DNA from: an uncultured Candidatus Saccharibacteria bacterium
GTDB taxonomy: Bacteria; Patescibacteriota; Minisyncoccia; SW-4-49-11
Length of the DNA: 37,819 nt
Direction: 5' to 3'
NCBI GenBank assembly: GCA_964585065.1
Contig: CAZPCB010000004.1
Span: 1 to 37,819 of the forward strand
Part shown: positions 1 through 37,819 of the stretch, one piece after another
How the letters are laid out: each line of letters begins with the position of its first letter
Position numbering within the stretch: the stretch's first letter is position 1
Program-made: the position numbers and the translations under genes
Notes under the pieces: generated by a model
What the model was told of the DNA's origin: nothing
What the model saw: only the letters and a program-made list of their open reading frames with translations
Database searches by the model: none

Positions 1-2
1 TT

Positions 3-1580
3 AGACTTAAATCTCCCGACGGCACGGTCTTATCATCAGTTACTGTTACAGGAGTGCAAGCAAATCAAGCATCAACACAAACTACAACTCCAGTTAGTGG
101 AACAATCTCTGCAAGTCCTAGTACAGTAATTATTCCACCAGGTACTCTAGGGACAACTACTATTAGTTGGTCTACAACAGAATTAGATACAGCAAATATT
201 TATGTTTCTTGTAATTCAGGCCCAGAGAACTTATTTGCATCAAGAAATACTGGTACAGTGGTAGCTCCATGGATTGGAGTAGGTAGTAATTGTGTGTTTA
301 GACTTAAATCTCCCGACGGCACGGTCTTATCATCAGTTACTGTTACAGGAGTACAAGTTAGCGGAACAATCTCTGCAAGTCCTAGTACAGTAATTATTCC
401 ACCAGGTACTCTAGGGACAACTACTATTAGTTGGTCTACAACAGAATTAGATACAGCAAATATTTATGTTTCTTGTAATTCAGGCCCAGAGAACTTATTT
501 GCATCAAGAAATACTGGTACAGTGGTAGCTCCATGGATTGGAGTAGGTAGTAATTGTGTATTTAGACTTAAATCTCCCGATGGCACGGTCTTATCATCAG
601 TTACTGTTACAGGAGTACAAGCAAATCAAGCACCAACAGCAAAATATGATAAGACTGATAATATAAGTTATAATACAGCTATAGCCCATTGGGAATATAG
701 TGATCCAGATGGAGACCCACAAACAGATATAGAGGTTAAAGTATATATAAACTCAGATTATAATACTGGTCAGGTATTCACAGGTGTTGCAGCAGGAGCT
801 GATATAAGAAGTTTAAACATAATTACAGGATTAATTCCAGGGGAAACATATTATCCAAAAATAAGAGTAAGAGATTCAAATAGCACATGGAGTAATTGGA
901 GTAATGGCACTGCATTTACAACCACAGAGTATCCAGAGCTTAACGTAGATTTCAATTTAAGGAGTGGAAGTACAACAGTAGCAAAAGGAGAAACATTAAC
1001 AGTAAAGACAGGAGAAAATGTAAATGCAGCATGGAATATAACCGATGCGGATGGTGGTATAGTAGATGGACTAGTTGGAACTTGTAATATAACGTCAGTA
1101 GGATTTAATGATATAAGTGAAGCAGGATTACCATTAAGTTCAAGTAAAAATGAAATAGTACCAACAGTTTTAACAGATGTGACATATACTATAAACTTAA
1201 GTTGTGCAGCAAAACCAGGAGGTATAGCAGTTAATCAGGATATAGTATTAGTAGTAGAAAGTTATCCATTGATAACCTGTAAGATATTAAAGAATGTAGT
1301 AAGTGCAGAGAGCCCAATAGCCCAAGTAGAAGCGACAGTAGGGAATGCTAATAATCCATATACATGGCGAATAAAAAGGACAATAGGAGAGGATTATGGA
1401 AGTTCAATAACAAGTGATAATATAACACAAAAATTCACTCTAGATTATACAGGATTAGGACTAGGGAAATACAATCCAGTCATAGAAGCAAAAGGATCAT
1501 TAGGAAGAACAGAAGAGAAACCCTGTACTGGAGATATAACTAATTTTGGGGATAGAACTATTCGAGAAGTTGCTAAGTAG
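3..1580 (+). CDS. Large secreted/surface protein (5'-truncated by the window) with tandem 88-aa Ig-like repeats, an FN3-like domain and further beta-rich domains
   Basis: The frame is open from base 3 (RLKSPDGTV...), so the GTG at 54 is not the true start. Two full 88-aa repeats with 2 Cys each, then an FN3-like segment (AHWEYSDPDGDPQ...LIPGETYYPKIRVRD...WSNWS). Ser/Thr/Gly-rich. Confidence 0.75.
   Translation, partial: RLKSPDGTVLSSVTVTGVQANQASTQTTTPVSGTISASPSTVIIPPGTLGTTTISWSTTELDTANIYVSCNSGPENLFASRNTGTVVAPWIGVGSNCVFRLKSPDGTVLSSVTVTGVQVSGTISASPSTVIIPPGTLGTTTISWSTTELDTANIYVSCNSGPENLFASRNTGTVVAPWIGVGSNCVFRLKSPDGTVLSSVTVTGVQANQAPTAKYDKTDNISYNTAIAHWEYSDPDGDPQTDIEVKVYINSDYNTGQVFTGVAAGADIRSLNIITGLIPGETYYPKIRVRDSNSTWSNWSNGTAFTTTEYPELNVDFNLRSGSTTVAKGETLTVKTGENVNAAWNITDADGGIVDGLVGTCNITSVGFNDISEAGLPLSSSKNEIVPTVLTDVTYTINLSCAAKPGGIAVNQDIVLVVESYPLITCKILKNVVSAESPIAQVEATVGNANNPYTWRIKRTIGEDYGSSITSDNITQKFTLDYTGLGLGKYNPVIEAKGSLGRTEEKPCTGDITNFGDRTIREVAK
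93..620 (+). repeat. Tandem 264-bp intragenic repeat (93-356, 357-620) plus a partial third copy at 1-59
   Basis: By eye the full copies differ at three synonymous sites (agt/agc, gtg/gta, gac/gat). gcaaatcaagca follows both the partial copy and the last copy. Confidence 0.95.
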
Positions 1581-1595
1581 AAGAATATGGTGAGA

Positions 1596-1630
1596 AAAGG
1601 AGGAATATCTCTATAGGATATTCCTCCTTT
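1596..1630. terminator. Bidirectional intrinsic terminator between convergent genes
   Basis: Perfect 14-bp stem aaaggaggaatatc / gatattcctccttt with a 7-nt loop. Confidence 0.8.
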
Positions 1631-1648
1631 ATGATATACTAAATACTA

Positions 1649-2548
1649 TTAAATCACATCTTGTCTTCGGAAATACAGATAAAGGCTGAGGGAAATAGTT
1701 ATAGCGATTCCAACTGCAATATAAAATGCTAAATCATTAGCAAGAAAATCCATTTTTGCATTAATACCTAATAATCCTATAAAGAGAGTTGATGGAGCTA
1801 AGGTAGTAGAGAAAGTAGTTAATGTCTTAATATTTTTATTTAACTTATGAGATAATAGTGTTTGATTGGTCTGATCAAAGGCCTCAATGGCTTCTTTTAA
1901 GTTTTCAGTGATATTCCAAATATGAATATTGGAAGACATTATATCGGTAATATTTTTTTGTTTAATAGAATTATCCGGGAAATATTGAGGGGTAAGCTTA
2001 AATGATGAATCAATCACAGATTTATGAAGTCTTATGGTTTTTCTAAAATCAAGAACATCTCTTTTTACAATAGATATTTCAGATATCATATTTTTTTCAT
2101 TTCCCTTGAAAATCTCCTCTTCAATAAAATCTATTTTCTCCGCAATACGATTAAGGGGTGTCATACATGCATTTAGCATAATATCAATAAGATATACATA
2201 TAATTCAACAGGACTGTCAAAACGAGAGGTTTTGCCCTCTATATGAGTTATTAAATCAGTAAGAAAATGCAACTCTACTTTATGCGAAGTAACAAAATAT
2301 CCTTGACTAAGAATACAGTCAATTTCAACTGCATTATTTTTACGTAACTGTTTATCATAAAGGGGGTAATGGAGTACTACTGCCATATAATCGGGAAATT
2401 CTTCTAATCGCTGAAGATGAATGGGGGATTGTAATATTTTTTCAGTAGAATTCTTGAGATTAATAATTGCATCTAAATTCTCAATATCACTAGGGATATC
2501 TGGATTAATATCTATCCAGACAAAATTTGAAAATTGAATTTTTTTCAT
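1649..2548 (-). CDS. corA: CorA/ZntB family divalent cation transporter
   Basis: WIDI N-terminus, QRLEEFPDY, long helical stalk and two C-terminal TM helices with a GIN signature in place of GMN. Confidence 0.9.
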   Translation of the reverse strand: MKKIQFSNFVWIDINPDIPSDIENLDAIINLKNSTEKILQSPIHLQRLEEFPDYMAVVLHYPLYDKQLRKNNAVEIDCILSQGYFVTSHKVELHFLTDLITHIEGKTSRFDSPVELYVYLIDIMLNACMTPLNRIAEKIDFIEEEIFKGNEKNMISEISIVKRDVLDFRKTIRLHKSVIDSSFKLTPQYFPDNSIKQKNITDIMSSNIHIWNITENLKEAIEAFDQTNQTLLSHKLNKNIKTLTTFSTTLAPSTLFIGLLGINAKMDFLANDLAFYIAVGIAITISLSLYLYFRRQDVI

Positions 2549-2609
2549 ATATATATTAAACTATACCTAGTATTAGTCTATCAAGTATATTGAAAAAGTC
2601 AATATTTAT

Positions 2610-3599
2610 ATGTTTAAAACTCAATATCATCAGGAATTACCTATCAGAATAGACAAATTCCTAGTAACTTTTCTTACCGATGTCTCAAGAGAATATGTAC
2701 AGGATTTAATTCATAATCAATTAGTATTAAAGAATGGTAGTATTGTAAAAAAACCAAAAGAATTAGTATCAAGGGGAGATATCATAGAGGTAGATACTAT
2801 TGAGCTCAAAAAACAACATTTTGCGTCAATATCTGAAGAAGAAAAGACAAATTTAACTAATAAGGTAAGAATTATATTCGAACATGAGGATTTCTTGATA
2901 ATAGATAAGCCAGCAGGATTACTCGTACATAAAACCAATAACCCAGAATCATATTCCCTGGTGGATATTATATTAAGGCAATATCCTGAAATACGAGGGG
3001 TACGAGACAAACACCAATCAAAAGAAGCTGAATTACAAGAGCGAGATGGTATCGTACATCGTATAGATAAAGATACCAGTGGAATTATAATAATGGCAAG
3101 AAATCAAGAAGCATTTGAAATATTTAAACAATTATTTCAAGATAGAAAAGTATATAAAGAATATATCTGTCTTGTAAGGGGGCATTTGCGAGAGCCTCAT
3201 GGTAATATTACATATCCAATTATCAGGTCCAAATTAGATCACACCAAGCGGGTAGCAGTAATTAATTCTAAACAGTCTGGTATAAAGGAAAGGACTGCGC
3301 ATACTGAATATTGGGTAGAGCAAGAATATACTCATGCAAGCTTGCTCAGAGTAGTAATACATACGGGTAGAACACATCAAATTCGAGTGCATATGAAAGC
3401 GATAGGGCATCCCATTATAGGAGATACATTATATGGGGGTAAACTTGAAGCACAGGGTGAAAATTCTCTCCCACGACAATTTCTGCATGCTCATAAAATA
3501 GCATTTACCTATAAAGGAAAAGAGTATAGCTTTATCTCAGATTTAGCACAAGATTTAAATAAGTATATTGCATCGCTACAATATACTTATCTACAATAG
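2610..3599 (+). CDS. rluD: RluA/RluD-family 23S rRNA pseudouridine synthase with N-terminal S4 domain
   Basis: RIDKFL S4 start, IDKPAGLLVH, catalytic HRIDKDTSG, TGRTHQIRVH, HPIIGDTLYG, RQFLHA. Confidence 0.9.
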   Translation: MFKTQYHQELPIRIDKFLVTFLTDVSREYVQDLIHNQLVLKNGSIVKKPKELVSRGDIIEVDTIELKKQHFASISEEEKTNLTNKVRIIFEHEDFLIIDKPAGLLVHKTNNPESYSLVDIILRQYPEIRGVRDKHQSKEAELQERDGIVHRIDKDTSGIIIMARNQEAFEIFKQLFQDRKVYKEYICLVRGHLREPHGNITYPIIRSKLDHTKRVAVINSKQSGIKERTAHTEYWVEQEYTHASLLRVVIHTGRTHQIRVHMKAIGHPIIGDTLYGGKLEAQGENSLPRQFLHAHKIAFTYKGKEYSFISDLAQDLNKYIASLQYTYLQ

Positions 3600-3617
3600 T
3601 CGAATAAGGAGTGTTTA

Positions 3618-3626
3618 TGATATACT
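3618..3626 (+). promoter_or_regulatory. Extended -10 promoter (TGATATACT) for rfbB-rfbA-galU
   Basis: TGn-TATACT 21 nt upstream of the ATG at 3648. Confidence 0.6.
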
Positions 3627-3647
3627 AAATATATTAAATAATAGTAT

Positions 3648-4628
3648 ATGAAAAATAAGATATTAGTAACAGGGGGAGCTGGGTTTATGGGATCATATTT
3701 TATCAAATATTTGGTTGATAAACACCCTTATATTGAAATTGTAAATGTAGATTCTCTTACCTATGCTGGTAATTTACATAATCTTGATAGTATTGCAGAT
3801 AATGAACGATATACCTTTATAGAAGGAGATATTACTGATATTACAAAATTAGACTTAATTGTAAAAGAGCATCAAATTGAATTAATTGTTAATTTTGCAG
3901 CTGAGACACATGTAGATAATTCTATTCAATCTCCCCTTAAAGCTATTAATACCAATGTGATTGGAGTGGCTTCAATTTTAGAAATTGTACGCAAATATGA
4001 TATTGAATTATTGCAAGTGAGTACAGATGAAGTATTTGGTACTATTGATACAGGATCATTTAATGAGCATTCAGCCTTTGCACCTAATAGCCCCTATTCA
4101 GCAGGTAAAGCAGGGGGAGATTTATTATGCCGAGCTTATCATGAGACATATAATACTAAGGTTATTGTGACACATAGCTGTAATGTACTCGGACCAAATC
4201 AATATCCTGAAAAATTAATTCCTTTGGCTATTACCAATATATTGGAGAATAAAACAATTCCATTATATGGAGATGGATTAAATATAAGAGAATGGATTTA
4301 TGTAGAAGATCATTCTCGAGCTCTTGAATTCATTATTGAACATGGGGTATCAGGAGAAGTATATAATATTGGCACTGGTTATGAGCTTACTAATCTTGAT
4401 TTAATAACTCGATTATTACAACAATTAGGAAAAGATGAGAATGCTATTGAATATGTAACAGATAGATTAGGTCATGATAGGCGATATGCAATTGATTCTA
4501 CTAAATTAAGGCAATTAGGATGGAGTCCATCTTTTGACTTTGATACAGCACTTCGTAAGACCATTAATTGGTATCAGGATAATAAAGCATGGTGGGAGCC
4601 ATTAAAGTATAATAAGGAAGCAAAATAA
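3648..4628 (+). CDS. rfbB: dTDP-glucose 4,6-dehydratase
   Basis: GGAGFMGS, FAAETHVDNSI, STDEVFG, PNSPYSAGK, GPNQYPEKLIP, DRLGHDRRYAID. Confidence 0.95.
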   Translation: MKNKILVTGGAGFMGSYFIKYLVDKHPYIEIVNVDSLTYAGNLHNLDSIADNERYTFIEGDITDITKLDLIVKEHQIELIVNFAAETHVDNSIQSPLKAINTNVIGVASILEIVRKYDIELLQVSTDEVFGTIDTGSFNEHSAFAPNSPYSAGKAGGDLLCRAYHETYNTKVIVTHSCNVLGPNQYPEKLIPLAITNILENKTIPLYGDGLNIREWIYVEDHSRALEFIIEHGVSGEVYNIGTGYELTNLDLITRLLQQLGKDENAIEYVTDRLGHDRRYAIDSTKLRQLGWSPSFDFDTALRKTINWYQDNKAWWEPLKYNKEAK

Positions 4629-4630
4629 GT

Positions 4631-5701
4631 ATGAAAGGATTGATAGCAGCAGGAGGACGTGGTACGAGGTTGAGGCCAATTACAACTAATCGTAATAAAC
4701 ATAGTATACCACTTGCTAATAAAAGTATGATTGAACTTGCTGTAGAAAAATTAGCTGCAGCAGGTATATCTGAAATAGGTATTGTCATTAATGAGGGAGA
4801 TAGTGAAATGTCAGATATATTGGGAGATGGTTCTCAATATGGAGTTACTATTACCTATATCGAACAAAATGGAGGGGCTTTAGGAGTTGCTCATGTTATA
4901 TCTAGTGGGAAGGATTTTCTTGGAGATGATGATTTTGTATTTTATCTTGGGGATAATATTATTTTGGGAGAAGTGAGAGGATTTATTGATGCTTTTTATG
5001 AGCAAAAATTAAATGCATTATTAGCTCTGTCTCTCGTTAAAGATCCAGAACGATTTGGAGTTCCGCGTATTGAAAATAATCGTATTATAGAGGTAATAGA
5101 AAAGCCTCAGAATCCTCCTAGCCAATATGCGGTAGCAGGAATATATGTATATGATAAACATATACATACGATTATTGATGCCTTGTCTCCAAGTCCAAGG
5201 GGGGAGTATGAAATATCAGATGCTCATACAGAATTAATTCGCAAGGGTTTTGCTGTTGGTTATTCAGAGATTACGGGATGGTGGAAAGATACCGGTAAGC
5301 CCCAAGATTTATTAGAAGGGAATCAACTATTATTATCTCAGATTCATGAGTCGGATATCAAAGGAGATGTAGAAGATACAGTAACCATAGAAGGAATTGT
5401 CATAATAGAGGCAGGAGCTCAGATTAAAGGTAAAAGTTTTATAAGAGGTCCTGTGATTATTGGAAAGAATTCTCTTATTGAAAATAGTTATATTGGGCCT
5501 TTTACTTCATTGGGAGAAAATTGTCATATTGAGAATGCTGAAATAGAACATTCTCTTTTGATGAATACTATTACCATTAGTAGTTCTAAGCGTATAGTAG
5601 ATAGTATTTTAGGCAATAGTGTTATTATTACCGATAAAGAAGAAACTTTCCCTAAGGGGCATAAATTAGTAATTGGAGACAATTCACAAGTAGAATTATA
5701 A
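4631..5701 (+). CDS. rfbA: Glucose-1-phosphate thymidylyltransferase, long form with C-terminal hexapeptide repeats
   Basis: GGRGTRLRPIT, EKPQNPPSQYAVAGIY, SPRGEYEISDA, WWKDTGKP and a left-handed beta-helix tail. Confidence 0.9.
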   Translation: MKGLIAAGGRGTRLRPITTNRNKHSIPLANKSMIELAVEKLAAAGISEIGIVINEGDSEMSDILGDGSQYGVTITYIEQNGGALGVAHVISSGKDFLGDDDFVFYLGDNIILGEVRGFIDAFYEQKLNALLALSLVKDPERFGVPRIENNRIIEVIEKPQNPPSQYAVAGIYVYDKHIHTIIDALSPSPRGEYEISDAHTELIRKGFAVGYSEITGWWKDTGKPQDLLEGNQLLLSQIHESDIKGDVEDTVTIEGIVIIEAGAQIKGKSFIRGPVIIGKNSLIENSYIGPFTSLGENCHIENAEIEHSLLMNTITISSSKRIVDSILGNSVIITDKEETFPKGHKLVIGDNSQVEL

Positions 5702-5711
5702 AGAAATTATT

Positions 5712-6569
5712 ATGAAAATACGAAAAGCTATTATTACTGTTGCTGGATTTGGAACCAGATTCTTACCTGTAACCAAGGCTCAGCCAAAATCGATGTTACC
5801 TCTTGTAGATAAACCCATTGTACAGTATTTAGTAGAAGAGGCGGTGGCTGCTGGTATTGAGCAAATTATTTTTGTGACAGGTAAGGGAAAACGATCTATT
5901 GAGGATCATTTTGATTCTCATTTTGAATTAGAGTATCTCCTAGAACAAAAAGGGAAAGAAGAGGCTTTGGCCCAAGTTCGTGGTATATCTGATATGGCAG
6001 AATTTTTCTTTGTAAGACAGCGCTATGCACGAGGTAATGGAGACGCAGTACTTGCGACCAGAAGTTTTATTGGGGATGAACCATGTGCGGTATTATTCGA
6101 AGATGATATTGTAGACTCTGAAGTACCTGCAATACAGCAATTAATACAGGTATATAATAAGTATCAAGATCCCGTTATTGCTCTTACTCGAGTTCCTCAT
6201 GATGAGGTTTCAAAATATGGAATTATTGAGGGAACAGAAATGGGGACACGATTATTTGAAATTAATCAATTTGTAGAAAAACCAAAACCAACAGAAACAC
6301 AATCTGATCTTGCAGTAATTGGAAAATATATTATTACCCCCGCTATATTCGATGAATTAGAGAGATTAAAGGGTTCGGTAAAGGGGGAATTGGGTCTTGA
6401 TAATGCTTTTATTGAATTATTAAAGACAAAATCATTATATGGATATGAAATTGAAGGGAAACGATATGATTGTGGGGATAAACTTGGATATATACAGGCA
6501 ATGATTGATTTTAGCCTCAAACATCCTGAAATAGGGGAGGGAGTAAAGAAGCATATTCAACAAATATAG
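5712..6569 (+). CDS. galU: UTP--glucose-1-phosphate uridylyltransferase
   Basis: KIRKAIITVAGFGTRFLPVTKAQPKSMLPLVDKP, GKRSIEDHFD, VEKP, RYDCGDKLGY. Confidence 0.95.
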   Translation: MKIRKAIITVAGFGTRFLPVTKAQPKSMLPLVDKPIVQYLVEEAVAAGIEQIIFVTGKGKRSIEDHFDSHFELEYLLEQKGKEEALAQVRGISDMAEFFFVRQRYARGNGDAVLATRSFIGDEPCAVLFEDDIVDSEVPAIQQLIQVYNKYQDPVIALTRVPHDEVSKYGIIEGTEMGTRLFEINQFVEKPKPTETQSDLAVIGKYIITPAIFDELERLKGSVKGELGLDNAFIELLKTKSLYGYEIEGKRYDCGDKLGYIQAMIDFSLKHPEIGEGVKKHIQQI

Positions 6570-6570
6570 C

Positions 6571-6599
6571 TTGAATATTTGCTCTTTTGATGATATAAT
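6571..6599 (+). promoter_or_regulatory. Sigma70-type promoter for tig
   Basis: TTGAAT - 17 nt - TATAAT with extended TG (TGATATAAT 6591-6599). Confidence 0.7.
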
Positions 6600-6630
6600 T
6601 ATACACATTATGTTATAAACAGCTATTATT

Positions 6631-7899
6631 ATGAAAATTACTCGAAAAAATCTTCCTAAATCACAAGTAGAACTTAATGTCACTATAGAGCAAGCTGAAA
6701 TGGTTACCTATATTGATAAAACAACAGCTCGACTTGCCAAACAAATTACTATTCCTGGATTTCGAAAAGGTGAAGCTCCAAAAGAATTAGTAGCTAAGCA
6801 AATTAGTGGACCAGAGCTATTAAATGAAACCATTGAATATGCTGTCAATGAATCCTATAAGAGCGCAATAAAAGATGAGAAATTATCTCCACTTGCCAAT
6901 CCGGAAATCAAATTATCTGAGAAAGAATCAAAAGATGGATTAGAATATACTGCTACTATTAGCATTATGCCAGAAATTGAGCTTCCAGATTACAAAAAAT
7001 TGGCAAGCAAAATAACTAAAGAAGCAGAAGATATTACGGATAAAGATGTAGAAGAGGCTAAAAAGTATTTACAAAAATCTCGTGGTACTCAAACTATTGT
7101 AGAGAGAAAGGCAAAAAAAGGAGACACTGTATCTATCAGCTATACATTAACAGTTGAGGGAAAAGAATTTGATAAATCTGAGGCAATGCCAGTAGAAATT
7201 GGTGCAGGGAAATTCATTCCTGGATTTGAAGATGAGGTAATTGGACTTAAGGCTGAAGATAAAAAAGAATTTGATATTCCCTTTCCAAAAGATTATCATA
7301 ATGTTGAATTAGCAGGAAAATTAGGACATTTTGCTATTGAAATCAAAGATGTACAAGAAATTATATTACCTGATTGGGATGAAACTTTTGCCAAAGAACT
7401 CAGCAATGGGGAGAAAACTATTGCGGATCTAGAACAAAGCCTTAAAGATGGACTTATTGCAGAGCGCAAGCAAGAAGTTCAAACTACATATACTCAAGCT
7501 ATAGTTGATGCTATATTAGCTAAGATACAAGTTGAGCTACCAGATGTATTAGTGCTTGCTGAACGCGATCAAATTATTCAAGAAATGGAGCAAAGAGCTC
7601 TTTATTCAGGACATACTCTGGATGATGCGCTGGCTCAGGCTGGGAAAACCCGAGAAGCATTATTAGAAGAAGCTCTGCCACAAGCTGAATCAAGAGTAAA
7701 ATTAATGCTTATCTTAAAAGCAATTACGGAAGAGCAAAAATTCATTGCCGATGAAAAAGAAGTAAAACATCGAATTCATCATATTCTTGAGAAATATTCA
7801 GAAAAGGAACAACAGCAAATTGATATGGAGCGACTTCGTATTATGGTATCAGCGGAGATAACCGATAAAATGGCTTTAGAGTATTTAGGGAATATATAA
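6631..7899 (+). CDS. tig: Trigger factor
   Basis: Ribosome-binding motif IPGFRKGEAP, FKBP domain (FIPGFEDEVIG) and C-terminal chaperone domain. Confidence 0.95.
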   Translation: MKITRKNLPKSQVELNVTIEQAEMVTYIDKTTARLAKQITIPGFRKGEAPKELVAKQISGPELLNETIEYAVNESYKSAIKDEKLSPLANPEIKLSEKESKDGLEYTATISIMPEIELPDYKKLASKITKEAEDITDKDVEEAKKYLQKSRGTQTIVERKAKKGDTVSISYTLTVEGKEFDKSEAMPVEIGAGKFIPGFEDEVIGLKAEDKKEFDIPFPKDYHNVELAGKLGHFAIEIKDVQEIILPDWDETFAKELSNGEKTIADLEQSLKDGLIAERKQEVQTTYTQAIVDAILAKIQVELPDVLVLAERDQIIQEMEQRALYSGHTLDDALAQAGKTREALLEEALPQAESRVKLMLILKAITEEQKFIADEKEVKHRIHHILEKYSEKEQQQIDMERLRIMVSAEITDKMALEYLGNI

Positions 7900-7908
7900 T
7901 ATAATTAG

Positions 7909-7946
7909 GTATAAAAGAGATAATAAGAGTATTATCTCTTTTATAC
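7909..7946 (+). terminator. Intrinsic terminator after tig
   Basis: Perfect 17-bp stem gtataaaagagataata / tattatctcttttatac, loop agag. Confidence 0.8.
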
Positions 7947-7987
7947 TATACATTTATTGATAAATTCATTATAATAACTGTATATAC

Positions 7988-8061
7988 GCGCGTATAGCTC
8001 AGCTGGTTAGAGCGCATCCTTGACGTGGATGAGGTCAATGGTTCGAATCCATTTATGCGCA
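7988..8061 (+). tRNA. tRNA-Val (anticodon GAC), CCA not encoded
   Basis: Acceptor GCGCGTA/TATGCGC, D-arm GCTC-AGCTGGTTA-GAGC, anticodon arm CATCC-TTGACGT-GGATG, T-arm AATGG-TTCGAAT-CCATT, discriminator A followed by CTA. Confidence 0.95.
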
Positions 8062-8063
8062 CT

Positions 8064-9488
8064 ATGAAATATATTATCCCGAATACCAGTTTGGCGATAC
8101 AATTAGGTATATTGAGCGGAGCCTTGCTGGGCTCTTTTTTTGTATTACAGTCAATATGGATATTATTGACTATTCCCTTTGTAATAGCAATATATTGGCT
8201 TTATTCAGATATACGACTTATGCTACTCGCTGCAACTCTGATTGGGTTTATTGGAGCTGGATATTATATCAATACTATTATTGATAATTATCATACAATT
8301 CAAGATAGTATCCCTAATCGTATAGAGAATACAGAAATCATTATTGAGTCAAGTCCACGCCTACAGGCTTTTGGCTATCAATATCGGGTATATATACCCA
8401 AATATAAGGCCAAGGTCTTTATGAGTATTACAGATGATAATTTGATATATGGTAAGCGAATTATCGTAAAGGGAAAAACTTCAATCCCAGAAGAAGAGGG
8501 GATTAGGAGATTTTTATTGGGAAGAGGAATTCACAGGTATATGACTATTTCAGATTATACAATACAAGCTAATAATAGCTGTAATATACAATGCCATATA
8601 ATGCGAAATATTATACAAATGCAAAAGGGAATTATTAATAAAATTGATTCAGCTTATCCCAATCAAGTAGGAGAATTCTTAAAAGGTATTCTTATAGGCT
8701 ATACAGATACATTACCAACCGAGATAAAGGAATCATTCAAAAAGACGGGAGTAAGCCATATTTTGGCTGTTTCAGGATATAATATGGCAATTATTATAGT
8801 ACTTGTATATCAGCAGCTCATTAATAGACAAATATATAGGCAATTTTCATTTTGGATTACTATTGCAGTTATGATAGTATTCACTCTTTTAACCGGGGCT
8901 GAGGCTTCTATTATGCGGGCGGGTATATTTGCTGTAATTATACTCTCAGCAGAACAATTACAAAGATATGTAGGAGGTATGAGACCCCTGACATTATGTG
9001 CTACTATGTTAGTATTAATAAATCCTCTGTATATTGGCTATGATATTGGATTTCAATTATCATTCCTGGCAGTAATAGGACTTATAGTATATGGGCAATT
9101 ATTCAAAACATATACGGAAGGAATACCGAGCCTTGGAATATTACCAATGATAGGGGAGACATTATTTGCTCAAATTTTAGTATTACCATTACTCATATAT
9201 TATTTTGGACAAATATCCCTTATATCTATTATCGCTAATATACTTATTGTGCCTATCATACCTTTTGCGATGGCTTGGGGTAGTATTACGGCTTTGATTT
9301 TACCATGGAGGATTTTTACCTATCCTCTTGTGATTATTATTCAATTAGTGCTCGCCATGAATCATTATTTAGCCTCTCTATCATGGGCTAGCATAACAGT
9401 TCCTCATATAACAGGCTATATGCTAATTATAATATACGCTATAATGGGATTAGGATATTGGATTTATATACATAAAAGGAAAATATGA
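8064..9488 (+). CDS. comEC: ComEC/Rec2 competence membrane channel (OB and Competence domains), lacking the MBL domain
   Basis: KTGVSHILAVSGYN, LTGAEASIMRAG, DIGFQLSFLAV, SIIANILIVP. Start moved from the GTG at 8025 (inside the tRNA) to the ATG at 8064. Confidence 0.9.
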   Translation: MKYIIPNTSLAIQLGILSGALLGSFFVLQSIWILLTIPFVIAIYWLYSDIRLMLLAATLIGFIGAGYYINTIIDNYHTIQDSIPNRIENTEIIIESSPRLQAFGYQYRVYIPKYKAKVFMSITDDNLIYGKRIIVKGKTSIPEEEGIRRFLLGRGIHRYMTISDYTIQANNSCNIQCHIMRNIIQMQKGIINKIDSAYPNQVGEFLKGILIGYTDTLPTEIKESFKKTGVSHILAVSGYNMAIIIVLVYQQLINRQIYRQFSFWITIAVMIVFTLLTGAEASIMRAGIFAVIILSAEQLQRYVGGMRPLTLCATMLVLINPLYIGYDIGFQLSFLAVIGLIVYGQLFKTYTEGIPSLGILPMIGETLFAQILVLPLLIYYFGQISLISIIANILIVPIIPFAMAWGSITALILPWRIFTYPLVIIIQLVLAMNHYLASLSWASITVPHITGYMLIIIYAIMGLGYWIYIHKRKI

Positions 9489-10312
9489 AAATTAAAATAC
9501 TGATATGTATTATTAGTAGTATCATACTCATATATAGCTATCAGGAATATAGAAGATTAGTAAATCCAGAAGACCAAATATCATTTTTGAATATTGGGCA
9601 AGGGGATGCAAGCTTAATTCAATCTAAAAGAGGGGATAGAATTGTAATAGACTGTGGACCAAATTCAAAGGTTATTGATCAATTAGAAGCGAAATTAGGA
9701 TATTGGGCGCATCGTATTGATATGATTATTATTACTCATGGGGATAAGGATCATTTTGGTGGATGTAGGGATATTATTGATAGGTTTACAGTAGGCAAGG
9801 TGATGATAAATGGGGTATTCGATGAAAAGAATAAAAGTTATCAAGAATTACTGCAATATATCAAACAAAAAGATATCCCTATTTTACCCTCAATAGAAAA
9901 TACTACGATTACCTTGTCAGACAGTATAGAATTAACTTTATTAAATCCTCAGGAAAATCTTTGGGGGCAAAATATTATCAATGATAATCCTGAATCAATT
10001 GTTATGCTGCTGAGAAGCCAAAAACATTCAGTATTACTCACGGGAGACGCTGATGAGAATACAGAGAAAAAGATAATAGCTCAATACCCTCAATTGGACA
10101 TAGATATCTTGAAAGCCGGTCATCATGGGAGCAAAAGCTCCACATCAGAGCAATTCTTAGATGCTATTACTCCCCGACAAGTTATTATATCAGCAGGAGT
10201 TAACAATAGATATAATCATCCAAACCCAGATACAATAAAAAGGCTTGAGAATAGAAATGTTGAAATTAAAGAAGTGAAGAATTTTATGACAGGTATTGAC
10301 ATTTTATTATAA
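9485..10312 (+). CDS. ComEC-type metallo-beta-lactamase-fold nuclease (separate C-terminal half of ComEC)
   Basis: FLNIGQGDA, IDCG, THGDKDHFGG, LTGDA, LKAGHHGSKSS, ISAGVNNRYNHP. ATGA overlap with comEC. Confidence 0.9.
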   Translation: MKIKILICIISSIILIYSYQEYRRLVNPEDQISFLNIGQGDASLIQSKRGDRIVIDCGPNSKVIDQLEAKLGYWAHRIDMIIITHGDKDHFGGCRDIIDRFTVGKVMINGVFDEKNKSYQELLQYIKQKDIPILPSIENTTITLSDSIELTLLNPQENLWGQNIINDNPESIVMLLRSQKHSVLLTGDADENTEKKIIAQYPQLDIDILKAGHHGSKSSTSEQFLDAITPRQVIISAGVNNRYNHPNPDTIKRLENRNVEIKEVKNFMTGIDILL

Positions 10313-10324
10313 AGATGTTATAAT
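10296..10324 (+). promoter_or_regulatory. Consensus sigma70 promoter for the TrmB-like regulator
   Basis: TTGACA (10296-10301) - 17 nt - TATAAT (10319-10324) with extended TG. A second TGATATAAT lies at 10324-10332. Confidence 0.8.
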
Positions 10325-10356
10325 GATATAATATATTAACACTTATTTTTCATAGT

Positions 10357-11121
10357 ATGGATGAACAACTCTTAGCCAAACTTCGCTCTCTTGGATTCTC
10401 AGACAAAGAATCTAAAGTTTATGTCGCTTCTCTTAAATTAGGATCTGCTCCTATTCAAAAAATTGCTAAATTAGCAACAGTAAATAGAGCTACTACCTAT
10501 GTATTAGTAGAAGGGTTCATGAAAAAAGGACTTATGAGTTCTTATACTCAAGGGAAAAAGAGATTATTTACTCCGGAATCTCCAGAAACCTTATCTGTAT
10601 TGATTCGACAAGATAAAGCTGAAGTTCAGGTAAAAGAGGATACTATAAATGAAATATTACCTACACTTGCAAGTATTTATGATACTACACAAGGTGGAGT
10701 ACGACCACAAGTACGATTTTATGAAGGAAAATTAGGTCTTAATAGTGTTCGTGAAGAAATGCTTAAGACTAAAGAAAAAGAAATTTTCAGTATTTTTGAT
10801 CTTGATGCAACTGAGGGAATTTTTACTTCTGAGGAAAGCGCTAATTTTTATAAAAAGCGATTAACGAAAAAAGTAAATGTACATGCAATTTATTCTTCAT
10901 CAAAGGGAGATATTTTGAAGGATTCAAAATTAGAAAAGGTATTATATCGCTATATCGATAAGTCTAAATATAATTCTCCTATTGATATATCGGTATTTGA
11001 TGACAATGTAGCTATTACTTCATTCAAAGAGCCTATAATGTCAGTTATTATACAAAATGAGCCAATTGCTGAAGCTATAAAGCAAATATTAACTTTGGTT
11101 GAAAAATCAGATACGAAATAA
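10357..11121 (+). CDS. TrmB-family helix-turn-helix transcriptional regulator
   Basis: LGFSDKESKVYVASLKLG...IAKLATVNRATTYVLVEGFMKKGL, PQVRFYEGKLG and C-terminal PLD-like ISVFDDNVAITS. Confidence 0.85.
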   Translation: MDEQLLAKLRSLGFSDKESKVYVASLKLGSAPIQKIAKLATVNRATTYVLVEGFMKKGLMSSYTQGKKRLFTPESPETLSVLIRQDKAEVQVKEDTINEILPTLASIYDTTQGGVRPQVRFYEGKLGLNSVREEMLKTKEKEIFSIFDLDATEGIFTSEESANFYKKRLTKKVNVHAIYSSSKGDILKDSKLEKVLYRYIDKSKYNSPIDISVFDDNVAITSFKEPIMSVIIQNEPIAEAIKQILTLVEKSDTK

Positions 11122-11124
11122 TAA

Positions 11125-11240
11125 ATTGAAGAGAGGAAGCCGCTTTGCGACTTCCTCTACGGAGAGTATTCAGTTGGAGTGTGATTGTCAGATGACACCC
11201 ACTTTATCCTCCGCTAGCAAAGCTAGCATAATGGAACACC
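11125..11240 (-). ncRNA. Candidate stand-alone structured small RNA, possibly carrying a 13-codon micro-ORF at 11229-11188 (MLALLAEDKVGVI)
   Basis: GC-richer island with its own promoter upstream, three hairpins, and a final 12-bp hairpin that pairs fully only on the minus strand (U-G wobble, versus C/A mismatch on plus). Family not recognised. Confidence 0.5.
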
Positions 11241-11243
11241 TCT

Positions 11244-11272
11244 ATATTATCATGAATATAGGTAATTGTCAA
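11244..11272 (-). promoter_or_regulatory. Sigma70 promoter driving the candidate small RNA
   Basis: Minus strand TTGACA (11272-11267) - 17 nt - TAATAT (11249-11244) with extended TG. Confidence 0.7.
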
Positions 11273-11280
11273 GATTATAC

Positions 11281-11319
11281 AACTAAAAACCCATTCAAAC
11301 ATTGAATGGGTTTTTAGTT
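11281..11319 (-). terminator. Intrinsic terminator after rplT
   Basis: Perfect 18-bp stem aactaaaaacccattcaa / ttgaatgggtttttagtt with A/T tails on both sides. Confidence 0.85.
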
Positions 11320-11337
11320 TAGGTCAAATATATAAGA

Positions 11338-11679
11338 TTATTTGGTATTCTCTACAATATGAGCAAATACTTCTGGTTTATGTTCAGCTAAATAAGCTAA
11401 GCTTTTACGATCGAGTTCAATATTAGCTTTATTTAAATTATTAATAAGTCGGCTATATTGTACGCCTAGATTTCGGCTGGCAGCATTAATTTTAGCTTGC
11501 CATAATACTCTCTTATCTCGCTTTTTATTACGTCGATCTCGATATGCATAAGTCCAAGCATGTAATAGGGCTTCTTTTGCAGCTCGAAAATTAGTTTTTC
11601 TTCGCCATTGAAAACCCTTGGCATGTTGCAAGAGATTCTTTCTTCTTTTACTAGCGGTAACTCCTCGTTTAATTCTCAT
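11338..11679 (-). CDS. rplT: 50S ribosomal protein L20
   Basis: RIKRGVTA...AKGF...YAYRDRRNKKRDKRVLWQAKINAA...IELDRKSLA. Confidence 0.97.
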   Translation of the reverse strand: MRIKRGVTASKRRKNLLQHAKGFQWRRKTNFRAAKEALLHAWTYAYRDRRNKKRDKRVLWQAKINAASRNLGVQYSRLINNLNKANIELDRKSLAYLAEHKPEVFAHIVENTK

Positions 11680-11697
11680 ACTATTATCTTAACAATC

Positions 11698-11889
11698 TTA
11701 TTGATTCAATACTCTTTTTAGCTTTTTGACTGGAGTATCAATAATTTGGGTTTTTCGCTTTGATCGCCCTGAATCACCAGATTTTTTAGCTAAGAAATGG
11801 TTCTGAGCTACTTTAAGAGCTACAACCTTATCATTCTTAGTAAGGGTAATGCGCTTGGATAATGATTTACGGGTCTTTAGCTTAGGCAT
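11698..11889 (-). CDS. rpmI: 50S ribosomal protein L35
   Basis: MPKLKTRKSLSKRI...HFLAKKS, located between infC and rplT. Confidence 0.92.
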   Translation of the reverse strand: MPKLKTRKSLSKRITLTKNDKVVALKVAQNHFLAKKSGDSGRSKRKTQIIDTPVKKLKRVLNQ

Positions 11890-11937
11890 ATGTTCAAATT
11901 ATCAATTATATACTCAATTCTGTCTATCTTATCATAA

Positions 11938-12489
11938 TTAAATCTTTTTTGCAAGTATAGCACTAAAACCTTGAGGTGAGCGCTTTAATTCTTGATCAAA
12001 GCGTATAGTATCAGGCAGATTGTCGAGTATATTTTTCATCTTAATACCCGCTTGTTCAGCAAAAGCTTTTTCTCTTCCTCTCAAATACATATCAAATTTT
12101 ACCTTATGCCCTTGCTCCAGGAATTTATAGGCTTGTTTTAATTTTACCTCTAAATCATGGGATTCTATCTTGAATCCAATACGAAGTACTTTGAGCTCTA
12201 CTTTCTTTTGCTTTGCCTTATGTAATCTCTGTTGTTTAGATTGAGTATAGAGGAATTTCCCATAATTCATGATTTTACATACAGGGGGGCGGGGATCAGA
12301 TGCTATTTCAACCAAATCTAAATCAGCTTCACGTGCTTGCCTGAGAGCTTCTTCTAGAGAAACCGTCCCAATCATTTTTCCTGTGACATCAATAAGACGT
12401 ACATCAGGACCAATAATATTTTCATTAATACGCTGATTTTTTTTTGATGAGCTCTTCGGCTGTTGTGACATTGAGTAATACTTATTAAT
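11938..12489 (-). CDS. infC: Translation initiation factor IF-3 (probable ATT start at 12489; alternative ATG at 12471)
   Basis: RINENI...VRLID...DLDLVEIA...PPVCKIMNYGKFLY, DLEVKLKQAYKFL. An in-frame ATT lies 6 codons upstream of the ATG, and AUU is the established infC start in many bacteria. Confidence 0.93.
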   Translation of the reverse strand: MNKYYSMSQQPKSSSKKNQRINENIIGPDVRLIDVTGKMIGTVSLEEALRQAREADLDLVEIASDPRPPVCKIMNYGKFLYTQSKQQRLHKAKQKKVELKVLRIGFKIESHDLEVKLKQAYKFLEQGHKVKFDMYLRGREKAFAEQAGIKMKNILDNLPDTIRFDQELKRSPQGFSAILAKKI

Positions 12490-12490
12490 A

Positions 12491-12882
12491 GGGTGGAGAT
12501 GATGGGAATTGAACCCATGTATAGCCCAGCATCCGTATACAATTACTTAGAGAAATAGGAAATTGCGGGTCTTTTTTATGATATATTCTTAATTAATTTC
12601 CAAAGATAGAATACATCAGTGCCACAAAAAAGTTTTGGCAAATGGTCTTTGTGGATGACTATTTCCCTATCAACATGTATATAACACCAATATTCTTGTA
12701 TGTTGACTAAAAGAATATGATGGCAGTCGCGAAATTACTTAGGCAACTGCATACCCAAATCCGTAAGAGGATCGGGCTGCAAAAGGTTTTGCATTTGGGT
12801 TTGTCCGTCTTTGGTCTCGTGACAGACATACGAGTTCTCATTGTATATAGATGTGAATGAACTAGCAAAGCGAAACATCCCC
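12491..12882 (-). ncRNA. ssrA: tmRNA (one-piece), tag reading frame 12792-12739 = AKPFAARSSYGFGYAVA*
   Basis: Acceptor GGGGAUG/CAUCUCC with G3-U70 and discriminator A, T-arm AUGGG-UUCAAUU-CCCAU, helix 2 (UAGUUCA/UGGGCUA; CAUCU/GGAUG; UAUACAAU/AUUGUAUA), PK1 (CUCGU/ACGAG; UGUCUGUC/GACGGACA), H5 GCAGUUGC/GCGACUGC flanking the tag stop. Directly downstream of smpB. Confidence 0.95.
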
Positions 12883-12889
12883 GATTGAG

Positions 12890-13333
12890 TTATTTGATTC
12901 GCAATATTCTTTGAATAGATCGTTGTTCTTCTCTATCTCGAATACTATGGCGCTTATCAATCTTTTTCTTGCCTTTTGCAAGGACAATTTCAATCTTAAT
13001 AAGTCCACGTATTAAGTATAGCTTAATTGGGATAATTGTCAAGCCTGAAGCTGATTTTTTGGCAATTAATGAATCGATTTCAGAACGCTTCAAAAGTATT
13101 TTTCGAGGGCGCTCGGTATCAAAATGGGTATCAGCATGATTTTGATAATGGGGGATATGACAATGAATCAAAAATAATTCATTATTTTCAATAGTGATAT
13201 AAGAACCCTTGAGGCTGGCATGACTTAATTTCACTGACTTCACCTCATTTCCAAATAACTGAAGACCAGCCTGATAGGTATCAAGAATAGTATAATCAAA
13301 AGTAGCACGAATATTTTGGGCAAGAGGCTTCAT
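12890..13333 (-). CDS. smpB: SsrA-binding protein SmpB
   Basis: NIRATFDY...AGLQLFGNEVKSVK...RPRKILL...GLTIIPIKLY...AKGKKKIDKR. Confidence 0.97.
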   Translation of the reverse strand: MKPLAQNIRATFDYTILDTYQAGLQLFGNEVKSVKLSHASLKGSYITIENNELFLIHCHIPHYQNHADTHFDTERPRKILLKRSEIDSLIAKKSASGLTIIPIKLYLIRGLIKIEIVLAKGKKKIDKRHSIRDREEQRSIQRILRIK

Positions 13334-13365
13334 AAAATAGTCTCAATAAAGAATATAATATATCC

Positions 13366-13401
13366 TAGTATAGCATGGATAAGTACTCATATGCTATACT
13401 A
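13366..13401. promoter_or_regulatory. Back-to-back divergent extended -10 promoters for smpB and the GT4 gene
   Basis: Inverted repeat tagtatagcat (13366-13376) / atgctatacta (13391-13401), each giving TGCTATACT on its own strand. Confidence 0.7.
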
Positions 13402-13423
13402 AATGATATAAAATCTATACTCT

Positions 13424-14521
13424 ATGAAACTTATAATAAATGGAGATTTTCTTGCTAAACCCACAACAGGGATGGGACAATATTTATTACAAATTCTTGA
13501 ACATCAAAACTGGAATTATGAAATTATCATTTTAATACCAGAATATCTCAAGTCTTCAGTCAAGAATATCCCTAAACCTATTAAAAAAAATATTCAATAT
13601 ATTCCCACTTGGTATACACGCAATGATCTTATTGCCCAGGTATTATGGGAAAAGAATATATTTCCAAAAGCAGTATTACAGCTAAAAGCTGATATAGTCT
13701 GGAGCCCACATCCAAGTCTTTCTTATATAGCACAAATCCCTCATATTATGACAATACATGATGTGATTTATTGGCGATTACCTGCATATATTCCAAATTG
13801 GAAAATGAGTATTTATGTAAAGCTATTAAAATCATCTATTCAAAAAGTTAAACAAATTGTGACTATATCAGCTTTCTCAGCTCAAGAAATAGCAGATATA
13901 TTTAAGCTTGAGGCAAAAAACATCCCTATCATATATCCTGCCTCTCCCCGTATTGCAATCAAAGAAGAATTACCTATACAAGAAAAATATATTTTTTATG
14001 AAGGGGGGCTTGATATACGGAAAAATGTTCCACAACTCATTGAAGCCTTTGCTATTATAGCTCCCAAATTTCCTCATTTAAGTCTGTATATAGTGGGTAA
14101 TTATTTTGAAAGTCCTCTTATTCCAAATATTCCTCAATTAATTAATACACATAATCTAGAAGATAGGGTGAAATTGTTAGGATATATATCAGATGAGGAT
14201 ATGATTAAATATATACAGCAAGCTGAAATATTGGTGTATCCATCCCTTTATGAAGGATTTGGTATTCCAATAATAGAAGGTTTGAGTTTGGGAACCCCAG
14301 TTATTACTTCCAATATTGGGGCTATGAAGGAGGTCGGAGCAGATGCTGCAGTGCTCGCAAATCCCGACTCAGCTAAATCCATTGCAAAGGGCATACAAAG
14401 TATATTACAAGATGATCTCTTGAAGCAATCACTTATATATAAAGGTTATGAGAGAGCAAAAGAATTTGATTGGAAGATGAGTGCTCAGCAATTAGGAAAA
14501 ATACTAGATAATCAACAATAA
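13424..14521 (+). CDS. Glycosyltransferase family 4 (GT-B, retaining)
   Basis: MTIHDVI, TISAFSAQEI, RKNVPQLIEAF, YPSLYEGFGIPIIEGLSLGTPVITSN. Confidence 0.92.
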   Translation: MKLIINGDFLAKPTTGMGQYLLQILEHQNWNYEIIILIPEYLKSSVKNIPKPIKKNIQYIPTWYTRNDLIAQVLWEKNIFPKAVLQLKADIVWSPHPSLSYIAQIPHIMTIHDVIYWRLPAYIPNWKMSIYVKLLKSSIQKVKQIVTISAFSAQEIADIFKLEAKNIPIIYPASPRIAIKEELPIQEKYIFYEGGLDIRKNVPQLIEAFAIIAPKFPHLSLYIVGNYFESPLIPNIPQLINTHNLEDRVKLLGYISDEDMIKYIQQAEILVYPSLYEGFGIPIIEGLSLGTPVITSNIGAMKEVGADAAVLANPDSAKSIAKGIQSILQDDLLKQSLIYKGYERAKEFDWKMSAQQLGKILDNQQ

Positions 14522-14522
14522 T

Positions 14523-14564
14523 CAAAAGTCAAGCTTTGACTTTTGGCTACAAATAGGCTATACT
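14523..14564 (+). promoter_or_regulatory. ftsZ promoter with a 10-3-10 inverted repeat over the -35 box
   Basis: TTGACT (14536-14541) - 17 nt - TATACT (14559-14564); CAAAAGTCAA-gct-TTGACTTTTG at 14523-14545. Confidence 0.7.
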
Positions 14565-14596
14565 GTGTGAAAGTATTGAATAGGTATTCAACATAT

Positions 14597-15781
14597 ATGG
14601 CAAGAATTAATCCTGAGATAGAAGCATTCGCAAAAATTAAAGTTGTTGGAGTTGGAGGAGCTGGAGGTAATGCCTTAAAGAGAATGATAGATTCAGAAAT
14701 TAAGGGGGTTGAATTTGTAGCAGTAAACACCGATGCCCAAGATTTACATCATTCACAAGCAGAACATAAAGTTCATTTAGGAAAAAATCTTACACGGGGA
14801 CTTGGAGCTGGTATGAATCCGGAAGTTGGACGTAAGGCCGCAGAAGAAAGTAAAGAAGAAGTATATCAGGCAGTAAACGGGTCTCATATGATTTTTATTA
14901 CTGCAGGAATGGGTGGAGGCACAGGATCTGGAGCATCTCCTGTAATAGCACAAGCTGCAAAAGAAAGCGGAGCTCTAACTGTAGCGGTAGTTACAAAGCC
15001 ATTTATGTTTGAAGGTATACAGCGTAAGCGTATTGCAGATGCTGCTTTTGAGGAATTAAAGAAAAATGTTGATACTATTATCACTATTCCTAATGATAAG
15101 ATCTTAAATATTATTGATCGCAATACCCCGGTTCTCGATGCTTTTTCTATGATTGATGATGTATTAAGACAGGGAGTTCAAGGTATTTCTGATCTTATTA
15201 CTACTCCAGGACTTGTTAATGTAGATTTTGCCGATGTGAGTGCCATTATGAAAAATGCAGGATCTGCCTTGATGGGAATTGGTAGTGCCTCAGGTGAAAA
15301 TAGAGCAGTAACTGCTGCTAAAATTGCTATTAATAGTCCACTTTTAGATATTTCAATTAAGGGAGCTAAGGGAGTATTATTTAATGTTACGGGTGGTAAA
15401 GATTTATCAATGGCAGAAATCAATGATGCTGCTAATGTGATTATTGAATCTATTGATCCAGATGCTCAAGTAATTTTTGGAGCTGTTATTAATGAAAAAT
15501 TAACAGATGGGGAAGTACAAGTAACGGTAATTGCAACTGGATTTGATCAAAAAGACCCAAAACCACCCATTAAACCATTCAAAACTGAAGAAGTTAAAGA
15601 ACCAACTTTAGAAGAATTACAAAAACAAGCTGAAGTTGAAAAAGTAAAGCAAAAAGAAGAGGAGGAGCGACAAAAAGCAGTAGAGGTAAAAAAAGATGAA
15701 TTTATTAAAACAGTAGAATCAGATGGGGAAGATGAATTTGAACTTCCAACTTTTATTCGAAATAAATTAAATAAAAAGTAA
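14597..15781 (+). CDS. ftsZ: Cell division protein FtsZ
   Basis: IKVVGVGGAGGNA, NTDAQDL, GMGGGTGSG, NVDFADV, C-terminal ELPTFIR. Start set to the ATG at 14597 because the upstream part of the ORF overlaps the promoter. Confidence 0.97.
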   Translation: MARINPEIEAFAKIKVVGVGGAGGNALKRMIDSEIKGVEFVAVNTDAQDLHHSQAEHKVHLGKNLTRGLGAGMNPEVGRKAAEESKEEVYQAVNGSHMIFITAGMGGGTGSGASPVIAQAAKESGALTVAVVTKPFMFEGIQRKRIADAAFEELKKNVDTIITIPNDKILNIIDRNTPVLDAFSMIDDVLRQGVQGISDLITTPGLVNVDFADVSAIMKNAGSALMGIGSASGENRAVTAAKIAINSPLLDISIKGAKGVLFNVTGGKDLSMAEINDAANVIIESIDPDAQVIFGAVINEKLTDGEVQVTVIATGFDQKDPKPPIKPFKTEEVKEPTLEELQKQAEVEKVKQKEEEERQKAVEVKKDEFIKTVESDGEDEFELPTFIRNKLNKK

Positions 15782-15786
15782 ATCTC

Positions 15787-15815
15787 TTGCCAAATAAATC
15801 TAAAATCTGTATACT
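15787..15815 (+). promoter_or_regulatory. Promoter for tRNA-Glu
   Basis: TTGCCA - 17 nt - TATACT, 11 nt before the tRNA 5' end. Confidence 0.65.
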
Positions 15816-15826
15816 GTACAGATATT

Positions 15827-15904
15827 GGCCACATCGTCTAGCCCGGTCTAGGACATCCCCCTCTCACGGGGAAAACAGGGGTTCGAATCCCCTTGCGGCT
15901 ACCA
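15827..15904 (+). tRNA. tRNA-Glu (anticodon CTC), CCA encoded
   Basis: Acceptor GGCCACA/TGCGGCT, anticodon arm TCCCC-CTCTCAC-GGGGA, T-arm AGGGG-TTCGAAT-CCCCT, ends ACCA. Confidence 0.93.
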
Positions 15905-15917
15905 ATTTTTTGCAAAG

Positions 15918-15936
15918 GGAGATATAGCATATCTCC
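15918..15936. terminator. Small hairpin between convergent tRNA-Glu and uvrC
   Basis: GGAGATAT-agc-ATATCTCC. Confidence 0.5.
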
Positions 15937-15944
15937 ACCCAACT

Positions 15945-17210
15945 TTATTCTGGTAACTTTTCTCTTAATTTACGATGATAGGTAACTGCAAAACGATGAG
16001 ATTCATCTCGAATTTGTTGTAATAATTGAAGAGCCTTAGAGGCCCGAGATAATAATTTTGGCCTATCATGTCCCGGAATATATATTTCTTCTAATCTTTT
16101 TGCAAGGGATATAATAGGAATAGACCGATATTCAATTTTTCCATTTCTCTGAGCTTCTAGGGCTTTTGATAATTGTCCTTTACCCCCATCAATTAAAATT
16201 AAATCTGGAATAGGCCAATCATTATGATTGAATCTACGAGTAAGAGCTTGATGAAGATTATAAAAATCATCACCACCCTCAGGGGGTTTTTGTATACGGA
16301 ATTTACGATATTCAGCCTTATTGGCTTTCCCATCTTCGAATACGACCATAGATACTACGGCTTTATCTCCATGAAAATGAGAGGAATCATAACCTTCAAT
16401 TCTTTTAGGTGACTTATCTAGATTAAGGACTTTCTGTAATTCATCAGTATATTTGATATTTCGGCTTTTATCAGTTGTGATAATTCCTTTATGTAATGAT
16501 ATTTTCTCTAAAGCTTCAATTTGTTGTCTTATCTCAAGAGCTTTTTCAAACTCTTGTAATGCGGAATAACTTTGCATTTGTATCGTTAAATCTCTTAATA
16601 GGGATTTGGTTTTACCCTTCATAATCTCAAGTATGGTGGTCAGATGTTTTTGATAATTAGCCTTATCGATATTTTGTATACAAGGAGCCTCACATTTACC
16701 AAGACGATAATAAATACAAGGATGTTTTGGCATTATTCTACAAGACCTATAAGGAAAGCTTTTCCGTAAAATACGTAATGTTTTACGGAGGGCATCTCCA
16801 TTAACAAAAGGACCAAGATAATTCAATTTTTCTGTATGAGAATCTAAATAGGTTTTATGAGTTACAAATATGCGGGGAAAATTCTCTTTAGTCCACACAA
16901 GATAGGCATAACTTTTATCATCTTTTAAAAGTATATTATATTTTGGATTATATTTTTTGATTAAATTAGATTCAAGAATTAAAGCTTCGATTTCGCTATC
17001 ACAGGGCTTGATTTCAATATGATGAATATCTTTTATCATAGCTCTTTTAGCTGCATTGAGAGAGGCGTTAGTCCGAAAATAACTTTGTATGCGGCTTTTG
17101 AGTTTAATGGCTTTCCCAATATAAATAATGGTATTATCAGAATTATAAAAAAGATATATTCCTGGAATTTGAGGGATATCTTGAATTATTTGAGTTAGGG
17201 GATGAGACAT
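15945..17210 (-). CDS. uvrC: Excinuclease ABC subunit C, short form without C-terminal HhH domains
   Basis: GIY-YIG (PGIYLF...IYIGKAIKLKSRIQSYF), EALILESNLIKKYNPKYNILLKDDKSY, UVR motif, RIEGYDSSH, DLILIDGGKGQL, QIRDESHRFA. ATG at 17210 preferred over GTG at 17231. Confidence 0.93.
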   Translation of the reverse strand: MSHPLTQIIQDIPQIPGIYLFYNSDNTIIYIGKAIKLKSRIQSYFRTNASLNAAKRAMIKDIHHIEIKPCDSEIEALILESNLIKKYNPKYNILLKDDKSYAYLVWTKENFPRIFVTHKTYLDSHTEKLNYLGPFVNGDALRKTLRILRKSFPYRSCRIMPKHPCIYYRLGKCEAPCIQNIDKANYQKHLTTILEIMKGKTKSLLRDLTIQMQSYSALQEFEKALEIRQQIEALEKISLHKGIITTDKSRNIKYTDELQKVLNLDKSPKRIEGYDSSHFHGDKAVVSMVVFEDGKANKAEYRKFRIQKPPEGGDDFYNLHQALTRRFNHNDWPIPDLILIDGGKGQLSKALEAQRNGKIEYRSIPIISLAKRLEEIYIPGHDRPKLLSRASKALQLLQQIRDESHRFAVTYHRKLREKLPE

Positions 17211-17249
17211 AAGTATAAAACAGTTATCCACTATTATCAGAAAGGATAA

Positions 17250-17280
17250 AATTATGATATACTACTAGTATATCATAATT
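17250..17280. promoter_or_regulatory. Perfect 14-3-14 palindrome forming face-to-face extended -10 boxes for uvrC and pspC
   Basis: AATTATGATATACT-act-AGTATATCATAATT; each arm contains TGATATACT. Confidence 0.75.
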
Positions 17281-17292
17281 TTAATATTAGTT

Positions 17293-17775
17293 ATGGCGAT
17301 TAAAACAAAAAAGCGGTTATATAAATCGACAAATTATAGGGTTTTTACAGGCGTAGCAGCGGGCCTCGCTGATTATTTGGATGCACCCCATTCTTCTATT
17401 AGAATACTATTTATTTTATTAACCCTTGCTAGCGGTATAGGTTTAGTATTCTACTTAGCTTTATCAGTACTTTTACCTACTGAACAGGAGGTGGTAGAAC
17501 AAGAAGATCTTGAATTTTATCAAACAGCTGTGCAGGGTTTACAAAGTAAGGAGGGAAATACAATAGCAAGAAAGTCTACATTTTTAGATGAGCTCATTAC
17601 TCCTCAAAATATTATGGCTATAAGTATTTTATTTTTCGGCGGATTTATCTTACAATTTGATATTGTTCCTTGGGCTCTTATTCCAGATACATGGAGATAT
17701 CCAGCTTTAATTATCACAGTAGGAATAGCTTTCATATTAAAAAGTCTTACCGTTAAAAAATCTAATATTGTATAA
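17293..17775 (+). CDS. pspC: PspC domain protein with C-terminal LiaI/LiaF-like TM segment
   Basis: RLYKSTNYRVFTGVAAGLADYLD...IRILFILL...GIGLVFYLALSVLLP is a PspC signature; C-terminal WRYPALIITVGIAFIL. Confidence 0.85.
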   Translation: MAIKTKKRLYKSTNYRVFTGVAAGLADYLDAPHSSIRILFILLTLASGIGLVFYLALSVLLPTEQEVVEQEDLEFYQTAVQGLQSKEGNTIARKSTFLDELITPQNIMAISILFFGGFILQFDIVPWALIPDTWRYPALIITVGIAFILKSLTVKKSNIV

Positions 17776-17777
17776 AT

Positions 17778-18728
17778 ATGTCAGGAATTATTATTGAACC
17801 AGAAGAAAAAAAACCAAATTCTTTTATAGGAATATTTTCTCATTTAGGTATACTATATATTCTCATTTTAGGTATTAGCTTAGGGATTGTATATTATCAA
17901 GGAGTATTTCAAGATAATTATCTTTCCATATATATACCTTTTAGCCATATTTGGCCACTTGCTTTGATTGCAGTGGGATTATCCATATTTCGAGTAAAAA
18001 GTTCAGCATCATTAAGTGTGGGTTTGTTTTTGATGGTATTGGCCACTGCTATTACTATGTTCTCAGTATTTATAAGAGCAGATGCTATTGATACTAATAC
18101 TCAAATAATATCAGGTTCAGTAAATAATGTGAAAAGTATTTATGCTGATATATCAACAACATCTACAAATATATCAGTTAAAGGGGGAGGTACTGGTATT
18201 GATGGGCAGTACACAGCTAATTATGGGGTATTAATAAATACTATTACAACTGATACAGATGCTGTTCAAACTATTAATCTTAGACAATTAGATATTCAAC
18301 CAGGTTTTGGTTCATATAGTAAAAAATTAGATATAATATTGCCCAATAATATCCCAACTATATTTGATATTACCGCTAATATTTCACCACTCTCATTAGA
18401 TTTAAAGGGGATAGTATTGAAATCTGCTAATATTACTCTTAGAGCTTCTCAAGCTAATATTGTCATAGATCAAATCGAGACAACCACAAATCTCAATATT
18501 ACTTCTACTGCAAGTCAAGTCACACTTAGTATTCCACGTAATATAAAGGTATTATTATCTACGTCTCACAGTTTTACCTCCAATGATTTTATTGGGCTTA
18601 CTCAAAAAGGAGTAGATTCAAAAGTATATGAAAGTCAAAATTATCAGGTCTCAAGTGACAATGAGGAGAAAACCATAACATTAAATCTTAATTCCACATC
18701 TTCTCAAATAAAGGTGATACAAAAATAA
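17778..18728 (+). CDS. Membrane protein with LiaF-like TM region and extracytoplasmic beta-solenoid (toast-rack-like) domain
   Basis: Three hydrophobic helices including HIWPLALIAVGLSIF, followed by repetitive beta-strand sequence. Operonic with pspC. Confidence 0.65.
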   Translation: MSGIIIEPEEKKPNSFIGIFSHLGILYILILGISLGIVYYQGVFQDNYLSIYIPFSHIWPLALIAVGLSIFRVKSSASLSVGLFLMVLATAITMFSVFIRADAIDTNTQIISGSVNNVKSIYADISTTSTNISVKGGGTGIDGQYTANYGVLINTITTDTDAVQTINLRQLDIQPGFGSYSKKLDIILPNNIPTIFDITANISPLSLDLKGIVLKSANITLRASQANIVIDQIETTTNLNITSTASQVTLSIPRNIKVLLSTSHSFTSNDFIGLTQKGVDSKVYESQNYQVSSDNEEKTITLNLNSTSSQIKVIQK

Positions 18729-18729
18729 T

Positions 18730-19128
18730 ATGATTATAGAAACTGCAGAATATAATGCAAAATTAATAGGCATATTCATTAAATGGTATTGGGTGGAAAT
18801 GCCATATAGAATTATTCGTAAAACAATACAATATATTGTAGTATTAGGCAAAATTTTCTCTTTTGCTTTTCTTATTAAAACATTTTTTGCCCCTTGGAAA
18901 AATCAATTATATGCCTATCCAAGCAAGGGGTTTGATATAAAGCACATATTTGAGGTATGGACTTCTAATATGATATCAAGAATAGTAGGAGCTTTTGTAA
19001 GAGGATTTACGATATTATTTGGTATCCTTACTGTTATTGTATTAGCTTTTCTAGGATCTGTAGGACTAGTAATATGGGTGTTATATCCTGTATTATTTAT
19101 CTTTTTTATTATACAAAGTCTTTCATAA
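18730..19128 (+). CDS. Uncharacterised integral membrane protein
   Basis: 132 aa with hydrophobic helices and the motifs WYW, FFAPWK, SRIVGAFVR. One-nt gaps to both neighbours. Confidence 0.75.
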   Translation: MIIETAEYNAKLIGIFIKWYWVEMPYRIIRKTIQYIVVLGKIFSFAFLIKTFFAPWKNQLYAYPSKGFDIKHIFEVWTSNMISRIVGAFVRGFTILFGILTVIVLAFLGSVGLVIWVLYPVLFIFFIIQSLS

Positions 19129-19129
19129 T

Positions 19130-21574
19130 ATGAAGTATTTTTATTCTATATATCATACCCGAACATTCTTTAGTAATATATTAGAGAAAATTATATTTAA
19201 TTGGCTGAGCTATATTATCTGGCTTGTTTTTATTGGTATTGTCACCTTAATTACCTATAATACAGCAAATTATCAATTAGCTATAATTCTTATCGGAACC
19301 AGTATTTATATATATGTAGTTGCCTATTTATTTATTATTCTGAAATTACGATCAGATAAAGATGCTTTTATATTCCCCAATAATTATGCTGAAATATTTG
19401 ATTATGATTTAGCACAATATTTAGTAAGATATTTCCCAAAGGAATTAAGTTATAGTCAGCTTATACATGCGGTTACGAGGAGTAAGAGGGGACAGGATAT
19501 ATTATCATATATGGGATTAGTACCAGATGCTTTTTATACAAAATTAAAAGATTTAGGCTTGGACACGGATCCGAATCTTCCTCCAATAGATGAATTACTC
19601 GCAAGAATACAATATGTAAAAGATTCATGGGAAGAATATCGAATAGGGGGGCATATTATTCTGTATGTCTTGTTTGAACAGGAAGGAATATTTACCACCA
19701 TATTAAATCAATTAGATTTATCTAAAGAAGACTTTTTACAAATTATTTCTTGGGAAGCTTTGCATTATCATAATACTATTCCTATATCAATATGGAGTCC
19801 CGAGGGAGTTGAGAAGAATTTTGGGGCGCTGGGAAGATCATGGACAATTGGCTATACCAATGATTTAGATAGGATTACTGAGGATATATCAGAGAAAATT
19901 ATATATCGTGATCCCCATCGGGTTATTATCCATCAAGATATTTTACGACGCATATTAACAAGCCTTTCTAAATCAACTCGACATAATATTCTCCTATTGG
20001 GAAATATTGGGGTTGGGAAAAAATCACTGATTGAGAATTTAGCCTTCACTATAAGGCAATATCAAATTCAGCATAATGATAATCTTACTCGTATTCTCAA
20101 ATTACAAACAACAGATTTACTATCTGGTACTGCAGATGCTCCACAATATTTATTGAAGGCTTTAAATTATGCTGAACATTCAGGAAATATTATTCTTGTT
20201 ATTGAGAATATTTCAGAATTATTTATATCTGCAGATGATGCGATACGTAACATTATTGTAAAATTTCTGAATTCACGTCATATTAATGTTATTGGTATAG
20301 ATAATCCGGAAGGGTATCATAACGGGGTGAAAAGCTTTCCCATTATTGATAGCTTATTTGAATCAATGCCTGTAGAAGATGCTTCTCCTAAAGATACAAT
20401 GAATGTATTGATGATGACATCATTTGATTTAACAAGACAATATAATAAATATATTACCTATCAATCCCTGAGAGCGGTGATGAGCTTCTCAGAGAGATAT
20501 ATTAGTAAGGGGGGATTTCCTGGTAAATCAGTAGAAATTTTATCAGATGCAGTAAATCAAGCCAATATAGAAGATAGCCCTTTTGTATTAGAGCATCATA
20601 TTCGTACTGTGGTATCTGAGAGAACCAATATGAATATTAATGAATTACAGAATACAGAGAAAGATGCATTATTGTCTCTAGAGGAAAAATTACAAGCTGA
20701 AATAAAGGGGCAGCCAGAAGGGTTAACTGCCTTATCAAATGCCCTAAAACGTGCTCAATTAGATGTAAAATCACGCAATAAGCCGGTGGGAACATTTCTT
20801 TTCCTAGGACCTACTGGAGTTGGAAAAACAGAAACTGCTAAGGCTCTAGCTAAACATTATTTTGGATCAAAGGATAGAATGATTCGTATGGATATGAATG
20901 AATTTGGAAGACCAGATTCAGTATATGGAATATTAGGTAGCCCAGCTGGAGAAGATACTAGTTTCCAAGAAGGATTCTTGACAAAACGGGTTCAAGATAA
21001 GCCATTTTCATTGATATTATTAGATGAAATTGAAAAAGCTCATCCTCAGGTTTTGAATATATTCTTGCAAATTTTAGATGAAGGATTCTTGACTGATAAT
21101 AGAGGTATACGCACAGATTTTAGAAATACTATTATTATTGCTACTTCTAATGCTGGAGCCTTATTCTTGCGTAATTTTGTAAGAGAACATCCCACCTTTG
21201 ATAAAGCAGCCTTTAAACAGGAGTTAATAGATACTATTATTCAAGGAAAAGAATTTGCCCCTGAATTTATTAATCGTTTTACGGAAGTTATTGTCTATTA
21301 TCCATTACAACTTGAAACAGTAGCTGAAATTGCTGCTAAAATGATAGAAAATCTCTCTGAGAGATTTGATCAAGAAAGAGGTGTGAAATTAGAAATTGAG
21401 CCAGATGCAATTGCCTATCTTGCTGAGCAAGGATATAGTCCAGATTTTGGAGCAAGAGAATTAGAGCGTACAGTATCATCCATATTAGAAACATATTTAG
21501 CCAATTATCTCCTTATTAATCAGGTCAAAAGGGGAGACCATATTATTATTACCAAAGATAATATTACAAAATAA
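19130..21574 (+). CDS. Membrane-anchored ClpA/ClpB-family two-ring AAA+ ATPase with degenerate NBD1
   Basis: Two N-terminal TM helices. NBD1 GNIGVGKKS / ILVIENISE; NBD2 FLFLGPTGVGKTETAKALA, LLDEIEKAHP, TSN, PEFINR, GARELER. Confidence 0.9.
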   Translation: MKYFYSIYHTRTFFSNILEKIIFNWLSYIIWLVFIGIVTLITYNTANYQLAIILIGTSIYIYVVAYLFIILKLRSDKDAFIFPNNYAEIFDYDLAQYLVRYFPKELSYSQLIHAVTRSKRGQDILSYMGLVPDAFYTKLKDLGLDTDPNLPPIDELLARIQYVKDSWEEYRIGGHIILYVLFEQEGIFTTILNQLDLSKEDFLQIISWEALHYHNTIPISIWSPEGVEKNFGALGRSWTIGYTNDLDRITEDISEKIIYRDPHRVIIHQDILRRILTSLSKSTRHNILLLGNIGVGKKSLIENLAFTIRQYQIQHNDNLTRILKLQTTDLLSGTADAPQYLLKALNYAEHSGNIILVIENISELFISADDAIRNIIVKFLNSRHINVIGIDNPEGYHNGVKSFPIIDSLFESMPVEDASPKDTMNVLMMTSFDLTRQYNKYITYQSLRAVMSFSERYISKGGFPGKSVEILSDAVNQANIEDSPFVLEHHIRTVVSERTNMNINELQNTEKDALLSLEEKLQAEIKGQPEGLTALSNALKRAQLDVKSRNKPVGTFLFLGPTGVGKTETAKALAKHYFGSKDRMIRMDMNEFGRPDSVYGILGSPAGEDTSFQEGFLTKRVQDKPFSLILLDEIEKAHPQVLNIFLQILDEGFLTDNRGIRTDFRNTIIIATSNAGALFLRNFVREHPTFDKAAFKQELIDTIIQGKEFAPEFINRFTEVIVYYPLQLETVAEIAAKMIENLSERFDQERGVKLEIEPDAIAYLAEQGYSPDFGARELERTVSSILETYLANYLLINQVKRGDHIIITKDNITK

Positions 21575-21601
21575 TATATAGCGACTAGATAATGAGATAT
21601 C

Positions 21602-21630
21602 TTGAAAAAATCCTTATTTTATGCTATAAT
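21602..21630 (+). promoter_or_regulatory. hrcA promoter, predicted near-leaderless mRNA
   Basis: TTGAAA - 17 nt - TATAAT (TGCTATAAT). The ATG is only 8 nt after the -10 box. Confidence 0.7.
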
Positions 21631-21638
21631 AAGTTTAT

Positions 21639-22358
21639 ATGGATGAGAGAAAACAACAATTTTTAGAATATGTAATACTTGATCATATTGACACTGCGCA
21701 ACCAGTATCTTCTTTGAATATTCAAAAAAAATATCAATTACCATATTCTAGTGCTACTATCCGTAATGAATTAGCTGAATTAGAAGCTGAAGGGTATTTG
21801 ATGCAAGTACATACTTCTTCAGGTAGAATACCCACAGATAAAGGATATCGATATTATGTTAATCGGCTTTTGGGAAGACAAGAAATTTTGAGGCAATATG
21901 CATCAGTGACACATACATTTTTGAATGAGATGAATACTATACAAGAAATTCATTTAAAACTTAAAAATGTATTATTATCCTTTGCTCAAGAGTCTGGTAA
22001 TGTTGCTATGGGTAAATTATCAACAGATTTAATATTTGAAGAGGGGGTTGCTACTTTTTTGACTCAACCTGGATTTTCATCAGTAGAATTTATTCATAAT
22101 GCTTTGGAGGATTTAGAAGAAATTAAATCTCATATTGATGAAATAGGTCGTGATGTGAGTCAGGGTAGCTATAAATTATATATTGGGGAGGAAAGCCCAC
22201 ATACTTCTATGCATAATTACGCAGTTATTGTAGGTAAATTCTCAATTGACTCAGATGATGGTACAATAGTTGTAGTGGGACCTAAAGGTATGCAATATGC
22301 AAAAAATATAGCCCTCGTTGAATATATGCTTAATAATGATACATATGAAGAAGAATAA
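21639..22358 (+). CDS. hrcA: Heat-inducible transcription repressor HrcA (short form)
   Basis: PVSS...SSATIRNELAELEAEGYLMQVHTSSGRIPTDKGYRYYVN; IGEE...GTIVVVGPKGMQY. Confidence 0.93.
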   Translation: MDERKQQFLEYVILDHIDTAQPVSSLNIQKKYQLPYSSATIRNELAELEAEGYLMQVHTSSGRIPTDKGYRYYVNRLLGRQEILRQYASVTHTFLNEMNTIQEIHLKLKNVLLSFAQESGNVAMGKLSTDLIFEEGVATFLTQPGFSSVEFIHNALEDLEEIKSHIDEIGRDVSQGSYKLYIGEESPHTSMHNYAVIVGKFSIDSDDGTIVVVGPKGMQYAKNIALVEYMLNNDTYEEE

Positions 22359-22845
22359 ATTAGATCAAGATAATACTGGTATAGAAGAAGTAACTATTCA
22401 AGAATTACAAGAGACTATTTCTCGTCTAGAACAAGATTTAGGACATAATTTAGCTGGTTGGCAAAGAGCTCAGGCTGATTATCAGAATTTAAAAAGAGAA
22501 TCTGATAGATTGCGAGTAGAAAGTATACAGCTTGCAAATAAAAATCTTATTGAGACATTAATTCCCGTTTTTGATAATTTTGCATTAGCCCTAAAGCATC
22601 TCCCAACTGAATTAGCTGATAATACATGGGTTCAAGGTATTACCTATATACATAAGCAATTACAAGATATTCTATTAGCAGAAGGGGTGGAAATTATTAA
22701 TCCATTAGGACAGGAATTCAATCCGCATATTCATGAGGCAGTTGACAGTGAGGGAGAAGGGAATACAATTACTGAAGTATTGCAGGTAGGATATACATTG
22801 CATGGAGCATTAATTCGCTCAGCTCGAGTAAAAGTATCTTCATAA
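22345..22845 (+). CDS. grpE: Nucleotide exchange factor GrpE
   Basis: QRAQADYQNLKR, LIPVFDNF, GQEFNPHIHEAV, EVLQVGYTLHGALIRSARVKV. Start set to the ATG at 22345. Confidence 0.93.
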   Translation: MKKNKLDQDNTGIEEVTIQELQETISRLEQDLGHNLAGWQRAQADYQNLKRESDRLRVESIQLANKNLIETLIPVFDNFALALKHLPTELADNTWVQGITYIHKQLQDILLAEGVEIINPLGQEFNPHIHEAVDSEGEGNTITEVLQVGYTLHGALIRSARVKVSS

Positions 22846-22847
22846 GT

Positions 22848-23903
22848 ATGAATTCTCCGGAATGGGTATATTTTTGGATAATAGGTATTGTATATATTAT
22901 CACAAGAGTTCTGTTTTATATTGTAATTAAGCAAAAATGGACAAAATATATTTTTGATCAATCTATACGAGGCCGTGATATTCATACCGGAATAAAGCCT
23001 AAAATTGGAGGATTAATTATTATTCCATTATTCATATTATTTTTTCTTTTAGGTATTTGGAATGATGTAATTCTATGGCAGAGAGAGTTTTGGGGATTAT
23101 TATTGGGAGCAATAGCGATATTAATATATGGCTATATTGATGAAAAATATGATTTATCTTGGAGAATGCAATTTATTTGGCAATTCGGTATTGCGGCTAT
23201 TGTAATTATATCCGGTATTGGAATACAGGCTTTGAGTTTACCTAATGGGGGATTATGGTTTATTGATACCTGGAATTTGGGACCTATGGTATTCCCAAGA
23301 GATATTATCACCGCTTTATGGATTGTGGGGCTTATGAATGTAGTGAATTGGCTTGATGGAGTTGATGGTCTTGCTGGGGGGGTGGGAGTGATTGGATTTG
23401 CTACTTTAGCCATTTTGTCATTAACCCCTTTTGTCAATCAGCCGCATATTGCTTTTATTGCAACGATATTGATTGGATTATATTTAGGATTTTTACGATT
23501 TAATTGGTATCCATCTAAAATATTTTTAGGTACATATGGCAGTATGTTTTTAGGATATATGTTGGCAGTTTTAGCTCTTATTAGTGGAGGTAAAATTGCA
23601 ACATCTGCTCTGGTGTTAGCCTTTCCTATTATTGATGCTATTGTAGTTATTTCCCAGCGCATTTGGAATAAAAAATCAATATTTAGAGCTGATAATAGGC
23701 ATTTTCATCATAAATTATTGCAAATTGGTTTGAGACAAAGATTCGCGGTAGGAATTATGTATGCTATTAGTATTTTATTTGGAATATCTGCTCTTATATT
23801 GGAGACTCGTGGTAAAATAGCTATATTTATCATGGGGGCTGGAATATTAATTATTATATCCCTATTATTAACTCAAATTATTGTAAAGAAAGCGAATAAA
23901 TGA
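22848..23903 (+). CDS. MraY/WecA/TagO-family polyprenyl-phosphate sugar-1-phosphate transferase
   Basis: KPKIGG, GYIDEK, MNVVNWLDGVDGLA, FNWYPSKIFLGTYGS, ADNRHFHHKL. About 11 TM helices. Confidence 0.9.
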   Translation: MNSPEWVYFWIIGIVYIITRVLFYIVIKQKWTKYIFDQSIRGRDIHTGIKPKIGGLIIIPLFILFFLLGIWNDVILWQREFWGLLLGAIAILIYGYIDEKYDLSWRMQFIWQFGIAAIVIISGIGIQALSLPNGGLWFIDTWNLGPMVFPRDIITALWIVGLMNVVNWLDGVDGLAGGVGVIGFATLAILSLTPFVNQPHIAFIATILIGLYLGFLRFNWYPSKIFLGTYGSMFLGYMLAVLALISGGKIATSALVLAFPIIDAIVVISQRIWNKKSIFRADNRHFHHKLLQIGLRQRFAVGIMYAISILFGISALILETRGKIAIFIMGAGILIIISLLLTQIIVKKANK

Positions 23904-23938
23904 TAAAATAGTATTAGGTTTCAATTCAAAATACATAT

Positions 23939-24481
23939 ATGAGATATAAAAAGGGATATAGTGTGATTGAAGTATTATTGGCGGGTTCAATTTTAGCTTT
24001 AGCGGTAGCTGGAATAGTGAGTGCTATTCTTATTGCGCAAAGAAACAATCAAGCGAGCATTGCCCAAAGTCAAGCCTTAGAAATGGCTCAAGAAGGAATA
24101 GAGGCATTAAGATCAATTCGAAATAGAGATTATAGATTATTAGTAAATACTACTACTCCAGCAGCTTTATCAAAAACTGGTAGTGATTGGAGTATTATTA
24201 CAAGTCCAGCTTCAACTGATGATCGATTAACGAGTCCTTTAAGAACCAGGCGAATTACTATTGCAAATGATACAACAGCTCTTGACTCAAAGTTAATAAC
24301 AGTGACAGTAACCTATCAAATTAATCCAGAAGGAGATACTAAAACAATTAGTTTGTCTGAAACTCTTGCTAATATTTTAACCAATAAACCTTCAGGGACT
24401 ACTGCTGCAAGTCAAAATTATCAATTAAGAGATGATAATTTTGGGAATGCACAAAGTACATTTAAAGACCCAACACCATAA
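23939..24481 (+). CDS. Type IV minor pilin (PilV/GspI-like)
   Basis: Class III signal KKG|YSVIE, hydrophobic helix, ALEMAQEGIEALRSIRN. Confidence 0.85.
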   Translation: MRYKKGYSVIEVLLAGSILALAVAGIVSAILIAQRNNQASIAQSQALEMAQEGIEALRSIRNRDYRLLVNTTTPAALSKTGSDWSIITSPASTDDRLTSPLRTRRITIANDTTALDSKLITVTVTYQINPEGDTKTISLSETLANILTNKPSGTTAASQNYQLRDDNFGNAQSTFKDPTP

Positions 24482-24915
24482 TGCTTAAAAGAGGATTTAC
24501 CCTATTAGAAATTTTATTAGTAATAGCCTTAATAGGTGTATTACTGGCTACAGTTTTACGACTGGTAAATCCTCAAAAACGGTTTGGAGATGTGAATAAT
24601 CTTCAGCGTAAATCAGATGTTCTTAGTATTTATACTGCTATTAATCAATATCGTGAAGATAATAGAGGTAATCTCCCAGTAGGTATTACGACCACAGCTA
24701 TAGATATCTGTCAGCCTGGTTGTGTTGAAGATTCTACTCAAATTGATATTACAACAGAAATATCTAAATATATTCGTCTTGGTAAGCCTCCCATAGACCC
24801 TGTACAGACAGGGACTATATTAACGGGATATACGGTATATGCTAATGCTCAGGGTAAAATTGTGGTATCAGCCCCTCTTGCAGAAAACTTAGTTACTATT
24901 AATACTATAGAATAA
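24481..24915 (+). CDS. Type IV pilin, probable major pilin
   Basis: KRG|FTLLEILLVIALIGVL...NPQKRF...QRKSDV...AINQY; PIDP motif. Confidence 0.9.
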   Translation: MLKRGFTLLEILLVIALIGVLLATVLRLVNPQKRFGDVNNLQRKSDVLSIYTAINQYREDNRGNLPVGITTTAIDICQPGCVEDSTQIDITTEISKYIRLGKPPIDPVQTGTILTGYTVYANAQGKIVVSAPLAENLVTINTIE

Positions 24916-24919
24916 ACAT

Positions 24920-26527
24920 ATGGCGATAAAAACATCACAAAAACCACTTATCAAATCAGCAATGTTTCGTATTTTTACGGCATTGATATTCTTGTTCACC
25001 GCAATGATTTATGTGCTTGTTGCAGGATTATGGTATTTACAATATTCAGGCAGTATTGATATTATTTATACCGCCCAAGTCACTAATGTATTAATGGGAA
25101 TTATCTTAGCTTTATTTGTAGTAGGTTGGTTTTTCTCTTATGGTATTTATGCGGGAATTATTAAACCAAGTTATGAAACATTTAATATTATTGCACAAAT
25201 TGTAGATGGTATTGCAAAGGGTGGAGATATTGACCGTGATCAAGTAGCCTATTTGCAGGAATTTATGCAAAGTTCTTTGTCTCAATTAAAGAAAAGCTCT
25301 ATTACTCGTAAAATAGATGTGTCTAAGGGGACAGAAGAATATATTAAAAAATTAGAATCCCTTACTAAACAAAATACTGAATTAGCAAAATCTAAAGAAG
25401 AATTATCACAATTAGTATTAAAGTTAGAAAAACAACAAAAATTATTACAATTGGAACAGGCTAAAACAACCGCTATTATTAATGCTATCCCAAATGGATT
25501 ATTAGCCTCTAGTCGAGATGGTAATATTTTCTTAGTCAATAAAGAGACTGAAAAACTATTAGGACTAGATTCCGATAAATTATTGGGGAGATTTATTAGT
25601 CAGGTATTACCATCTCAAGAAAATAGTTCTACAGATTCTAATCCCAATACATCATTATCAAAAGCTATTGAAGGGGAGCGTATTACAAGAGTATTTAGTT
25701 ATGAATCTCCTATTGATAAACAAAAAGTTACTATAGAGGATACTTCCAATCCCATTAAGGTAGATAATGATATTGTGGGTATTGTTAATATTATTCGAGA
25801 TAAGACGCAAGAGCAAGAAACAGAAAGAGCACAAAAAGAATTTGTATCTATTGCATCACATCAATTGAGAACCCCAATAACCTCTATAAAGTGGAATGCT
25901 GAATTATTATTATCCGCAGATAATTTGAGTCAGGATTTAAAGGATGCGGCTGATGATATTTACAAAGAGAATAATAGAATGGAAAAATTGGTCAATGCCT
26001 TATTAAATCTCTCCCGAATTGATTTGGGGACAATTAAATTTGTGACTAAAGAAATTAATATTATTGAATATATAGACACTTTATTAAAGACATTAAATTC
26101 AGAAATTGTTAAAAAGAATCTGAACATTCAAAAAGATATCAGTATTAATACCCCTATTATTAATGATCCAGTATATACAGATATTATTATTGGAAATATA
26201 GTATATAATGCGGTTAAATATACTCCTCCAAATAGAAATATATCTATTAAGGCCTATACCATTACCGAGAAGAATAGTGTACATATAGAAATAGCTGATA
26301 ATGGACTTGGCATACCAGCATCACAACAAGCTCAAATTTTTGGTAGATTATTCCGAGCAGATAATGCCAAAAATAGTCAGACAGATGGAAATGGACTCGG
26401 GTTATATGTCGTAAAAAAATTAGTAGAAGCTATGAGTGGAAATGTCTGGTTTCAATCTGAAGAAAATAAAGGTACCACATTCTTTATAGAGCTTCCACTT
26501 GTCGTGGATAATCACAATGTGATATAA
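24920..26527 (+). CDS. PAS-domain sensor histidine kinase
   Basis: Two TM helices, coiled coil, PAS (IINAIPNGL...LVNKETEKLLG), H-box ASHQLRTP, N-box NAVKYT, DNGLGIP, GNGLGL, GTTF. Confidence 0.93.
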   Translation: MAIKTSQKPLIKSAMFRIFTALIFLFTAMIYVLVAGLWYLQYSGSIDIIYTAQVTNVLMGIILALFVVGWFFSYGIYAGIIKPSYETFNIIAQIVDGIAKGGDIDRDQVAYLQEFMQSSLSQLKKSSITRKIDVSKGTEEYIKKLESLTKQNTELAKSKEELSQLVLKLEKQQKLLQLEQAKTTAIINAIPNGLLASSRDGNIFLVNKETEKLLGLDSDKLLGRFISQVLPSQENSSTDSNPNTSLSKAIEGERITRVFSYESPIDKQKVTIEDTSNPIKVDNDIVGIVNIIRDKTQEQETERAQKEFVSIASHQLRTPITSIKWNAELLLSADNLSQDLKDAADDIYKENNRMEKLVNALLNLSRIDLGTIKFVTKEINIIEYIDTLLKTLNSEIVKKNLNIQKDISINTPIINDPVYTDIIIGNIVYNAVKYTPPNRNISIKAYTITEKNSVHIEIADNGLGIPASQQAQIFGRLFRADNAKNSQTDGNGLGLYVVKKLVEAMSGNVWFQSEENKGTTFFIELPLVVDNHNVI

Positions 26528-26547
26528 TAAATTATATAAAGAATAAA

Positions 26548-26913
26548 ATGGCATATAGTATACTTATTGTTGAGGATGAACAAGCAATAGCACGTGTGCT
26601 TGATTTAAAATTAAAGCAGGCGGGTATTGTTACTACTGTTACTAATACAGGCAATCAGGCTTTAGAATTGGTTAAAACGCAAAATTATGATTGTATTCTC
26701 TTAGACCTAATTTTACCAGAGGTGGATGGATTTACTATATTAGAAGCTATTAGAGCAAAAAATCAAGCCACAAAGGTTATTGTAATGACAAATTTAGGGC
26801 AACCAGAAGACAGAAAAAGAGTGCAGGATTTAGTTGTATCCGGTTATTATGTAAAATCAGAAATATCAATTTCAAGTTTGATAGAAAATATAAAACAAAT
26901 ACTAGAGACATAA
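26548..26913 (+). CDS. Single-domain response regulator (receiver only)
   Basis: ILIVEDE, LLDLILP (phospho-Asp), VMTN, YYVK. 121 aa with no output domain. Confidence 0.93.
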   Translation: MAYSILIVEDEQAIARVLDLKLKQAGIVTTVTNTGNQALELVKTQNYDCILLDLILPEVDGFTILEAIRAKNQATKVIVMTNLGQPEDRKRVQDLVVSGYYVKSEISISSLIENIKQILET

Positions 26914-26956
26914 TCTATAATCTCTGATATAATAAAGAAAATGAAATAAATATCAT

Positions 26957-28687
26957 ATGGAACCACAGGTAATACTTGAGTTATTAGTTAATACACAGTA
27001 TATTACGGATGAAGACCGTAAATTGGCATTATCTAGTACTAATAATGATTTTGCTGTAGCCGTAGATTATTTGGTACAAACCAATTTAATCACCTATGAT
27101 ATTATAGGACAGGCTTTAGCTGAATCTTGGGGTGTTCCATATCTTGATTTGAATACCTTTATTCCTCCAAAACAAGATGTGACTAAAATTCCAGAAGCGG
27201 TAGCTCGGGAACTCAGATTAGTCTATTTTAAAGATTTACCAGATAAAATTCAAATTGCTTCAGATAATGATTTGGTATTAAAAGGAAATGCTAAGCTTAT
27301 TATTCGTAAAGAAGAGAAGGCTGGTATAATGGGAGGTAAAAAAGAGGTAAAGGAGGAAAGAGATTTGAGAGGGGAATTAGTAAAATTATTCAAAAAACCG
27401 GTAGAATTTGGATATTCTCTTACACAAGATGTAGATAAATTACTTTTGAGTTATAAAGCTCCATTGGCATCAAGATTTGTATCTATAATGCAAAAATTTG
27501 ATACAGTTGCCCCGGAAATTGTAGAGGAAATTGTACAAGAAGCGGTAGAGGAGAAAGTATCAGATATTCACTTTGAAGCTCAATATGATAAAACAGTAAG
27601 AATTAGGTTCCGTATTGATGGTATGTTGCAAGAAGTGGGAAGAATTCCATTTTCATATTATGAAAATGTATTAAATTTAATTAAAGTAAAATCTCAGTTA
27701 AGAACTGATGAACATTTTATTCCACAAGATGGTGCTCTTCGATTTGAAAAAGATAATAAGGTATCAGATGTACGTGTATCTATAGTCCCGACAGTATATG
27801 GAGAGAAAATTGTTTTAAGAGTGCTCACTAATACCTTATCAAATATCACTCTTGAAACATTAGGATTGAATGAGAAAAATATTAAAATTTTAAGAAAGGC
27901 AGCTCAAAAACCATTTGGTATGGTATTGGTAACAGGCCCTACTGGATCAGGAAAATCAACTACTTTATATTCTATTCTAAAGACCATTAATGATGAGGGA
28001 CGCAATATTACCACAATTGAGGATCCAGTAGAATATAAAATTGAAGGGGTAAATCATATTCAAGTTAATAAAGAAACAGATTTGACTTTTGCTCGTGGAC
28101 TTAGATCTATTTTGCGACAAGATCCTGATATTGTATTGGTAGGGGAGATTCGAGATGATGAGACAGCCCAAATTTCTATTAATGCTGCACTAACAGGACA
28201 TTTACTTTTTTCTACGGTTCACGCCAATGATGGAGAAAGTACTTTACCGCGATTATTGAATATGGATATTGACCCATTTCTTTTGTCCTCTACATTACAA
28301 TTAATTATTGCTCAAAGATTAATTCGTAAAATCTGCTCAGCTTGTGTATATACCTATACAGTCAGTAGAGTTGAATTAGAAAAGACAATAGGAGAGCCCC
28401 TAGTGCGATTTTTCCCTGAGGATACATTAACATTATATCGGGGAAAAGGATGTTCAAATTGTGGCTTTACCGGATATAAAGGAAGAAGTGGAGTATATCA
28501 ATGTATTGAAATGACAGAAGAATTAAGAGAGGCTACCCTTCATCATCCAACTGCAGATATCGTAGCAAAAATAGCTCGTAAGCAGGGGAGTCAATCATTA
28601 TTTGAAGATGGTATAGAAAAAGTACGATTGGGAGTAACTACACTTGATGAAGTAATGCGTGTAGCTCAAATACCAGAAGAAGATTAA
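26957..28687 (+). CDS. pilB: Type IV pilus / T2SS assembly ATPase (PilB/GspE)
   Basis: SDIHFE, RFRIDGML, PQDG, GPTGSGKSTTLY, TIEDPVEY, LRQDPDIVLVGEIRD, TGHLLFSTVHAND, Zn-binding CSAC...CSNC. Confidence 0.95.
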   Translation: MEPQVILELLVNTQYITDEDRKLALSSTNNDFAVAVDYLVQTNLITYDIIGQALAESWGVPYLDLNTFIPPKQDVTKIPEAVARELRLVYFKDLPDKIQIASDNDLVLKGNAKLIIRKEEKAGIMGGKKEVKEERDLRGELVKLFKKPVEFGYSLTQDVDKLLLSYKAPLASRFVSIMQKFDTVAPEIVEEIVQEAVEEKVSDIHFEAQYDKTVRIRFRIDGMLQEVGRIPFSYYENVLNLIKVKSQLRTDEHFIPQDGALRFEKDNKVSDVRVSIVPTVYGEKIVLRVLTNTLSNITLETLGLNEKNIKILRKAAQKPFGMVLVTGPTGSGKSTTLYSILKTINDEGRNITTIEDPVEYKIEGVNHIQVNKETDLTFARGLRSILRQDPDIVLVGEIRDDETAQISINAALTGHLLFSTVHANDGESTLPRLLNMDIDPFLLSSTLQLIIAQRLIRKICSACVYTYTVSRVELEKTIGEPLVRFFPEDTLTLYRGKGCSNCGFTGYKGRSGVYQCIEMTEELREATLHHPTADIVAKIARKQGSQSLFEDGIEKVRLGVTTLDEVMRVAQIPEED

Positions 28688-28692
28688 TTATT

Positions 28693-29937
28693 ATGGCATT
28701 TTTACAGAAATCAAATACAACAGAACAAGAAGCCTCAGTATTGCATACGGTTAAAACGGGTGAATTTGATGTAAAAAGCTCTATTTTTGATGAAATTGAC
28801 GAAGCTTATCCAGACAAGGCTCCACAACCAAATCCTCAGGCTATAAAAAATACAAATAAATTAAATCGTAAAAAAAGAGGAAGCAGTAAAGTTACTAAGG
28901 CAAAAAGAACTTTCCTCGATAATCTTGCTCTTTTAGTAAGTTCAGGAATGGGTGTTAATACTTCACTTCGTACATTAGAAAAAAACACTCAAGATAAAGC
29001 TCTCAAAAAGACCTTATATTCTATGTTAGTTAGTGTTGAAAGTGGAAGTAGTTTATCTCAAACAATGGATGAACATAATTTCCTTCCTAAATTTTTGATT
29101 TCTCTTATTAGAATTGGAGAAGAATCTGGTAATTTAGCTGATAAAATTCGAAAAACAGTTATTTCTCTGGATAAAGATAAGAAGCGTAAGGATCAATTAA
29201 GAACGGCCCTATTTTATCCACTTTTTGTTATGAGTTTGGTTATTATATTGGGAGTTGGGATTACAACATTTATTTTACCTCGTATTGGTCAAGTATTTGA
29301 AAATGTAAATGTTAAATTACCATTAATGACAAAAATTCTCATTCAAGTAGGAAATTTTCTGGGAACATATTGGTATATTATGGTCCCTGCTATATTTGGA
29401 ACATTTATCTTAACAATACTAGTATTATTTGTATTTCCTGGTACCAAAAAATCAGGGCAATGGTTAATGTTCCATTTACCCGTATTTAAAGATTTAATTC
29501 AAATGAGTGAAGTCTCCCGATTTTCATATAATCTTGCTATGTTATTAAATTCTGGTATACCTATTACCAAGGCACTTTTATCTTTAGCGGAAATCCATGA
29601 TTATTATATGTATAAGGAATATACTAAATCAGTAGCAGCCTATATTCAAGATGGAAAAAGTTTTCATAATAGCTTTGGGGTTAATCAAAAAGAGACTAAT
29701 AAGCTATTTGATTTTGCTGTTCAAGAAATTATCACTGCAGGAGAGGAGTCAGGAAAATTACCCGAAGTATTAGAACAAATTGGAGAGCGATATGAGGAAG
29801 AAGCAGAGCAAATTTCCAAAAATATTGCGGTATTATTAGAGCCAGCTTTATTAATTATTGTTTGGTTAGGAGTTGTATTTTTAGCTGTTTCTATTCTGCT
29901 CCCAATTTATAGTCTTGTTGGTAATTTCGAGGTATAA
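28693..29937 (+). CDS. pilC: Type IV pilus / T2SS inner-membrane platform protein (PilC/GspF)
   Basis: Two GspF repeats (GEESGNL, GEESGKL), ALFYP, LLEPALLI, ILLPIY. Confidence 0.95.
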   Translation: MAFLQKSNTTEQEASVLHTVKTGEFDVKSSIFDEIDEAYPDKAPQPNPQAIKNTNKLNRKKRGSSKVTKAKRTFLDNLALLVSSGMGVNTSLRTLEKNTQDKALKKTLYSMLVSVESGSSLSQTMDEHNFLPKFLISLIRIGEESGNLADKIRKTVISLDKDKKRKDQLRTALFYPLFVMSLVIILGVGITTFILPRIGQVFENVNVKLPLMTKILIQVGNFLGTYWYIMVPAIFGTFILTILVLFVFPGTKKSGQWLMFHLPVFKDLIQMSEVSRFSYNLAMLLNSGIPITKALLSLAEIHDYYMYKEYTKSVAAYIQDGKSFHNSFGVNQKETNKLFDFAVQEIITAGEESGKLPEVLEQIGERYEEEAEQISKNIAVLLEPALLIIVWLGVVFLAVSILLPIYSLVGNFEV

Positions 29938-29938
29938 T

Positions 29939-30421
29939 ATGAAAAGACAATATAAATCAGGATTTACATTAGTAGAAATCGTTCTAGTATTTGTATTAGT
30001 AGGAATTCTTATTGCAATAACCACACCTCTTGTAGTAGAGACAGTACAAAGAGCTGATTTAACCTCTGCACATGAATCTTTGTATAATGCCTTAACTAGA
30101 GCACAAAAATTATCACAAAGCCAAACTAATGGACAAGTATGGGGTGTTTGTCTTGATAATACCAATCATCGTTATATAATTGTTGCAGGAACCTGTAGCT
30201 CAAATGATAGGAATATTATATATGATGAAATCATAACTATTGCTCCTACTATCAGTATAGTAGGAAATGGTGGGAATAATATAGACTTTTCTCCTGTATC
30301 GGGATATAGCGATCCCAATGGTATTACTTTAACAAATGGGAGATTTAGTAAATTAATAAATGTAGACGGACAATTAATAGATAAAGACCCTATATCATTA
30401 GTCCCTCCACCAGCATTGTAA
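29939..30421 (+). CDS. Type IV minor pilin (FimU/GspH-like)
   Basis: KSG|FTLVEIVLVFVLVGILIAITTP. Start set to the ATG at 29939, just after the pilC stop. Confidence 0.85.
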   Translation: MKRQYKSGFTLVEIVLVFVLVGILIAITTPLVVETVQRADLTSAHESLYNALTRAQKLSQSQTNGQVWGVCLDNTNHRYIIVAGTCSSNDRNIIYDEIITIAPTISIVGNGGNNIDFSPVSGYSDPNGITLTNGRFSKLINVDGQLIDKDPISLVPPPAL

Positions 30422-30466
30422 ACTAACACCTACATAGATAAAGACCCTATATCATTAGTCCCTCCA
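30377..30466 (+). repeat. 33-bp perfect direct repeat (30377-30409 and 30434-30466)
   Basis: atagataaagaccctatatcattagtccctcca occurs twice, 57 bp apart, straddling the pilin stop codon. Confidence 0.95.
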
Positions 30467-30482
30467 GCAGGCTAATATAAAT

Positions 30483-32420
30483 TTATAATCCATAATAACT
30501 CTTGATATTAATTCGAATTGAATCAGAATTAGGACTATTATTATAGTCTAATATTTCAGAACAAAAGCCACTGAGACGTATATAAGATCCCGCTCCTCTT
30601 CCAATAATAAACTGACTAGAAGCAATTGGATTCCCCGATGCATAATAGAGATTTAAACTACTAAGATTATCTGATGAGCTGGTAGCAGCAGTCGTAGATC
30701 CATTGAGATAATAGGTAGTAAATAAATCACTTCCCAATGTTAAGGTGGCATAAGTTATATCTCTTGCAATAAATGATTGCGTATATCCAGATCTTCTACC
30801 TACCCAAAATGTCGCAGGATTCCCACTACTAAAAGCATTTATTGATGTTAATTCATCACCCCCATCAAACTGTAAGGATGGTCTATTATTCTGTATAACT
30901 ATACCATTAACCCCATCAATAATTTTAGGCTGGGCGAGGTTAGTGGTCTGAATGGCATTATTACTATTCCCCGATTGATCATACCAGATGGATACATATC
31001 CATCTCCTGTATTGGCATCAGCCACAGTTTGCTGATAGGGCTTAGGTGCACTAGTGAGAGATGTATTGATATGCCTCTGTCCTCCCCAGACAAAGATAGA
31101 ATCAGCAGCAGAGGCTACATTTACTGTCTCTAATCTTGTTGAGGAGTTAGAATTAACTATAGCAAGAGTAATATTTCCAGCTCCATTAGTAGTAGCGGTA
31201 GCAGAGAGGGATATTCTATACCATCCATTTTCAACTGAGGTTATAGTAGACTGACCTGTAATAATTCCAGAAGAAGAACCTAAAGTGCCATTACTGAGAT
31301 TATAATTTTGATAAGAGGTATTCCCTGGAAAGGCAGCTCCATTAGGAGCTAATTGTACAAAATTATAACCATTATTAGCCTTAACATAATAGGAATCGGT
31401 ATAAATTGTACCATCTGTTAAAGTGGTATCTTTACTGATAGATCTTGCAGTATCAGGGGATCCAGCATTTAAATTTATTTTTTCAGCAGTATTTGTTCCA
31501 TTAGGTGCAACTGTATTATCGGCGACTGTTGTGAGATTAGGGAACACCCATCCTAATGGAATAGTAATATTTTCAGATTGAGTAAGGAAATTCTGATATC
31601 CTACAAAATTCTGGAGGGAGACACTATCAAAATCTCCAGATTTAGTAAAGCCAATATCACTTTCTGCTTGATCGGCGCCCCTATCTCGTCTTACTCTAAC
31701 CGCTGCTCCCGTGTACCCATCAGAGAATTTATTAGAGCTACTATTCACACCAGATAATTTGCGTAAACTATATGCTACACCATCATTATTATTAGGACTC
31801 TGCCCAGCTGGAATAATTGGATTATCATTGAGAACAGGATTAAATGATGTTTTTTTGGCTTGTTCAATAGGAATAACAGTTTCAAAAGCTTTTTCAGCAT
31901 CATATTCATTCCCACTGAGTATCGGCTTTTTATATACGAGAGTAAATTTTACTTTGATCGCTTGCATTATTCCATTGTGGTTACTCTGATCCTGATTATT
32001 AATTTGTTCAAATGATAAACTAGAAGCTAAAACTTGAATATTAGTGGGGTTGATTTTTGTAACAGGAACACTACTAGCAGTATATATAATATCAGCAGCA
32101 TTTTGAGTAATACTAGATGGTTCTACTATAAGATACCTATTGTCTTGCATAATAAGTGAAGGAGATGTTCCACCACCTACAATTGGTGTTATAATAGAAC
32201 GTTGATTAGTTATATTACTATTAATATAACTCTGAATTTGACGAATAATATTTTCTCCTGTTTGATTGAGTTCATTATTTACTCTAAAGGTAGTGGAAAG
32301 ACGAGTAATTTGAATAAAAGAAAAAGCCACAATAACCAAAGTTATACCACCAACAACAACATATAATAATATTTCTAAAAGAGTGAATCCTGAGTATTTT
32401 TTCATATTAATAAGCGCCAT
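30483..32420 (-). CDS. PilW/GspJ-like minor pilin fused to a large jelly-roll domain with an inserted phage-fibre-like module
   Basis: YSG|FTLLE prepilin motif and about 185-aa pilin domain, then AYSLRKL...AVRVRR...DIGF, NFLTQSE...APNGTNTAEKI...NGWYRIS...VWGGQ, and WYDQSGN...NNRPSLQFDG. Confidence 0.8.
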   Translation of the reverse strand: MALINMKKYSGFTLLEILLYVVVGGITLVIVAFSFIQITRLSTTFRVNNELNQTGENIIRQIQSYINSNITNQRSIITPIVGGGTSPSLIMQDNRYLIVEPSSITQNAADIIYTASSVPVTKINPTNIQVLASSLSFEQINNQDQSNHNGIMQAIKVKFTLVYKKPILSGNEYDAEKAFETVIPIEQAKKTSFNPVLNDNPIIPAGQSPNNNDGVAYSLRKLSGVNSSSNKFSDGYTGAAVRVRRDRGADQAESDIGFTKSGDFDSVSLQNFVGYQNFLTQSENITIPLGWVFPNLTTVADNTVAPNGTNTAEKINLNAGSPDTARSISKDTTLTDGTIYTDSYYVKANNGYNFVQLAPNGAAFPGNTSYQNYNLSNGTLGSSSGIITGQSTITSVENGWYRISLSATATTNGAGNITLAIVNSNSSTRLETVNVASAADSIFVWGGQRHINTSLTSAPKPYQQTVADANTGDGYVSIWYDQSGNSNNAIQTTNLAQPKIIDGVNGIVIQNNRPSLQFDGGDELTSINAFSSGNPATFWVGRRSGYTQSFIARDITYATLTLGSDLFTTYYLNGSTTAATSSSDNLSSLNLYYASGNPIASSQFIIGRGAGSYIRLSGFCSEILDYNNSPNSDSIRINIKSYYGL

Positions 32421-33501
32421 ATTTAGTATTGAGATATATATTAATTTTGTCTAAGTCTGTATCACTTAATTTTTTACTAAAAACAAGAATTTCCGCAATA
32501 TCACCAGAGAAAAATCCATTTACCCCACTTTGTTGAGCCCCCACAATAATAGGGGTGTCAGTAGAAGTGATATCAGTAAAAGATGTAAGAGCATTTGTCG
32601 GGGGGAGTATATTATTGATATTAAGGCTACTTGCTGTTGATGGAACCCAGCGAGCTGTAATAATACGAAGATTCGTATTATTGGCAAATGATACTGTTTC
32701 ATTTACTTGTTCTGCTGTTGCAAGATCAGTTGCAATAAAGTCATCATTTTGTAAACGCCATTCCCTTTTATTGTCTGTAGTATTAAATTTTGAAATATAG
32801 GTTTGATTGGTTGAAGCTGAATTAGATTTTCCCGCAACAATTACAGTAAGTCCACCCGTACTAGCTGTATTATTATTATGTATAGAAGTTGCAGTTCCTG
32901 TCAAAAAATCATCTATTCCATCAAATCGTAAGGCAGGTCTATTATTAATAGCATTAGTAACTAGGGTCGGTGCAAGAGTAGGGCTTGTTGCTACTTGAGC
33001 AAAAGTAATAAGATCATCAGTTGCATTTTTGATACTAGTAACGGGCTGTCCATTATTACTCTCTGCTCTATCAGCTTTCAGCCATAATCTTAATGCCAAA
33101 GGATCTATTGTATAGGGGTTATCAGAAGGGGCTGATTCAATAAACTTTTGATATTCAATAATAATTTTAGGATTAATTTGTGTTATTTTGGTCTCAAGAA
33201 TTTTATTACCTCTTTTTACTTGAATTAACCTCTCCCCATTACCAGTCCCCGTAACAGTATATACTCGACATTTTTCAGTTGGAAATGTTTCATCCCCCCC
33301 ATAAAACTTATATAATTTAAGTTTTGCTAATACTTTTTCTGTACAATTACGAGCTTGAGACTCATCTTGGGCAGCATCAGCTACATCAATATTTGTTTTA
33401 GCAACTTGTGTACTAGAACTAAGCGCACTAAGAGCTAAAGCTACTCCTACAGCACAAACTATAATAGTTAATAATAATACGCTAAATCCAGAACGATACA
33501 T
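32407..33501 (-). CDS. PilX/GspK-like minor pilin fused to a LamG-like jelly-roll domain
   Basis: RSG|FSVLL (no Glu5, typical of PilX/GspK), ARNCTEKVLAKL, then LRLWLKAD...NNRPALRFDGIDDFL...GDIAEILVFSKKLS...YLNTKYG. Confidence 0.8.
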   Translation of the reverse strand: MYRSGFSVLLLTIIVCAVGVALALSALSSSTQVAKTNIDVADAAQDESQARNCTEKVLAKLKLYKFYGGDETFPTEKCRVYTVTGTGNGERLIQVKRGNKILETKITQINPKIIIEYQKFIESAPSDNPYTIDPLALRLWLKADRAESNNGQPVTSIKNATDDLITFAQVATSPTLAPTLVTNAINNRPALRFDGIDDFLTGTATSIHNNNTASTGGLTVIVAGKSNSASTNQTYISKFNTTDNKREWRLQNDDFIATDLATAEQVNETVSFANNTNLRIITARWVPSTASSLNINNILPPTNALTSFTDITSTDTPIIVGAQQSGVNGFFSGDIAEILVFSKKLSDTDLDKINIYLNTKYGAY

Positions 33502-33526
33502 ATATACTTTTGTTTATCATATAGTT

Positions 33527-33559
33527 ATTATACCATAATAATGAAATATTTGATATACT
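33527..33559. promoter_or_regulatory. Back-to-back divergent extended -10 promoters
   Basis: Minus strand TGGTATAAT (33535-33527) and plus strand TGATATACT (33551-33559). Confidence 0.7.
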
Positions 33560-33581
33560 AAATAAAGTAAAAATATACTAT

Positions 33582-34349
33582 ATGAATTCACAACAAAGAC
33601 AAGTAAAACAAATTCTCATTGCGACTGCCTATGCTATTATTCTCTCCAGCATAGTATTCTTGATTATGATTACTTTTTTCCCGAAAAAACCAGCTCCTAT
33701 TATTGTAGAACAGCCTAAGCCACAAGCATTACAAATTACTCAGTATAATAGTATTCCTCTTGGCAATGGATATTCAGATTATTGGGCTGAAATTAATAAT
33801 CCTAATGATAATTTTGGAGCCAAAAGTCTTGACTACACCTTTATACTCAAAAATTCAGCAGGAGATATTCAGCGTAAAACAGGGACTACTTTTATTTTAC
33901 CGGGGGATAAAAAACGTTATATTCTCTTATTAAATTATCCAGGGAATTATACATTACAAGGGTTTGAATTATCTAATAATCCAGTATGGGCTCAATTATC
34001 AAGATTTAATTTACCAGAATTAAGCAAAAAAAATATAACAGTAGGGATATCAGATAAAGCAGGAAAAGCTTTTACTGTAGGAGGAGTATTAACCAATACC
34101 AGTGAATTTAATCTCAAAAATATTCAAGTGATTGCAATATTAACAGATGATACCAATACTATTATAGGAGTAAATGAAACATTAATAAGAGATGTTTTGA
34201 AAACTGAATCAAGAGATTTTGAATTAACTTGGGATTCTAATATTCCTAATGCCTCAGCTGCTAATACCACAATATTAACACAAAGTAATGTCCTTGATAC
34301 AGAAGAGTTATTAATACAATTACAACAAAAGCCAGTATTTGATAGATAA
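33582..34349 (+). CDS. Membrane-anchored extracytoplasmic protein with Ig-like (FxLYD-like) domains
   Basis: N-terminal TM helix, Pro-rich linker, AEINNPN, VGGVLTNTS...VIAILTD...IIGVNET. Confidence 0.65.
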   Translation: MNSQQRQVKQILIATAYAIILSSIVFLIMITFFPKKPAPIIVEQPKPQALQITQYNSIPLGNGYSDYWAEINNPNDNFGAKSLDYTFILKNSAGDIQRKTGTTFILPGDKKRYILLLNYPGNYTLQGFELSNNPVWAQLSRFNLPELSKKNITVGISDKAGKAFTVGGVLTNTSEFNLKNIQVIAILTDDTNTIIGVNETLIRDVLKTESRDFELTWDSNIPNASAANTTILTQSNVLDTEELLIQLQQKPVFDR

Positions 34350-34352
34350 GAT

Positions 34353-35474
34353 ATGTTGAGATTATTATACCGCATAGACTGGGTGCTTGTCATACCAACT
34401 ATACTTGTTTCAATAATGGGGATAATTACCTTGGTAAGTTTTTATATACATTCAGTTGAAATTGTAACTGTGGGACTTATCATTAAACACAGTATTTCAA
34501 TTATATTGGGTCTTGTCATTGCTTTTATATTATCAAATATTGATTATAGGGGCTTGTCATCACTTATAAGGCCATTATTTTTTACCATTACGGGATTATT
34601 GGTACTGGTATTATTAATTGGTAATACCGTAAATGGAGCAAAAAGTTGGTTTTCTTTAGGTGGTTTTAATATTCAACCTGCAGAACTTGCAAAAATTGTG
34701 GTAATTATTATTATTGCTCAATATTTTAATAGATATCATTATAGACTTAATAATTTTTGGACTATTATTGCTTCATTATTACCAATTAGTATTATTGGAG
34801 CATTAATTTTGATACAGCCAGATTTTGGAACCTTTTCTATTATTGGTTCTATTTGGCTCGGGATGATTATATTTGGTGGGGTGCGCTTTAAACATATTAT
34901 GATATTATTTTCGATAGGGATTATAACTCTTATCAGTTTATGGACTTGGTTTTTAGAAGAATATCAAAAGCAAAGGATTTTAACATTTTTTGATCCAACA
35001 TTAGATCCTTTGGGTAGTGGATATAATACATTGCAGGTAATTAAATCGGTGAGTGCCGGAGGATGGCTCGGGAATGCAAGTCAACTAATTACCGTACCTG
35101 AAATTCATACCGATTTTATTTTTGCAGGTTTTGCACAGCAATGGGGATTTATTGGTATATCGGTATATTTTATTCTCATGATATGTATATTGGGAAGAAT
35201 GATATATATCGGACTGAAAACTCAGGATGGTTTTGCTCGAATGATTATATTGGGAGTGATATTGTGTTTTTTGATACAAATACTCATTAATATCGGTATG
35301 AATGTTGGTATATTACCAATTACCGGTATTACCTTGCCCTTTATGAGTTATGGAGGAAGTTCAATGATAGTTTCTTGGATATTAATAGGATTATTATTAT
35401 CAATCAAAAATAATCAGGAGGCAAAGGGAACTATTTTTATGAGGGATAATCAAGATATGTATTTGATACCGTGA
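34353..35474 (+). CDS. rodA: SEDS-family peptidoglycan polymerase (RodA/FtsW)
   Basis: IDW, GAKSWF...IQPAELAKI, QPDFGT, YQKQRILTFFDP..DPLGSGYN, VPEIHTDFIFA, PITGITLPFMSYGGSS. Confidence 0.9.
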   Translation: MLRLLYRIDWVLVIPTILVSIMGIITLVSFYIHSVEIVTVGLIIKHSISIILGLVIAFILSNIDYRGLSSLIRPLFFTITGLLVLVLLIGNTVNGAKSWFSLGGFNIQPAELAKIVVIIIIAQYFNRYHYRLNNFWTIIASLLPISIIGALILIQPDFGTFSIIGSIWLGMIIFGGVRFKHIMILFSIGIITLISLWTWFLEEYQKQRILTFFDPTLDPLGSGYNTLQVIKSVSAGGWLGNASQLITVPEIHTDFIFAGFAQQWGFIGISVYFILMICILGRMIYIGLKTQDGFARMIILGVILCFLIQILINIGMNVGILPITGITLPFMSYGGSSMIVSWILIGLLLSIKNNQEAKGTIFMRDNQDMYLIP

Positions 35475-35608
35475 TACCCCGTAATGTAAGTCTTTCAGAG
35501 GCTCCAAGTTTTGGAAAAGCAATTCATGATTATGCACCATTGTCTAAAGGAGCATTTGCCTATCGTAAATTAGCTCAAGAGCTTATTAATATTACCTCAA
35601 AAGGATAA
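35450..35608 (+). pseudogene. parA: 3'-terminal remnant of a ParA/Soj ATPase overlapping the end of rodA
   Basis: Frame reads SRYVFDTVIPRNVSLSEAPSFGKAIHDYAPLSKGAFAYRKLAQELINITSKG*, matching the Soj/ParA C-terminus. An in-frame TAA lies at 35447 and the Walker A region is absent. Confidence 0.85.
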
Positions 35609-35733
35609 TACTCTAAAAAAGTATAGGAACAACCTGAATAAAAATAAAAAACTGAATAAGATACCCCCCTATACAAAGATAGAAAAGAGTGATAGTCTTA
35701 AAAAAAGTAAATGTAAAATAAAAAAGATATACT

Positions 35734-37819
35734 ATGGGATATATACTCTTTAATATAGAGCAAGATCCTGTTATAGGATTTCAAATTGATCAACAAAAAA
35801 AACAAGAATCTAAGAGAAGAAACAGAATAATTGTTATTATTGCTATTCTTCTTGTTGTATTATTGATGGTGGGGATTTTTAATGGAATTATACCATCCTT
35901 ATTTAAGGGACAGAGTAATAAAGTACCTCTAGTAGATAATTCTAGACCACCTAAGGTTTTGTCGCCTACAAAACCTGATTCTCCTGTATTTAATACTCAA
36001 GATACTGCTATACAACAGTCTTTATCTGAACTTGCTATAAATGATAATATATCACCCGTAAAGAAATTAACAAGTTTACCAAAGTACAAATCAGTAGTAA
36101 ACCCTAGTATAGTAATTCCTACTATACCGAATACTCCAACAATCCCGAATACTCCAACAATCCCAATTATCCCTCCAGATACAGATAATGGAGAAGATGA
36201 TGATATAGATAATCCCTTGAACACAGCTACAGGAATACGAGATAGAGATTTTTATACAGGAGGACAGAGTGTTGAATTAGTTTCGAATCCAAATATTTAC
36301 ATTGATATTGAAAACTTTGATTTTCAAATATCACAAACCACTGTTTTAGCAATACAGAGTGACGGTAATATATTAGTAAATACATTTAATACTGAGTCTT
36401 ATATCAATAATATATTTAAAATGAATCAGGATGGGGATATAGATGAAAGTTTTGATTCAGGGGATATAAGTTGTTGTGTATTTGATATAAAGGAACAGTC
36501 AGATGGAAAGATATTAGTCGGAGGAGATTTTAATGAGTATCGAGGAGAATCAACTAATGGGATAGTTAGACTCAATAGTGATGGAAGCAGAGATACAAGT
36601 TTTAATATAGGGACAGGATTTGGTGGGAATGTAAATAATGGCGACTCTGTCAATACTTTAGCCATACAGGAAGATGGCAAGATAATAGTAGGGGGTAATT
36701 TTACTAGCTATAATGGTGTGGAGGCAAATAAGATTATACGACTCAATAGTGATGGAAGTAGAGATCTTAGTTTTGATATAGGGACAGGATTTCATAGTGG
36801 TGATGGTAGGGTCTTCGAATTAGCTATTCAAACAGATGGAAAGATATTGATAGGAGGAGAGTTTTGGAATTATAAAGGACAGTCTGCAAATGGAATAATA
36901 AGACTCAATTCAGATGGAAGTAGAGATCTTAGCTTTGATATACAAACAGGATTTGGGGGAGATGCAGTAACAAGTATAGTAGTACAAAGTGATGGAAATA
37001 TATTGGTAGGAGGAGATTTTCGAGCATATAAAAATAATTCAGTAAACAGATTGATTAGGTTAACAAGTGATGGTGAAACAGATCTCTCATTTAATGCAGA
37101 TATGTCTTTACCAAATATAAATAAATATTTTTATATACAAGATATTTATGAACAAAATGATGGCACATTATTTATCTCATTTCAGGGTGCCGTTGATACT
37201 ATTCAGGATTTTGGAAGGGGTTTTGTAAAACTAAATAGTAATGGAAGTAGAGATGCAAGTTTTAGTTTAGATTCAGCAAGAGTACGTCCTTTTGGTTTCC
37301 CTAACATTCCTAATAAAATTTTACTAGTTAATAACACTATTTTTACAGGAGGATTCATTGTAACAGTTGATAATTTATATAATGCTGATGGAGAATTGAT
37401 TGATATGCAGATGATAGATTTTGAAGACGAAGATTGGATTTATGACTTTTTTACTTATGGAGGAGCAATTGACTTAACTTTTGGAAGTATTCTGAAATTT
37501 AATTTGGATGGTAGTAGATCTACTGACTTTGAAAGTGAATGGTCACCTAGATTTAAAATTACCTACAAAATTTCTTTTGACTCAGATGTCAGTGTAGTTA
37601 CAACTCAAAACGATGGAAAGATATTGGTAGGAGGATATTTTAGCAATTATAAGGGAGAAGCAGCTAACAGAATAATTAGACTCAATACAGATGGAAGCCG
37701 AGATACAAGTTTTGATGTAGGGGGAGGATTTGATGGAAATGTAAATACTATAACCATACAGTCAGATGGAAAGATATTGGTAGGAGGATATTTTAGCAAT
37801 TATAAGGGAGAAGCAGCTA
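35734..37819 (+). CDS. Membrane-anchored delta-60-repeat (beta-propeller) surface protein, 3'-truncated by the window and missing from the ORF track
   Basis: I translated frame 1 by hand from the ATG at 35734 to the window end with no stop. TM helix (IIVIIAILLVVLLMVGIF), Pro/Thr-rich linker (PTIPNT repeats), then many Q.DGKILVGG.F...RLN.DGSRD.SF repeats. Confidence 0.9.
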   Translation, partial: MGYILFNIEQDPVIGFQIDQQKKQESKRRNRIIVIIAILLVVLLMVGIFNGIIPSLFKGQSNKVPLVDNSRPPKVLSPTKPDSPVFNTQDTAIQQSLSELAINDNISPVKKLTSLPKYKSVVNPSIVIPTIPNTPTIPNTPTIPIIPPDTDNGEDDDIDNPLNTATGIRDRDFYTGGQSVELVSNPNIYIDIENFDFQISQTTVLAIQSDGNILVNTFNTESYINNIFKMNQDGDIDESFDSGDISCCVFDIKEQSDGKILVGGDFNEYRGESTNGIVRLNSDGSRDTSFNIGTGFGGNVNNGDSVNTLAIQEDGKIIVGGNFTSYNGVEANKIIRLNSDGSRDLSFDIGTGFHSGDGRVFELAIQTDGKILIGGEFWNYKGQSANGIIRLNSDGSRDLSFDIQTGFGGDAVTSIVVQSDGNILVGGDFRAYKNNSVNRLIRLTSDGETDLSFNADMSLPNINKYFYIQDIYEQNDGTLFISFQGAVDTIQDFGRGFVKLNSNGSRDASFSLDSARVRPFGFPNIPNKILLVNNTIFTGGFIVTVDNLYNADGELIDMQMIDFEDEDWIYDFFTYGGAIDLTFGSILKFNLDGSRSTDFESEWSPRFKITYKISFDSDVSVVTTQNDGKILVGGYFSNYKGEAANRIIRLNTDGSRDTSFDVGGGFDGNVNTITIQSDGKILVGGYFSNYKGEAA
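37612..37819 (+). repeat. Identical 55-bp segments of adjacent delta-60 repeats (37612-37666 and 37765-37819)
   Basis: gatggaaagatattggtaggaggatattttagcaattataagggagaagcagcta occurs twice, 153 bp apart; the second copy runs to the window end. Confidence 0.9.

What the first reader, a model, noticed from the sequence alone, without database searches (positions are those of the whole stretch)
2546..35736. No Shine-Dalgarno motifs, but U at position -1 of almost every start codon
Seen: of 35 protein starts assigned in the window, 33 have T immediately before the start. The exceptions are the TAATG-overlap pilin at 24481 and the receiver at 26548; infC fits only if AUU at 12489 is used. None has an AGGAG-like motif and the upstream regions are A/U-rich. 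Caveat: six starts were re-assigned by me. Established: Bacteroidota initiate without SD and favour A at -3. Inference: a distinct UAUG initiation context, possibly pairing with A37 of initiator tRNA.
Basis: partly seen in the sequence, partly recalled or inferred. Interest (0 to 1): 0.6.

Follow-up and report, generated by a model that had tools for sequence, protein, structure and literature searches.

The report
Four-base start signal UAUG in Paceibacteria
In this tiny uncultured lake bacterium (Paceibacteria, candidate phyla radiation) almost every gene starts with UAUG rather than a ribosome-binding site plus AUG. The few conserved exceptions, the gene for initiation factor IF3 among them, suggest that the U before the AUG is read as part of the start signal.

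Summary

On the four main contigs:
- T at -1 is 81% at first-ATG starts, 83% at unambiguous starts and 95% at homology-validated starts.
- It is 93-96% in operon-internal genes.
- The comparison values are 33% T in upstream DNA and 49% / 27% before internal in-frame / out-of-frame ATGs.
- Position -1 carries 0.71 bit; no other upstream position exceeds 0.04 bit.
- Shine-Dalgarno (SD) motifs are not enriched, although the 16S rRNA keeps CCUCC.
- Stop-start spacings that would put a purine at -1 (TAATG, TAAATG) are nearly absent. They are the commonest spacing in SD-using relatives.

The trait is shared by the genus and family, including members at 42-48% GC. It fades across the phylum as SD use rises.

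There are two conserved exceptions:
- infC has A(-1)AUG in 16 of 16 genus and family genomes. Most sampled sister families show no AUG there and probably use a non-AUG start.
- hup (HU) keeps a strong SD and lacks U(-1).

Best reading: SD-independent initiation in which U(-1) extends the pairing with initiator tRNA (A37), a mechanism shown in E. coli. The exact contact is not proven. The scan noted UAUG starts before in other Patescibacteria genomes. I found no paper describing it.

The parts
2546..2549 (-). TATG start of corA-like gene (1649-2548)
2609..2612 (+). TATG start, pseudouridine synthase
3647..3650 (+). TATG start, NAD-dependent sugar epimerase/dehydratase
4630..4633 (+). TATG start two bases after the upstream stop (TAAGTATG), nucleotidyl transferase
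5711..5714 (+). TATG start, nucleotidyl transferase
6630..6633 (+). TATG start, trigger factor (Pfam model position 1 at residue 1)
8063..8066 (+). TATG start of comEC, re-assigned; lies two bases after tRNA-Val (7988-8062)
9484..9487 (+). TATG start, metallo-beta-lactamase fold protein
10356..10359 (+). TATG start, TrmB-like regulator
11677..11680 (-). TATG start of rplT (L20)
11887..11890 (-). TATG start of rpmI (L35)
12469..12472 (-). AATG start of infC (IF3): conserved exception, A at -1 in 16/16 genus and family genomes
13331..13334 (-). TATG start of smpB
13423..13426 (+). TATG start, glycosyltransferase
14596..14599 (+). TATG start of ftsZ, re-assigned from TTG 14543; the tubulin domain then begins at residue 13
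17208..17211 (-). TATG start of uvrC, re-assigned from GTG 17231
17292..17295 (+). TATG start, PspC-domain protein
17777..17780 (+). TATG start two bases after the upstream stop (TAAATATG)
18729..18732 (+). TATG start one base after the upstream stop (TAATATG)
19129..19132 (+). TATG start one base after the upstream stop (TAATATG)
21638..21641 (+). TATG start
22344..22347 (+). TATG start of grpE, re-assigned; an ATG at 22336 with A(-1) is the alternative
22847..22850 (+). TATG start two bases after the upstream stop
23938..23941 (+). TATG start
24480..24483 (+). AATG start of a pilin (TAATG overlap): exception; the start is confirmed by the N-methylation motif at residues 3-25
24919..24922 (+). 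TATG start
26547..26550 (+). AATG start of a response-regulator receiver: exception; the domain begins at residue 5
26956..26959 (+). TATG start
28692..28695 (+). TATG start
29938..29941 (+). TATG start of a pseudopilin, re-assigned; one base after the upstream stop (TAATATG)
32418..32421 (-). TATG start
33499..33502 (-). TATG start
33581..33584 (+). TATG start
34352..34355 (+). TATG start
35733..35736 (+). TATG start

Best explanation
In this Paceibacteria genus and family the start signal is in effect the tetranucleotide UAUG, placed in an unstructured, A/U-rich stretch. SD/anti-SD pairing is not used as the general signal.

The U at -1 is under strong purifying selection as a determinant of translation initiation. 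This part is shown.

The most likely mechanism is inferred. U(-1) forms a fourth base pair with the unmodified A37 of initiator tRNA. That stabilises the P-site codon-anticodon helix enough to pass IF3 proofreading without an SD anchor, including when ribosomes re-initiate a few bases after an upstream stop.

Genes that need a different regime deviate in a conserved way. infC keeps A(-1)AUG, a 'poor' start that would give IF3 autoregulation; E. coli and sister families use a non-AUG codon for this. hup uses a strong SD instead of U(-1).
For: 1. Size and specificity. T(-1) is 81-95% against a 33% background. Position -1 carries 0.71 bit and all other upstream positions carry less than 0.04 bit.
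2. The signal acts at the level of translation. It is strongest in operon-internal genes: 93% at gaps of 0-5 nt (n=121) and 96% at gaps of 6-15 nt (n=74). It is 70-83% in leading genes.
3. Gene spacing is reshaped. Same-strand gaps of -1 and 0, which would put a purine at -1, occur 3 and 0 times. Gaps of +1, +2 and +3 occur 34, 24 and 30 times, and the sampled +1 cases read TAA-T-ATG. T(-1)-rich relatives have none at -1 or 0. SD-rich Patescibacteria have 32 at -1.
4. It is not composition. Family members at 42-48% GC keep 82-89% T(-1). In G136 CATG is as common as TATG overall, yet starts are 17 T against 1 C.
5. Across 83 loci of the phylum T(-1) falls as SD use rises (Spearman rho -0.39; -0.43 for pyrimidine).
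6. infC has A(-1)AUG in 16/16 genus and family genomes, in at least five different upstream contexts; three have an in-frame stop directly before the ATG. In 9 of 13 other families of the class no AUG precedes the IF3 domain, only AUA, AUU or UUG; the other four have an AUG, three of them with A at -1. In five independent T(-1)-rich lineages infC has G(-1)AUG once, A(-1)AUG once and no AUG twice; one has a normal UAUG.
7. hup keeps GAAAGG(A/G)GGTG 8-9 nt upstream and a non-T at -1 in the 11 genus relatives and 3 family genomes that have a match, as in this genome. SD and U(-1) therefore look interchangeable, and the retained anti-SD is explained.
8. The initiator tRNA has A37. U(-1):A37 pairing was shown by compensatory tRNA mutants in E. 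coli (PMC10018350). A37 stacks on the A1:U36 pair in 30S initiation complexes (PMC5037330).
Against: - No direct evidence shows that A37 is the partner. It is invariant, so nature offers no covariation.
- Three other Patescibacteria lineages have much C at -1 (23-45% C) with A37 unchanged.
- UAUG alone cannot define starts. About 3,900 internal UAUGs exist on coding strands. Low structure (-2.9 against -6.2 kcal/mol), local AUG depletion and coupling to termination must also contribute.
- The starts are predictions. No transcript or ribosome data exist for this organism.
- The infC argument rests on analogy with IF3 autoregulation in E. coli.
Confidence: 0.6

Rival explanations
1. Position -1 is read by the ribosome or by IF3 rather than by the tRNA. 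A pocket at the P/E-site boundary would favour a pyrimidine (U in this family). Candidates are 16S G926, on which the -1 base stacks in tRNA-free pre-initiation complexes, uS7/uS11, or the IF3 C-terminal domain.
For: - Sampled SD-poor Patescibacteria lineages have mixed U and C at -1 (G002 51% T and 33% C; G020 54% and 23%) or mainly C (G078 45% C, 17% T). Those whose initiator tRNA I could read (G020, G078, G082) keep A37.
- Hussain et al. 2016 see the -1 base stacked on G926 with IF3 nearby.
- The infC and hup exceptions fit this reading equally well.
Against: - The 16S residues around the P/E-site codon are identical to E. coli: the 790 loop, G925-927, 1399-1405 and 1492-1505. Nothing lineage-specific is seen there.
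- Stacking on a purine would favour purines, but purines are the bases avoided (inference).
- In this family the preference is for U specifically, even at 48% GC.
Confidence: 0.25
2. The T is the -1 base of transcription start sites (pyrimidine at -1, purine at +1) of leaderless mRNAs. Earlier follow-ups of this scan proposed leaderless mRNAs for other Paceibacteria.
For: - Earlier scan notes report -10 boxes 6-9 nt before the ATG in other Parcubacteria.
- Leading genes with such a box here have 88% T(-1).
- A pyrimidine at -1 would fit RNA polymerase preference (own knowledge).
Against: - T(-1) is highest (93-96%) in operon-internal genes that lie 0-15 nt after an upstream stop.
- -10-like hexamers show no peak at 6-9 nt (5-7% against a 3-7% background). 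They show a broad hump at 23-30 nt, which implies leaders of about 16-23 nt.
- The -10 signal, which should be stronger than a start-site signal, is almost invisible in the profile.
Confidence: 0.04
3. Polycistronic RNAs are cut between U(-1) and A(+1) by an endoribonuclease. The cut yields leaderless monocistronic mRNAs, as in mitochondrial-style punctuation.
For: - The signal is strongest inside operons.
- comEC starts 2 nt after a tRNA and infC 20 nt after tmRNA.
- Relatives appear adapted to leaderless initiation.
Against: - Thousands of internal UAUG and UA sites would also be cut.
- No candidate nuclease was identified.
- The exceptions (hup with an SD, infC) are explained more simply by initiation strength.
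Confidence: 0.04
4. Artefact of base composition, codon bias or biased start assignment.
For: - The genome is 34% GC.
- T is common at third codon positions: internal in-frame ATGs have 49% T(-1).
Against: - Only position -1 deviates from the upstream background.
- The bias rises to 95% with homology-validated starts.
- It persists in family members at 42-48% GC.
- The spacing of adjacent genes is altered independently of any choice among ATGs.
- SD-rich relatives run through the same caller give 15-43% T(-1).
Confidence: 0.02

Closest known systems
Extended ('quadruplet') codon-anticodon pairing between U(-1) and A37 of tRNA-fMet in E. coli (Hollerer and Jeschek 2023, PMC10018350) and in Chlamydomonas chloroplasts (Esposito et al. 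2003, as cited there)
   Same: The position (-1), the favoured base (U) and an initiator tRNA with A37. The effect is independent of mRNA folding.
   Different: In E. coli it is a modest modulator on top of SD. Here it is close to obligatory (81-95% of genes) and is the only strongly informative upstream position. It reshapes gene spacing and has conserved regulatory exceptions. Pairing with A37 is not demonstrated here.
SD-independent initiation of Bacteroidia with Kozak-like upstream adenines (Baez et al. 2019, PMC6847099; Jha et al. 2021, PMC7797042)
   Same: No SD enrichment although the anti-SD is retained. Weak structure and AUG depletion around starts. A rare gene keeps a strong SD: rpsU in Flavobacteria, hup here.
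   Different: No A(-3) or A(-6) enrichment. Only a weak A at -11/-10. The informative base is U(-1). Whether the anti-SD is sequestered by bS21/bS18/bS6 is unknown.
Autoregulation of start-site stringency factors through a poor start of their own gene: infC AUU in E. coli (own knowledge), and eIF5 through uORFs whose AUGs lie in poor context (title and abstract of PMC3326321; eIF1's own poor-context AUG is my recollection)
   Same: The gene for the factor that rejects weak initiation complexes has a conserved start that departs from the genome's norm.
   Different: In this family the departure is the -1 base of an AUG (A instead of U), not the codon itself. Repression by IF3 is inferred, not tested.
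SD-scarce or anti-SD-lacking CPR lineages (Tsurumaki et al. 2022, PMC9297842; PMC10783764)
   Same: The same phylum. SD is not used.
   Different: Those papers report loss of the anti-SD motif or scarcity of SD. I found no -1 context described in the passages I searched. This genome keeps the anti-SD.

Membership tests
U(-1):A37 extended codon-anticodon initiation | Initiator tRNA carries A at position 37 | tested here: met
   C1:116096-116168(-) has a 1:72 mismatch, three G-C pairs in the anticodon stem and the loop CUCAUAA.
U(-1):A37 extended codon-anticodon initiation | U specifically favoured at -1 of true starts over internal AUGs | tested here: met
   81-95% against 49% and 27%. The preference is U-specific in GC-richer family members.
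U(-1):A37 extended codon-anticodon initiation | Complementarity between position 37 and -1 decides the effect (compensatory change) | tested here: inconclusive
   Lineages with 23-45% C at -1 (G020, G078) and G082 still have A37. No natural variant of position 37 was available. tRNA mutants are needed.
Bacteroidia-type SD-independent initiation | No SD enrichment while 16S keeps CCUCC | tested here: met
   5.3% against 4.6% in shuffles. The 3' end reads GGATCACCTCCTTTCT.
Bacteroidia-type SD-independent initiation | Adenine enrichment at -3, -6, -12 and -13 | tested here: not met
   A(-3) 43%, A(-6) 51%, A(-12) 45% against a 44% background. Only A(-11/-10) reaches 54-55%.
Bacteroidia-type SD-independent initiation | Anti-SD sequestered by bS21/bS18/bS6 | not testable with these tools
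   A divergent bS21 candidate exists (19.9 bits, below the cut-off). A structure would be needed.
Leaderless-mRNA genomes (GeneMarkS-2 group C type) | -10 box 6-9 nt before the ATG in a large share of leading genes | tested here: not met
   5-7% per position against a 3-7% background, with a hump at 23-30 nt. TATACT peaks at 23-28 nt.
Leaderless-mRNA genomes (GeneMarkS-2 group C type) | Start-proximal signal confined to operon-leading genes | tested here: not met
   T(-1) is 93-96% in operon-internal genes and 70-83% in leading genes.
IF3 autoregulation through a suboptimal infC start | The infC start departs from the genome's normal start signal and the departure is conserved | tested here: met
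   A(-1)AUG in 16/16 genus and family genomes. Four of five independent T(-1)-rich lineages have a purine at -1 or no AUG.
IF3 autoregulation through a suboptimal infC start | Non-AUG start codon (AUU in E. coli) | tested here: not met
   This family uses AUG. The AUU at 12489 is excluded by in-frame stops in relatives. In 9 of 13 sister families no AUG precedes the IF3 domain.
IF3 autoregulation through a suboptimal infC start | Translation of infC repressed by IF3 | not testable with these tools
   Needs an assay.

The most novel reading that the evidence does not exclude
A bacterial lineage has moved from the SD-plus-AUG system to a four-base start codon, UAUG, read by the anticodon loop of initiator tRNA and proofread by IF3. 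The -1 base has taken over regulatory roles that other bacteria assign to the codon itself: infC autoregulation through A(-1)AUG in place of AUU. SD pairing survives only as a special channel for a few genes such as hup.
Probability: 0.45. Interest if true: 0.8.

Novelty: new variant of a known kind. Interest (0 to 1): 0.68.

Why it matters
1. It would be the clearest natural case in which the long-debated U(-1):A37 'extended anticodon' interaction is the main start-site context rather than a small modulator. It comes with built-in natural controls (infC, hup, gene spacing).
2. It shows a second solution to life without SD, different from the upstream adenines of Bacteroidia.
3. It has practical use. 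A TATG rule would improve start-codon annotation in Paceibacteria, where RBS-based gene callers have nothing to use. Loss of T(-1) together with presence of an SD flags foreign or mis-binned DNA.
4. It suggests how translational coupling works in very compact CPR operons, through spacings such as TAA-U-AUG.

Tried and rejected
- AUU start for infC (12489). Rejected: relatives have in-frame stops, and the ATG and the N-terminus MSQQ.. are conserved.
- Leaderless promoters as the cause. Rejected for this genome.
- Composition or codon bias, and CATG avoidance. CATG is under-represented here (O/E 0.64). It is not under-represented in family members G132, G135 and G136, which keep T(-1).
- 37/-1 covariation. 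Initiator tRNAs of lineages with much C at -1 all have A37. Uninformative.
- 16S differences at the P/E site. None at the 790 loop, G926, C1400 or 1492-1505. The h31 loop (966/967) differs from E. coli, but it varies across the phylum without relation to T(-1).
- Non-AUG starts as a test of the extra pair. At most about 12 candidate GTG/TTG starts with mixed -1 bases; too few to read.
- A hidden upstream motif. k-mer enrichment finds only promoter-like TATACT and a weak ATAA ending at -10.
- prfB frameshift site as a test of anti-SD use. prfB is a single ORF without a frameshift.
- Literature. Seven full-text searches found no description of a UAUG context in Patescibacteria.

Full report
WHAT THE DNA IS. 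The window is contig C4:1-37819 of an 854-kb, 34% GC, 28-contig genome. Close relatives found through the trigger-factor gene are named Candidatus Paceibacteria / Parcubacteria MAGs from lakes. The window carries ordinary housekeeping genes: corA, tig, comEC, rplT, rpmI, infC, smpB, ftsZ, uvrC, grpE and type IV pilus genes. It also carries tRNA-Val, tRNA-Glu and a tmRNA.

CHECK OF THE OBSERVATION. I listed the 35 starts of the window. 32 are TATG and 3 are AATG. Of the 30 ORFs whose first candidate start is an ATG, 27 have T(-1) without any re-assignment. The five ORFs that open with GTG or TTG each have a tATG start (four as the first usable ATG; grpE at its second), and these starts fit the Pfam domain positions. 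For example, the FtsZ domain then begins at residue 13, and the pseudopilin methylation motif lies at residues 5-28.

Genome-wide I called 811 genes with a codon-usage model. On the four main contigs T(-1) is:
- 502/621 (81%) at first-ATG starts;
- 194/234 (83%) at starts with no alternative within 30 codons;
- 60/63 (95%) at starts whose N-termini align colinearly with proteins of relatives outside the genus.

Upstream DNA has 33% T. Internal in-frame ATGs have 49% T(-1) and out-of-frame ATGs 27% (Fisher p about 8e-51). Position -1 carries 0.71 bit and every other upstream position carries less than 0.04 bit. A(-3) is not enriched. SD cores occur in 5.3% of upstream regions against 4.6% in shuffles, although the 16S rRNA ends GGATCACCTCCTTTCT.

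THE SIGNAL ACTS IN TRANSLATION, NOT TRANSCRIPTION. Earlier follow-ups of this scan described other Parcubacteria as rich in leaderless genes. That reading would make T(-1) the -1 base of transcription start sites. Here the opposite pattern holds:
- T(-1) is 93% (n=121) in genes 0-5 nt after an upstream same-strand stop.
- It is 96% (n=74) at gaps of 6-15 nt.
- It is 78-83% at larger gaps and 70% for divergent genes.
- -10-like hexamers show no peak 6-9 nt before the ATG. They show a broad hump at 23-30 nt, and TATACT peaks at 23-28 nt, so short leaders are the rule.

An independent signature is the spacing of adjacent genes. Gaps of -1 (TAATG) and 0, which would place A or G at -1, occur 3 and 0 times. 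Gaps of +1, +2 and +3 occur 34, 24 and 30 times, and the sampled +1 cases read TAA-T-ATG. In loci of T(-1)-rich relatives gaps of -1 and 0 are also absent. In SD-rich Patescibacteria run through the same script, gap -1 is the commonest class (32 cases).

WHAT ELSE MARKS STARTS. True TATG starts lie in weak structure. The mean folding energy of -25..+25 is -2.9 kcal/mol, against -6.2 at internal TATGs. ATG is depleted in the 40 nt after the start (10.8 against 19.0 per kb). There is a weak A preference at -11/-10, with ATAA ending at -10, in both leading and internal genes. Non-ATG starts are rare.

DISTRIBUTION. I took 20-kb stretches around rplN from 80 genomes of the phylum and ran the same caller.
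- Genus: T(-1) 0.86-1.0.
- Family: 0.82-0.93, including members at 42% and 48% GC.
- Other families of the class: 0.43-1.0.
- Rest of the phylum: 0.14-0.91.

T(-1) and pyrimidine(-1) fall as SD use rises (Spearman rho -0.39 and -0.43 over 83 loci). Kin are not independent, so these p-values overstate. SD-rich lineages have 15-43% T(-1).

Some SD-poor lineages use mixed pyrimidines or mostly C: G002 51% T and 33% C; G020 54% and 23%; G078 17% and 45%. The initiator tRNAs I could read in G020, G078 and G082 all have A37. In the family of this genome the preference is for U specifically. In G136 CATG and TATG are equally common overall, yet starts are 17 T against 1 C.

TWO CONSERVED EXCEPTIONS THAT SPEAK TO FUNCTION.

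infC. In relative G131 (locus L006) an in-frame TAA separates that region from the ATG. In G122, G124 and G135 a stop codon lies directly before the ATG. The N-terminus MSQQ.K..SK.NQRIN is conserved from the ATG onwards. All 16 genus and family genomes have A(-1)ATG, in at least five different upstream contexts. At an A(-1) frequency of 0.11, five independent cases have p about 2e-5. In 9 of 13 other families of the class no ATG precedes the IF3 domain, only ATA, ATT or TTG; the other four have an ATG, three of them with A at -1. Non-AUG starts are the E. coli solution, where the AUU start gives IF3 autoregulation (own knowledge). In five independent T(-1)-rich lineages infC has G(-1)ATG, A(-1)ATG, no ATG (twice) and a normal TATG (once). 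The simplest reading is that in these genomes a purine at -1 makes an AUG 'non-canonical' to the initiation machinery. This parallels start-stringency factors of eukaryotes that regulate themselves through AUGs in poor context (eIF5, PMC3326321).

hup. The HU gene (PF00216, 111 bits) has GAAAGG(A/G)GGTG 8-9 nt before its ATG and G, C or A at -1 in this genome and in the 11 genus relatives and 3 family genomes with a match. HU genes of other families of the class lack the SD. The retained anti-SD is therefore used, and a strong SD appears to replace the need for U(-1).

MECHANISM. What is shown: U(-1) is selected at the level of translation initiation, is lineage-specific, and trades off with SD. 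What is inferred: the reader of the base.

The best candidate is A37 of initiator tRNA. The tRNA here has the loop CUCAUAA. Compensatory A37 mutants in E. coli shift the favoured -1 base (PMC10018350). A37 stacks on the A1:U36 pair in 30S initiation complexes (PMC5037330).

The alternative is a ribosomal or IF3 pocket. The -1 base stacks on G926 in tRNA-free complexes, and lineages with much C at -1 keep A37. Against this, the 16S residues around the P/E-site codon are unchanged from E. coli. The h31 loop differs, but it varies without relation to the trait. Stacking should favour the purines, which are in fact avoided.

I put the translation-level determinant at about 0.9, and the A37 pair as its basis at about 0.55.

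NOVELTY. SD scarcity and loss of the anti-SD in Parcubacteria are published (PMC9297842, PMC10783764). U(-1):A37 pairing is published for E. coli and chloroplasts. 'C signals immediately upstream' of starts are published for some phyla (PMC5397173). I found no paper that describes a near-invariant UAUG start context, its effect on gene spacing, or the infC and hup exceptions in Patescibacteria. The scan itself noted UAUG starts in two other genomes. I therefore class it as a new variant of a known kind.

LIMITS. All starts are computational. Sampling of relatives is 10-20 kb per genome, mostly the ribosomal-protein cluster. Genus members are close kin. No expression data exist.

Noticed in passing
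L165:1498-1800 (G000 C1:82556-82858, minus strand): The HU gene (hup) has a perfect SD, AAAGGAGGTG, 9 nt before an ATG that lacks T(-1). The arrangement is conserved in the genus and family and absent in sister families. An earlier first-reader note (e1-1145612) describes an SD with the same sequence and spacing and calls the gene rpsU; it may be the same gene. Pfam says HU (111 bits).
   Followed up: yes
L199:1235-1850 (G000 C1:265634-266249): A second gene has the same GAAAGGAGGTG motif, here before a GTG start with A(-1). It lies directly after prmC and encodes a 196-aa protein with no Pfam family above the cut-off.
   Followed up: partly
G000 contigs C6, C10, C14, C15, C20, C22, C23 (outside the window): Small contigs have low T(-1) (34/82 overall) and many AGGAG-type SDs. 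They are probably phage, mobile or mis-binned DNA. On the main contigs there are low-T(-1) runs at C1:208052-212837, C1:246992-250489 and C2:150985-157708.
   Followed up: partly
window 12472-12491 and 8062-8066: The infC ATG lies 20 nt after the 3' end of the tmRNA gene, and the comEC ATG lies 2 nt after tRNA-Val. There is no room for a promoter, so these mRNAs are probably made by co-transcription and RNA processing.
   Followed up: no
L207:1468-2541 (G000 C2:26015-27088, minus strand): prfB (RF2) is one uninterrupted ORF without the usual programmed +1 frameshift site. Its ATG has A at -1, so it is another translation-factor gene with an atypical start.
   Followed up: partly
G000 main contigs (genome-wide): The palindrome CATG is under-represented (O/E 0.64; 0.45 in relative G134) but not in G132, G135 and G136. 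This suggests a lineage-variable CATG-specific restriction system.
   Followed up: no
L001:2035-2065 (16S rRNA, minus strand): The loop of 16S helix 31 reads GAUAUUAAGCG, so E. coli G966/C967 are A/U here. This loop touches position 34 of the P-site tRNA. It varies widely across Patescibacteria without relation to T(-1).
   Followed up: yes
G000 C8:134-209 and C2:162262-162334: ARAGORN reports a tRNA-Ile with anticodon UAU (no lysidine route needed). It also reports a tRNA-like gene with a two-base 'anticodon' call.
   Followed up: no
L065, L142-L148 (genome G078); L050, L129-L135 (genome G002): Other SD-poor Patescibacteria prefer C, or C and U, at -1, and G078 also prefers C at -2. This is a different flavour of start context with the same A37 initiator tRNA.
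   Followed up: partly
window-wide, positions -13 to -10 of starts: There is a weak secondary signal. A is 54-55% at -11/-10, and ATAA ending at -10 is two to three times over background. It is present in both leading and operon-internal genes.
   Followed up: partly

Follow-up and report, generated by a model that had tools for sequence, protein, structure and literature searches.

In Firmicutes, leaderless communication peptides (LCPs, e.g. SIP with its regulator RopB) are encoded by Shine-Dalgarno (SD)-led ultrasmall ORFs beside the gene of a cytosolic DNA-binding regulator, and the mature peptide is translated directly, without leader or processing (PMC10518010). A 24-bp ORF adjoining its receptor gene encodes a mature signal of this kind, 8 aa long (PMC10518010). 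LCPs have lineage-specific sequences of 8–10 hydrophobic (mostly aliphatic or aromatic) residues; they leave the cell, are taken up again and bind receptors that are Rgg/RRNPP (TPR) proteins, and in most cases LCP gene and receptor gene are transcribed divergently. The 7-codon mccA ORF, with a strong SD and a terminator, gives rise to a short, ribosome-bound and very stable RNA (PMC4231749), and ORFs of 2–8 codons are translated reiteratively (PMC6495379). In short-uORF attenuators of the vmlR type, the 5' leader of a same-strand cargo gene contains an SD-led ORF of a few codons and, after it, an intrinsic terminator, and the state of the ribosome on the ORF can set the fate of the RNA (PMC9226507). 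Finally, rpsU of Flavobacteria, encoding the self-regulating bS21, carries a rare strong SD in a mostly SD-less genome (PMC7797042, PMC9976891, PMC13000453).

We describe here a unit that resembles the leaderless communication peptide genes and the mccA mini-mRNAs and that, in the best reading of its sequence, belongs to neither. It is located on the minus strand, positions 11272–11116, of the window, by which we mean the whole 37,819-nt stretch of DNA that was analysed. Its neighbours in the window encode ComEC, an MBL-fold protein, a TrmB-like protein, L20, L35 and IF3. The features of the locus are as follows.

11316–11286, strand not assigned: rplT terminator hairpin, flanked by A and U runs on either side; it delimits the unit upstream (context only).
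11272–11244, minus strand: promoter, with −35 TTGACA (11272–11267), a 17-nt spacer and extended −10 TGaTAATAT (TG 11252–11251 and TAATAT 11249–11244, from a motif scan).
11229–11188, minus strand: 13-codon ORF, MLALLAEDKVGVI and a stop, an in-frame upstream extension of the mini-ORF.
11227–11213, minus strand: 5' hairpin P1, GCUAGC-UUU-GCUAGC, just 5' of the SD.
11212–11208, minus strand: Shine-Dalgarno sequence GGAGG, 5 nt (AUAAA) 5' of the GUG start.
11202–11188, minus strand: mini-ORF GUG GGU GUC AUC UGA (fMet-Gly-Val-Ile-stop), the conserved core of the unit.
11186–11159, minus strand: C-rich spacer with ACACUCC (11182–11176) and UACUCUCCGU (11168–11159), for which base pairing with the SD and the start codon is predicted.
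11158–11132, minus strand: intrinsic terminator AGAGGAAGUCGC-AAA-GCGGCUUCCUCU, a 12-bp stem with a G-U pair.
11131–11116, minus strand: U-rich tail of the terminator, overlapping the complement of the stop codon of the TrmB-like gene (11119–11121).
10357–11121, plus strand: convergent TrmB-like gene of 254 aa, with a winged HTH, a long helix and a C-terminal alpha/beta domain.

The preliminary description had presented an orphan transcription unit with a promoter pointing into it, and all of the sequence features that it listed were present; the unit has its own promoter and terminator. Its assignment to the minus strand, argued from a U-G pair, proved sound, since the plus-strand fold is mismatched at that position and has no U tail. 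The promoter scored 10 of 12 matches plus the TG in a promoter scan, and promoter-like sites in the AT-rich region occurred at chance frequency (16 found, 16 expected). The promoter is credible, therefore, because of its conservation in relatives and not because of its score: a TTGACA-16/17-TAtAaT promoter precedes the unit in 18 of 18 relatives of the window's family. The likely transcription start is G 11237, in a TGT sequence 5–7 nt past the −10 that is kept in nearly all relatives. The terminator was the top terminator-like match in the scan (12 pairs), and every relative has a terminator hairpin, different in sequence, abutting the regulator's stop codon. At the position of P1 the relatives also carry a hairpin of other sequence (e.g. 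UACUC/GAGUA, ACCC/GGGU, GCCC/GGGC), and P1 may act as a stabiliser of the 5' end.

The 126-nt stretch folds at −42.6 kcal/mol (z = −5.0), a value equalled by 0 of 200 shuffles, and its plus strand folds nearly as strongly (z = −4.65). In the predicted minus-strand fold, GCGGAGGAUA (11214–11205) pairs with UACUCUCCGU around UGUC-AUCU-GACA (11197–11186), and the unpaired probability falls to 0.10 for the SD and 0.02 for GUG. In the window alone these values were not significantly below those with shuffled flanks. Over 52 units, masking of the SD was stronger than in the shuffled-flank control (median 0.29 compared with 0.46, Wilcoxon p = 9e-5).

Examination of close relatives, defined as loci whose TrmB-like protein is 75–100% identical, revealed what is kept in the unit. 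All 17 of them, and locus L089, have a promoter, a start codon, 2–3 sense codons, a stop codon and a terminator in the same slot. The remainder of the sequence has diverged, with a mean column identity of 44%, and the only internal columns conserved at 90% or more in alignment A2 were T38 and G39, which form the UG of the start, and T49, the U of the stop codon. GUG and AUG interchange as start codons, L002 having AUG at the mini-ORF start, and L089 encodes the identical MGVI through AUG GGU GUU AUU UAA. The peptides of the close relatives vary freely (MIS, MSA, MGL, MCE, MTH and others), with Gly as residue 2 in only 3 of the 17. This free variation is hard to square with a specific peptide–receptor pair unless specificities diverge quickly. 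In some lineages ORFs of 13–42 codons occupy the same slot. A second ORF starting from a UAAUG stop-start overlap in the window's family was rejected, its peptides being unconserved and the conserved nucleotides after the stop lying in different frames; a K-turn or C/D-box reading of AUGAU...AAUGAU was also discarded, as only four sequences have the motif.

The same comparisons decided the fate of a 13-aa micro-peptide, MLALLAEDKVGVI, which had been proposed as one possible product. The ORF is present in the sequence, as is GAGGUG (11242–11237), 7 nt upstream of the AUG. No stop interrupts the frame in the window, L001 and L002, and the three loci agree at 9 of 13 residues. This identity stems from the invariant DNA of the 5' hairpin, however, and the AUG is in frame only in these three loci; among the 15 remaining relatives, 9 have the frame closed by an in-frame stop 6–33 nt upstream of the conserved start. 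GAGGUG had been regarded as the only SD-like motif before a start, with the suspicion that the transcription start might cut into it. The motif lies at or upstream of the likely start site G 11237, and the AUG of the 13-aa ORF is about 8 nt from the predicted 5' end, with no SD within the transcript. The better motif is GGAGG at 11212–11208, 5 nt before GUG 11202, and this conserved SD sits inside the 13-aa ORF, serving the nested start. The idea of a translatable micro-ORF with an SD thus held, whereas its 13-aa frame gave way to the conserved core nested inside it; the longer peptide is hardly credible as the product.

Start and stop as the most conserved internal positions also bear on a purely non-coding structured sRNA, acting by base pairing or protein binding, for which the ORF would be incidental to a hairpin. 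Besides the strength of the fold, such an RNA would account for hairpins over the ORF that change sequence yet pair (UGUC/GACA, GGGU/ACCC, GAUC/GAUC, GAGC/GCUC; UACCAACC/GGUUGGUA versus UACCAGCC/GGCUGGUA), for an RNA motif after the stop, CAAYUNAAUCCCC, that stands in different frames in L003 and L004, and for a conserved leader of about 90 nt in one sub-family. It leaves aside the canonical spacing of the SD, the variation of ORF length by whole codons and a codon periodicity limited to the ORF, and the only consensus structure found family-wide is the 5' hairpin and the terminator. We consider it very unlikely. The Rfam check that had been suggested for the unit was run and gave no match to any family: a scan of the window at gathering thresholds found only two tRNAs and tmRNA, and E-value scans of 11050–11400, eight close relatives and 20 distant loci gave only chance-level hairpin matches on the unit. 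The sequence GGAGUUC...CUAAUGA...CCUAC in L003 and L004 bears a resemblance to the fluoride (crcB) riboswitch; Rfam gave no match at E values up to 10, and this reading was dropped. SRP RNA, 6S RNA and a T-loop-like motif were set aside for want of supporting motifs or matches.

We then asked which gene the unit accompanies. The SD and mini-ORF adjoin the regulator in 18 of 18 members of the window's family, and 45 of 66 unique distant TrmB-like loci have a strong SD with a 1–7-codon ORF no more than 400 nt past the gene end. In total 60 SD + mini-ORF matches were found, compared with an expectation of 5.0 derived from the remainder of the loci (Poisson p = 7.5e-43). One scan of CPR genomes listed at least 537 TrmB-like loci. 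Even where alaS, rpmC or an unknown gene flanks the unit on the other side, its place after the TrmB-like gene is kept. Since the linkage persists when rplT is replaced, the unit is linked to the TrmB-like gene and not to rplT; the framing of the unit as 'downstream of rplT' does not carry over to distant lineages, whereas its suspected connection with the convergent TrmB-like gene was borne out, this being the only conserved partner. Clustering of neighbouring ORFs found no other family in more than 7 of 70 loci, and a functional link to rplT/infC or to ComEC/MBL was dismissed because those neighbours are confined to the window's family. In distant relatives the SD reads AAGGAGG(U) with a spacer of 4–9 nt, and by strict rules promoters were detected in only 20 and terminators in only 22 of 54 distant units. 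Judged from sequence, most of the Parcubacteria loci examined contain unit and regulator as a two-gene module.

The partner protein matched Pfam TrmB (E = 4.8e-9). Its AlphaFold model (pLDDT 91.6) had its best PDB matches in TrmBL2 (5bqt/5bpd, E = 7e-14) and TrmB (3qph/2f5t), and the predicted structure carries an effector-like C-terminal domain of TrmB type. Searches of PADLOC, NCBIfam and PDB sequences returned only generic HTH and TrmBL1/2 similarity for the regulator, and a literature search for TrmB with Parcubacteria found no papers.

Whether the mini-ORFs are read by ribosomes was assessed from their SD and codons. Of the 33 long ORFs in the window, all but 4 are without even a weak 4-mer SD match, and a strong SD precedes 16 of 188 ORFs of the distant loci. 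Most ordinary genes in these genomes have no SD motif, and the SD of the unit is exceptional. Inside the mini-ORFs the share of G at codon positions 1, 2 and 3 was 63%, 55% and 16%, respectively (chi-square p = 4e-18), while the 12 nt past the stop showed no G phase (p = 0.81). Gly is residue 2 in 32 of 51 distant units (binomial p = 3e-31), encoded by GGC, GGU or GGA and never by GGG, and makes up 46% of residues after Met. The phasing of G to positions 1 and 2 and the frequency of Gly as second residue indicate that the frames are probably read as codons. The peptides have 2–8 residues, mostly 3–4, and MGVI, MGAG, MGGW, MGW and MGL recur across lineages with synonymous codons; given the biased composition, such recurrence could be due to chance. 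Pairwise difference rates by codon position were uninformative, the ORFs being too diverged.

The exceptional SD could instead point to an RNA directed at the ribosome or its anti-SD, in which a strong SD, a start and a near-immediate stop capture 30S or 70S particles, so that the RNA serves as a sponge or a sensor of free anti-SD and the peptide is a by-product. The ORF lengths fall in the 2–8-codon range of re-initiation without leaving the RNA (PMC6495379), several ORFs contain a further GGAGG or GGAGGA (L101, L113, L114, L150), the masking of the SD exceeds the shuffled control, and Bacteroidia offer the precedent of a single strong-SD gene for sensing ribosome state (PMC9976891, PMC13000453). 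G phased to codon positions 1 and 2 points, however, to selection on Gly codons and not on G-rich RNA, and GGG is never the second codon. The anti-SD decoy of the preliminary description remains a serious rival, with a basis in the exceptional SD and its difficulty in the phase. Six members of the window's family have no clear SD, and the linkage to the TrmB-like gene is left without a reason. A sponge also needs abundance. In the one metatranscriptome holding this strain, a small run of a kind from which short RNAs are often lost, the depth of the unit was 0, with about 2500 for tmRNA, 487 for infC, 9.5 for rplT and 3–4 for the TrmB-like gene; the rpmI-rplT contig of these data ends at 11326. 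A ribosome-directed RNA therefore seems to us unlikely, though it is the most serious rival to translation of the ORF for its product.

The tail-to-tail arrangement raised the question of a leader-peptide attenuator or a cis-antisense regulator of the TrmB-like gene. Ribosome stalling on a Gly-rich mini-ORF, for example with scarce glycyl-tRNA, would decide between termination and antisense read-through; or convergent transcription from a strong promoter would hinder transcription of the regulator. The SD, tiny ORF and terminator are laid out as in 3-codon-uORF attenuators and mccA (PMC9226507, PMC4231749), and the richness in Gly codons is like that of amino-acid-sensing leaders. Of the 60 units, 49 are convergent with the regulator, and in the window the terminator tail overlaps the regulator's stop codon. 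On the regulator's strand the shared hairpin has no U tail, so the transcript of the regulator gene may extend into the unit. In L109 a 242-nt contig from an aquifer metatranscriptome crosses the junction, spanning the unit and the 3' end of the regulator gene, at a depth as low as the regulator's and without strand information.

Against this mechanism, 11 of the 60 units lie on the regulator's strand, some in tandem copies, and in L090 and L092 a further, bidirectional terminator separates the unit from the regulator gene. Stop codon and terminator are anywhere from 7 to more than 100 nt apart, too variable a spacing for a steric mechanism, and nothing in the minimum-energy or ensemble folds of the window competes with the terminator stem as an antiterminator alternative. 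The body of the RNA paired with the translation start region of the regulator no better than shuffled sequences (mean z = −0.6), and the minus strand of 10357–11121 has no ORF of 40 aa or more, so that no same-strand regulated gene lies downstream. The antisense role that had been suggested is not supported as a general explanation in view of the same-strand units, the extra terminators and the lack of start-region pairing, and we hold an attenuator or antisense regulator to be improbable. In phage lambda, the short oop RNA has a promoter and a terminator of its own and is transcribed convergently toward the 3' end of a regulator gene; it overlaps the coding region of cII and works as an antisense RNA. 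The unit differs in that its overlap is limited to the stop codon, within the coding region, and the shared hairpin, its orientation is not universal, and it has a conserved SD and ORF. Compared with vmlR-type attenuators, it precedes only a convergent 3' end.

On balance we consider it somewhat more likely than not that the unit is a self-contained, translated ultrasmall ORF (fMet-Gly-Val-Ile) partnered with the TrmBL2-fold regulator. The zero depth of the unit in the metatranscriptome, the free variation of the peptides among close relatives, the members without a clear SD and the low detection of promoters and terminators in distant units weigh against it. What the comparisons establish is that the module is conserved, that its SD is exceptional, that the ORF is short and that the enrichment of Gly follows the codon phase. 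From the sigma-70 promoter, an RNA of about 120 nt would be made, consisting of the 5' hairpin, the SD, the 4-codon ORF and the intrinsic terminator. Ribosomes would translate the mini-ORF, and, because the SD is strong and the ORF as short as the 2–8-codon ORFs described, translation would probably be repeated without the ribosome leaving the RNA. The product would be a formyl-Met-Gly-X(-X) peptide, of 3–4 residues without an export signal. More speculatively, the peptide or its making might be a signal sensed or controlled by the adjacent TrmBL2-fold regulator, resembling the peptide/receptor pairs of Firmicutes, and the C-rich segments that mask the SD might gate translation.

With LCP genes the unit shares the SD-led ultrasmall ORF beside the gene of a DNA-binding regulator and the lineage-specific sequences, and direct translation of the mature peptide would be a further likeness (PMC10518010). 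Its partner has a TrmBL2/TrmB fold with only the TrmB HTH in Pfam, its peptides are Gly-rich and span 2–8 residues, its genes are mostly convergent, and its genomes, unlike those of Firmicutes, do not use SD sites generally. With mccA it has in common that a tiny ORF is led by a strong SD and followed at once by an intrinsic terminator (PMC4231749, PMC6495379), and that the peptide is conserved in length and poorly in sequence. The C-terminal Asn of mccA, needed for adenylation by MccB, is absent: the window has Ile, and just one unit each among the 51 distant and the 17 close ones ends in Asn. Nor is there an MccB-type enzyme, an export or immunity gene, another conserved neighbour or a downstream same-strand biosynthetic gene, and the ORF, at 3–5 codons, is shorter than mccA. 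As in rpsU of Flavobacteria, a rare strong SD in an SD-poor lineage suggests that the element stands in a particular relation to the anti-SD tail of 16S rRNA; the ORF of the unit, with only 3–5 codons (4 in the window) and no known protein product, does not encode the ribosomal protein that masks the anti-SD.

We would extend this only tentatively to a free-standing gene of 3–5 codons with an obligate TrmBL2-fold partner across a CPR class, in which the peptide, or the engagement of ribosomes with the SD-bearing RNA, is the signal. If true, no smaller conserved peptide gene would have been described, and regulator and effector would form a new type of pair in organisms for which very few regulatory circuits are known. 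In Parcubacteria and other CPR, genomes are tiny, recognisable regulators are few and hardly any regulatory RNAs or signals have been characterised; the present unit, which is unannotated, is coupled to one regulator family at about 60 loci. If the unit is translated, the size limit of a conserved free-standing gene would lie below the 7–8 codons of mccA and the leaderless communication peptides, a testable regulatory circuit would become available in an uncultivated phylum, and the unit would serve as a probe for use of the anti-SD tail in SD-poor bacteria. The class would be missed entirely by gene callers and by ORF-length cut-offs, including the 6-residue floor in communication-peptide searches. 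Other SD + mini-ORF patterns in the window all lay within coding sequence with one exception, a 37-nt duplicated repeat at 30377–30470 that looks like a duplicated gene end.

The unit, a minus-strand element running from promoter to terminator (11272-11116), lies between rplT and the convergent gene for a 254-aa TrmB-like regulator (10357-11121, plus strand). The genome comes from a Candidatus Paceibacteria member (Parcubacteria, CPR) sampled in lake water, and contig JBIIRM010000007.1 (compared locus L008) is identical to the window across the region. The following features surround or compose the unit.

Features of the unit and its surroundings in the window
Plus strand, in this order: ComEC, MBL-fold protein, TrmB-like regulator
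Minus strand: infC-rpmI-rplT, converging with the ComEC/MBL-fold/TrmB-like group
12890-13333, minus strand: putative smpB, a 147-aa ORF adjoining the tmRNA and named by position alone
12491-12882, minus strand: tmRNA, upstream of infC-rpmI-rplT (Rfam 52.3 bits, slightly over the threshold of 47)
11316-11286, minus strand: rplT terminator
11272-11244, minus strand: unit promoter, TTGACA (11272-11267), 17 nt, TGaTAATAT (11252-11244)
11227-11213, minus strand: 5' hairpin, GCUAGC-UUU-GCUAGC
11212-11188, minus strand: Shine-Dalgarno sequence (SD) GGAGG (11212-11208), then AUAAA, then the mini-ORF GUG GGU GUC AUC UGA (11202-11188)
Minus strand: unit body, GGAGGAU paired with AUACUCUCC and enclosing a small UGUC-AUCU-GACA hairpin
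11158-11132, minus strand: unit terminator, 12 bp with one G-U pair and a U-rich tail

The orphan transcription unit placed after the rplT terminator in the preliminary description was borne out, with promoter, hairpins, body and terminator all present in the sequence. The stretch has a folding energy of -42.6 kcal/mol (z = -5.0 against shuffles). Its assignment to the minus strand from the U-G pair is right, because on the plus strand the G-U pair becomes a mismatch and the U tail is absent. The unit was also said not to match SRP, RNase P, 6S or riboswitch motifs, and Rfam searches in gathering and permissive modes indeed matched nothing on it.

Close relatives were collected by an L20 search of genome contigs (L001-L009) and by exact-protein look-ups of TrmB-like homologues (L081-L089), and two loci (L096, L097) were added from a metagenome scan. 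In all 18 family loci the interval from rplT to the regulator gene contains a promoter close to consensus, a unit 85-120 nt long and a terminator. The promoter-to-terminator sequence is poorly conserved (mean column identity 44%), and the only internal columns of alignment A2 conserved to at least 90% are the UG of the start codon and the U of the stop codon. Fourteen family sequences in this alignment read AUG-N3-N3-UAA/UGA, and in the window clade GUG or AUG is followed by three codons and UGA; GUG and AUG interchange at the same start position. Close relatives differ in their tripeptides, and a clear SD is missing from some members. The 13-codon ORF (11229-11188) earlier proposed to encode a micro-peptide does exist in the window, as an upstream extension of the mini-ORF. 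It failed as a conserved product: only the window, L001 and L002, which share identical 5' hairpin DNA, keep the frame open, and 9 of the 15 other family sequences have an in-frame stop codon 6-33 nt ahead of the mini-ORF start. A 13-aa peptide as the product is accordingly the last in our order of alternatives, and very improbable. Two family loci, L003 (2900-3190) and L096, carry on the convergent strand a GC-richer insertion of ~270 nt between the rplT terminator and the unit promoter; it bears terminal inverted repeats TTTTGTCTCCC...GGGAGACAAAA and hairpins rich in CCUCC/GGAGG, and resembles a miniature mobile element.

Beyond the family, TrmB-like homologues of 49-68% identity have alaS, rpmC or unknown genes as neighbours in place of rplT. 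At these loci a promoter, AAGGAGG, AUG, 2-4 codons, a stop and a terminator converge on the regulator 3' end, the peptides including MGVI (L089, AUG GGU GUU AUU UAA), MGGA, MVD, MSELS and MAQ. Scanning metagenomes with a regulator profile gave 80 further loci among the matches listed (34-54% identity); the enrichment set comprised 66 unique loci having enough downstream sequence. A mini-ORF was counted when it had a strong SD (at least 5 nt of AAGGAGGU, spacer 4-11), ATG or GTG, 1-7 sense codons and a stop, at most 400 nt from the regulator stop. At least one was present in 45 of the 66 loci, and the 60 hits amounted to 1.20 per kb versus 0.10 per kb elsewhere in the same loci (5.0 expected; Poisson p = 7.5e-43). 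Some loci failing the filter have a weaker SD with MGTK, MGDAD or MGW, or 13-, 24- or 42-codon frames in the same slot. No other gene family recurs beside the regulator (the best in 7 of 70 loci), and ComEC and the MBL-fold protein are restricted to the window's family; therefore the conserved entity is the TrmB-like gene together with the mini-ORF unit, and the linkage to rplT that had been noted is incidental.

Several variants of this arrangement were seen. SD-led ORFs of 13-42 codons replace the mini-ORF after the TrmB-like gene in L131, L147, L142, L168 and L174; M[YF]WGGK..KKW.QK (24 codons) is common to L131 and L147, and MWRGGK occurs in L170. Tandem unit copies (MGW, MGGW and others), some on the regulator strand, are found in L150 (2290-2500), L154, L160 (940-1150), L135 and L133. 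A second TrmB-like paralogue adjoins the first in L098 and three other loci.

We then asked of the mini-ORF whether it reads as codons. Even a 4-mer SD match precedes only 4 of 33 long window ORFs, and a strong SD only 16 of 188 ORFs in distant loci L096-L175, where starts were taken as the first ATG; upstream regions of these ordinary genes are A/U-rich and almost devoid of SD. By analogy with flavobacterial rpsU (PMC9976891, PMC13000453), the unit might be an RNA whose SD serves to engage or sense ribosomes in an organism otherwise poor in SD sites, an unlikely reading that nevertheless heads the alternatives. Among 47 distinct ORFs from distant loci, the share of G is 63%, 55% and 16% at codon positions 1, 2 and 3 (chi-square p = 4e-18), and the 12 nt past the stop codon show no such phase (p = 0.81). 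Gly occupies residue 2 in 32 of 51 units (p = 3e-31 against an expected 4%); its codons there are GGC, GGU or GGA and never GGG. Gly makes up 46% of residues after Met, and the last residue is mostly Gly or Trp. MGVI, MGAG (three synonymous differences), MGGW, MGW and MGL recur across lineages with synonymous codons, which is suggestive of coding, although biased composition could also yield it. Taken together, the SD, G phase, Gly preference, recurrence and start-codon interchange favour translation and selection on the residues or their tRNAs over a G-rich RNA motif. Second among the alternatives, and less likely still, is that the unit attenuates the regulator gene by sensing Gly or acts on it through convergent transcription: 49 of the 60 units are convergent with the regulator, but 11 lie on the same strand, and extra terminators and variable spacing also speak against it. 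Unlike known attenuators, the unit has no cargo gene.

Most units have a 5' hairpin and a terminator, both lineage-specific in sequence; many distant units also have a CCUCC(U) upstream that pairs with the SD. In a set of 52 units, SD accessibility was below that of the shuffled-flank control (median unpaired probability 0.29 versus 0.46; Wilcoxon p = 9e-5). In the window, C-rich segments further downstream pair with the SD and GUG, yet not beyond shuffles. Five loci of one sub-family (L106, L156, L163, L164, L171) share a leader of ~90 nt, GCCC...GGGCAAnAAGAGAAGrUUAaCGAC..., ahead of a strong CCUCCUG-loop-CAGGAGG hairpin in which the SD is buried; this arrangement may form a sensor domain that gates translation of the 3-4-codon ORF. 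The two tandem units of L160 show compensatory changes between upstream segment and ORF (UACCAACC/GGUUGGUA against UACCAGCC/GGCUGGUA). Leaders, SD masking and compensatory changes therefore indicate that structure and coding constraints coexist. A purely non-coding sRNA, which would take the structure and leave the codons aside, ranks third among the alternatives and seems improbable.

The regulator has a Pfam TrmB HTH, and its confident model (pLDDT 91.6) matches TrmBL2, an archaeal chromatin protein and regulator, over the full length (E = 7e-14). Model comparison matched its C-terminal half to the TrmB sugar-binding domain and a PLD-like fold; no match to a defence system or other specific family was found. 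Searching the literature brought up no publication about TrmB regulators of Parcubacteria, and papers naming Patescibacteria with Shine-Dalgarno were, by their titles and abstracts, apparently unrelated.

In anatomy the unit is a mini-mRNA, and we lean towards its ultrasmall ORF being translated, with the product or its translation functionally tied to the TrmB-like regulator. The peptide as a ligand is the least secure step, because the window-family tripeptides vary and some members have no clear SD. ORFs of 2-8 codons undergo many rounds of translation without ribosome release (PMC6495379). Closest in working are two kinds of ultrasmall-ORF gene. In mccA, a 7-codon ORF with a strong SD is directly followed by a terminator, and ribosome binding triggers termination and stabilises the short RNA (PMC4231749); the unit differs in having neither a C-terminal Asn nor MccB. 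In Firmicutes leaderless communication peptides, direct translation of a 24-bp ORF gives an 8-residue signal sensed by a regulator encoded adjacently (PMC10518010); receptor fold, peptide length and peptide composition all differ from the RopB case. There is a smaller but still substantial chance that the unit stands further removed, as a conserved 3-5-codon gene that serves a TrmBL2-type regulator of CPR bacteria as its effector.

In a small freshwater metatranscriptome holding this strain, the tmRNA was by far the most abundant transcript of the stretch, with contig depths of ~2500 for tmRNA, 487 for infC, 9.5 for rpmI-rplT and 3-4 for the regulator. This library, of a kind in which short RNAs are often lost, had no contig over 10940-11325, and the unit RNA cannot be called abundant. 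At L109, a distant locus, a 242-nt unstranded contig from an aquifer metatranscriptome (2131-2372, depth 4.4) spans the regulator 3' end, the terminator and most of the unit, and shows transcription across the junction. Either a regulator mRNA with a long 3' UTR or read-through from the unit would fit this contig; since it crosses the shared hairpin, termination there is incomplete in at least one direction.

Elsewhere in the window, a 37-nt direct repeat (30377-30413 and 30434-30470; 97% identical, 57 nt apart) sits between two convergent pilin-like genes with an N-terminal methylation motif. Each copy reads on the minus strand GGAGG, 5 nt, AUG AUA UAG, a 2-codon minigene-like pattern. The repeat may be a duplicated gene end, because one copy forms the 3' end of ORF 29939-30421.

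Follow-up and report, generated by a model that had tools for sequence, protein, structure and literature searches.

A PspC/Toastrack gene pair directly precedes a small membrane protein and a membrane-anchored Clp-like ATPase in one clade of Paceibacteria

The window, by which we mean the whole stretch of 37,819 nucleotides that was analysed, contains at positions 17293–21574 an array of four genes on the + strand, separated by only 2, 1 and 1 nt (TAA-at-ATG, TAA-t-ATG and TAA-t-ATG, in this order). A Kyte-Doolittle scan, a crude guide to hydrophobic segments, gives three in the PspC-domain product of the first gene, three in the 316-aa product of the second, two or three in the 132-aa product of the third, and two, both N-terminal, in the Clp-like product of the fourth. 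Since homologues of each are conserved in many metagenomes, the genes are real and not chance open reading frames. Coordinates and hydropathy agree with a preliminary description of this DNA, in which four genes for membrane proteins with these same gaps were recognized; the palindrome placed in front of them and the hrcA-grpE genes placed behind were both recovered, by an inverted-repeat scan and by Pfam, respectively. In the array, two membrane modules of two genes each, conserved independently of one another, are joined: module A (genes 1 and 2) comprises PspC and a LiaI-LiaF-TM/Toastrack protein, and module B (genes 3 and 4), the conserved core, comprises p132 and a 2TM-Clp ATPase.

The first gene (17293–17775, + strand) encodes a 160-aa membrane protein whose residues 7–64 form a PspC domain (PF04024; E value 2.7e-18, 66 bits against a Pfam cut-off of 25), with two further hydrophobic segments beside it; the protein falls under the equivalog cut-off for E. 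coli PspC (41 vs 104 bits). The product of the second (17778–18728, + strand; 316 aa, p316) is LiaF-like, with about three N-terminal TM segments of the LiaI-LiaF-TM type and a C-terminal Toastrack beta-helix (residues ~105–316). As a single sequence it matches LiaF-like_C with an E value of only 0.003; a profile built from 12 orthologues matches PDB 4QRK (E value 1.2e-18, residues 105–318), the Toastrack reference structure (PMC11237479). In Pfam, the 12 orthologues matched LiaF-like_C (six), LiaF-TM (three) and LiaI-LiaF-like_TM1 (three). The PspC and LiaF/toast-rack identities first proposed for these proteins are borne out by the PF04024 and 4QRK matches. Elsewhere, at least 14 PspC/LiaF-like pairs occur as free-standing two-gene units without any Clp, and the downstream gene is on the opposite strand in seven of the eight Clp-free pairs with at least 2.4 kb of downstream sequence. 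Module A is the usual PspA-free envelope-stress sensor/scaffold pair. The topology of its Toastrack domain is uncertain, as three predicted TM segments, together with the charges, could put the domain on the extracytoplasmic side, away from the AAA+ rings.

The third gene (18730–19128, + strand) encodes p132, a small helical membrane protein of 132 aa from an uncharacterised CPR-wide family that matches no family in Pfam or NCBIfam. A profile search gathered 1188 cluster representatives at E values up to 1e-3, and 329 at up to 1e-10; the conserved residues are W19, L48, T51, P55-W56-K57, N80, R84, G87, R91, W116 and P120. The AF2 model (pLDDT 96.8) predicts two long helices, 2–50 and 70–131, joined by a conserved loop, and has no fold match in the PDB (best E value 4.7). 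The p132 gene is adjacent to the Clp gene in the window, in 23 of 23 further loci of the same clade and in all nine distant CPR contexts sampled, Peregrinibacteria and Campbellbacteria among them. The spacing is at most 5 nt or an overlap, and in several lineages the two are a single polypeptide: the top 150 family representatives include at least nine fusions with the p132 domain N-terminal (E values for this domain 1e-28 to 8e-14), and in four fusion proteins it replaces the TM hairpin of the ATPase. From this genomic evidence, adjacency in every context examined and fusion in several lineages, the role of p132 as a dedicated partner of the membrane-anchored Clp-like ATPase, anticipated in the preliminary description, is well supported. 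The sole multi-domain model, of a natural p132/Clp fusion, has a pTM of 0.47, so that its domain packing is unreliable.

The fourth gene (19130–21574, + strand) encodes an 814-aa membrane-anchored Clp/Hsp100-like ATPase, identified by Pfam, NCBIfam, alignment and hydropathy, in which a short N-terminal peptide, two TM segments, a divergent Clp_N-like domain, a degenerate D1, an active D2 and D2-small follow one another. Pfam assigns AAA_2 (E value 1.4e-46) and ClpB_D2-small (E value 2.9e-19). The TM hairpin found by hydropathy (residues ~20–73; 19187–19348, + strand) has its counterpart in 14 of 15 unfused homologues with two N-terminal hydrophobic segments; the other (L018) has one stretch above threshold. 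The N-domain (residues ~76–245; 19355–19864, + strand) gives weak, co-linear profile matches (E values 0.018–1.5), most of the 19 listed being to N-domains or N-terminal regions of ClpB, ClpA, ClpC or HSP101. Pfam detects Clp_N in two of 12 family members, and a precomputed Clp_N match exists for the orthologue in L024.

The two AAA+ modules were compared with E. coli ClpB by alignment and with their relatives in a motif table of 22 family sequences. D1 (19865–20590, + strand) has GNIGVGKKS as Walker A and ILVIEN as Walker B, in which Asn stands for the catalytic Glu; its arginine fingers are lost, an Asp aligns with the pore-loop Tyr (Y251 of ClpB), and the module is probably non-hydrolysing. 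D2 with D2-small (20591–21571, + strand; also recognized by Pfam) is intact, with the motifs GPTGVGKT, LLDEIEKAH, TSN (sensor-1), NRF (arginine finger) and GAR (sensor-2), and its pore loop (residues 601–621, nt 20930–20992) reads GEDT instead of GYVG. Throughout the 22 sequences D1 is degenerate in Walker A, Walker B and the arginine fingers and all D2 motifs are invariant, while the D2 pore loop is variable, shortened or partly deleted and has no conserved aromatic residue. Neither the alignment nor the 22 sequences contain an IGF/IGL ClpP-docking loop or an M-domain (ClpB residues 426–533). Threading by Clp/Hsp100 proteins needs the pore-loop tyrosines (PMC5425593). Because neither ring has an aromatic pore loop and there is no ClpP-docking loop, the ATPase is most likely a non-proteolytic, and probably a non-threading, remodeller; the loss of the canonical tyrosines is a sequence-level observation, and non-canonical loops could still grip substrates.

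The 61-nt spacer between the divergent uvrC and pspC genes contains a perfect palindrome of 18+1+18 (37 bp; 17247–17283), in which two extended -10-like elements mirror each other and each strand carries TGATATACT; the palindrome occurs once in the window (0 expected by chance). It is present with full arms in the window and L005 only and with 14-bp arms in L006 and L007, and was not found in more distant clade members in the comparison of clade promoters. The extended -10 element TG-n-TATACT (17255–17263, + strand), the putative promoter of the four-gene array, pairs with TTATCA at 18-nt spacing in a consensus scan, and the TATGnTAT core before pspC is invariant in 14 of 14 aligned clade loci. 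The motif AGTTATCCAC (DnaA-box-like TTATCCAC; 17222–17231, + strand) lies 23 nt upstream of the extended -10 and recurs at the same spacing in most of these 14 promoters; the window shows no enrichment of it (3 matches with at most one mismatch vs 2.2 expected). At the other end, the 64-nt spacer before hrcA has no predicted terminator, and hrcA's own strong promoter-like site (TTGAAA-17-TATAAT with TG, 11 of 12 consensus matches; 21602–21630, + strand) appears to mark the downstream boundary of the array.

Both hrcA (21639–22358) and grpE (22318–22845) are confirmed by Pfam; no CIRCE element was found in the window. A PAS-HisKA histidine kinase and a receiver-only protein are encoded at 24920–26913, within a type IV pilus cluster. 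The reported absence of PspA and LiaRS from the window holds: no PspA/IM30 or LiaRS-type gene was found among its ORFs of at least 90 aa, of which all but a few short ones nested antisense within longer genes were covered. Genes for stress and proteostasis functions recur as neighbours, namely hrcA-grpE in the window and LemA and an HtpX-like M48 protease in the clade locus L017. Four distant loci have groES-groEL 1.5–5.5 kb from p132/Clp; they share the same upstream genes, probably represent one lineage and are therefore not four independent observations.

Linkage of A to B is confined to one Paceibacteria clade, in which 23 further loci were found, 13 of them in species-representative genomes. 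The order PspC, LiaF-like, p132, Clp is kept in all 23, including L017, and is thus not peculiar to this genome; the preliminary description, in suggesting a neighbourhood survey, had named restriction to one genome among the outcomes that would go against its proposal. The order is fixed despite divergence down to 22% identity in p316 and 42% in p132, and the genes are separated by at most 12 nt or overlap by 4 nt in those three clade contigs for which gene calls exist. The block lies between uvrC and hrcA-grpE, between uvrC and other genes, or, in L017, between other genes and LemA with the M48 protease; in L017 all flanks differ, uvrC, ftsZ and hrcA are absent within 5–6 kb, and an extra PspC paralogue is found inside the block, as also in L032, a short contig related to it. 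The conservation is in part ordinary synteny, since uvrC, ftsZ and hrcA are also near the block in much of the clade. No PspC/LiaF-like neighbour lies within 8 kb of p132/Clp in any of the nine distant CPR contexts, and PspC/LiaF-like pairs are free-standing elsewhere. The single four-gene system first envisaged is thus not ancestral, and elsewhere each module clearly works in the absence of the other.

These solitary occurrences (p132/Clp in nine of nine distant contexts, at least 14 Clp-free pairs) would also be expected if A and B were merely neighbours, with the PspC/LiaF-like pair acting alone, p132/Clp being a housekeeping membrane AAA+ complex, and the packing reflecting compaction and inherited order in small genomes; uvrC, whose function is presumably unrelated, accompanies the block in the clade almost as constantly. 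What argues against such a coincidence is that the block stays intact and gains a second PspC in the L017 lineage, from which uvrC, ftsZ and hrcA are gone, that 23 of 23 further loci keep the order at p316 identities as low as 22%, and that 1–2 nt gaps are combined with a conserved promoter before pspC only. We consider this explanation unlikely, though not by a wide measure.

The explanation that we favour, with moderate confidence, is that of two joined modules, in which a D2-driven, probably non-threading membrane remodeller and its obligate partner have come under PspC/Toastrack control. Across the Patescibacteria (CPR), p132 and the ATPase (2TM-Clp_N-D1(dead)-D2(active)) would form an obligate membrane-embedded AAA+ complex in which the D2 ring alone hydrolyses ATP. 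It would act at the inner face of the membrane or within it, on or through p132, by a logic nearer to that of Torsin and its membrane cofactors than to that of ClpB or ClpA. In the Paceibacteria clade, where A directly precedes B and a single conserved extended -10 promoter lies in front of the block, the four genes are probably transcribed and made together, and PspC/Toastrack probably gives a stress-sensing input, or a docking platform, to switch or position the ATPase; the two modules might then be in physical contact. Judged from gene order, the coupling of PspC to the ATPase module is plausible. The p132/Clp pair is an uncharacterised CPR-wide unit, the joining of which to a common PspC/LiaF-like pair is limited to one clade of these tiny bacteria.

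Another candidate is a Psp-like system with a genuine membrane-tethered Hsp100 unfoldase or disaggregase, which would pull out or unfold damaged membrane proteins by threading them in the manner of FtsH or Msp1, minus the protease, with p132 as adaptor or stator. It would account for the Clp/Hsp100 scaffold, the intact D2, the Clp_N-like substrate or adaptor domain, the membrane anchor and the heat-shock and membrane-protease neighbours, and the pairing of PSP components with an AAA+ protein that carries an inactive module at its N terminus is known (PMC11237479). The Hsp100-type membrane effector of the preliminary description is retained to the extent that the protein is membrane-anchored and Clp-like. 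Both pore-loop tyrosines needed for threading (PMC5425593) are missing, however, and the D2 loop varies, with partial deletions, across the family; D1 is dead, its Walker B and its arginine fingers being lost; neither an M-domain for coupling to DnaK nor a ClpP loop is present; and linkage to PspC is not ancestral in the ATPase family. Because of the losses in the pore loops, D1, M-domain and ClpP loop, a quality-control unfoldase of Hsp100 type is less likely than a non-threading remodeller, and we regard it as improbable. A role as an anti-phage module akin to Dodola or PDC-M37, both of which contain ClpB-like ATPases, is highly improbable and is disfavoured, as the D2 region matches DolB (1.2e-33) and PDC-M37B (1.9e-31) in PADLOC over the generic AAA_2 module only, the three partner proteins match no PADLOC model, and the pair keeps stable places among housekeeping genes in CPR lineages, outside any mobile-element or defence-island setting.

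The proposed remodeller shares with class I Clp/Hsp100 proteins (ClpB, ClpA, ClpC) the tandem AAA+ modules, an AAA_2 D2 with D2-small, all D2 catalytic motifs and, on weak evidence, a Clp_N-type N-domain. Its best PDB sequence matches are ClpB and ClpC (E value ~1e-88 over D2), and it scores far under the NCBIfam equivalog cut-offs (354 vs 1232 for ClpB, 341 vs 993 for ClpA). Unlike these proteins, it has two N-terminal TM segments and a dedicated small membrane partner, its D1 is degenerate in Walker A/B and the arginine fingers, neither pore-loop tyrosine is present, and it contains neither the M-domain of ClpB nor the IGL/IGF loop of ClpA and ClpC. Torsin, with its cofactors LAP1 and LULL1 (PMC5425593), is likewise Clp/Hsp100-related, membrane-associated, devoid of aromatic pore loops and served by transmembrane partners. 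Torsin, however, is a single AAA+ module of the eukaryotic ER lumen that takes its arginine finger from the cofactor, whereas the array ATPase has its own D2 arginine finger and retains a dead D1 ring, and p132 is a small helical protein unlike the degenerate AAA+ fold of the Torsin cofactors. The likeness is one of apparent logic, by analogy, with homology only at the level of the Clp superfamily. With FtsH and Msp1 the ATPase has in common a hexameric AAA+ motor held at the membrane by N-terminal TM segments, and the HtpX-like and heat-shock neighbours fit a similar membrane quality-control setting; FtsH and Msp1 belong to the classical AAA proteins and have working aromatic pore loops, to which FtsH adds a protease domain, and the array ATPase has none of these features.

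On the side of module A, Ravi et al. 2024 (PMC11237479) describe Toastrack linked with PspC and LiaI-LiaF-TM in neighbourhoods that lack PspA, and the array follows that pattern, a PspC-domain protein preceding a LiaI-LiaF-TM+Toastrack protein with no pspA nearby. The outputs described for such neighbourhoods are histidine kinases, HAAS-PadR and other transcription factors, and transporters (PMC11237479); the array, in contrast, encodes no transcriptional output. As to a Clp-type neighbour, "Clp" does not occur in the main text of PMC11237479, nor "ClpB" in one supplementary file. The same study describes operons of PspA/Snf7 whose ATPase is of the type "inactive classical AAA + classical AAA" (PMC11237479, Text S2.2). 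Their ATPase is a member of the classical (Vps4/Cdc48-like) AAA clade and has PspA/Snf7 as its partner, whereas the array ATPase falls in the Clp/Hsp100 (AAA_2) clade, is membrane-anchored, has a small membrane protein dedicated to it and is linked to PspC/Toastrack in a window that lacks PspA. Common to both is the genomic coupling of a PSP component to an AAA+ protein with two tandem modules, the N-terminal one inactive.

The four-gene array lies on the forward strand at positions 17293–21574, and an ORF scan returned its genes at exactly the positions given in the preliminary description. Gene 1 (17293–17775, +) encodes a PspC-domain protein of 160 aa recognized with Pfam, gene 2 (17778–18728, +) a LiaF-like protein of 316 aa recognized by profile match, gene 3 (18730–19128, +) the 132-aa protein p132, known from the ORF scan, and gene 4 (19130–21574, +) a Clp/Hsp100-like ATPase of 814 aa recognized with Pfam. 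The junctions read TAA-at-ATG, TAA-t-ATG, and TAA-t-ATG, respectively. That description had also held that all four products are membrane proteins, that hrcA and grpE lie directly behind the array and a palindrome in front of it, and that the window encodes neither PspA nor LiaRS. These points were borne out: a crude hydropathy scan found hydrophobic segments in 4/4 products, Pfam identified hrcA and grpE, a perfect 18+1+18 palindrome is present in the spacer to uvrC, and Pfam scans of the window ORFs of ≥90 aa (minus a few short ones inside longer opposite-strand genes) gave no PspA_IM30, Snf7, PspB, or LiaRS. The only histidine kinase/receiver pair of the window, a PAS-HisKA kinase (24920–26527) and a receiver-only response regulator (26548–26913), is located 3.3 kb downstream of the array within a type IV pilus cluster (23939–30421) that includes two pilin-like genes, a PilB-like T2SSE, a PilC-like T2SSF, and another pilin. 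No RNA gene was found in or beside the array. The G+C content of the window is ~29–38%, and a locus 98% identical to that of the window is present in a Lake Mendota 'Candidatus Paceibacteria' MAG.

The product of gene 4 matches the Pfam families AAA_2 (E value 1.4e-46) and ClpB_D2-small (E value 2.9e-19), and a hydropathy scan places two TM segments at its N-terminus. Alignment to E. coli ClpB equates the first AAA+ module (D1) with ClpB residues 161–426 and the second (D2) with residues 533–843. Based on sequence analysis, the ATPase is assigned to the class I Clp/Hsp100 superfamily, having two AAA+ modules, an AAA_2-type D2, and a D2-small domain, and is classed as a member of neither ClpB, ClpA, nor ClpC. 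In public annotation it is called either 'ClpA', which is misleading, or 'hypothetical protein', the name also given to its partners. A class I D1 is characterized by Walker A GK[ST], Walker B hhhhDE, and arginine fingers; the D1 of this ATPase instead has GKK (Walker A), IEN (Walker B, without the catalytic Glu), and SL at the place of the arginine-finger RR. Throughout the family the D1 Walker A is GK[K/R/S/T] or worse, and the D1 motifs are degenerate, variously, in 22/22 members compared. The Walker A, Walker B, sensor-1, arginine finger (NRF), and sensor-2 (GAR) motifs of D2 are invariant in the 22-member alignment. Among the pore-loop residues, Y251 of E. coli ClpB is replaced with Asp and the D2 sequence GYVG (Y653) with GEDT; family-wide (22 members), the D2 pore loop is variable, often shortened, and without a conserved aromatic. 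The M-domain, ClpB residues 426–533 (~100 residues), has no counterpart, since residues 501 and 488 of the ATPase abut positions 426 and 533; ClpA aligns to the ATPase in one stretch. The [IL]G[FL] tripeptide of the IGF/IGL ClpP-docking loop is absent from 22/22 members, and the region concerned (673–723) is ClpB-like in length. Between the TM hairpin and D1 there are weak co-linear profile matches to Clp N-domains in the PDB (E value 0.018 to 1.5), Pfam Clp_N matches 2/12 family members, and a precomputed Clp_N match exists on the orthologue from the related locus L024; these are weak evidence for what may be a divergent Clp_N-like domain. The N-terminal 270 aa gave a single match in a word-indexed search. 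The earlier proposal of a tethered Hsp100-type ATPase therefore holds for the TM segments and the Clp/Hsp100 superfamily, but not for the features that define a working unfoldase of this type, as D1 is degenerate and the pore-loop tyrosines, the M-domain, and the ClpP loop are missing.

No family in Pfam or NCBIfam corresponds to p132, even with 62 members scanned. The AlphaFold2 model (62-sequence alignment; pLDDT 96.8) consists of two long helices, residues 2–50 and 70–131, with a conserved PWK...KGFD loop between them, and a Foldseek comparison of this model with the PDB gave no match (best E value 4.7). Searching 1.84 billion cluster representatives with a profile returned 1188 relatives at E≤1e-3, 329 of them at E≤1e-10, and the source names on these relatives are all CPR (Parcubacteria, Paceibacterota, Minisyncoccia, Peregrinibacteria, Peribacteraceae, and Campbellbacteria). 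Descent from LiaI, which would make p132 a LiaI analogue, can be dismissed because hhalign relates p132 neither to the LiaI-LiaF-TM region (probability 0.1%), to PspC (0.3%), nor to the TM hairpin of the ATPase itself (2%). A genome scan with the p132 alignment A1 (back-translation) found only the clade of the window, in 13 species genomes; the alignments A3 and A4 are too divergent for such a scan. The N-terminal peptide M-I-I-E-T-A-E-Y-N-x-K (residues 1–11; window 18730–18765) is near-invariant within the PspC-linked clade, and the distant homologues outside that linkage have either no such peptide or an unrelated one. It may represent a candidate clade-specific contact motif, or mere relatedness.

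The best-supported conclusion of this work is that p132 and the ATPase form one partnership, as indicated by both Rosetta-stone fusion and universal adjacency. At least nine of the best 150 p132 relatives are long fusions that begin with the p132 domain and continue as a Clp two-AAA ATPase, and in four of them the p132 domain directly takes the place of the ATPase's own TM hairpin. In 9/9 distant contexts, i.e., CPR loci with the p132/Clp pair outside the clade of the window, the p132 gene is ≤5 nt from, or overlaps, a Clp gene of this type encoding 803–849 aa. The neighbourhood survey thus upholds the tie between the 132-aa protein and the TM-Clp that had been put forward previously. An AlphaFold2 model of a natural p132-Clp fusion (pLDDT 74; pTM 0.47) is too low in confidence for reading the domain interface. 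At four of the distant loci (L019, L022, L025, and L106), a thymidylate kinase gene divergently precedes p132/Clp and groES-groEL lies 1.5–5.5 kb downstream; two of the four have an ECF sigma factor gene between p132/Clp and groES-groEL.

Gene 1 matches PF04024 over the entire profile (residues 7–64; 66 bits against a cut-off of 25; E value 2.7e-18), and scores below the cut-offs of the E. coli PspC equivalogs TIGR02978 (41 vs 104 bits) and NF007973 (36 vs 136 bits). It has no pspA/pspB operon context, neither PspA nor PspB being found among the window ORFs scanned. By these profile scores, its product is classified as a PspC-domain protein and not as an orthologue of E. coli PspC. Gene 2 alone matches LiaF-like_C with an E value of 0.003 (17.9 bits), under the Pfam cut-off of 29. 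A profile of 12 gene 2 orthologues matches PDB 4QRK, the reference Toastrack structure (PMC11237479), with an E value of 1.2e-18 (residues 105–318 vs 7–220 of 220), and Pfam finds LiaF-like_C in 6/12 orthologues, so the original LiaF/toast-rack call is right. Weak Pfam matches to LiaF-TM (3/12) and LiaI-LiaF-like_TM1 (3/12) were also obtained, and the hydropathy scan gives the gene 2 product three TM segments, as opposed to four in the LiaI-LiaF-type region.

The PspC/LiaF-like pair is a unit separate from p132/Clp. Within 8 kb of p132/Clp, a PspC gene is absent in 9/9 distant contexts and a gene 2 homologue in 8/8 of those searched for one. Conversely, a metagenome scan seeded with the PspC of the clade revealed at least 14 loci where PspC is followed by a gene 2 homologue of ~300 aa, without p132 or Clp; of the eight pairs with 2.4–6 kb of downstream sequence, seven are followed by a gene on the other strand. 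Pairs of PspC and Toastrack without PspA are an established pattern (PMC11237479).

The two units are joined in the clade of the window, a Paceibacteria group. The preliminary description had left open whether the adjacency was peculiar to this genome; the order PspC, LiaF-like, p132, Clp is found in every clade locus, 23 of them in addition to the window. Of these, 13 are GTDB species-representative genomes, three are contigs from an exact protein look-up (which gave four, one being the same contig as in one of the 13 genomes), and seven are contigs that the metagenome scan supplied; two of the 23 end inside gene 2. Within the clade, identity goes down to 42% (p132), 47% (Clp), 33% (PspC), and 22% (LiaF-like protein). 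In a synteny control, uvrC was almost as constant a neighbour, so part of the block's conservation is inherited gene order. Downstream, hrcA-grpE is missing in two loci (L002 and L014) and displaced in two others (L006 and L007). In locus L017, uvrC, ftsZ, and hrcA are all absent within 5–6 kb, and the four-gene block is intact. This retention through complete turnover of the flanks speaks for joint selection on the four genes, although it does not prove physical coupling. In L017 (7404–7880) and the related short contig L032 (2555–3031), a further PspC paralogue, divergent in sequence, is inserted after the LiaF-like gene and before p132; in L017, LemA and an HtpX-like M48 membrane protease (10926–12404) come after the Clp gene on the same strand.

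The palindrome (17247–17283) is unique in the window and occupies part of the 61-nt spacer to the divergent uvrC. The invariant element before pspC in 14 clade loci is an extended -10 box, TATGnTATAAT. The long palindrome, made of two mirrored -10 elements, is confined to the window and its nearest relatives. Only one half, the extended -10 element, is conserved in the clade, which speaks against a conserved operator; the palindrome is better read as putative overlapping divergent promoters. In most of the 14 loci this box is preceded at 23 nt by the motif AGTTATCCAC (window 17222–17231), which stands at the same position of the uvrC/pspC divergent spacer in L003, L012, L013, L014, L026, L027, L029, L030, and L031. 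It agrees with 8/9 positions of the E. coli DnaA-box consensus. An origin at this site was rejected because there is no GC-skew turn, and the motif may be a candidate regulator binding site. A strong promoter-like site precedes hrcA-grpE (21575–22845), and no CIRCE element, the HrcA operator, was found anywhere in the window. HrcA matches only the C-terminal domain model, and hrcA-grpE is followed by a family-4 glycosyltransferase gene, not dnaK. UvrC (15945–17231, -) is short (≤428 aa), with GIY-YIG, UVR, and RNase H-like domains and no C-terminal helix-hairpin-helix region; the GTG start of its ORF overlaps the conserved upstream motif, and the real start is probably an ATG near 17210.

Elsewhere in the window, a tRNA-Glu gene (15827–15904) lies between ftsZ and uvrC, and the genes for tmRNA (12491–12882, -) and smpB (12890–13333, -) are side by side. 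ComEC is apparently split (8025–10312) into a Competence ORF (8025–9488) and a metallo-beta-lactamase ORF (9485–10312) with a 4-nt overlap; the annotated GTG start of the first overlaps tRNA-Val (7988–8062), and the true start is probably later. Four ORFs have no Pfam family at E≤1e-4: 54–1580 (508 aa), 30483–32420 (-; 645 aa), 32407–33501 (-; 364 aa), and 33582–34349 (255 aa).

Because p132 and the ATPase make up a membrane-bound two-protein AAA+ unit in which D2 alone is competent, with neither threading loops nor protease docking, we propose that the ATPase would be a remodeller, non-proteolytic and probably non-threading, with p132 as its target or its intermediary. Since a sensor/scaffold pair is joined upstream in one clade, PspC/Toastrack would there gate or position the ATPase under envelope stress. 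The heat-shock and membrane-protease neighbours, namely hrcA-grpE in the window, LemA and M48 in L017, and groES-groEL in four related distant loci, are consistent with a proteostasis or envelope-stress setting. By analogy, one could go further and suppose both that p132 and the TM-Clp are a bacterial counterpart of the Torsin principle, a Clp-derived AAA+ ring in which threading has been given up and D2 hydrolysis reshapes a membrane partner and, through it, a membrane or complex, and that in the clade they are the effector arm of a PspA-independent PspC/Toastrack stress system; we consider this combined reading improbable. If true, it would mean ESCRT-III-free membrane maintenance in ultra-small CPR cells. 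A large part of bacterial diversity belongs to the CPR/Patescibacteria, whose genomes are minimal and whose members are for the most part uncultured, and the retention of the pair across several of their classes suggests that it is likely important. The pair marks out an undescribed Clp/Hsp100 branch: it is anchored in the membrane, its D1 is dead, the pore-loop tyrosines are gone, and its obligate partner, a small membrane protein, has neither a Pfam/NCBIfam model nor a structural match in the PDB. A non-threading remodeller of this kind would offer a tractable bacterial model for pore-loop-free Clp-derived ATPases such as Torsins. The junction in the clade points to a concrete output that PspA-free PspC/Toastrack pairs may have; few downstream effectors of such pairs are known.

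Among known systems, the Dodola defence system (DolA/DolB) was rejected, as the DolB match is confined to the generic AAA_2 region and the three neighbour proteins match nothing in PADLOC. Our literature search on the p132/TM-Clp family, including CPR or membrane-anchored Clp/Hsp100 proteins, found no paper. The array differs from the Lia system (LiaFSR-LiaIH) in that neither it nor the window has a LiaS/LiaR pair or LiaH (PspA), and from the PspA-centred Psp system in that the window ORFs scanned include no PspA/IM30 effector. The families closest to the ATPase are those of class I Clp/Hsp100. The closest functional analogy to p132/ATPase is provided by Torsin and its membrane cofactors; the two share only the lack of the pore loops and the presence of a membrane partner. 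Torsin has no arginine finger of its own and is supplied with one by its cofactor, whereas the D2 NRF finger and GAR sensor-2 are invariant here. In gene context, the nearest precedent is the 'inactive classical AAA + classical AAA' protein that Ravi et al. (PMC11237479) describe as linked to PspA; it belongs to another AAA+ clade and has another PSP partner.

Follow-up and report, generated by a model that had tools for sequence, protein, structure and literature searches.

An unnamed family of Clp/Hsp100-like ATPases in Patescibacteria is defined here by a transmembrane (TM) anchor, a degenerate first AAA+ module (NBD1), an intact second module (NBD2) with a variable pore loop that is not aromatic, and a small membrane partner that is encoded upstream or fused to the ATPase. 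All of these features are found with the 814-amino acid protein whose open reading frame lies at positions 19130 to 21574 (forward strand, as are all features below) of the window, that is, the whole stretch of 37,819 nucleotides that was analysed, from an uncultured Candidatus Saccharibacteria bacterium. Together, the partner and the ATPase form an autonomous two-gene unit that more than half of the sampled Patescibacteria genomes contain. In textbooks, Clp/Hsp100 motors exemplify hand-over-hand substrate pulling by pore-loop tyrosines. Since the family has one active ring, has lost the tyrosine loops, and occurs as a widespread unit with its partner, the pair probably works otherwise than these textbook machines. 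The reading preferred here, for which the odds appear about even, is that of a non-threading AAA+ remodeller in the membrane, which is coupled to its partner and has a loose association with envelope and division genes.

The ATPase, a double AAA+ protein of the class-I Clp/Hsp100 type, is anchored in the membrane via a predicted N-terminal helical hairpin (residues about 17-73, nt 19178-19348). Two TM helices are predicted from hydropathy windows at residues 17 and 48, and the AF2 monomer model (pLDDT 86, pTM 0.77) places N-terminal helices at residues 25-45 and 48-73; at least one TM segment was detected in nearly every family representative. The hairpin is followed by a helical, Clp_N-like N-domain (nt 19364-19915), which has ten helices in the model, ends with the family-specific motif GRSWTIGYTNDLD, and contains four residues (G235, W238, G241, and D247) that are near-invariant across the family. 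No Pfam Clp_N or UVR match was obtained for the ATPase at E<=0.01; the N-domain is alignable, via relatives only, to the Clp_N of ClpB and to that of relatives P0047-49, which have Pfam Clp_N matches. NCBIfam ClpA models match the ATPase from residue 145 on. The remainder consists of NBD1 (nt 19916-20584), NBD2 (nt 20690-21295), and a D2-small lid domain (nt 21296-21571). Pfam recognizes AAA_2 (1.4e-46) and ClpB_D2-small (2.9e-19) in the protein and gives matches below threshold only for NBD1, which was aligned to ClpB D1 at 3e-13. The closest PDB folds to the model are ClpC, ClpB, and ClpA protomers, with Foldseek TM-scores of at most 0.86 (ClpC protomers).

Motif positions were set by HMMER alignment of the ATPase to E. 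coli ClpB. The family was sampled as about 150 clusters at 50% identity, of which 158 representatives were used for motifs and 152 for counts on NBD1 and the pore loops. A contig scan with the ATPase alignment and NBD2-motif patterns was dominated by ordinary ClpB/ClpC genes and recovered 13 family loci. In NBD1, the Walker A motif reads GNIGVGKKS (residues 291-299, nt 20000-20026), K297/K298 being aligned to ClpB K212/T213, and the Walker B motif reads IILVIEN (nt 20189-20218), with E359/N360 opposite ClpB D278/E279. The pore-loop remnant (nt 20123-20152) is shorter by three residues and has D336 at the position of ClpB Tyr251, the sensor-1 region has GIDN where ClpB has GATT, and S408/L409 occupy the positions of the arginine fingers R331/R332 (nt 20342-20365). 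In all, NBD1 has lost the Thr of Walker A, the Glu of Walker B, sensor 1, its two Arg fingers, and the Tyr of the pore loop. A preliminary description, made from the sequence of the window, had reported such losses in Walker A, Walker B, the pore loop, and the arginine fingers, and the ClpB alignment confirms them at every coordinate.

The degeneracy of NBD1 is a family-wide trait and not local decay. Among the 152 representatives, GK[ST] was found in 28, DE in 12, and both in only 5, while Arg at the finger columns was found in 13. Mean pairwise identity in the family is 0.30 for NBD1 versus 0.53 for NBD2, the most conserved domain; NBD1 is nevertheless under strong purifying selection, its dN/dS being 0.029 versus 0.058 for NBD2 in the comparison with a 92%-identical relative. 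The preliminary description had spoken of a dead first ring and had proposed homolog alignment as a check. Indeed, about 150 clusters at 50% identity share the Tyr loss and the degeneracy of NBD1, and the catalytic loss is real, but the notion of decay does not hold, given a dN/dS of 0.03 and the retention of the Walker A Thr/Ser in 28 of 152 representatives.

NBD2 has all of its catalytic motifs, namely Walker A (GPTGVGKT, nt 20807-20833), Walker B (LLDEIEKAH, nt 21011-21043), sensor 1 (ATSN, nt 21131-21157), the Arg finger (FINRF, nt 21260-21280), and, in the lid, sensor 2 (GAR, nt 21449-21469). The first four are each present in at least 156 of the 158 representatives (the finger residue R716 in 157), and sensor 2 is kept in at least 149. 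The pore loop GSPAGEDTSFQEGF (nt 20936-20977), on the other hand, lacks the canonical Tyr: in the segment GSPAGEDTSFQEG from nt 20936, ClpB Tyr653 is aligned to E608, and Phe612 falls opposite ClpB E657. Both parts of this observation, the kept motifs and the missing Tyr, had been noted previously and are borne out by the ClpB alignment and the family counts. Across the family, the inner pore loop has 0-12 residues (median 7) and is rich in Gly, Ser, Glu, and Pro, and a G-aromatic-hydrophobic-G motif was found in none of the 152 representatives. The acidic pore that had been suggested stands as a tendency, with net negative charge in 96 of these loops, but not as a general rule, 43 being neutral and 13 positive. 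Any aromatic residue at all occurs in 35 of the 152 loops. Phe or Tyr occupies the Phe612 position, four residues past the canonical one, in all nine aligned relatives of at least 69% identity, whereas at 41-63% identity an aromatic residue near this position was found in two of eight, shifted by one position. In addition, two of the three members of a Zn-ribbon-capped subgroup keep Gly-Tyr in the loop. Judging from these alignments, some residual substrate gripping by pore-loop aromatics may persist in certain members.

A first alternative is that the ATPase still threads substrates as an unfoldase, namely as an FtsH/Msp1-like extractase or quality-control motor for membrane proteins. It would hold its clients with pore residues that are unconventional, lack an aromatic ring, or are specific to certain lineages, with the partner as adaptor or substrate receptor. 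The invariance of the entire NBD2 catalytic set and of the ring-forming Arg finger would suit such a motor, as would the kept Clp_N-like N-domain (substrate- or adaptor-binding in relatives), the Phe/Tyr of the nine closest relatives, and the aromatics in 35 of 152 loops. Potential links to proteolysis and folding exist as well: genes for an M48 (HtpX-like) peptidase and LemA lie downstream of the pair in locus L093, hrcA-grpE lies downstream in the window, and FtsH and Lon are encoded in the genome as possible downstream proteases. However, the AAA+ motors that are known to thread, FtsH, Msp1, and ClpB among them, depend on the aromatic residue. The complete absence of an aromatic-hydrophobic-Gly motif from the 152 representatives, a loop of 0-12 Gly/Ser/Glu/Pro-rich residues that resembles a relaxed linker and not a working paddle, and the loss of the NBD1 pore loop as well make this extractase reading rather improbable.

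The layout of class I Clp/Hsp100 proteins, i.e., tandem AAA+ modules, the second of the AAA_2 type and followed by D2-small, is found in the ATPase, whereas GKK, EN, and S/L stand at the catalytic positions of what should be a competent NBD1, and the aromatic pore loops KYR and GYVG are absent. The NCBIfam ClpB model (TIGR03346) scores 353.6 bits versus a cut-off of 1232, in two separate stretches; the best full-length NCBIfam alignment was to the ClpA model TIGR02639 (residues 165-808), at 341 bits versus a cut-off of 993. The coiled-coil M-domain that ClpB carries within the NBD1 lid is absent from the family (a gap of about 127 columns versus the ClpB control), so there is no docking site for DnaK or MecA, and the Pfam-recognised Clp_N and short M-domain/UVR motif of ClpC are likewise absent from the ATPase. 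With regard to ClpP docking, no [ILVM]G[FLM] tripeptide was found in NBD2, where the segment from sensor 1 to PEF has 37 residues versus 39 in ClpB; the only MGL and LGL tripeptides of the protein are in the N-domain (residues 128 and 142). The absence of a ClpB coiled coil and of an IGF/IGL motif, already remarked in the preliminary description, is thereby established. Profile searches of the 98.9%-complete genome detected no ClpP (PF00574), ClpX, ClpB, or PspA. A ClpP-dependent unfoldase of the ClpA, ClpC, or ClpX type was rejected in view of the absence of both the docking loop and ClpP.

The small membrane partner (132 amino acids, nt 18730-19128) belongs to an uncharacterised family. It has no match in Pfam or NCBIfam and no PDB match by Foldseek, and its AF2 model is all-helical (pLDDT 90). 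Its stop codon lies 1 nt ahead of the ATPase start, and translational coupling of the two genes appears likely. In each of 17 family loci and in all 76 scorable Patescibacteria loci, the partner gene immediately precedes the ATPase gene or is fused to it; when loci were selected by the partner alone, it adjoined or was fused to the ATPase in 59 of 60, the remaining one being cut by a contig end. Fusion to the ATPase N-terminus occurs in about 25 of 158 representatives (about a sixth) and in 8 of the 60 loci. In fusions such as L030, the partner stands in place of the ATPase's own hairpin, which indicates that its C-terminus is cytoplasmic and abuts the N-domain. A profile of the partner found matches in 161 of 301 sampled Patescibacteria genomes, nearly always in single copy. 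The partner is thus an obligate companion of the ATPase, and it did not figure in the earlier reading of the ATPase gene.

In the window, the pair constitutes the end of a four-gene membrane operon, which starts downstream of a promoter-like site (nt 17234-17263; a consensus match only, at 9/12 positions with TG before the -10). The first gene (nt 17293-17775) encodes a 160-amino acid PspC-domain membrane protein (Pfam PspC 2.7e-18) and the second (nt 17778-18728) a polytopic membrane protein of 316 amino acids with a weak C-terminal LiaF ("toast-rack") match (Pfam LiaF-like_C E=0.003, below cut-off; NCBIfam LiaF_C_term 0.0028), followed by the partner and the ATPase genes, with gaps of 2, 1, and 1 nt. 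The 3' boundary is marked by a strong promoter-like site before hrcA (nt 21602-21630; TTGAAA-17-TATAAT, 11/12, TG). A PspC-domain gene upstream of the pair and a gene for 309-323 amino acids at the liaF-like position also occur in five relatives (L092, L093, L094, L095, and L096; ATPase identity down to 54%). In the 16 other family loci that were checked, one of them at 46% identity, the PspC and LiaF-like genes are both absent, and they do not recur as neighbours among 60 further loci either. The association with PspC/LiaF is specific to the window's clade, where the pair seems to have been incorporated into an envelope-stress operon of the PspC/LiaF type. A connection with PspA/ESCRT-III by way of PspC was considered and rejected, as the genome is without PspA and the PspC/LiaF neighbours are not family-wide.

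Adjacency to hrcA-grpE is found only in the window and in close relatives (L092 and L095; 74-92% identity among those examined) and is gone at 57% identity or less; together with the promoter-like site of hrcA itself, this led to the rejection of hrcA-grpE as a functional partner. Elsewhere in the family, dcw/cell-wall genes (MraZ, MraW, DivIC-like, class A PBP, and WecA-like GT4) flank 16 of 60 diverse loci, in 5 of which the pair has the divIC-like gene on one side and the GT4 gene on the other. The GT4 neighbour was also considered as MraY and rejected, NCBIfam placing it nearer to WecA/TagO, yet below both cut-offs. These neighbourhoods, about a quarter of the loci, loosely tie the pair to envelope homeostasis, cell-wall synthesis, or division.

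Genetic data are available for a presumptive orthologue pair in Southlakia epibionticum, SEML1_0700/0701, assigned by published domain coordinates and gene arrangement and not by sequence comparison. Both genes are non-essential with a late growth defect, SEML1_0701 and SEML1_0700 each having been called NE, NE, GD in published Tn-seq (PMC10633639, Tables S1 and S2). It was also reported that this organism has a canonical ClpC-like gene and clpP alongside the pair (PMC10633639), and this coexistence marks the anchored ATPase as a separate paralogue.

As a second alternative, the ATPase might produce no mechanical output and act as a nucleotide-dependent switch or scaffold. ATP binding and hydrolysis in NBD2 would then only set when a membrane complex assembles and comes apart; possible tasks are the regulation of an enzyme of cell-wall synthesis or division, or stress sensing together with PspC and the LiaF-like protein. 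The variable dcw-cluster neighbours, the PspC/LiaF-type sensor context of the window's clade, and the mild, late phenotype in Southlakia agree with this, and Torsins provide a precedent as weak ATPases under the control of a membrane cofactor (PMC5425593). Unlike Torsin, however, essentially every family member has an Arg finger of its own, together with sensors 1 and 2 and the Walker B Glu, in the domain that is the most conserved of all. Such a set is typical of fast, processive ring ATPases, and a purely switching role is accordingly considered unlikely. A third alternative, that of a membrane-tethered disaggregase which would replace ClpB/ClpC and act on cytosolic aggregates with DnaK and GrpE, draws on the ATPase being the only AAA_2 protein over the cut-off, and thus the only Hsp100, in a genome that contains DnaK in addition to FtsH and Lon, and on hrcA-grpE adjoining its gene. 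This is very improbable, as the protein has neither an M-domain for DnaK docking nor pore tyrosines and scores 354 bits versus the ClpB cut-off of 1232, hrcA has its own promoter-like site and leaves the locus at 57% identity or less, and Southlakia has a canonical ClpC-like protein and ClpP in addition to the pair. Finally, local decay of the gene or an error of annotation, which the many catalytic residues missing from NBD1 might suggest and which homologs with GYVG and an intact NBD1 would imply, is ruled out by whole-gene dN/dS values of 0.064 and 0.079 (92%- and 82%-identical relatives, respectively), an intact reading frame, a confidently predicted fold, and the same architecture, with Tyr loss and degenerate NBD1, across about 150 clusters.

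Several known systems resemble the ATPase in part. ClpA has the same domain order (Clp_N-like, two AAA+, D2-small lid) and likewise lacks an M-domain, whereas the ATPase is membrane-anchored, has a degenerate D1, no pore Tyr in either ring, and no IGL loop. ClpB/Hsp104 and ClpC show the highest sequence and fold similarity, in NBD2/D2-small (PDB 4d2q, 1.2e-88; 9gi1_f, TM-score 0.86), and ClpB also has no ClpP loop; the ATPase differs from them in the absence of KYR/GYVG, the inactive NBD1, the TM helices, and the obligate membrane partner. In FtsH, Msp1/ATAD1, and Bcs1, N-terminal TM anchors place a hexameric AAA+ ring at the membrane for roles in membrane-protein quality control, but these belong to the classical AAA clade and not to Clp/Hsp100, have only one module, use aromatic pore loops, and lack the small partner; FtsH has an additional protease domain. 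Pex1/Pex6, p97, and NSF share the combination of one degenerate assembly ring and one active motor ring; however, they are soluble, belong to another AAA clade, and thread substrates with aromatic pore loops in the active ring. Torsins are membrane-tethered, Clp-D2-like, and without aromatic pore loops, work with a transmembrane cofactor, and have been judged improbable processive threaders (PMC5425593). The likeness of the ATPase pair to Torsin with LAP1/LULL1 (ER and nuclear envelope of eukaryotes) goes no further than functional analogy: a Torsin comprises just one AAA+ module and receives its Arg finger from the cofactor, a degenerate AAA+ fold, whereas the ATPase has two modules, its own invariant Arg finger (R716), a degenerate AAA+ module fused in cis as NBD1, and a small helical membrane partner without an AAA+ fold.

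For the non-threading remodeller, the following mechanism can be proposed. The ATPase would form a Clp-like hexamer, and the invariance of the NBD2 inter-subunit Arg finger and of sensor 2 fits a ring. NBD1 would serve as a conserved, non-hydrolysing ring for assembly and coupling, and NBD2 as the sole motor. Because there is no aromatic pore loop in either ring and the NBD2 loop varies freely, polypeptide threading via the axial channel is probably not used, although this non-threading character is read only from the absent motifs and the loosely conserved loop. Motions of NBD2 may instead be relayed via a rigid NBD1 and the N-domain to the membrane hairpins and six partner subunits. The partner or its client membrane proteins would thereby be remodelled or gated, as with Torsin plus cofactor and not as with ClpB. 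The role would be in envelope homeostasis, cell-wall synthesis, or division, as the gene neighbourhoods loosely indicate. As for the view of the preliminary description that the protein is not a classical unfoldase or disaggregase and may be a membrane machine with one active ring, it agrees with the results as far as sequence comparison goes and is partly supported overall. The fully specified form, a 6:6 non-threading bacterial Hsp100 machine in which a pseudo-ATPase ring holds an active ring that drives a ring of partner and TM helices and so remodels or gates a membrane target, is put forward tentatively and is rather doubtful in its details. If true, such a machine would do this work as the cell builds its wall, divides, or undergoes envelope stress; it would represent a mechanistic class undescribed for Clp/Hsp100 and the prokaryotic equivalent of a Torsin with its cofactor.

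Nothing specific on membrane-anchored Hsp100 proteins in CPR bacteria was found in the literature. The family is a large and widespread branch of Clp/Hsp100 that, under strong purifying selection, has discarded both sets of pore loops, silenced one ring, moved to the membrane, and acquired a partner. An understanding of the pair would reveal how an AAA+ double ring can act without threading, and the pair is testable now, as presumptive orthologues occur in genetically tractable Saccharibacteria. In the Patescibacteria, in which very few envelope or proteostasis systems have been characterised, a function for this pair would be a function for two of their commonest uncharacterised genes.

The ATPase is encoded by 814 codons at 19130-21574 of the window (plus strand). 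Confident Pfam matches are confined to its second half, which contains an AAA_2 domain (residues 551-719, 1.4e-46) and a ClpB_D2-small domain (residues 726-807, 2.9e-19), and the first AAA+ module (NBD1) gives only sub-threshold P-loop matches. The NCBIfam models for ClpB, ClpA, ClpK, ClpV and ClpG align with the protein, but with scores between one quarter and one third of their cut-offs, and it is therefore a member of no named equivalog. Two membrane helices are predicted at the N-terminus, followed by a helical domain that aligns with Clp_N via relatives matching the Pfam model. From a family alignment of 31 sequences, AlphaFold2 gives a confident model (pLDDT 86, pTM 0.77), and TM-scores of up to 0.86 are reached when this is superposed on protomers of ClpC, ClpB and ClpA.

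Each motif was located by aligning the protein with E. coli ClpB (PDB 4d2q) in HMMER. In NBD1, the Walker A motif reads GVGKKS, with K297/K298 opposite ClpB K212/T213, while E359/N360 lie opposite the Walker B residues D278/E279 and S408/L409 opposite the Arg fingers R331/R332; the pore loop is three residues shorter than in ClpB, with D336 opposite pore Tyr251, and the sensor-1 stretch is GIDN vs GATT in ClpB. The second module (NBD2) is canonical throughout (Walker A GPTGVGKT, Walker B DE, sensor 1 N674, Arg finger R716, sensor 2 GAR), and in its pore loop E608 is found opposite ClpB Tyr653 and Phe612 opposite E657. The M-domain is missing (a gap of ~127 columns relative to the ClpB control). 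ClpA, ClpC and ClpX carry their ClpP-docking loop in the segment after sensor 1, whereas no IGF/IGL-type tripeptide was found in NBD2 of the ATPase, where this segment has 37 residues vs 39 in ClpB. The motif reading of the preliminary description is borne out in all details, and its positions of about 20000, 20807 and 20936 begin exactly the codons of residues 291, 560 and 603; the gene directly upstream had been missed.

A word-indexed search yielded 45 full-length relatives (40-93% identity) that agree with the ATPase in length and N-terminus, the close homologues being labelled Parcubacteria or Patescibacteria. In an exhaustive HMMER scan over 1.84 billion cluster representatives, nearly all of the best 150 matches had ~800-850 residues and one continuous match spanning both modules. 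Catalytic positions of NBD2 are conserved in at least 156 of 158 aligned sequences. In the same alignment, 115 sequences have Lys and 34 have Arg at the NBD1 Walker A Lys column, 74 have K/R and 41 have T/S one column further on, the Walker B motif is D/E/P and then N/D/E, and the Arg-finger columns contain Ser, Asn, Lys or Leu. Among 152 family members, NBD1 has GK[ST] in 28, DE in 12, both in 5, and Arg in any finger column in 13. Their NBD2 inner pore loops are 0-12 residues long (median 7), with an abundance of Gly, Ser, Glu and Pro; 96 carry a negative net charge, 43 none and 13 a positive one, and a Gly-aromatic-hydrophobic-Gly motif occurs in none, any aromatic in 35 and Tyr in 15. The Phe of the DTSF stretch is matched by Phe/Tyr in all nine aligned relatives of at least 69% identity, but at 41-63% identity the position is aromatic, and shifted by one, in only two of eight. 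NBD1 is under purifying selection: in comparison with a relative that is 92% identical at the protein level, its dN/dS is 0.029 (NBD2 0.058, overall 0.064). The degenerate NBD1 is not drifting, and is a family trait rather than local decay. It had been considered that close homologues might keep GYVG and an intact NBD1, or that an aromatic such as the DTSF Phe might occupy the pore; family conservation, loop statistics and dN/dS speak against both at the comparative level, Tyr loss and NBD1 degeneracy being family-wide.

Two groups differ from this pattern. A subgroup of ~920 residues (P0047-P0049; locus L007, 6001-8772) has an N-terminal CxxC...CxxC zinc-ribbon ahead of the TM segment, a Clp_N domain detectable by Pfam and an equally degenerate NBD1, and Gly-Tyr persists in the NBD2 loop of two members out of three; a small partner lies upstream and a GT4 (WecA/TagO-like glycosyltransferase) gene downstream. 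This subgroup may represent an intermediate stage in evolution. Three outliers of ~1020-1030 residues (P0118, P0125, P0176) have an NBD2-type motif, DMSEY...GSPPGYV, in the module at the NBD1 position, pointing to Clp proteins that carry two D2 modules in tandem and keep their tyrosines. In addition, an antisense ORF of ~100 codons within the NBD2 coding region (20700-21000, minus strand) recurs in 24/60 related loci and is most likely no gene but a shadow ORF that the conserved codon pattern produces.

The upstream gene (18730-19128, plus strand, 132 codons) ends 1 base before the ATPase start and encodes a helical membrane protein, the partner, with no relatives in Pfam, NCBIfam or among PDB folds. 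In 17/17 loci collected through the ATPase, the ATPase is immediately preceded, on the same strand, by a partner homologue. When 60 loci were chosen by partner matches alone from evenly sampled Patescibacteria genomes, 59 showed adjacency or fusion to the ATPase, the sixtieth ending at a contig boundary. The linkage is obligate. In-frame fusions joining the partner to the ATPase N-terminus occur in 8 of these loci and in ~25 of 158 family representatives. Such Rosetta-stone fusions are strong evidence that the two proteins would form a physical complex. In one fusion (L030), the partner stands in place of the hairpin of the ATPase, which puts the partner's C-terminus in the cytoplasm beside the N-domain. 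The partner profile matches 161/301 Patescibacteria genomes (143/254 high-quality ones), a lower bound given how short and divergent the sequences are, and the gene is nearly always single-copy. Three records titled 'uncultured Gammaproteobacteria bacterium' (L011, L014, L030) are MAG contigs with a Patescibacteria-type pair, and in L011 and L014 the neighbouring GT4 and rplU genes are syntenic with those of L013 and L016, which are Magasanikbacteria loci; the Gammaproteobacteria labels look wrong.

In the window, the order is a pspC-domain gene, a LiaF-like gene, partner and ATPase, with 2, 1 and 1 nt between them. This PspC/LiaF operon is clade-specific: the arrangement is kept, even with different flanks, in relatives down to 54% ATPase identity, and was found in none of 16 other family loci checked, one of them at 46% identity. 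In the 54%-identical relative (L093), two PspC-domain genes precede the module, and LemA and an M48 (HtpX-like) membrane peptidase follow it (7521-8999). Downstream of the ATPase in the window lies hrcA (region 21602-22845), behind a strong promoter-like site of its own at 21602-21630, a near-consensus extended -10 (11/12 match with TG) 8 nt before the hrcA ATG; the grpE gene, overlapping hrcA, has a WecA-like GT4 gene after it in place of dnaK, which is on a different contig (G000:C1:128100-129887).

Beyond the pair, no neighbour occurs in more than 13 of 60 diverse loci. The recurrent ones are division/cell-wall genes (MraZ and MraW, 13; DivIC-like, class A PBP and WecA/TagO-like GT4, 7 each), which together flank 16 loci, and in 5 the pair lies between a divIC-like and a GT4 gene. 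In L120, L122, L125, L137 and L144 (genomes G071, G158, G018, G253 and G138), the pair sits within a cluster resembling the division/cell-wall (dcw) cluster, ordered mraZ, mraW, divIC-like, partner, ATPase, WecA-like GT4, DUF192 and rplU; in model bacteria, this slot is occupied by ftsI and mur genes. In the window, ftsZ lies 3.3 kb upstream, and the GT4 gene after grpE is of the same kind. The neighbourhood gives a weak but repeated hint of envelope biogenesis.

The genome (854 kb, 98.9% complete) encodes FtsH, Lon and DnaK; ClpP, ClpX, ClpB and PspA are absent from it. The ATPase is its sole AAA_2 protein above cut-off, the second, weak match being DnaX, and cytosolic AAA+ proteolysis apparently falls to Lon and FtsH alone. 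In Southlakia epibionticum, published Tn-seq tables list SEML1_0700, an 860-residue 'AAA family ATPase' with AAA_2 (544-706), D2-small (713-792) and no Clp_N match, overlapped and preceded by the 127-residue hypothetical gene SEML1_0701 (Wang et al., Cell 2023, PMC10633639). The calls for both are non-essential at the first two passages (0 and 1), changing to growth-defective at passage 2 as read counts drop; the genome also carries a canonical ClpC-like gene and clpP (PMC10633639). From architecture and gene arrangement, the two are probably orthologous to the ATPase and partner; if so, the family is a paralogue in its own right and not a ClpC that has degraded, and both genes share a phenotype. 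Full-text literature searches found no description of the family, and database labels read ClpA, ClpC or 'AAA family ATPase'.

With regard to function, the ATPase would, in the favoured reading, form a hexamer in which NBD1 serves as a structural coupling ring and NBD2 as the only motor. Axial threading would not be expected, because the threading loops of every characterised relative are absent or unconstrained in the family. An unconventional extractase, which would grip its clients with non-aromatic or lineage-specific pore residues, is unlikely. A pure switch or scaffold, against which the nearly invariant NBD2 catalytic set speaks, is about equally unlikely. It is very improbable that the protein is a membrane-tethered substitute for the missing ClpB, given neither M-domain nor pore tyrosines. 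Decay of the gene, which the NBD1 motifs might evoke, is extremely improbable in view of the selection on that module.

The nearest functional precedent is provided by Torsins, which are Clp-related, membrane-associated, devoid of aromatic pore loops and dependent on membrane cofactors (PMC5425593), although the family, with two modules and its own Arg finger, is not a Torsin. In the favoured reading, the mechanical or switching output of the ATPase would be aimed at the partner and the TM ring.

Follow-up and report, generated by a model that had tools for sequence, protein, structure and literature searches.

Two minus-strand open reading frames lie at positions 30483-33501 of the window, by which we mean the whole 37,819-nt stretch of DNA that was analysed: X364 (364 aa; 32407..33501, −), a candidate K-type modular minor pilin in the GspK/PilX position, and W645 (645 aa as listed; 30483..32420, −), a candidate modular minor pilin in the J position, the X364 gene being directly upstream of the W645 gene. 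All neighboring pilus genes lie on the plus strand, as the initial annotation had stated: an I-type (PilV/GspI/ComGE-like) minor pilin of 180 aa (23939..24481, +; weak NCBIfam matches to ComGE at 5e-7 and PilV at 1e-4); a small pilin of 144 aa that is the candidate major pilin (24481..24915, +; TIGR02532 and GspG-type matches); the extension ATPase PilB (PilB/T2SSE; 26957-28687, +; PF00437, E 3e-119); the platform protein PilC (PilC/T2SSF; 28693-29937, +; PF00482, E 3e-51); and an H-type (GspH/FimT/ComGD-like) minor pilin of 168 aa (29915..30421, +; TIGR01708, E 2.6e-8; PF12019, E 1.8e-3; PF07963), which carries no cargo here and is convergent with W645. Candidates for H, I, J and K are all present in the window together with PilB and PilC, and no retraction function is encoded in it. 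PilY1 (PF05567) matched none of the window ORFs scanned, in agreement with the earlier claim, and none was found within ~10 kb on either side of the W645 gene in related loci with a full flank (loci L005, L006 and L008 end early at contig ends). The sole propeller among the scanned ORFs belongs to a membrane-anchored DUF5122 beta-propeller protein that starts at 35731.

The two ORFs as listed overlap by 14 nt; with the start of W645 taken at Met6 (nt 32405), 1 nt separates the X364 stop from the W645 start. Met6 is the probable true start and gives the leader MKKYSG|FTLLE: the W645 orthologue of locus L002 has a stop at codon 2, and orthologues without the shared upstream ATG start at MKK[YH]SGF (MRNYSGF in L007). 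Within the divergent intergenic region 33502-33581 (80 nt), and 25 nt before the ATG of X364, lies a candidate extended −10 box, TGGTATAAT (33527..33535, −), which reads TGrTAT[AC]AT in 11 of 11 aligned loci and TGrTATAAT in 10 of them (L003 has TGGTATCAT). The promoter of its own that had been ascribed to the pair is plausible in view of this conservation, and the box stands as a candidate identified by sequence. At the other end of the pair, the convergent gap between the H-pilin gene and W645, in which no intrinsic terminator is predicted, contains a 57-nt tandem duplication.

Each gene encodes a pilin module followed by ConA/LamG-type cargo, which bears out the proposed fusion of prepilin domains to beta-sandwich domains, and both proteins fall under the definition of a modular pilin by Raynaud et al. 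2021: an N-terminal pilin module plus an extra module that is not specific to T4P biology (PMC8179133). W645 has the class III signal peptide with Glu5 of a type IV pilin, and PF07963 matches it at 22 bits (cutoff 21.2) and matches all 45 of its orthologues; its pilin module (residues 1-199; 31824..32420, −) is modeled by AF2 as a helix at 14-69 and strands within 74-185, with block-mean pLDDT mostly 60-86 over residues 11-190 and dips at 95-99 and 142-151. A profile search of the PDB with this module returned generic major pilins only, and a homologue search with the module alone yielded two partial proteins only and was uninformative as to other cargos.

X364 begins MYRSG|FSVLL and so has Leu at +5; each of its 48 orthologues likewise lacks Glu5 and keeps Gly5-[FY]6. 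Its pilin module (residues 1-124; 33130..33501, −) consists of an alpha-1 helix and a 4-stranded sheet (DSSP) with conserved Cys53/Cys78 in the AF2 model of the whole protein, which has pLDDT 78.5 and pTM 0.75. It could be argued that X364 is a signal-anchored membrane lectin, not a pilin, and is simply co-transcribed with one: it lacks a PF07963 match as well as Glu5, and a profile search of the PDB and Pfam with its N-terminal module returned nothing. We consider this highly unlikely, because the conserved Gly-Phe/Tyr cleavage motif at 5/6 is followed by a hydrophobic helix; the modeled helix and sheet resemble those of short pilin modules; Foldseek aligns the model with Streptococcus sanguinis PilC (7oa8) over 313 columns across both modules (E 1.6e-6); translational coupling with W645 is kept in all related loci compared; and the absence of Glu5 is a hallmark of the capping K subunit (PMC9934059). 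The putative assignment of X364 to the pilins hence draws on its motif, fold and context, not on any pilin family profile. With its pilin leader and alpha-1N, its missing Glu5, its bulky extra domain and its position adjoining the J gene, X364 has the features of a K-type cap, and because Glu5 is absent it most likely caps the filament as GspK/PilX does. The J (W645) and K (X364) assignments were made by elimination: no sequence-profile match to PilW, PilX or GspJ families was obtained for either pilin module, and PF03934 (T2SSK/GspK) reached only E 0.049 with X364, placed inside the LamG part. The names "PilX-like" and "PilW-like" used before are thus supported by position and Glu5 logic and not by sequence family membership.

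The cargo of X364 (residues 125-364; 32410..33129, −) is a predicted LamG_3/ConA-like lectin-type beta-sandwich. It matches PF13385 at E 2.8e-4 and 21.5 bits, under the 27.6 cutoff, and precomputed PF13385 matches exist in ~20 orthologues; phrog_10356 matches it at E 2.6e-9; and Foldseek pairs it, at E 1e-7 to 1e-5, with lectin domains of trans-sialidase, BoNT/TeNT Hc, the Pan3 tailspike and S. sanguinis PilC.

The cargo of W645 is composite: an outer ConA-like/GH54-N-like domain is split into an N-terminal segment (residues 200-275, "AYSLRKL...VRVRRD...DIGF...FVG"; 31596..31823, −) and a LamG-like C-terminal segment (residues 465-645, from "WYDQSGN...NNRPSLQFDG"; 30486..31028, −) by a nested "GTA head spike fibre"/CBM-like domain (residues 276-464; 31029..31595, −). 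The nested domain is a family member at the sequence level of RcGTA Rcc01080 (6tb9), E217 gp45 (8env), Pa193 gp46 (9b45) and NF048003: the last profile (GTA_spike_fiber) matches residues 276-457 at E 4e-19 and 69.9 bits (cutoff 36), 6tb9 is matched at E 3.9e-17, and the two phage proteins at ~1e-8. The domain also matches the tail protein phrog_5939 (E 1.4e-9), and its AF2 model (pLDDT 80-94) pairs in Foldseek with phage baseplate proteins and CBM4/16/22/61. A second module with a phage virion pattern, as first noticed by eye, is therefore real. The AF2 model of the outer domain is of low confidence (pLDDT 25-60 at residues 529-645 of the C-terminal segment), and for this reason we argue the nesting from homologues: the flanks of the outer domain run uninterrupted in P0111, P0077, P0091 and other homologues, and positions 13-89 of the PF09206 profile bridge the insert junction in P0111. 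At the level of sequence comparison, the nesting of the spike-fibre domain inside the outer domain can be taken as proven. Pfam assigned no cargo family in any of the 45 W645 orthologues, nor to the nested domain alone or to a construct of the W645 cargo with the insert deleted.

The two cargos share a motif, NNRPSLQFDG at residues 511-520 of W645 and NNRPALRFDG at residues 186-195 of X364, and the 25/29 nt identity reported between 30862-30890 and 32918-32946 was reproduced; the repeat search extends it to 41 nt at 78% (NNRPSLQFDGGDE at 30850..30890, −, in W645, and NNRPALRFDGIDD at 32906..32946, −, in X364). Judging from the alignment of the C-terminal segment of W645 with the LamG domain of X364 (hhalign probability 97.1%, E 5.6e-11, 23% identity over 73 columns), the motif is the conserved first strand of homologous LamG-type domains; neither chance nor a recent duplication accounts for it. 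The C-terminal segment of W645 additionally matches phrog_10356 (E 1.5e-6).

ConA-like folds also include glycoside hydrolases, and it is possible in principle that the cargos are ConA-/GH54-like glycosidases or depolymerases, which would digest the capsule or wall of a partner from the pilus tip. Distant homologues match PF09206 (the GH54 arabinofuranosidase B catalytic domain), Foldseek matches include endo-arabinanase, GH98, GH101 and tailspikes, and the phage homologue P0085 adjoins a pectate-lyase-type tailspike. However, the PF09206 matches in homologues are confined to ~11-89 of 315 positions and leave the catalytic part uncovered, and the profile matches neither W645 nor the insert-deleted construct; the Foldseek enzyme matches have low TM-scores and align via CBM/lectin domains; and the best-characterized relatives, Rcc01080 and S. 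sanguinis PilC, are binders, the RcGTA head spike fibre binding capsular polysaccharide (PMC7296036, PMC10218006). An enzymatic role accordingly strikes us as distinctly unlikely.

The closest non-pilin relatives of the composite outer and nested module, at 35-39% identity, are found in tail modules of uncultured phages and include the tail-region proteins P0085 and P0088; a pilin N-terminus occurs in 0 of the 147 closest non-orthologous family representatives. This phage link was obtained via profile searches and metagenomic phage contigs; 50,697 deposited phage genomes, searched by tblastn with the W645 cargo, gave no match at E<=1e-5. The description of the cargos as phage-derived is tenable in part: the nested and composite module of W645 is phage-related, through transfer that may have run in either direction, and for X364 a phage origin is not specific because LamG is ubiquitous.

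The initial annotation had gone further and proposed that the pair was acquired as a swappable cassette. The opposite strand, the candidate promoter and the phage homologues of the W645 cargo would fit a recently acquired, phage-derived, invertible or swappable unit, as would the slightly higher GC of the cargo (0.36-0.40) compared to the pilin part (0.30). Nevertheless, gene order and inverted orientation are the same in 10 related loci with proteins down to ~50% identity; the two genes resemble the window as a whole in GC3 and codon usage and give no compositional sign of foreign origin; and the cargo is orthologously retained, with conservation equal to or above that of the pilin globular domain. 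Pilin-fused cargo is >46% identical within the clade and <=39% identical to any non-pilin homologue, which fits one ancient fusion. No flanking inverted repeats, template repeats, recombinase, shufflon or DGR elements were found at the locus, and a shufflon, DGR or inversion mechanism was rejected on these grounds. Recent acquisition is in our estimation barely credible; the arrangement appears, from these comparisons, to be ancestral to the clade.

Turnover does occur at the level of modules and alleles, as a comparison across relatives had been expected to reveal. PA14/GLEYA is inserted within the nested domain in some W645 orthologues; H-pilin orthologues in L004, L009 and L012 bear LamG cargo that is 40-44% identical to an additional LamG carried by P0141 and P0145, orthologues of the K-pilin, so that the same module sits on an H-like or a K-like pilin depending on the lineage; and a strain-level divergence hot spot, a recombination tract at 30200..31500 relative to the closest relative L001, takes in the last part of the H-pilin gene (its 3′ end), the gap between the convergent genes, and both the LamG and the nested cargo of W645. 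The tract diverges by ~14% from the otherwise near-identical L001, against a background of mostly 0-2%, and the same alternative cargo allele occurs in metagenome contigs X8 and X9. Because dS is five-fold higher in the tract (0.26 vs. 0.05 outside) and dN/dS is ~0.25 in both parts, we infer an imported allele and reject positive selection as the cause of the hot spot.

Our favored reading, held with moderate confidence, is that X364 and W645 are the two largest of a four-part (H-I-J-K) set of minor pilins, both modular, located at the tip and binding glycans. They would belong to the type IV pilus of a member of the Paceibacteria (CPR/Patescibacteria), an uncultured, ultra-small freshwater bacterium, and would form one operon read from the conserved extended −10 box. 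The H-like and I-like pilins would join them in priming assembly of the pilus, and the set would come to lie at the tip, X364 capping the filament and displaying its LamG/ConA-type lectin domain, and W645 lying beneath it with a ConA-like domain into which a phage/GTA-type receptor-binding domain of the RcGTA head-spike-fibre family is inserted. Extension driven by PilB would bring the pilus into contact, and the two or three beta-sandwich modules at the tip may attach to polysaccharide on the surface of a partner cell or of a substrate. Three processes would generate diversity: insertion of modules, their movement from one carrier pilin to another, and exchange of cargo alleles by homologous recombination.

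The pair could also be genuine modular tip pilins of a pilus for DNA uptake, attachment or motility, with lectins directed at polysaccharide in the environment, at particles or at the envelope of the cell itself, and not setting host specificity. ComEC and an MBL-fold gene lie in the same window, 20 kb upstream; CPR bacteria depend on scavenged nucleotides; and conservation of the cargo across a ~50%-divergent clade points to a conserved ligand rather than a fast-changing host range. Against this, the cargo is a strain-level recombination hot spot; modules are gained, lost and moved among relatives as expected of partner-recognition proteins; and lectin-like minor pilins of Saccharibacteria affect host binding (PMC11623550). 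We regard this alternative as rather improbable, and note that a role of the pilus in DNA uptake is equally compatible with the data, given ComEC in the window.

A glycan-binding tip complex of modular minor pilins has a precedent in S. sanguinis PilC, with PilA/PilB (7oa7/7oa8; PMC9934059, PMC8179133), where a PilY1-independent tip of lectin-bearing pilins has been described. Like S. sanguinis PilC, X364 combines a short pilin module with a ConA-like lectin module; as in that system, a Glu5-less pilin and a further modular pilin are encoded together, in a monoderm-type T4P without PilY1. Unlike S. sanguinis, the lectin here is on the Glu5-less subunit itself, no sequence similarity to PilC is detectable, the second modular pilin has a nested phage/GTA domain instead of vWA, and the organism is a CPR bacterium. 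In Nanosynbacter lyticus TM7x, PilX1 and PilX2 are CPR T4P minor pilins, PilX1 with a C-terminal L-type-lectin-like beta-jelly-roll implicated in host binding via cell-wall glycans (PMC11623550); lectin pilins mediating episymbiosis are the shared concept, whereas the organism here is assigned to a different phylum-level lineage, and the likeness drawn is one of concept. PilX2 uses a beta-propeller and no nested GTA-spike-fibre domain is reported for either TM7x pilin, whereas here LamG-type modules occur on a pair of neighboring pilins, and in some relatives on three. S. sanguinis and Saccharibacteria thus already offer known cases of tip pilins that bear lectins and have no PilY1; what appears to be new is the nested phage/GTA domain on a modular pilin.

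That domain family is otherwise borne on a capsid or baseplate; here it is anchored to a pilin, and the phage proteins P0085 and P0088 share the whole composite module with W645. One speculative interpretation, in which we place limited belief, is that a phage/GTA-type receptor-binding module was grafted onto a CPR pilus tip and recognizes the same partner polysaccharide as co-occurring phages. Evolution of the cargo would then resemble that of phage receptor-binding proteins, with recombination of alleles, insertion of one domain into another (LamG[spike-fibre[PA14]]) and passage of lectins among the H, J and K carriers, and the genes would be readable host-range determinants for uncultured Paceibacteria. 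Paceibacteria are very abundant and nearly all uncultured, and how they find and attach to partners is almost undescribed. With three beta-sandwich modules borne by two putative tip pilins, the locus supplies candidate adhesins that can be expressed. It also supplies a natural variant series (PA14 insertions, LamG on different carriers and, in freshwater metagenomes, a single backbone with either of two cargo alleles) whose members could serve as bait for partner cells or glycans. The modular pilin concept is extended to domain nesting of up to three levels, and the receptor-binding module common to pilin and uncultured-phage tail proteins joins pilus adhesins with phage receptor-binding proteins in a shared pool of exchangeable parts.

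The set also resembles GspH-I-J-K and FimU-PilV-PilW-PilX: four minor pilins, one of them without Glu5, the two largest adjacent and predicted to be co-transcribed, and H-like and I-like members in the cluster; the role to be expected is likewise to prime assembly and to form the tip. It differs in that J and K have no family-level sequence match, the genes are on two strands with a histidine kinase, a response regulator and pilB/pilC between them, a PilY1 partner is absent from the window, and beta-sandwiches at the C-terminus take the place of the GspK alpha-domain as extra domains. In the IncI thin-pilus PilV (R64/TP114; PMC9045228) and type IVb CofB/TcpB, the C-terminal part of a minor pilin sets partner-cell recognition, and specificity changes as variants are exchanged. 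PilV uses a shufflon recombinase and CofB trimeric beta-domains; at the locus described here no inverted repeats or recombinase were found, and variants come from homologous recombination and from the insertion of domains in the course of evolution.

The two modular minor-pilin genes, encoding a 364-aa K-type pilin (X364; 32407-33501, minus strand) and a 645-aa J-position pilin (W645; 30483-32420, minus strand), are opposite in strand to the rest of the pilus cluster, in line with the initial annotation. All surrounding pilus genes have plus-strand orientation. Two encode small pilins (23939-24915); between this pair and pilB, a PAS histidine kinase and a stand-alone receiver protein are encoded (24920-26913); then follow PilB (PF00437, E 3e-119), PilC (PF00482, E 3e-51) and a GspH/ComGD-like pilin (29915-30421) convergent with W645. 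The kinase and receiver are kept in all related loci reaching that region (L001-L007, L009 and L012) and may be pilus regulators. The same 38-kb window carries comEC (PF03772, E 1e-49; 8025-10312, plus strand) followed by an MBL-fold gene; the window thus encodes a DNA-uptake channel as well as pilus genes, which bears on a competence role of the pilus. The window is low in GC (~32%); its nearest relatives are freshwater MAGs labelled Candidatus Paceibacteria, Parcubacteria or Minisyncoccia, and its sequence is also present in riverine, lake, drinking-water and groundwater metagenomes.

The X364 and W645 ORFs overlap or abut. Because W645 orthologues without an upstream ATG begin MKK[YH]SGF (MRNYSGF in L007), and because codon 2 of the longer frame is a stop in L002, the true W645 start is probably Met6 (nt 32405), 1 nt past the X364 stop; the listed start (MALINM...; 32405-32420) probably lies five codons too far upstream. 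Upstream of X364, an 80-nt divergent intergenic region contains the candidate extended −10 box TGGTATAAT (33527-33535), 25 nt ahead of the ATG. This box is kept as TGrTAT[AC]AT in 11/11 aligned loci and as TGrTATAAT in 10 of them, L003 having TGGTATCAT; a second conserved box in the region fits a predicted −10 element of the divergent gene.

X364 has the N-terminus MYRSG|FSVLLL, and across its family (48 orthologues) the glycine and the aromatic residue are invariant and a glutamate at +5 is never present. In the H-I-J-K minor-pilin complex, the capping K subunit is marked out by its lack of Glu5 (PMC9934059). The AF2 model of X364 (pLDDT 78.5, pTM 0.75) comprises a long N-terminal helix, a four-stranded sheet (~71-121) and a beta-sandwich (137-341) ending in a helix. 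Foldseek searches of the PDB with this model retrieved lectin-type domains (cyanopodophage Pan3 tailspike, the trans-sialidase lectin domain and clostridial neurotoxin Hc), and aligned both modules with the S. sanguinis minor pilin PilC (7oa8) over 313 columns (E 1.6e-6). The Pfam LamG_3 match of X364 itself is under the cutoff (21.5 bits); ~20 orthologues do have the match.

The class III signal peptide of W645 is canonical and includes Glu5, and PF07963, over cutoff here, is matched by 45/45 orthologues. Its AF2 model is uneven (mean pLDDT 64.6): the pilin module is acceptable and residues 290-455 reach 80-94, and residues 188-237 and 529-645 are poor. The initial annotation had recognized a second, phage-fibre-like module within the W645 cargo (the C-terminal non-pilin part), and profile searches bear this out: residues 276-457 match NCBIfam NF048003 “GTA_spike_fiber” (69.9 bits, cutoff 36); a profile of 45 orthologues matches, over residues ~259-450, the RcGTA head spike fibre Rcc01080 (6tb9, E 3.9e-17) and the baseplate/tail proteins gp45 of phage E217 and gp46 of phage Pa193 (E about 1e-8); and the nested domain matches PHROG 5939 “tail protein” (E 1.4e-9). 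By Foldseek, its fold groups with E217/Pa193/RcGTA-type phage proteins and CBM4/16/22/61, and also matches many structural proteins of uncultured phages.

Homologues with joined flanks, independently of the AF2 model, place this spike-fibre domain inside one outer domain: in P0111, P0077, P0091, P0078, P0082, P0104 and others, the counterparts of W645 215-281 and 466-540 are directly joined (in P0111, “...TTAIATFCGSNNGFVTRWYDQSGNGN...”), and in P0111 positions 13-89 of the PF09206 profile (GH54-catalytic, ConA-like sandwich) bridge the junction. W645 thus carries its insert between “FVG” (~residue 275) and “GDGYVSIWYDQSGN” (~residue 472) of a single outer domain. Orthologues of ~790 aa (P0013, P0049 and P0053; loci L010 and L012) have in turn a PA14/GLEYA domain (E 1e-17 to 1e-21) within the nested domain, between “...TTVADNTV” and “APNGTNTAEK”, giving three nesting levels.

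The C-terminal 180 residues of W645 are homologous to the X364 LamG domain (hhalign probability 97.1%, E 5.6e-11). The reported NNRP.L.FDG motif common to both cargos is exact (NNRPSLQFDG in W645 vs. NNRPALRFDG in X364; 25/29 nt identical, extending to 41 nt at 78%), and given this homology it represents the first strand, a conserved element of the domain type shared by both cargos. We therefore reject a recent duplication as its source.

The nested-domain family is large, with 5029 cluster representatives at E<=1e-3 and 1377 at E<=1e-10, mostly large multi-repeat proteins; a pilin N-terminus is found in 0/147 of the best non-orthologous representatives. The composite of outer N-segment, nested domain and LamG start is 35-39% identical, over ~310 residues, to 440-750-aa proteins without a pilin module. 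We inspected the genomic context of three non-pilin homologues: P0085 lies on a 49.8-kb contig with a large terminase (phrog_2, E 5e-20) and a portal, immediately downstream of a beta-helix tailspike; P0088 adjoins a minor-tail/virion protein on a contig with RecT; and the P0091 contig has small co-directional ORFs, an Amidase_2 and phage-type GroEL/ES. A tblastn search of deposited phage genomes gave no match. The homology of the W645 cargo to phage receptor-binding hardware is thus real, whichever the direction of transfer. The proposal that both cargos are phage-derived thus holds for W645 to the extent of its homology to phage tail modules, and does not extend to X364, whose LamG domain is too ubiquitous for that call. 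As pilin-fused copies of the cargo share at least 46% identity among themselves and no more than 39% with any copy outside pilins, the simplest reading would be a single ancient fusion of cargo to pilin. W645-type cargo also occurs on a non-pilin carrier: in P0070 (653 aa), a Gly_rich_2 domain (PF21722) replaces the pilin module before the cargo (52% identity).

The initial annotation had interpreted the inverted pair as an acquired, swappable cassette. This interpretation is unsupported: 10 related loci share the order GrpE-MraY-pilin-pilin-HK-RR-PilB-PilC-GspH-like, inverted W and X, orf255-FtsW, with protein identity of only 45-60% in the more distant ones; GC3 (0.20 and 0.16 for the two genes) and codon-usage distance are within the window range; no flanking inverted repeats, recombinase, shufflon or DGR signatures were found at the locus; and the W645 cargo equals or exceeds the pilin globular domain in conservation (mean identity among 44 orthologues 62% for the nested domain, 54% for LamG and 49% for the pilin globular domain). 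Of the two features proposed for comparison among relatives, the cargo modules do turn over, whereas the orientation is the same in these 10 loci.

Compared with the closest relative, L001, whose neighbouring genes are 95-100% identical, differences concentrate at ~30200-31500. This tract takes in the 3′ end of the H-like pilin gene, the convergent gap and, within W645, the nested domain and LamG; X364 shows 99% identity. The W645 cargo has a dS of 0.26 vs. 0.05 for the rest, with dN/dS about 0.25 in both. Raised dS with equal dN/dS indicates that a recombination tract brought in a diverged cargo allele under purifying selection. Both cargo alleles occur on one backbone among metagenome contigs, and the convergent gap is a point at which assemblies break. 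A 37-nt direct repeat (30377-30413 and 30434-30470, 57-nt spacing) places a second copy of the 3′-terminal GspH-like sequence (...IDKDPISLVPP...) in this gap; a contig of metagenome run X8 lacks one copy, skipping 57 nt, and two assemblies break there. Smaller divergence hot spots relative to L001 lie at 22000-22500, 24500-25000 and 34750-35000, one of them over the C-terminal half of the 144-aa pilin and the kinase gene start and one inside ftsW.

Modules are also added and moved. Some X364 orthologues have an extra C-terminal LamG or a ~70-aa insert. The H-like pilin has 168 aa and no cargo in the window, bears LamG in L004 (396 aa) and L009 (398 aa), and in L012 (784 aa; 12628-14982, minus strand) has a long glycine-rich domain followed by LamG. 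The H-pilin LamG is 40-44% identical to the extra LamG of the K-pilin orthologues P0141 and P0145; the same module occurs on different carrier pilins of one tip set. In L007 (12046-13249, minus strand) the LamG-bearing H-like pilin is seemingly split into two ORFs (267 and 155 aa), which may reflect a frameshift, a pseudogene or an assembly error. A 629-aa protein of L017 (1204-3093, minus strand), in which a canonical pilin N-terminus (KKG|FTLLEILL) precedes fused repeats of beta-propeller type (SAGSRDIF.AKYN.NGTL.WAKR), is another modular pilin architecture of this clade.

By analogy with GspHIJK/FimU-PilVWX and S. sanguinis PilABC (PMC9934059), we infer that the four minor pilins nucleate pilus assembly and stay at the tip. 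X364 would be topmost, because it lacks Glu5, with W645 beneath, and their beta-sandwich modules, facing outward, would engage surface polysaccharide. Published work shows capsule binding by the RcGTA spike fibre (PMC7296036, PMC10218006), binding of sialylated glycans by PilC (PMC9934059) and an influence of lectin-like minor pilins on host binding in Saccharibacteria (PMC11623550); by these analogies, glycan-mediated partner binding would most likely be the function of the cargo. PF13385 and PA14 are among the commonest modules in modular pilins, with CPR cases (PMC8179133), and a lectin-bearing PilY1-free tip complex (PMC9934059) and lectin-like pilins of a CPR episymbiont (PMC11623550) are already known. 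Three things are new: a pilin whose ConA-like domain encloses a GTA/phage head-spike-fibre domain, with an optional third level of nesting; a module in common with tail proteins of uncultured phages; and the way in which lectin modules recombine and are combinatorially distributed across the H, J and K carriers.

The ORF at 54-1580 (plus strand) encodes a Thr/Ser-rich, secreted-looking protein, for which no clear family was found; a 264-nt tandem repeat (92-619; copies 99% identical, plus an incomplete third one where the window begins) encodes its 88-aa repeated domain, which is followed by an Ig/FN3-like region. The absence of PilY1, already remarked on, was confirmed among the window ORFs scanned; such an absence fits expectation for monoderm-type and CPR pili and is unremarkable. 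A membrane-anchored DUF5122 beta-propeller protein (35731-37818, plus strand; PF17164, E 2e-84; at least 6 repeats; >696 aa, running past the window end) was rejected as a PilY1 since it is not a member of the PF05567 family. It lies two genes from the X364/W645 pair and, as a surface propeller near a CPR pilus locus, recalls TM7x PilX2; of the related loci, only L001 and L004 were found to have a homologue in this position.
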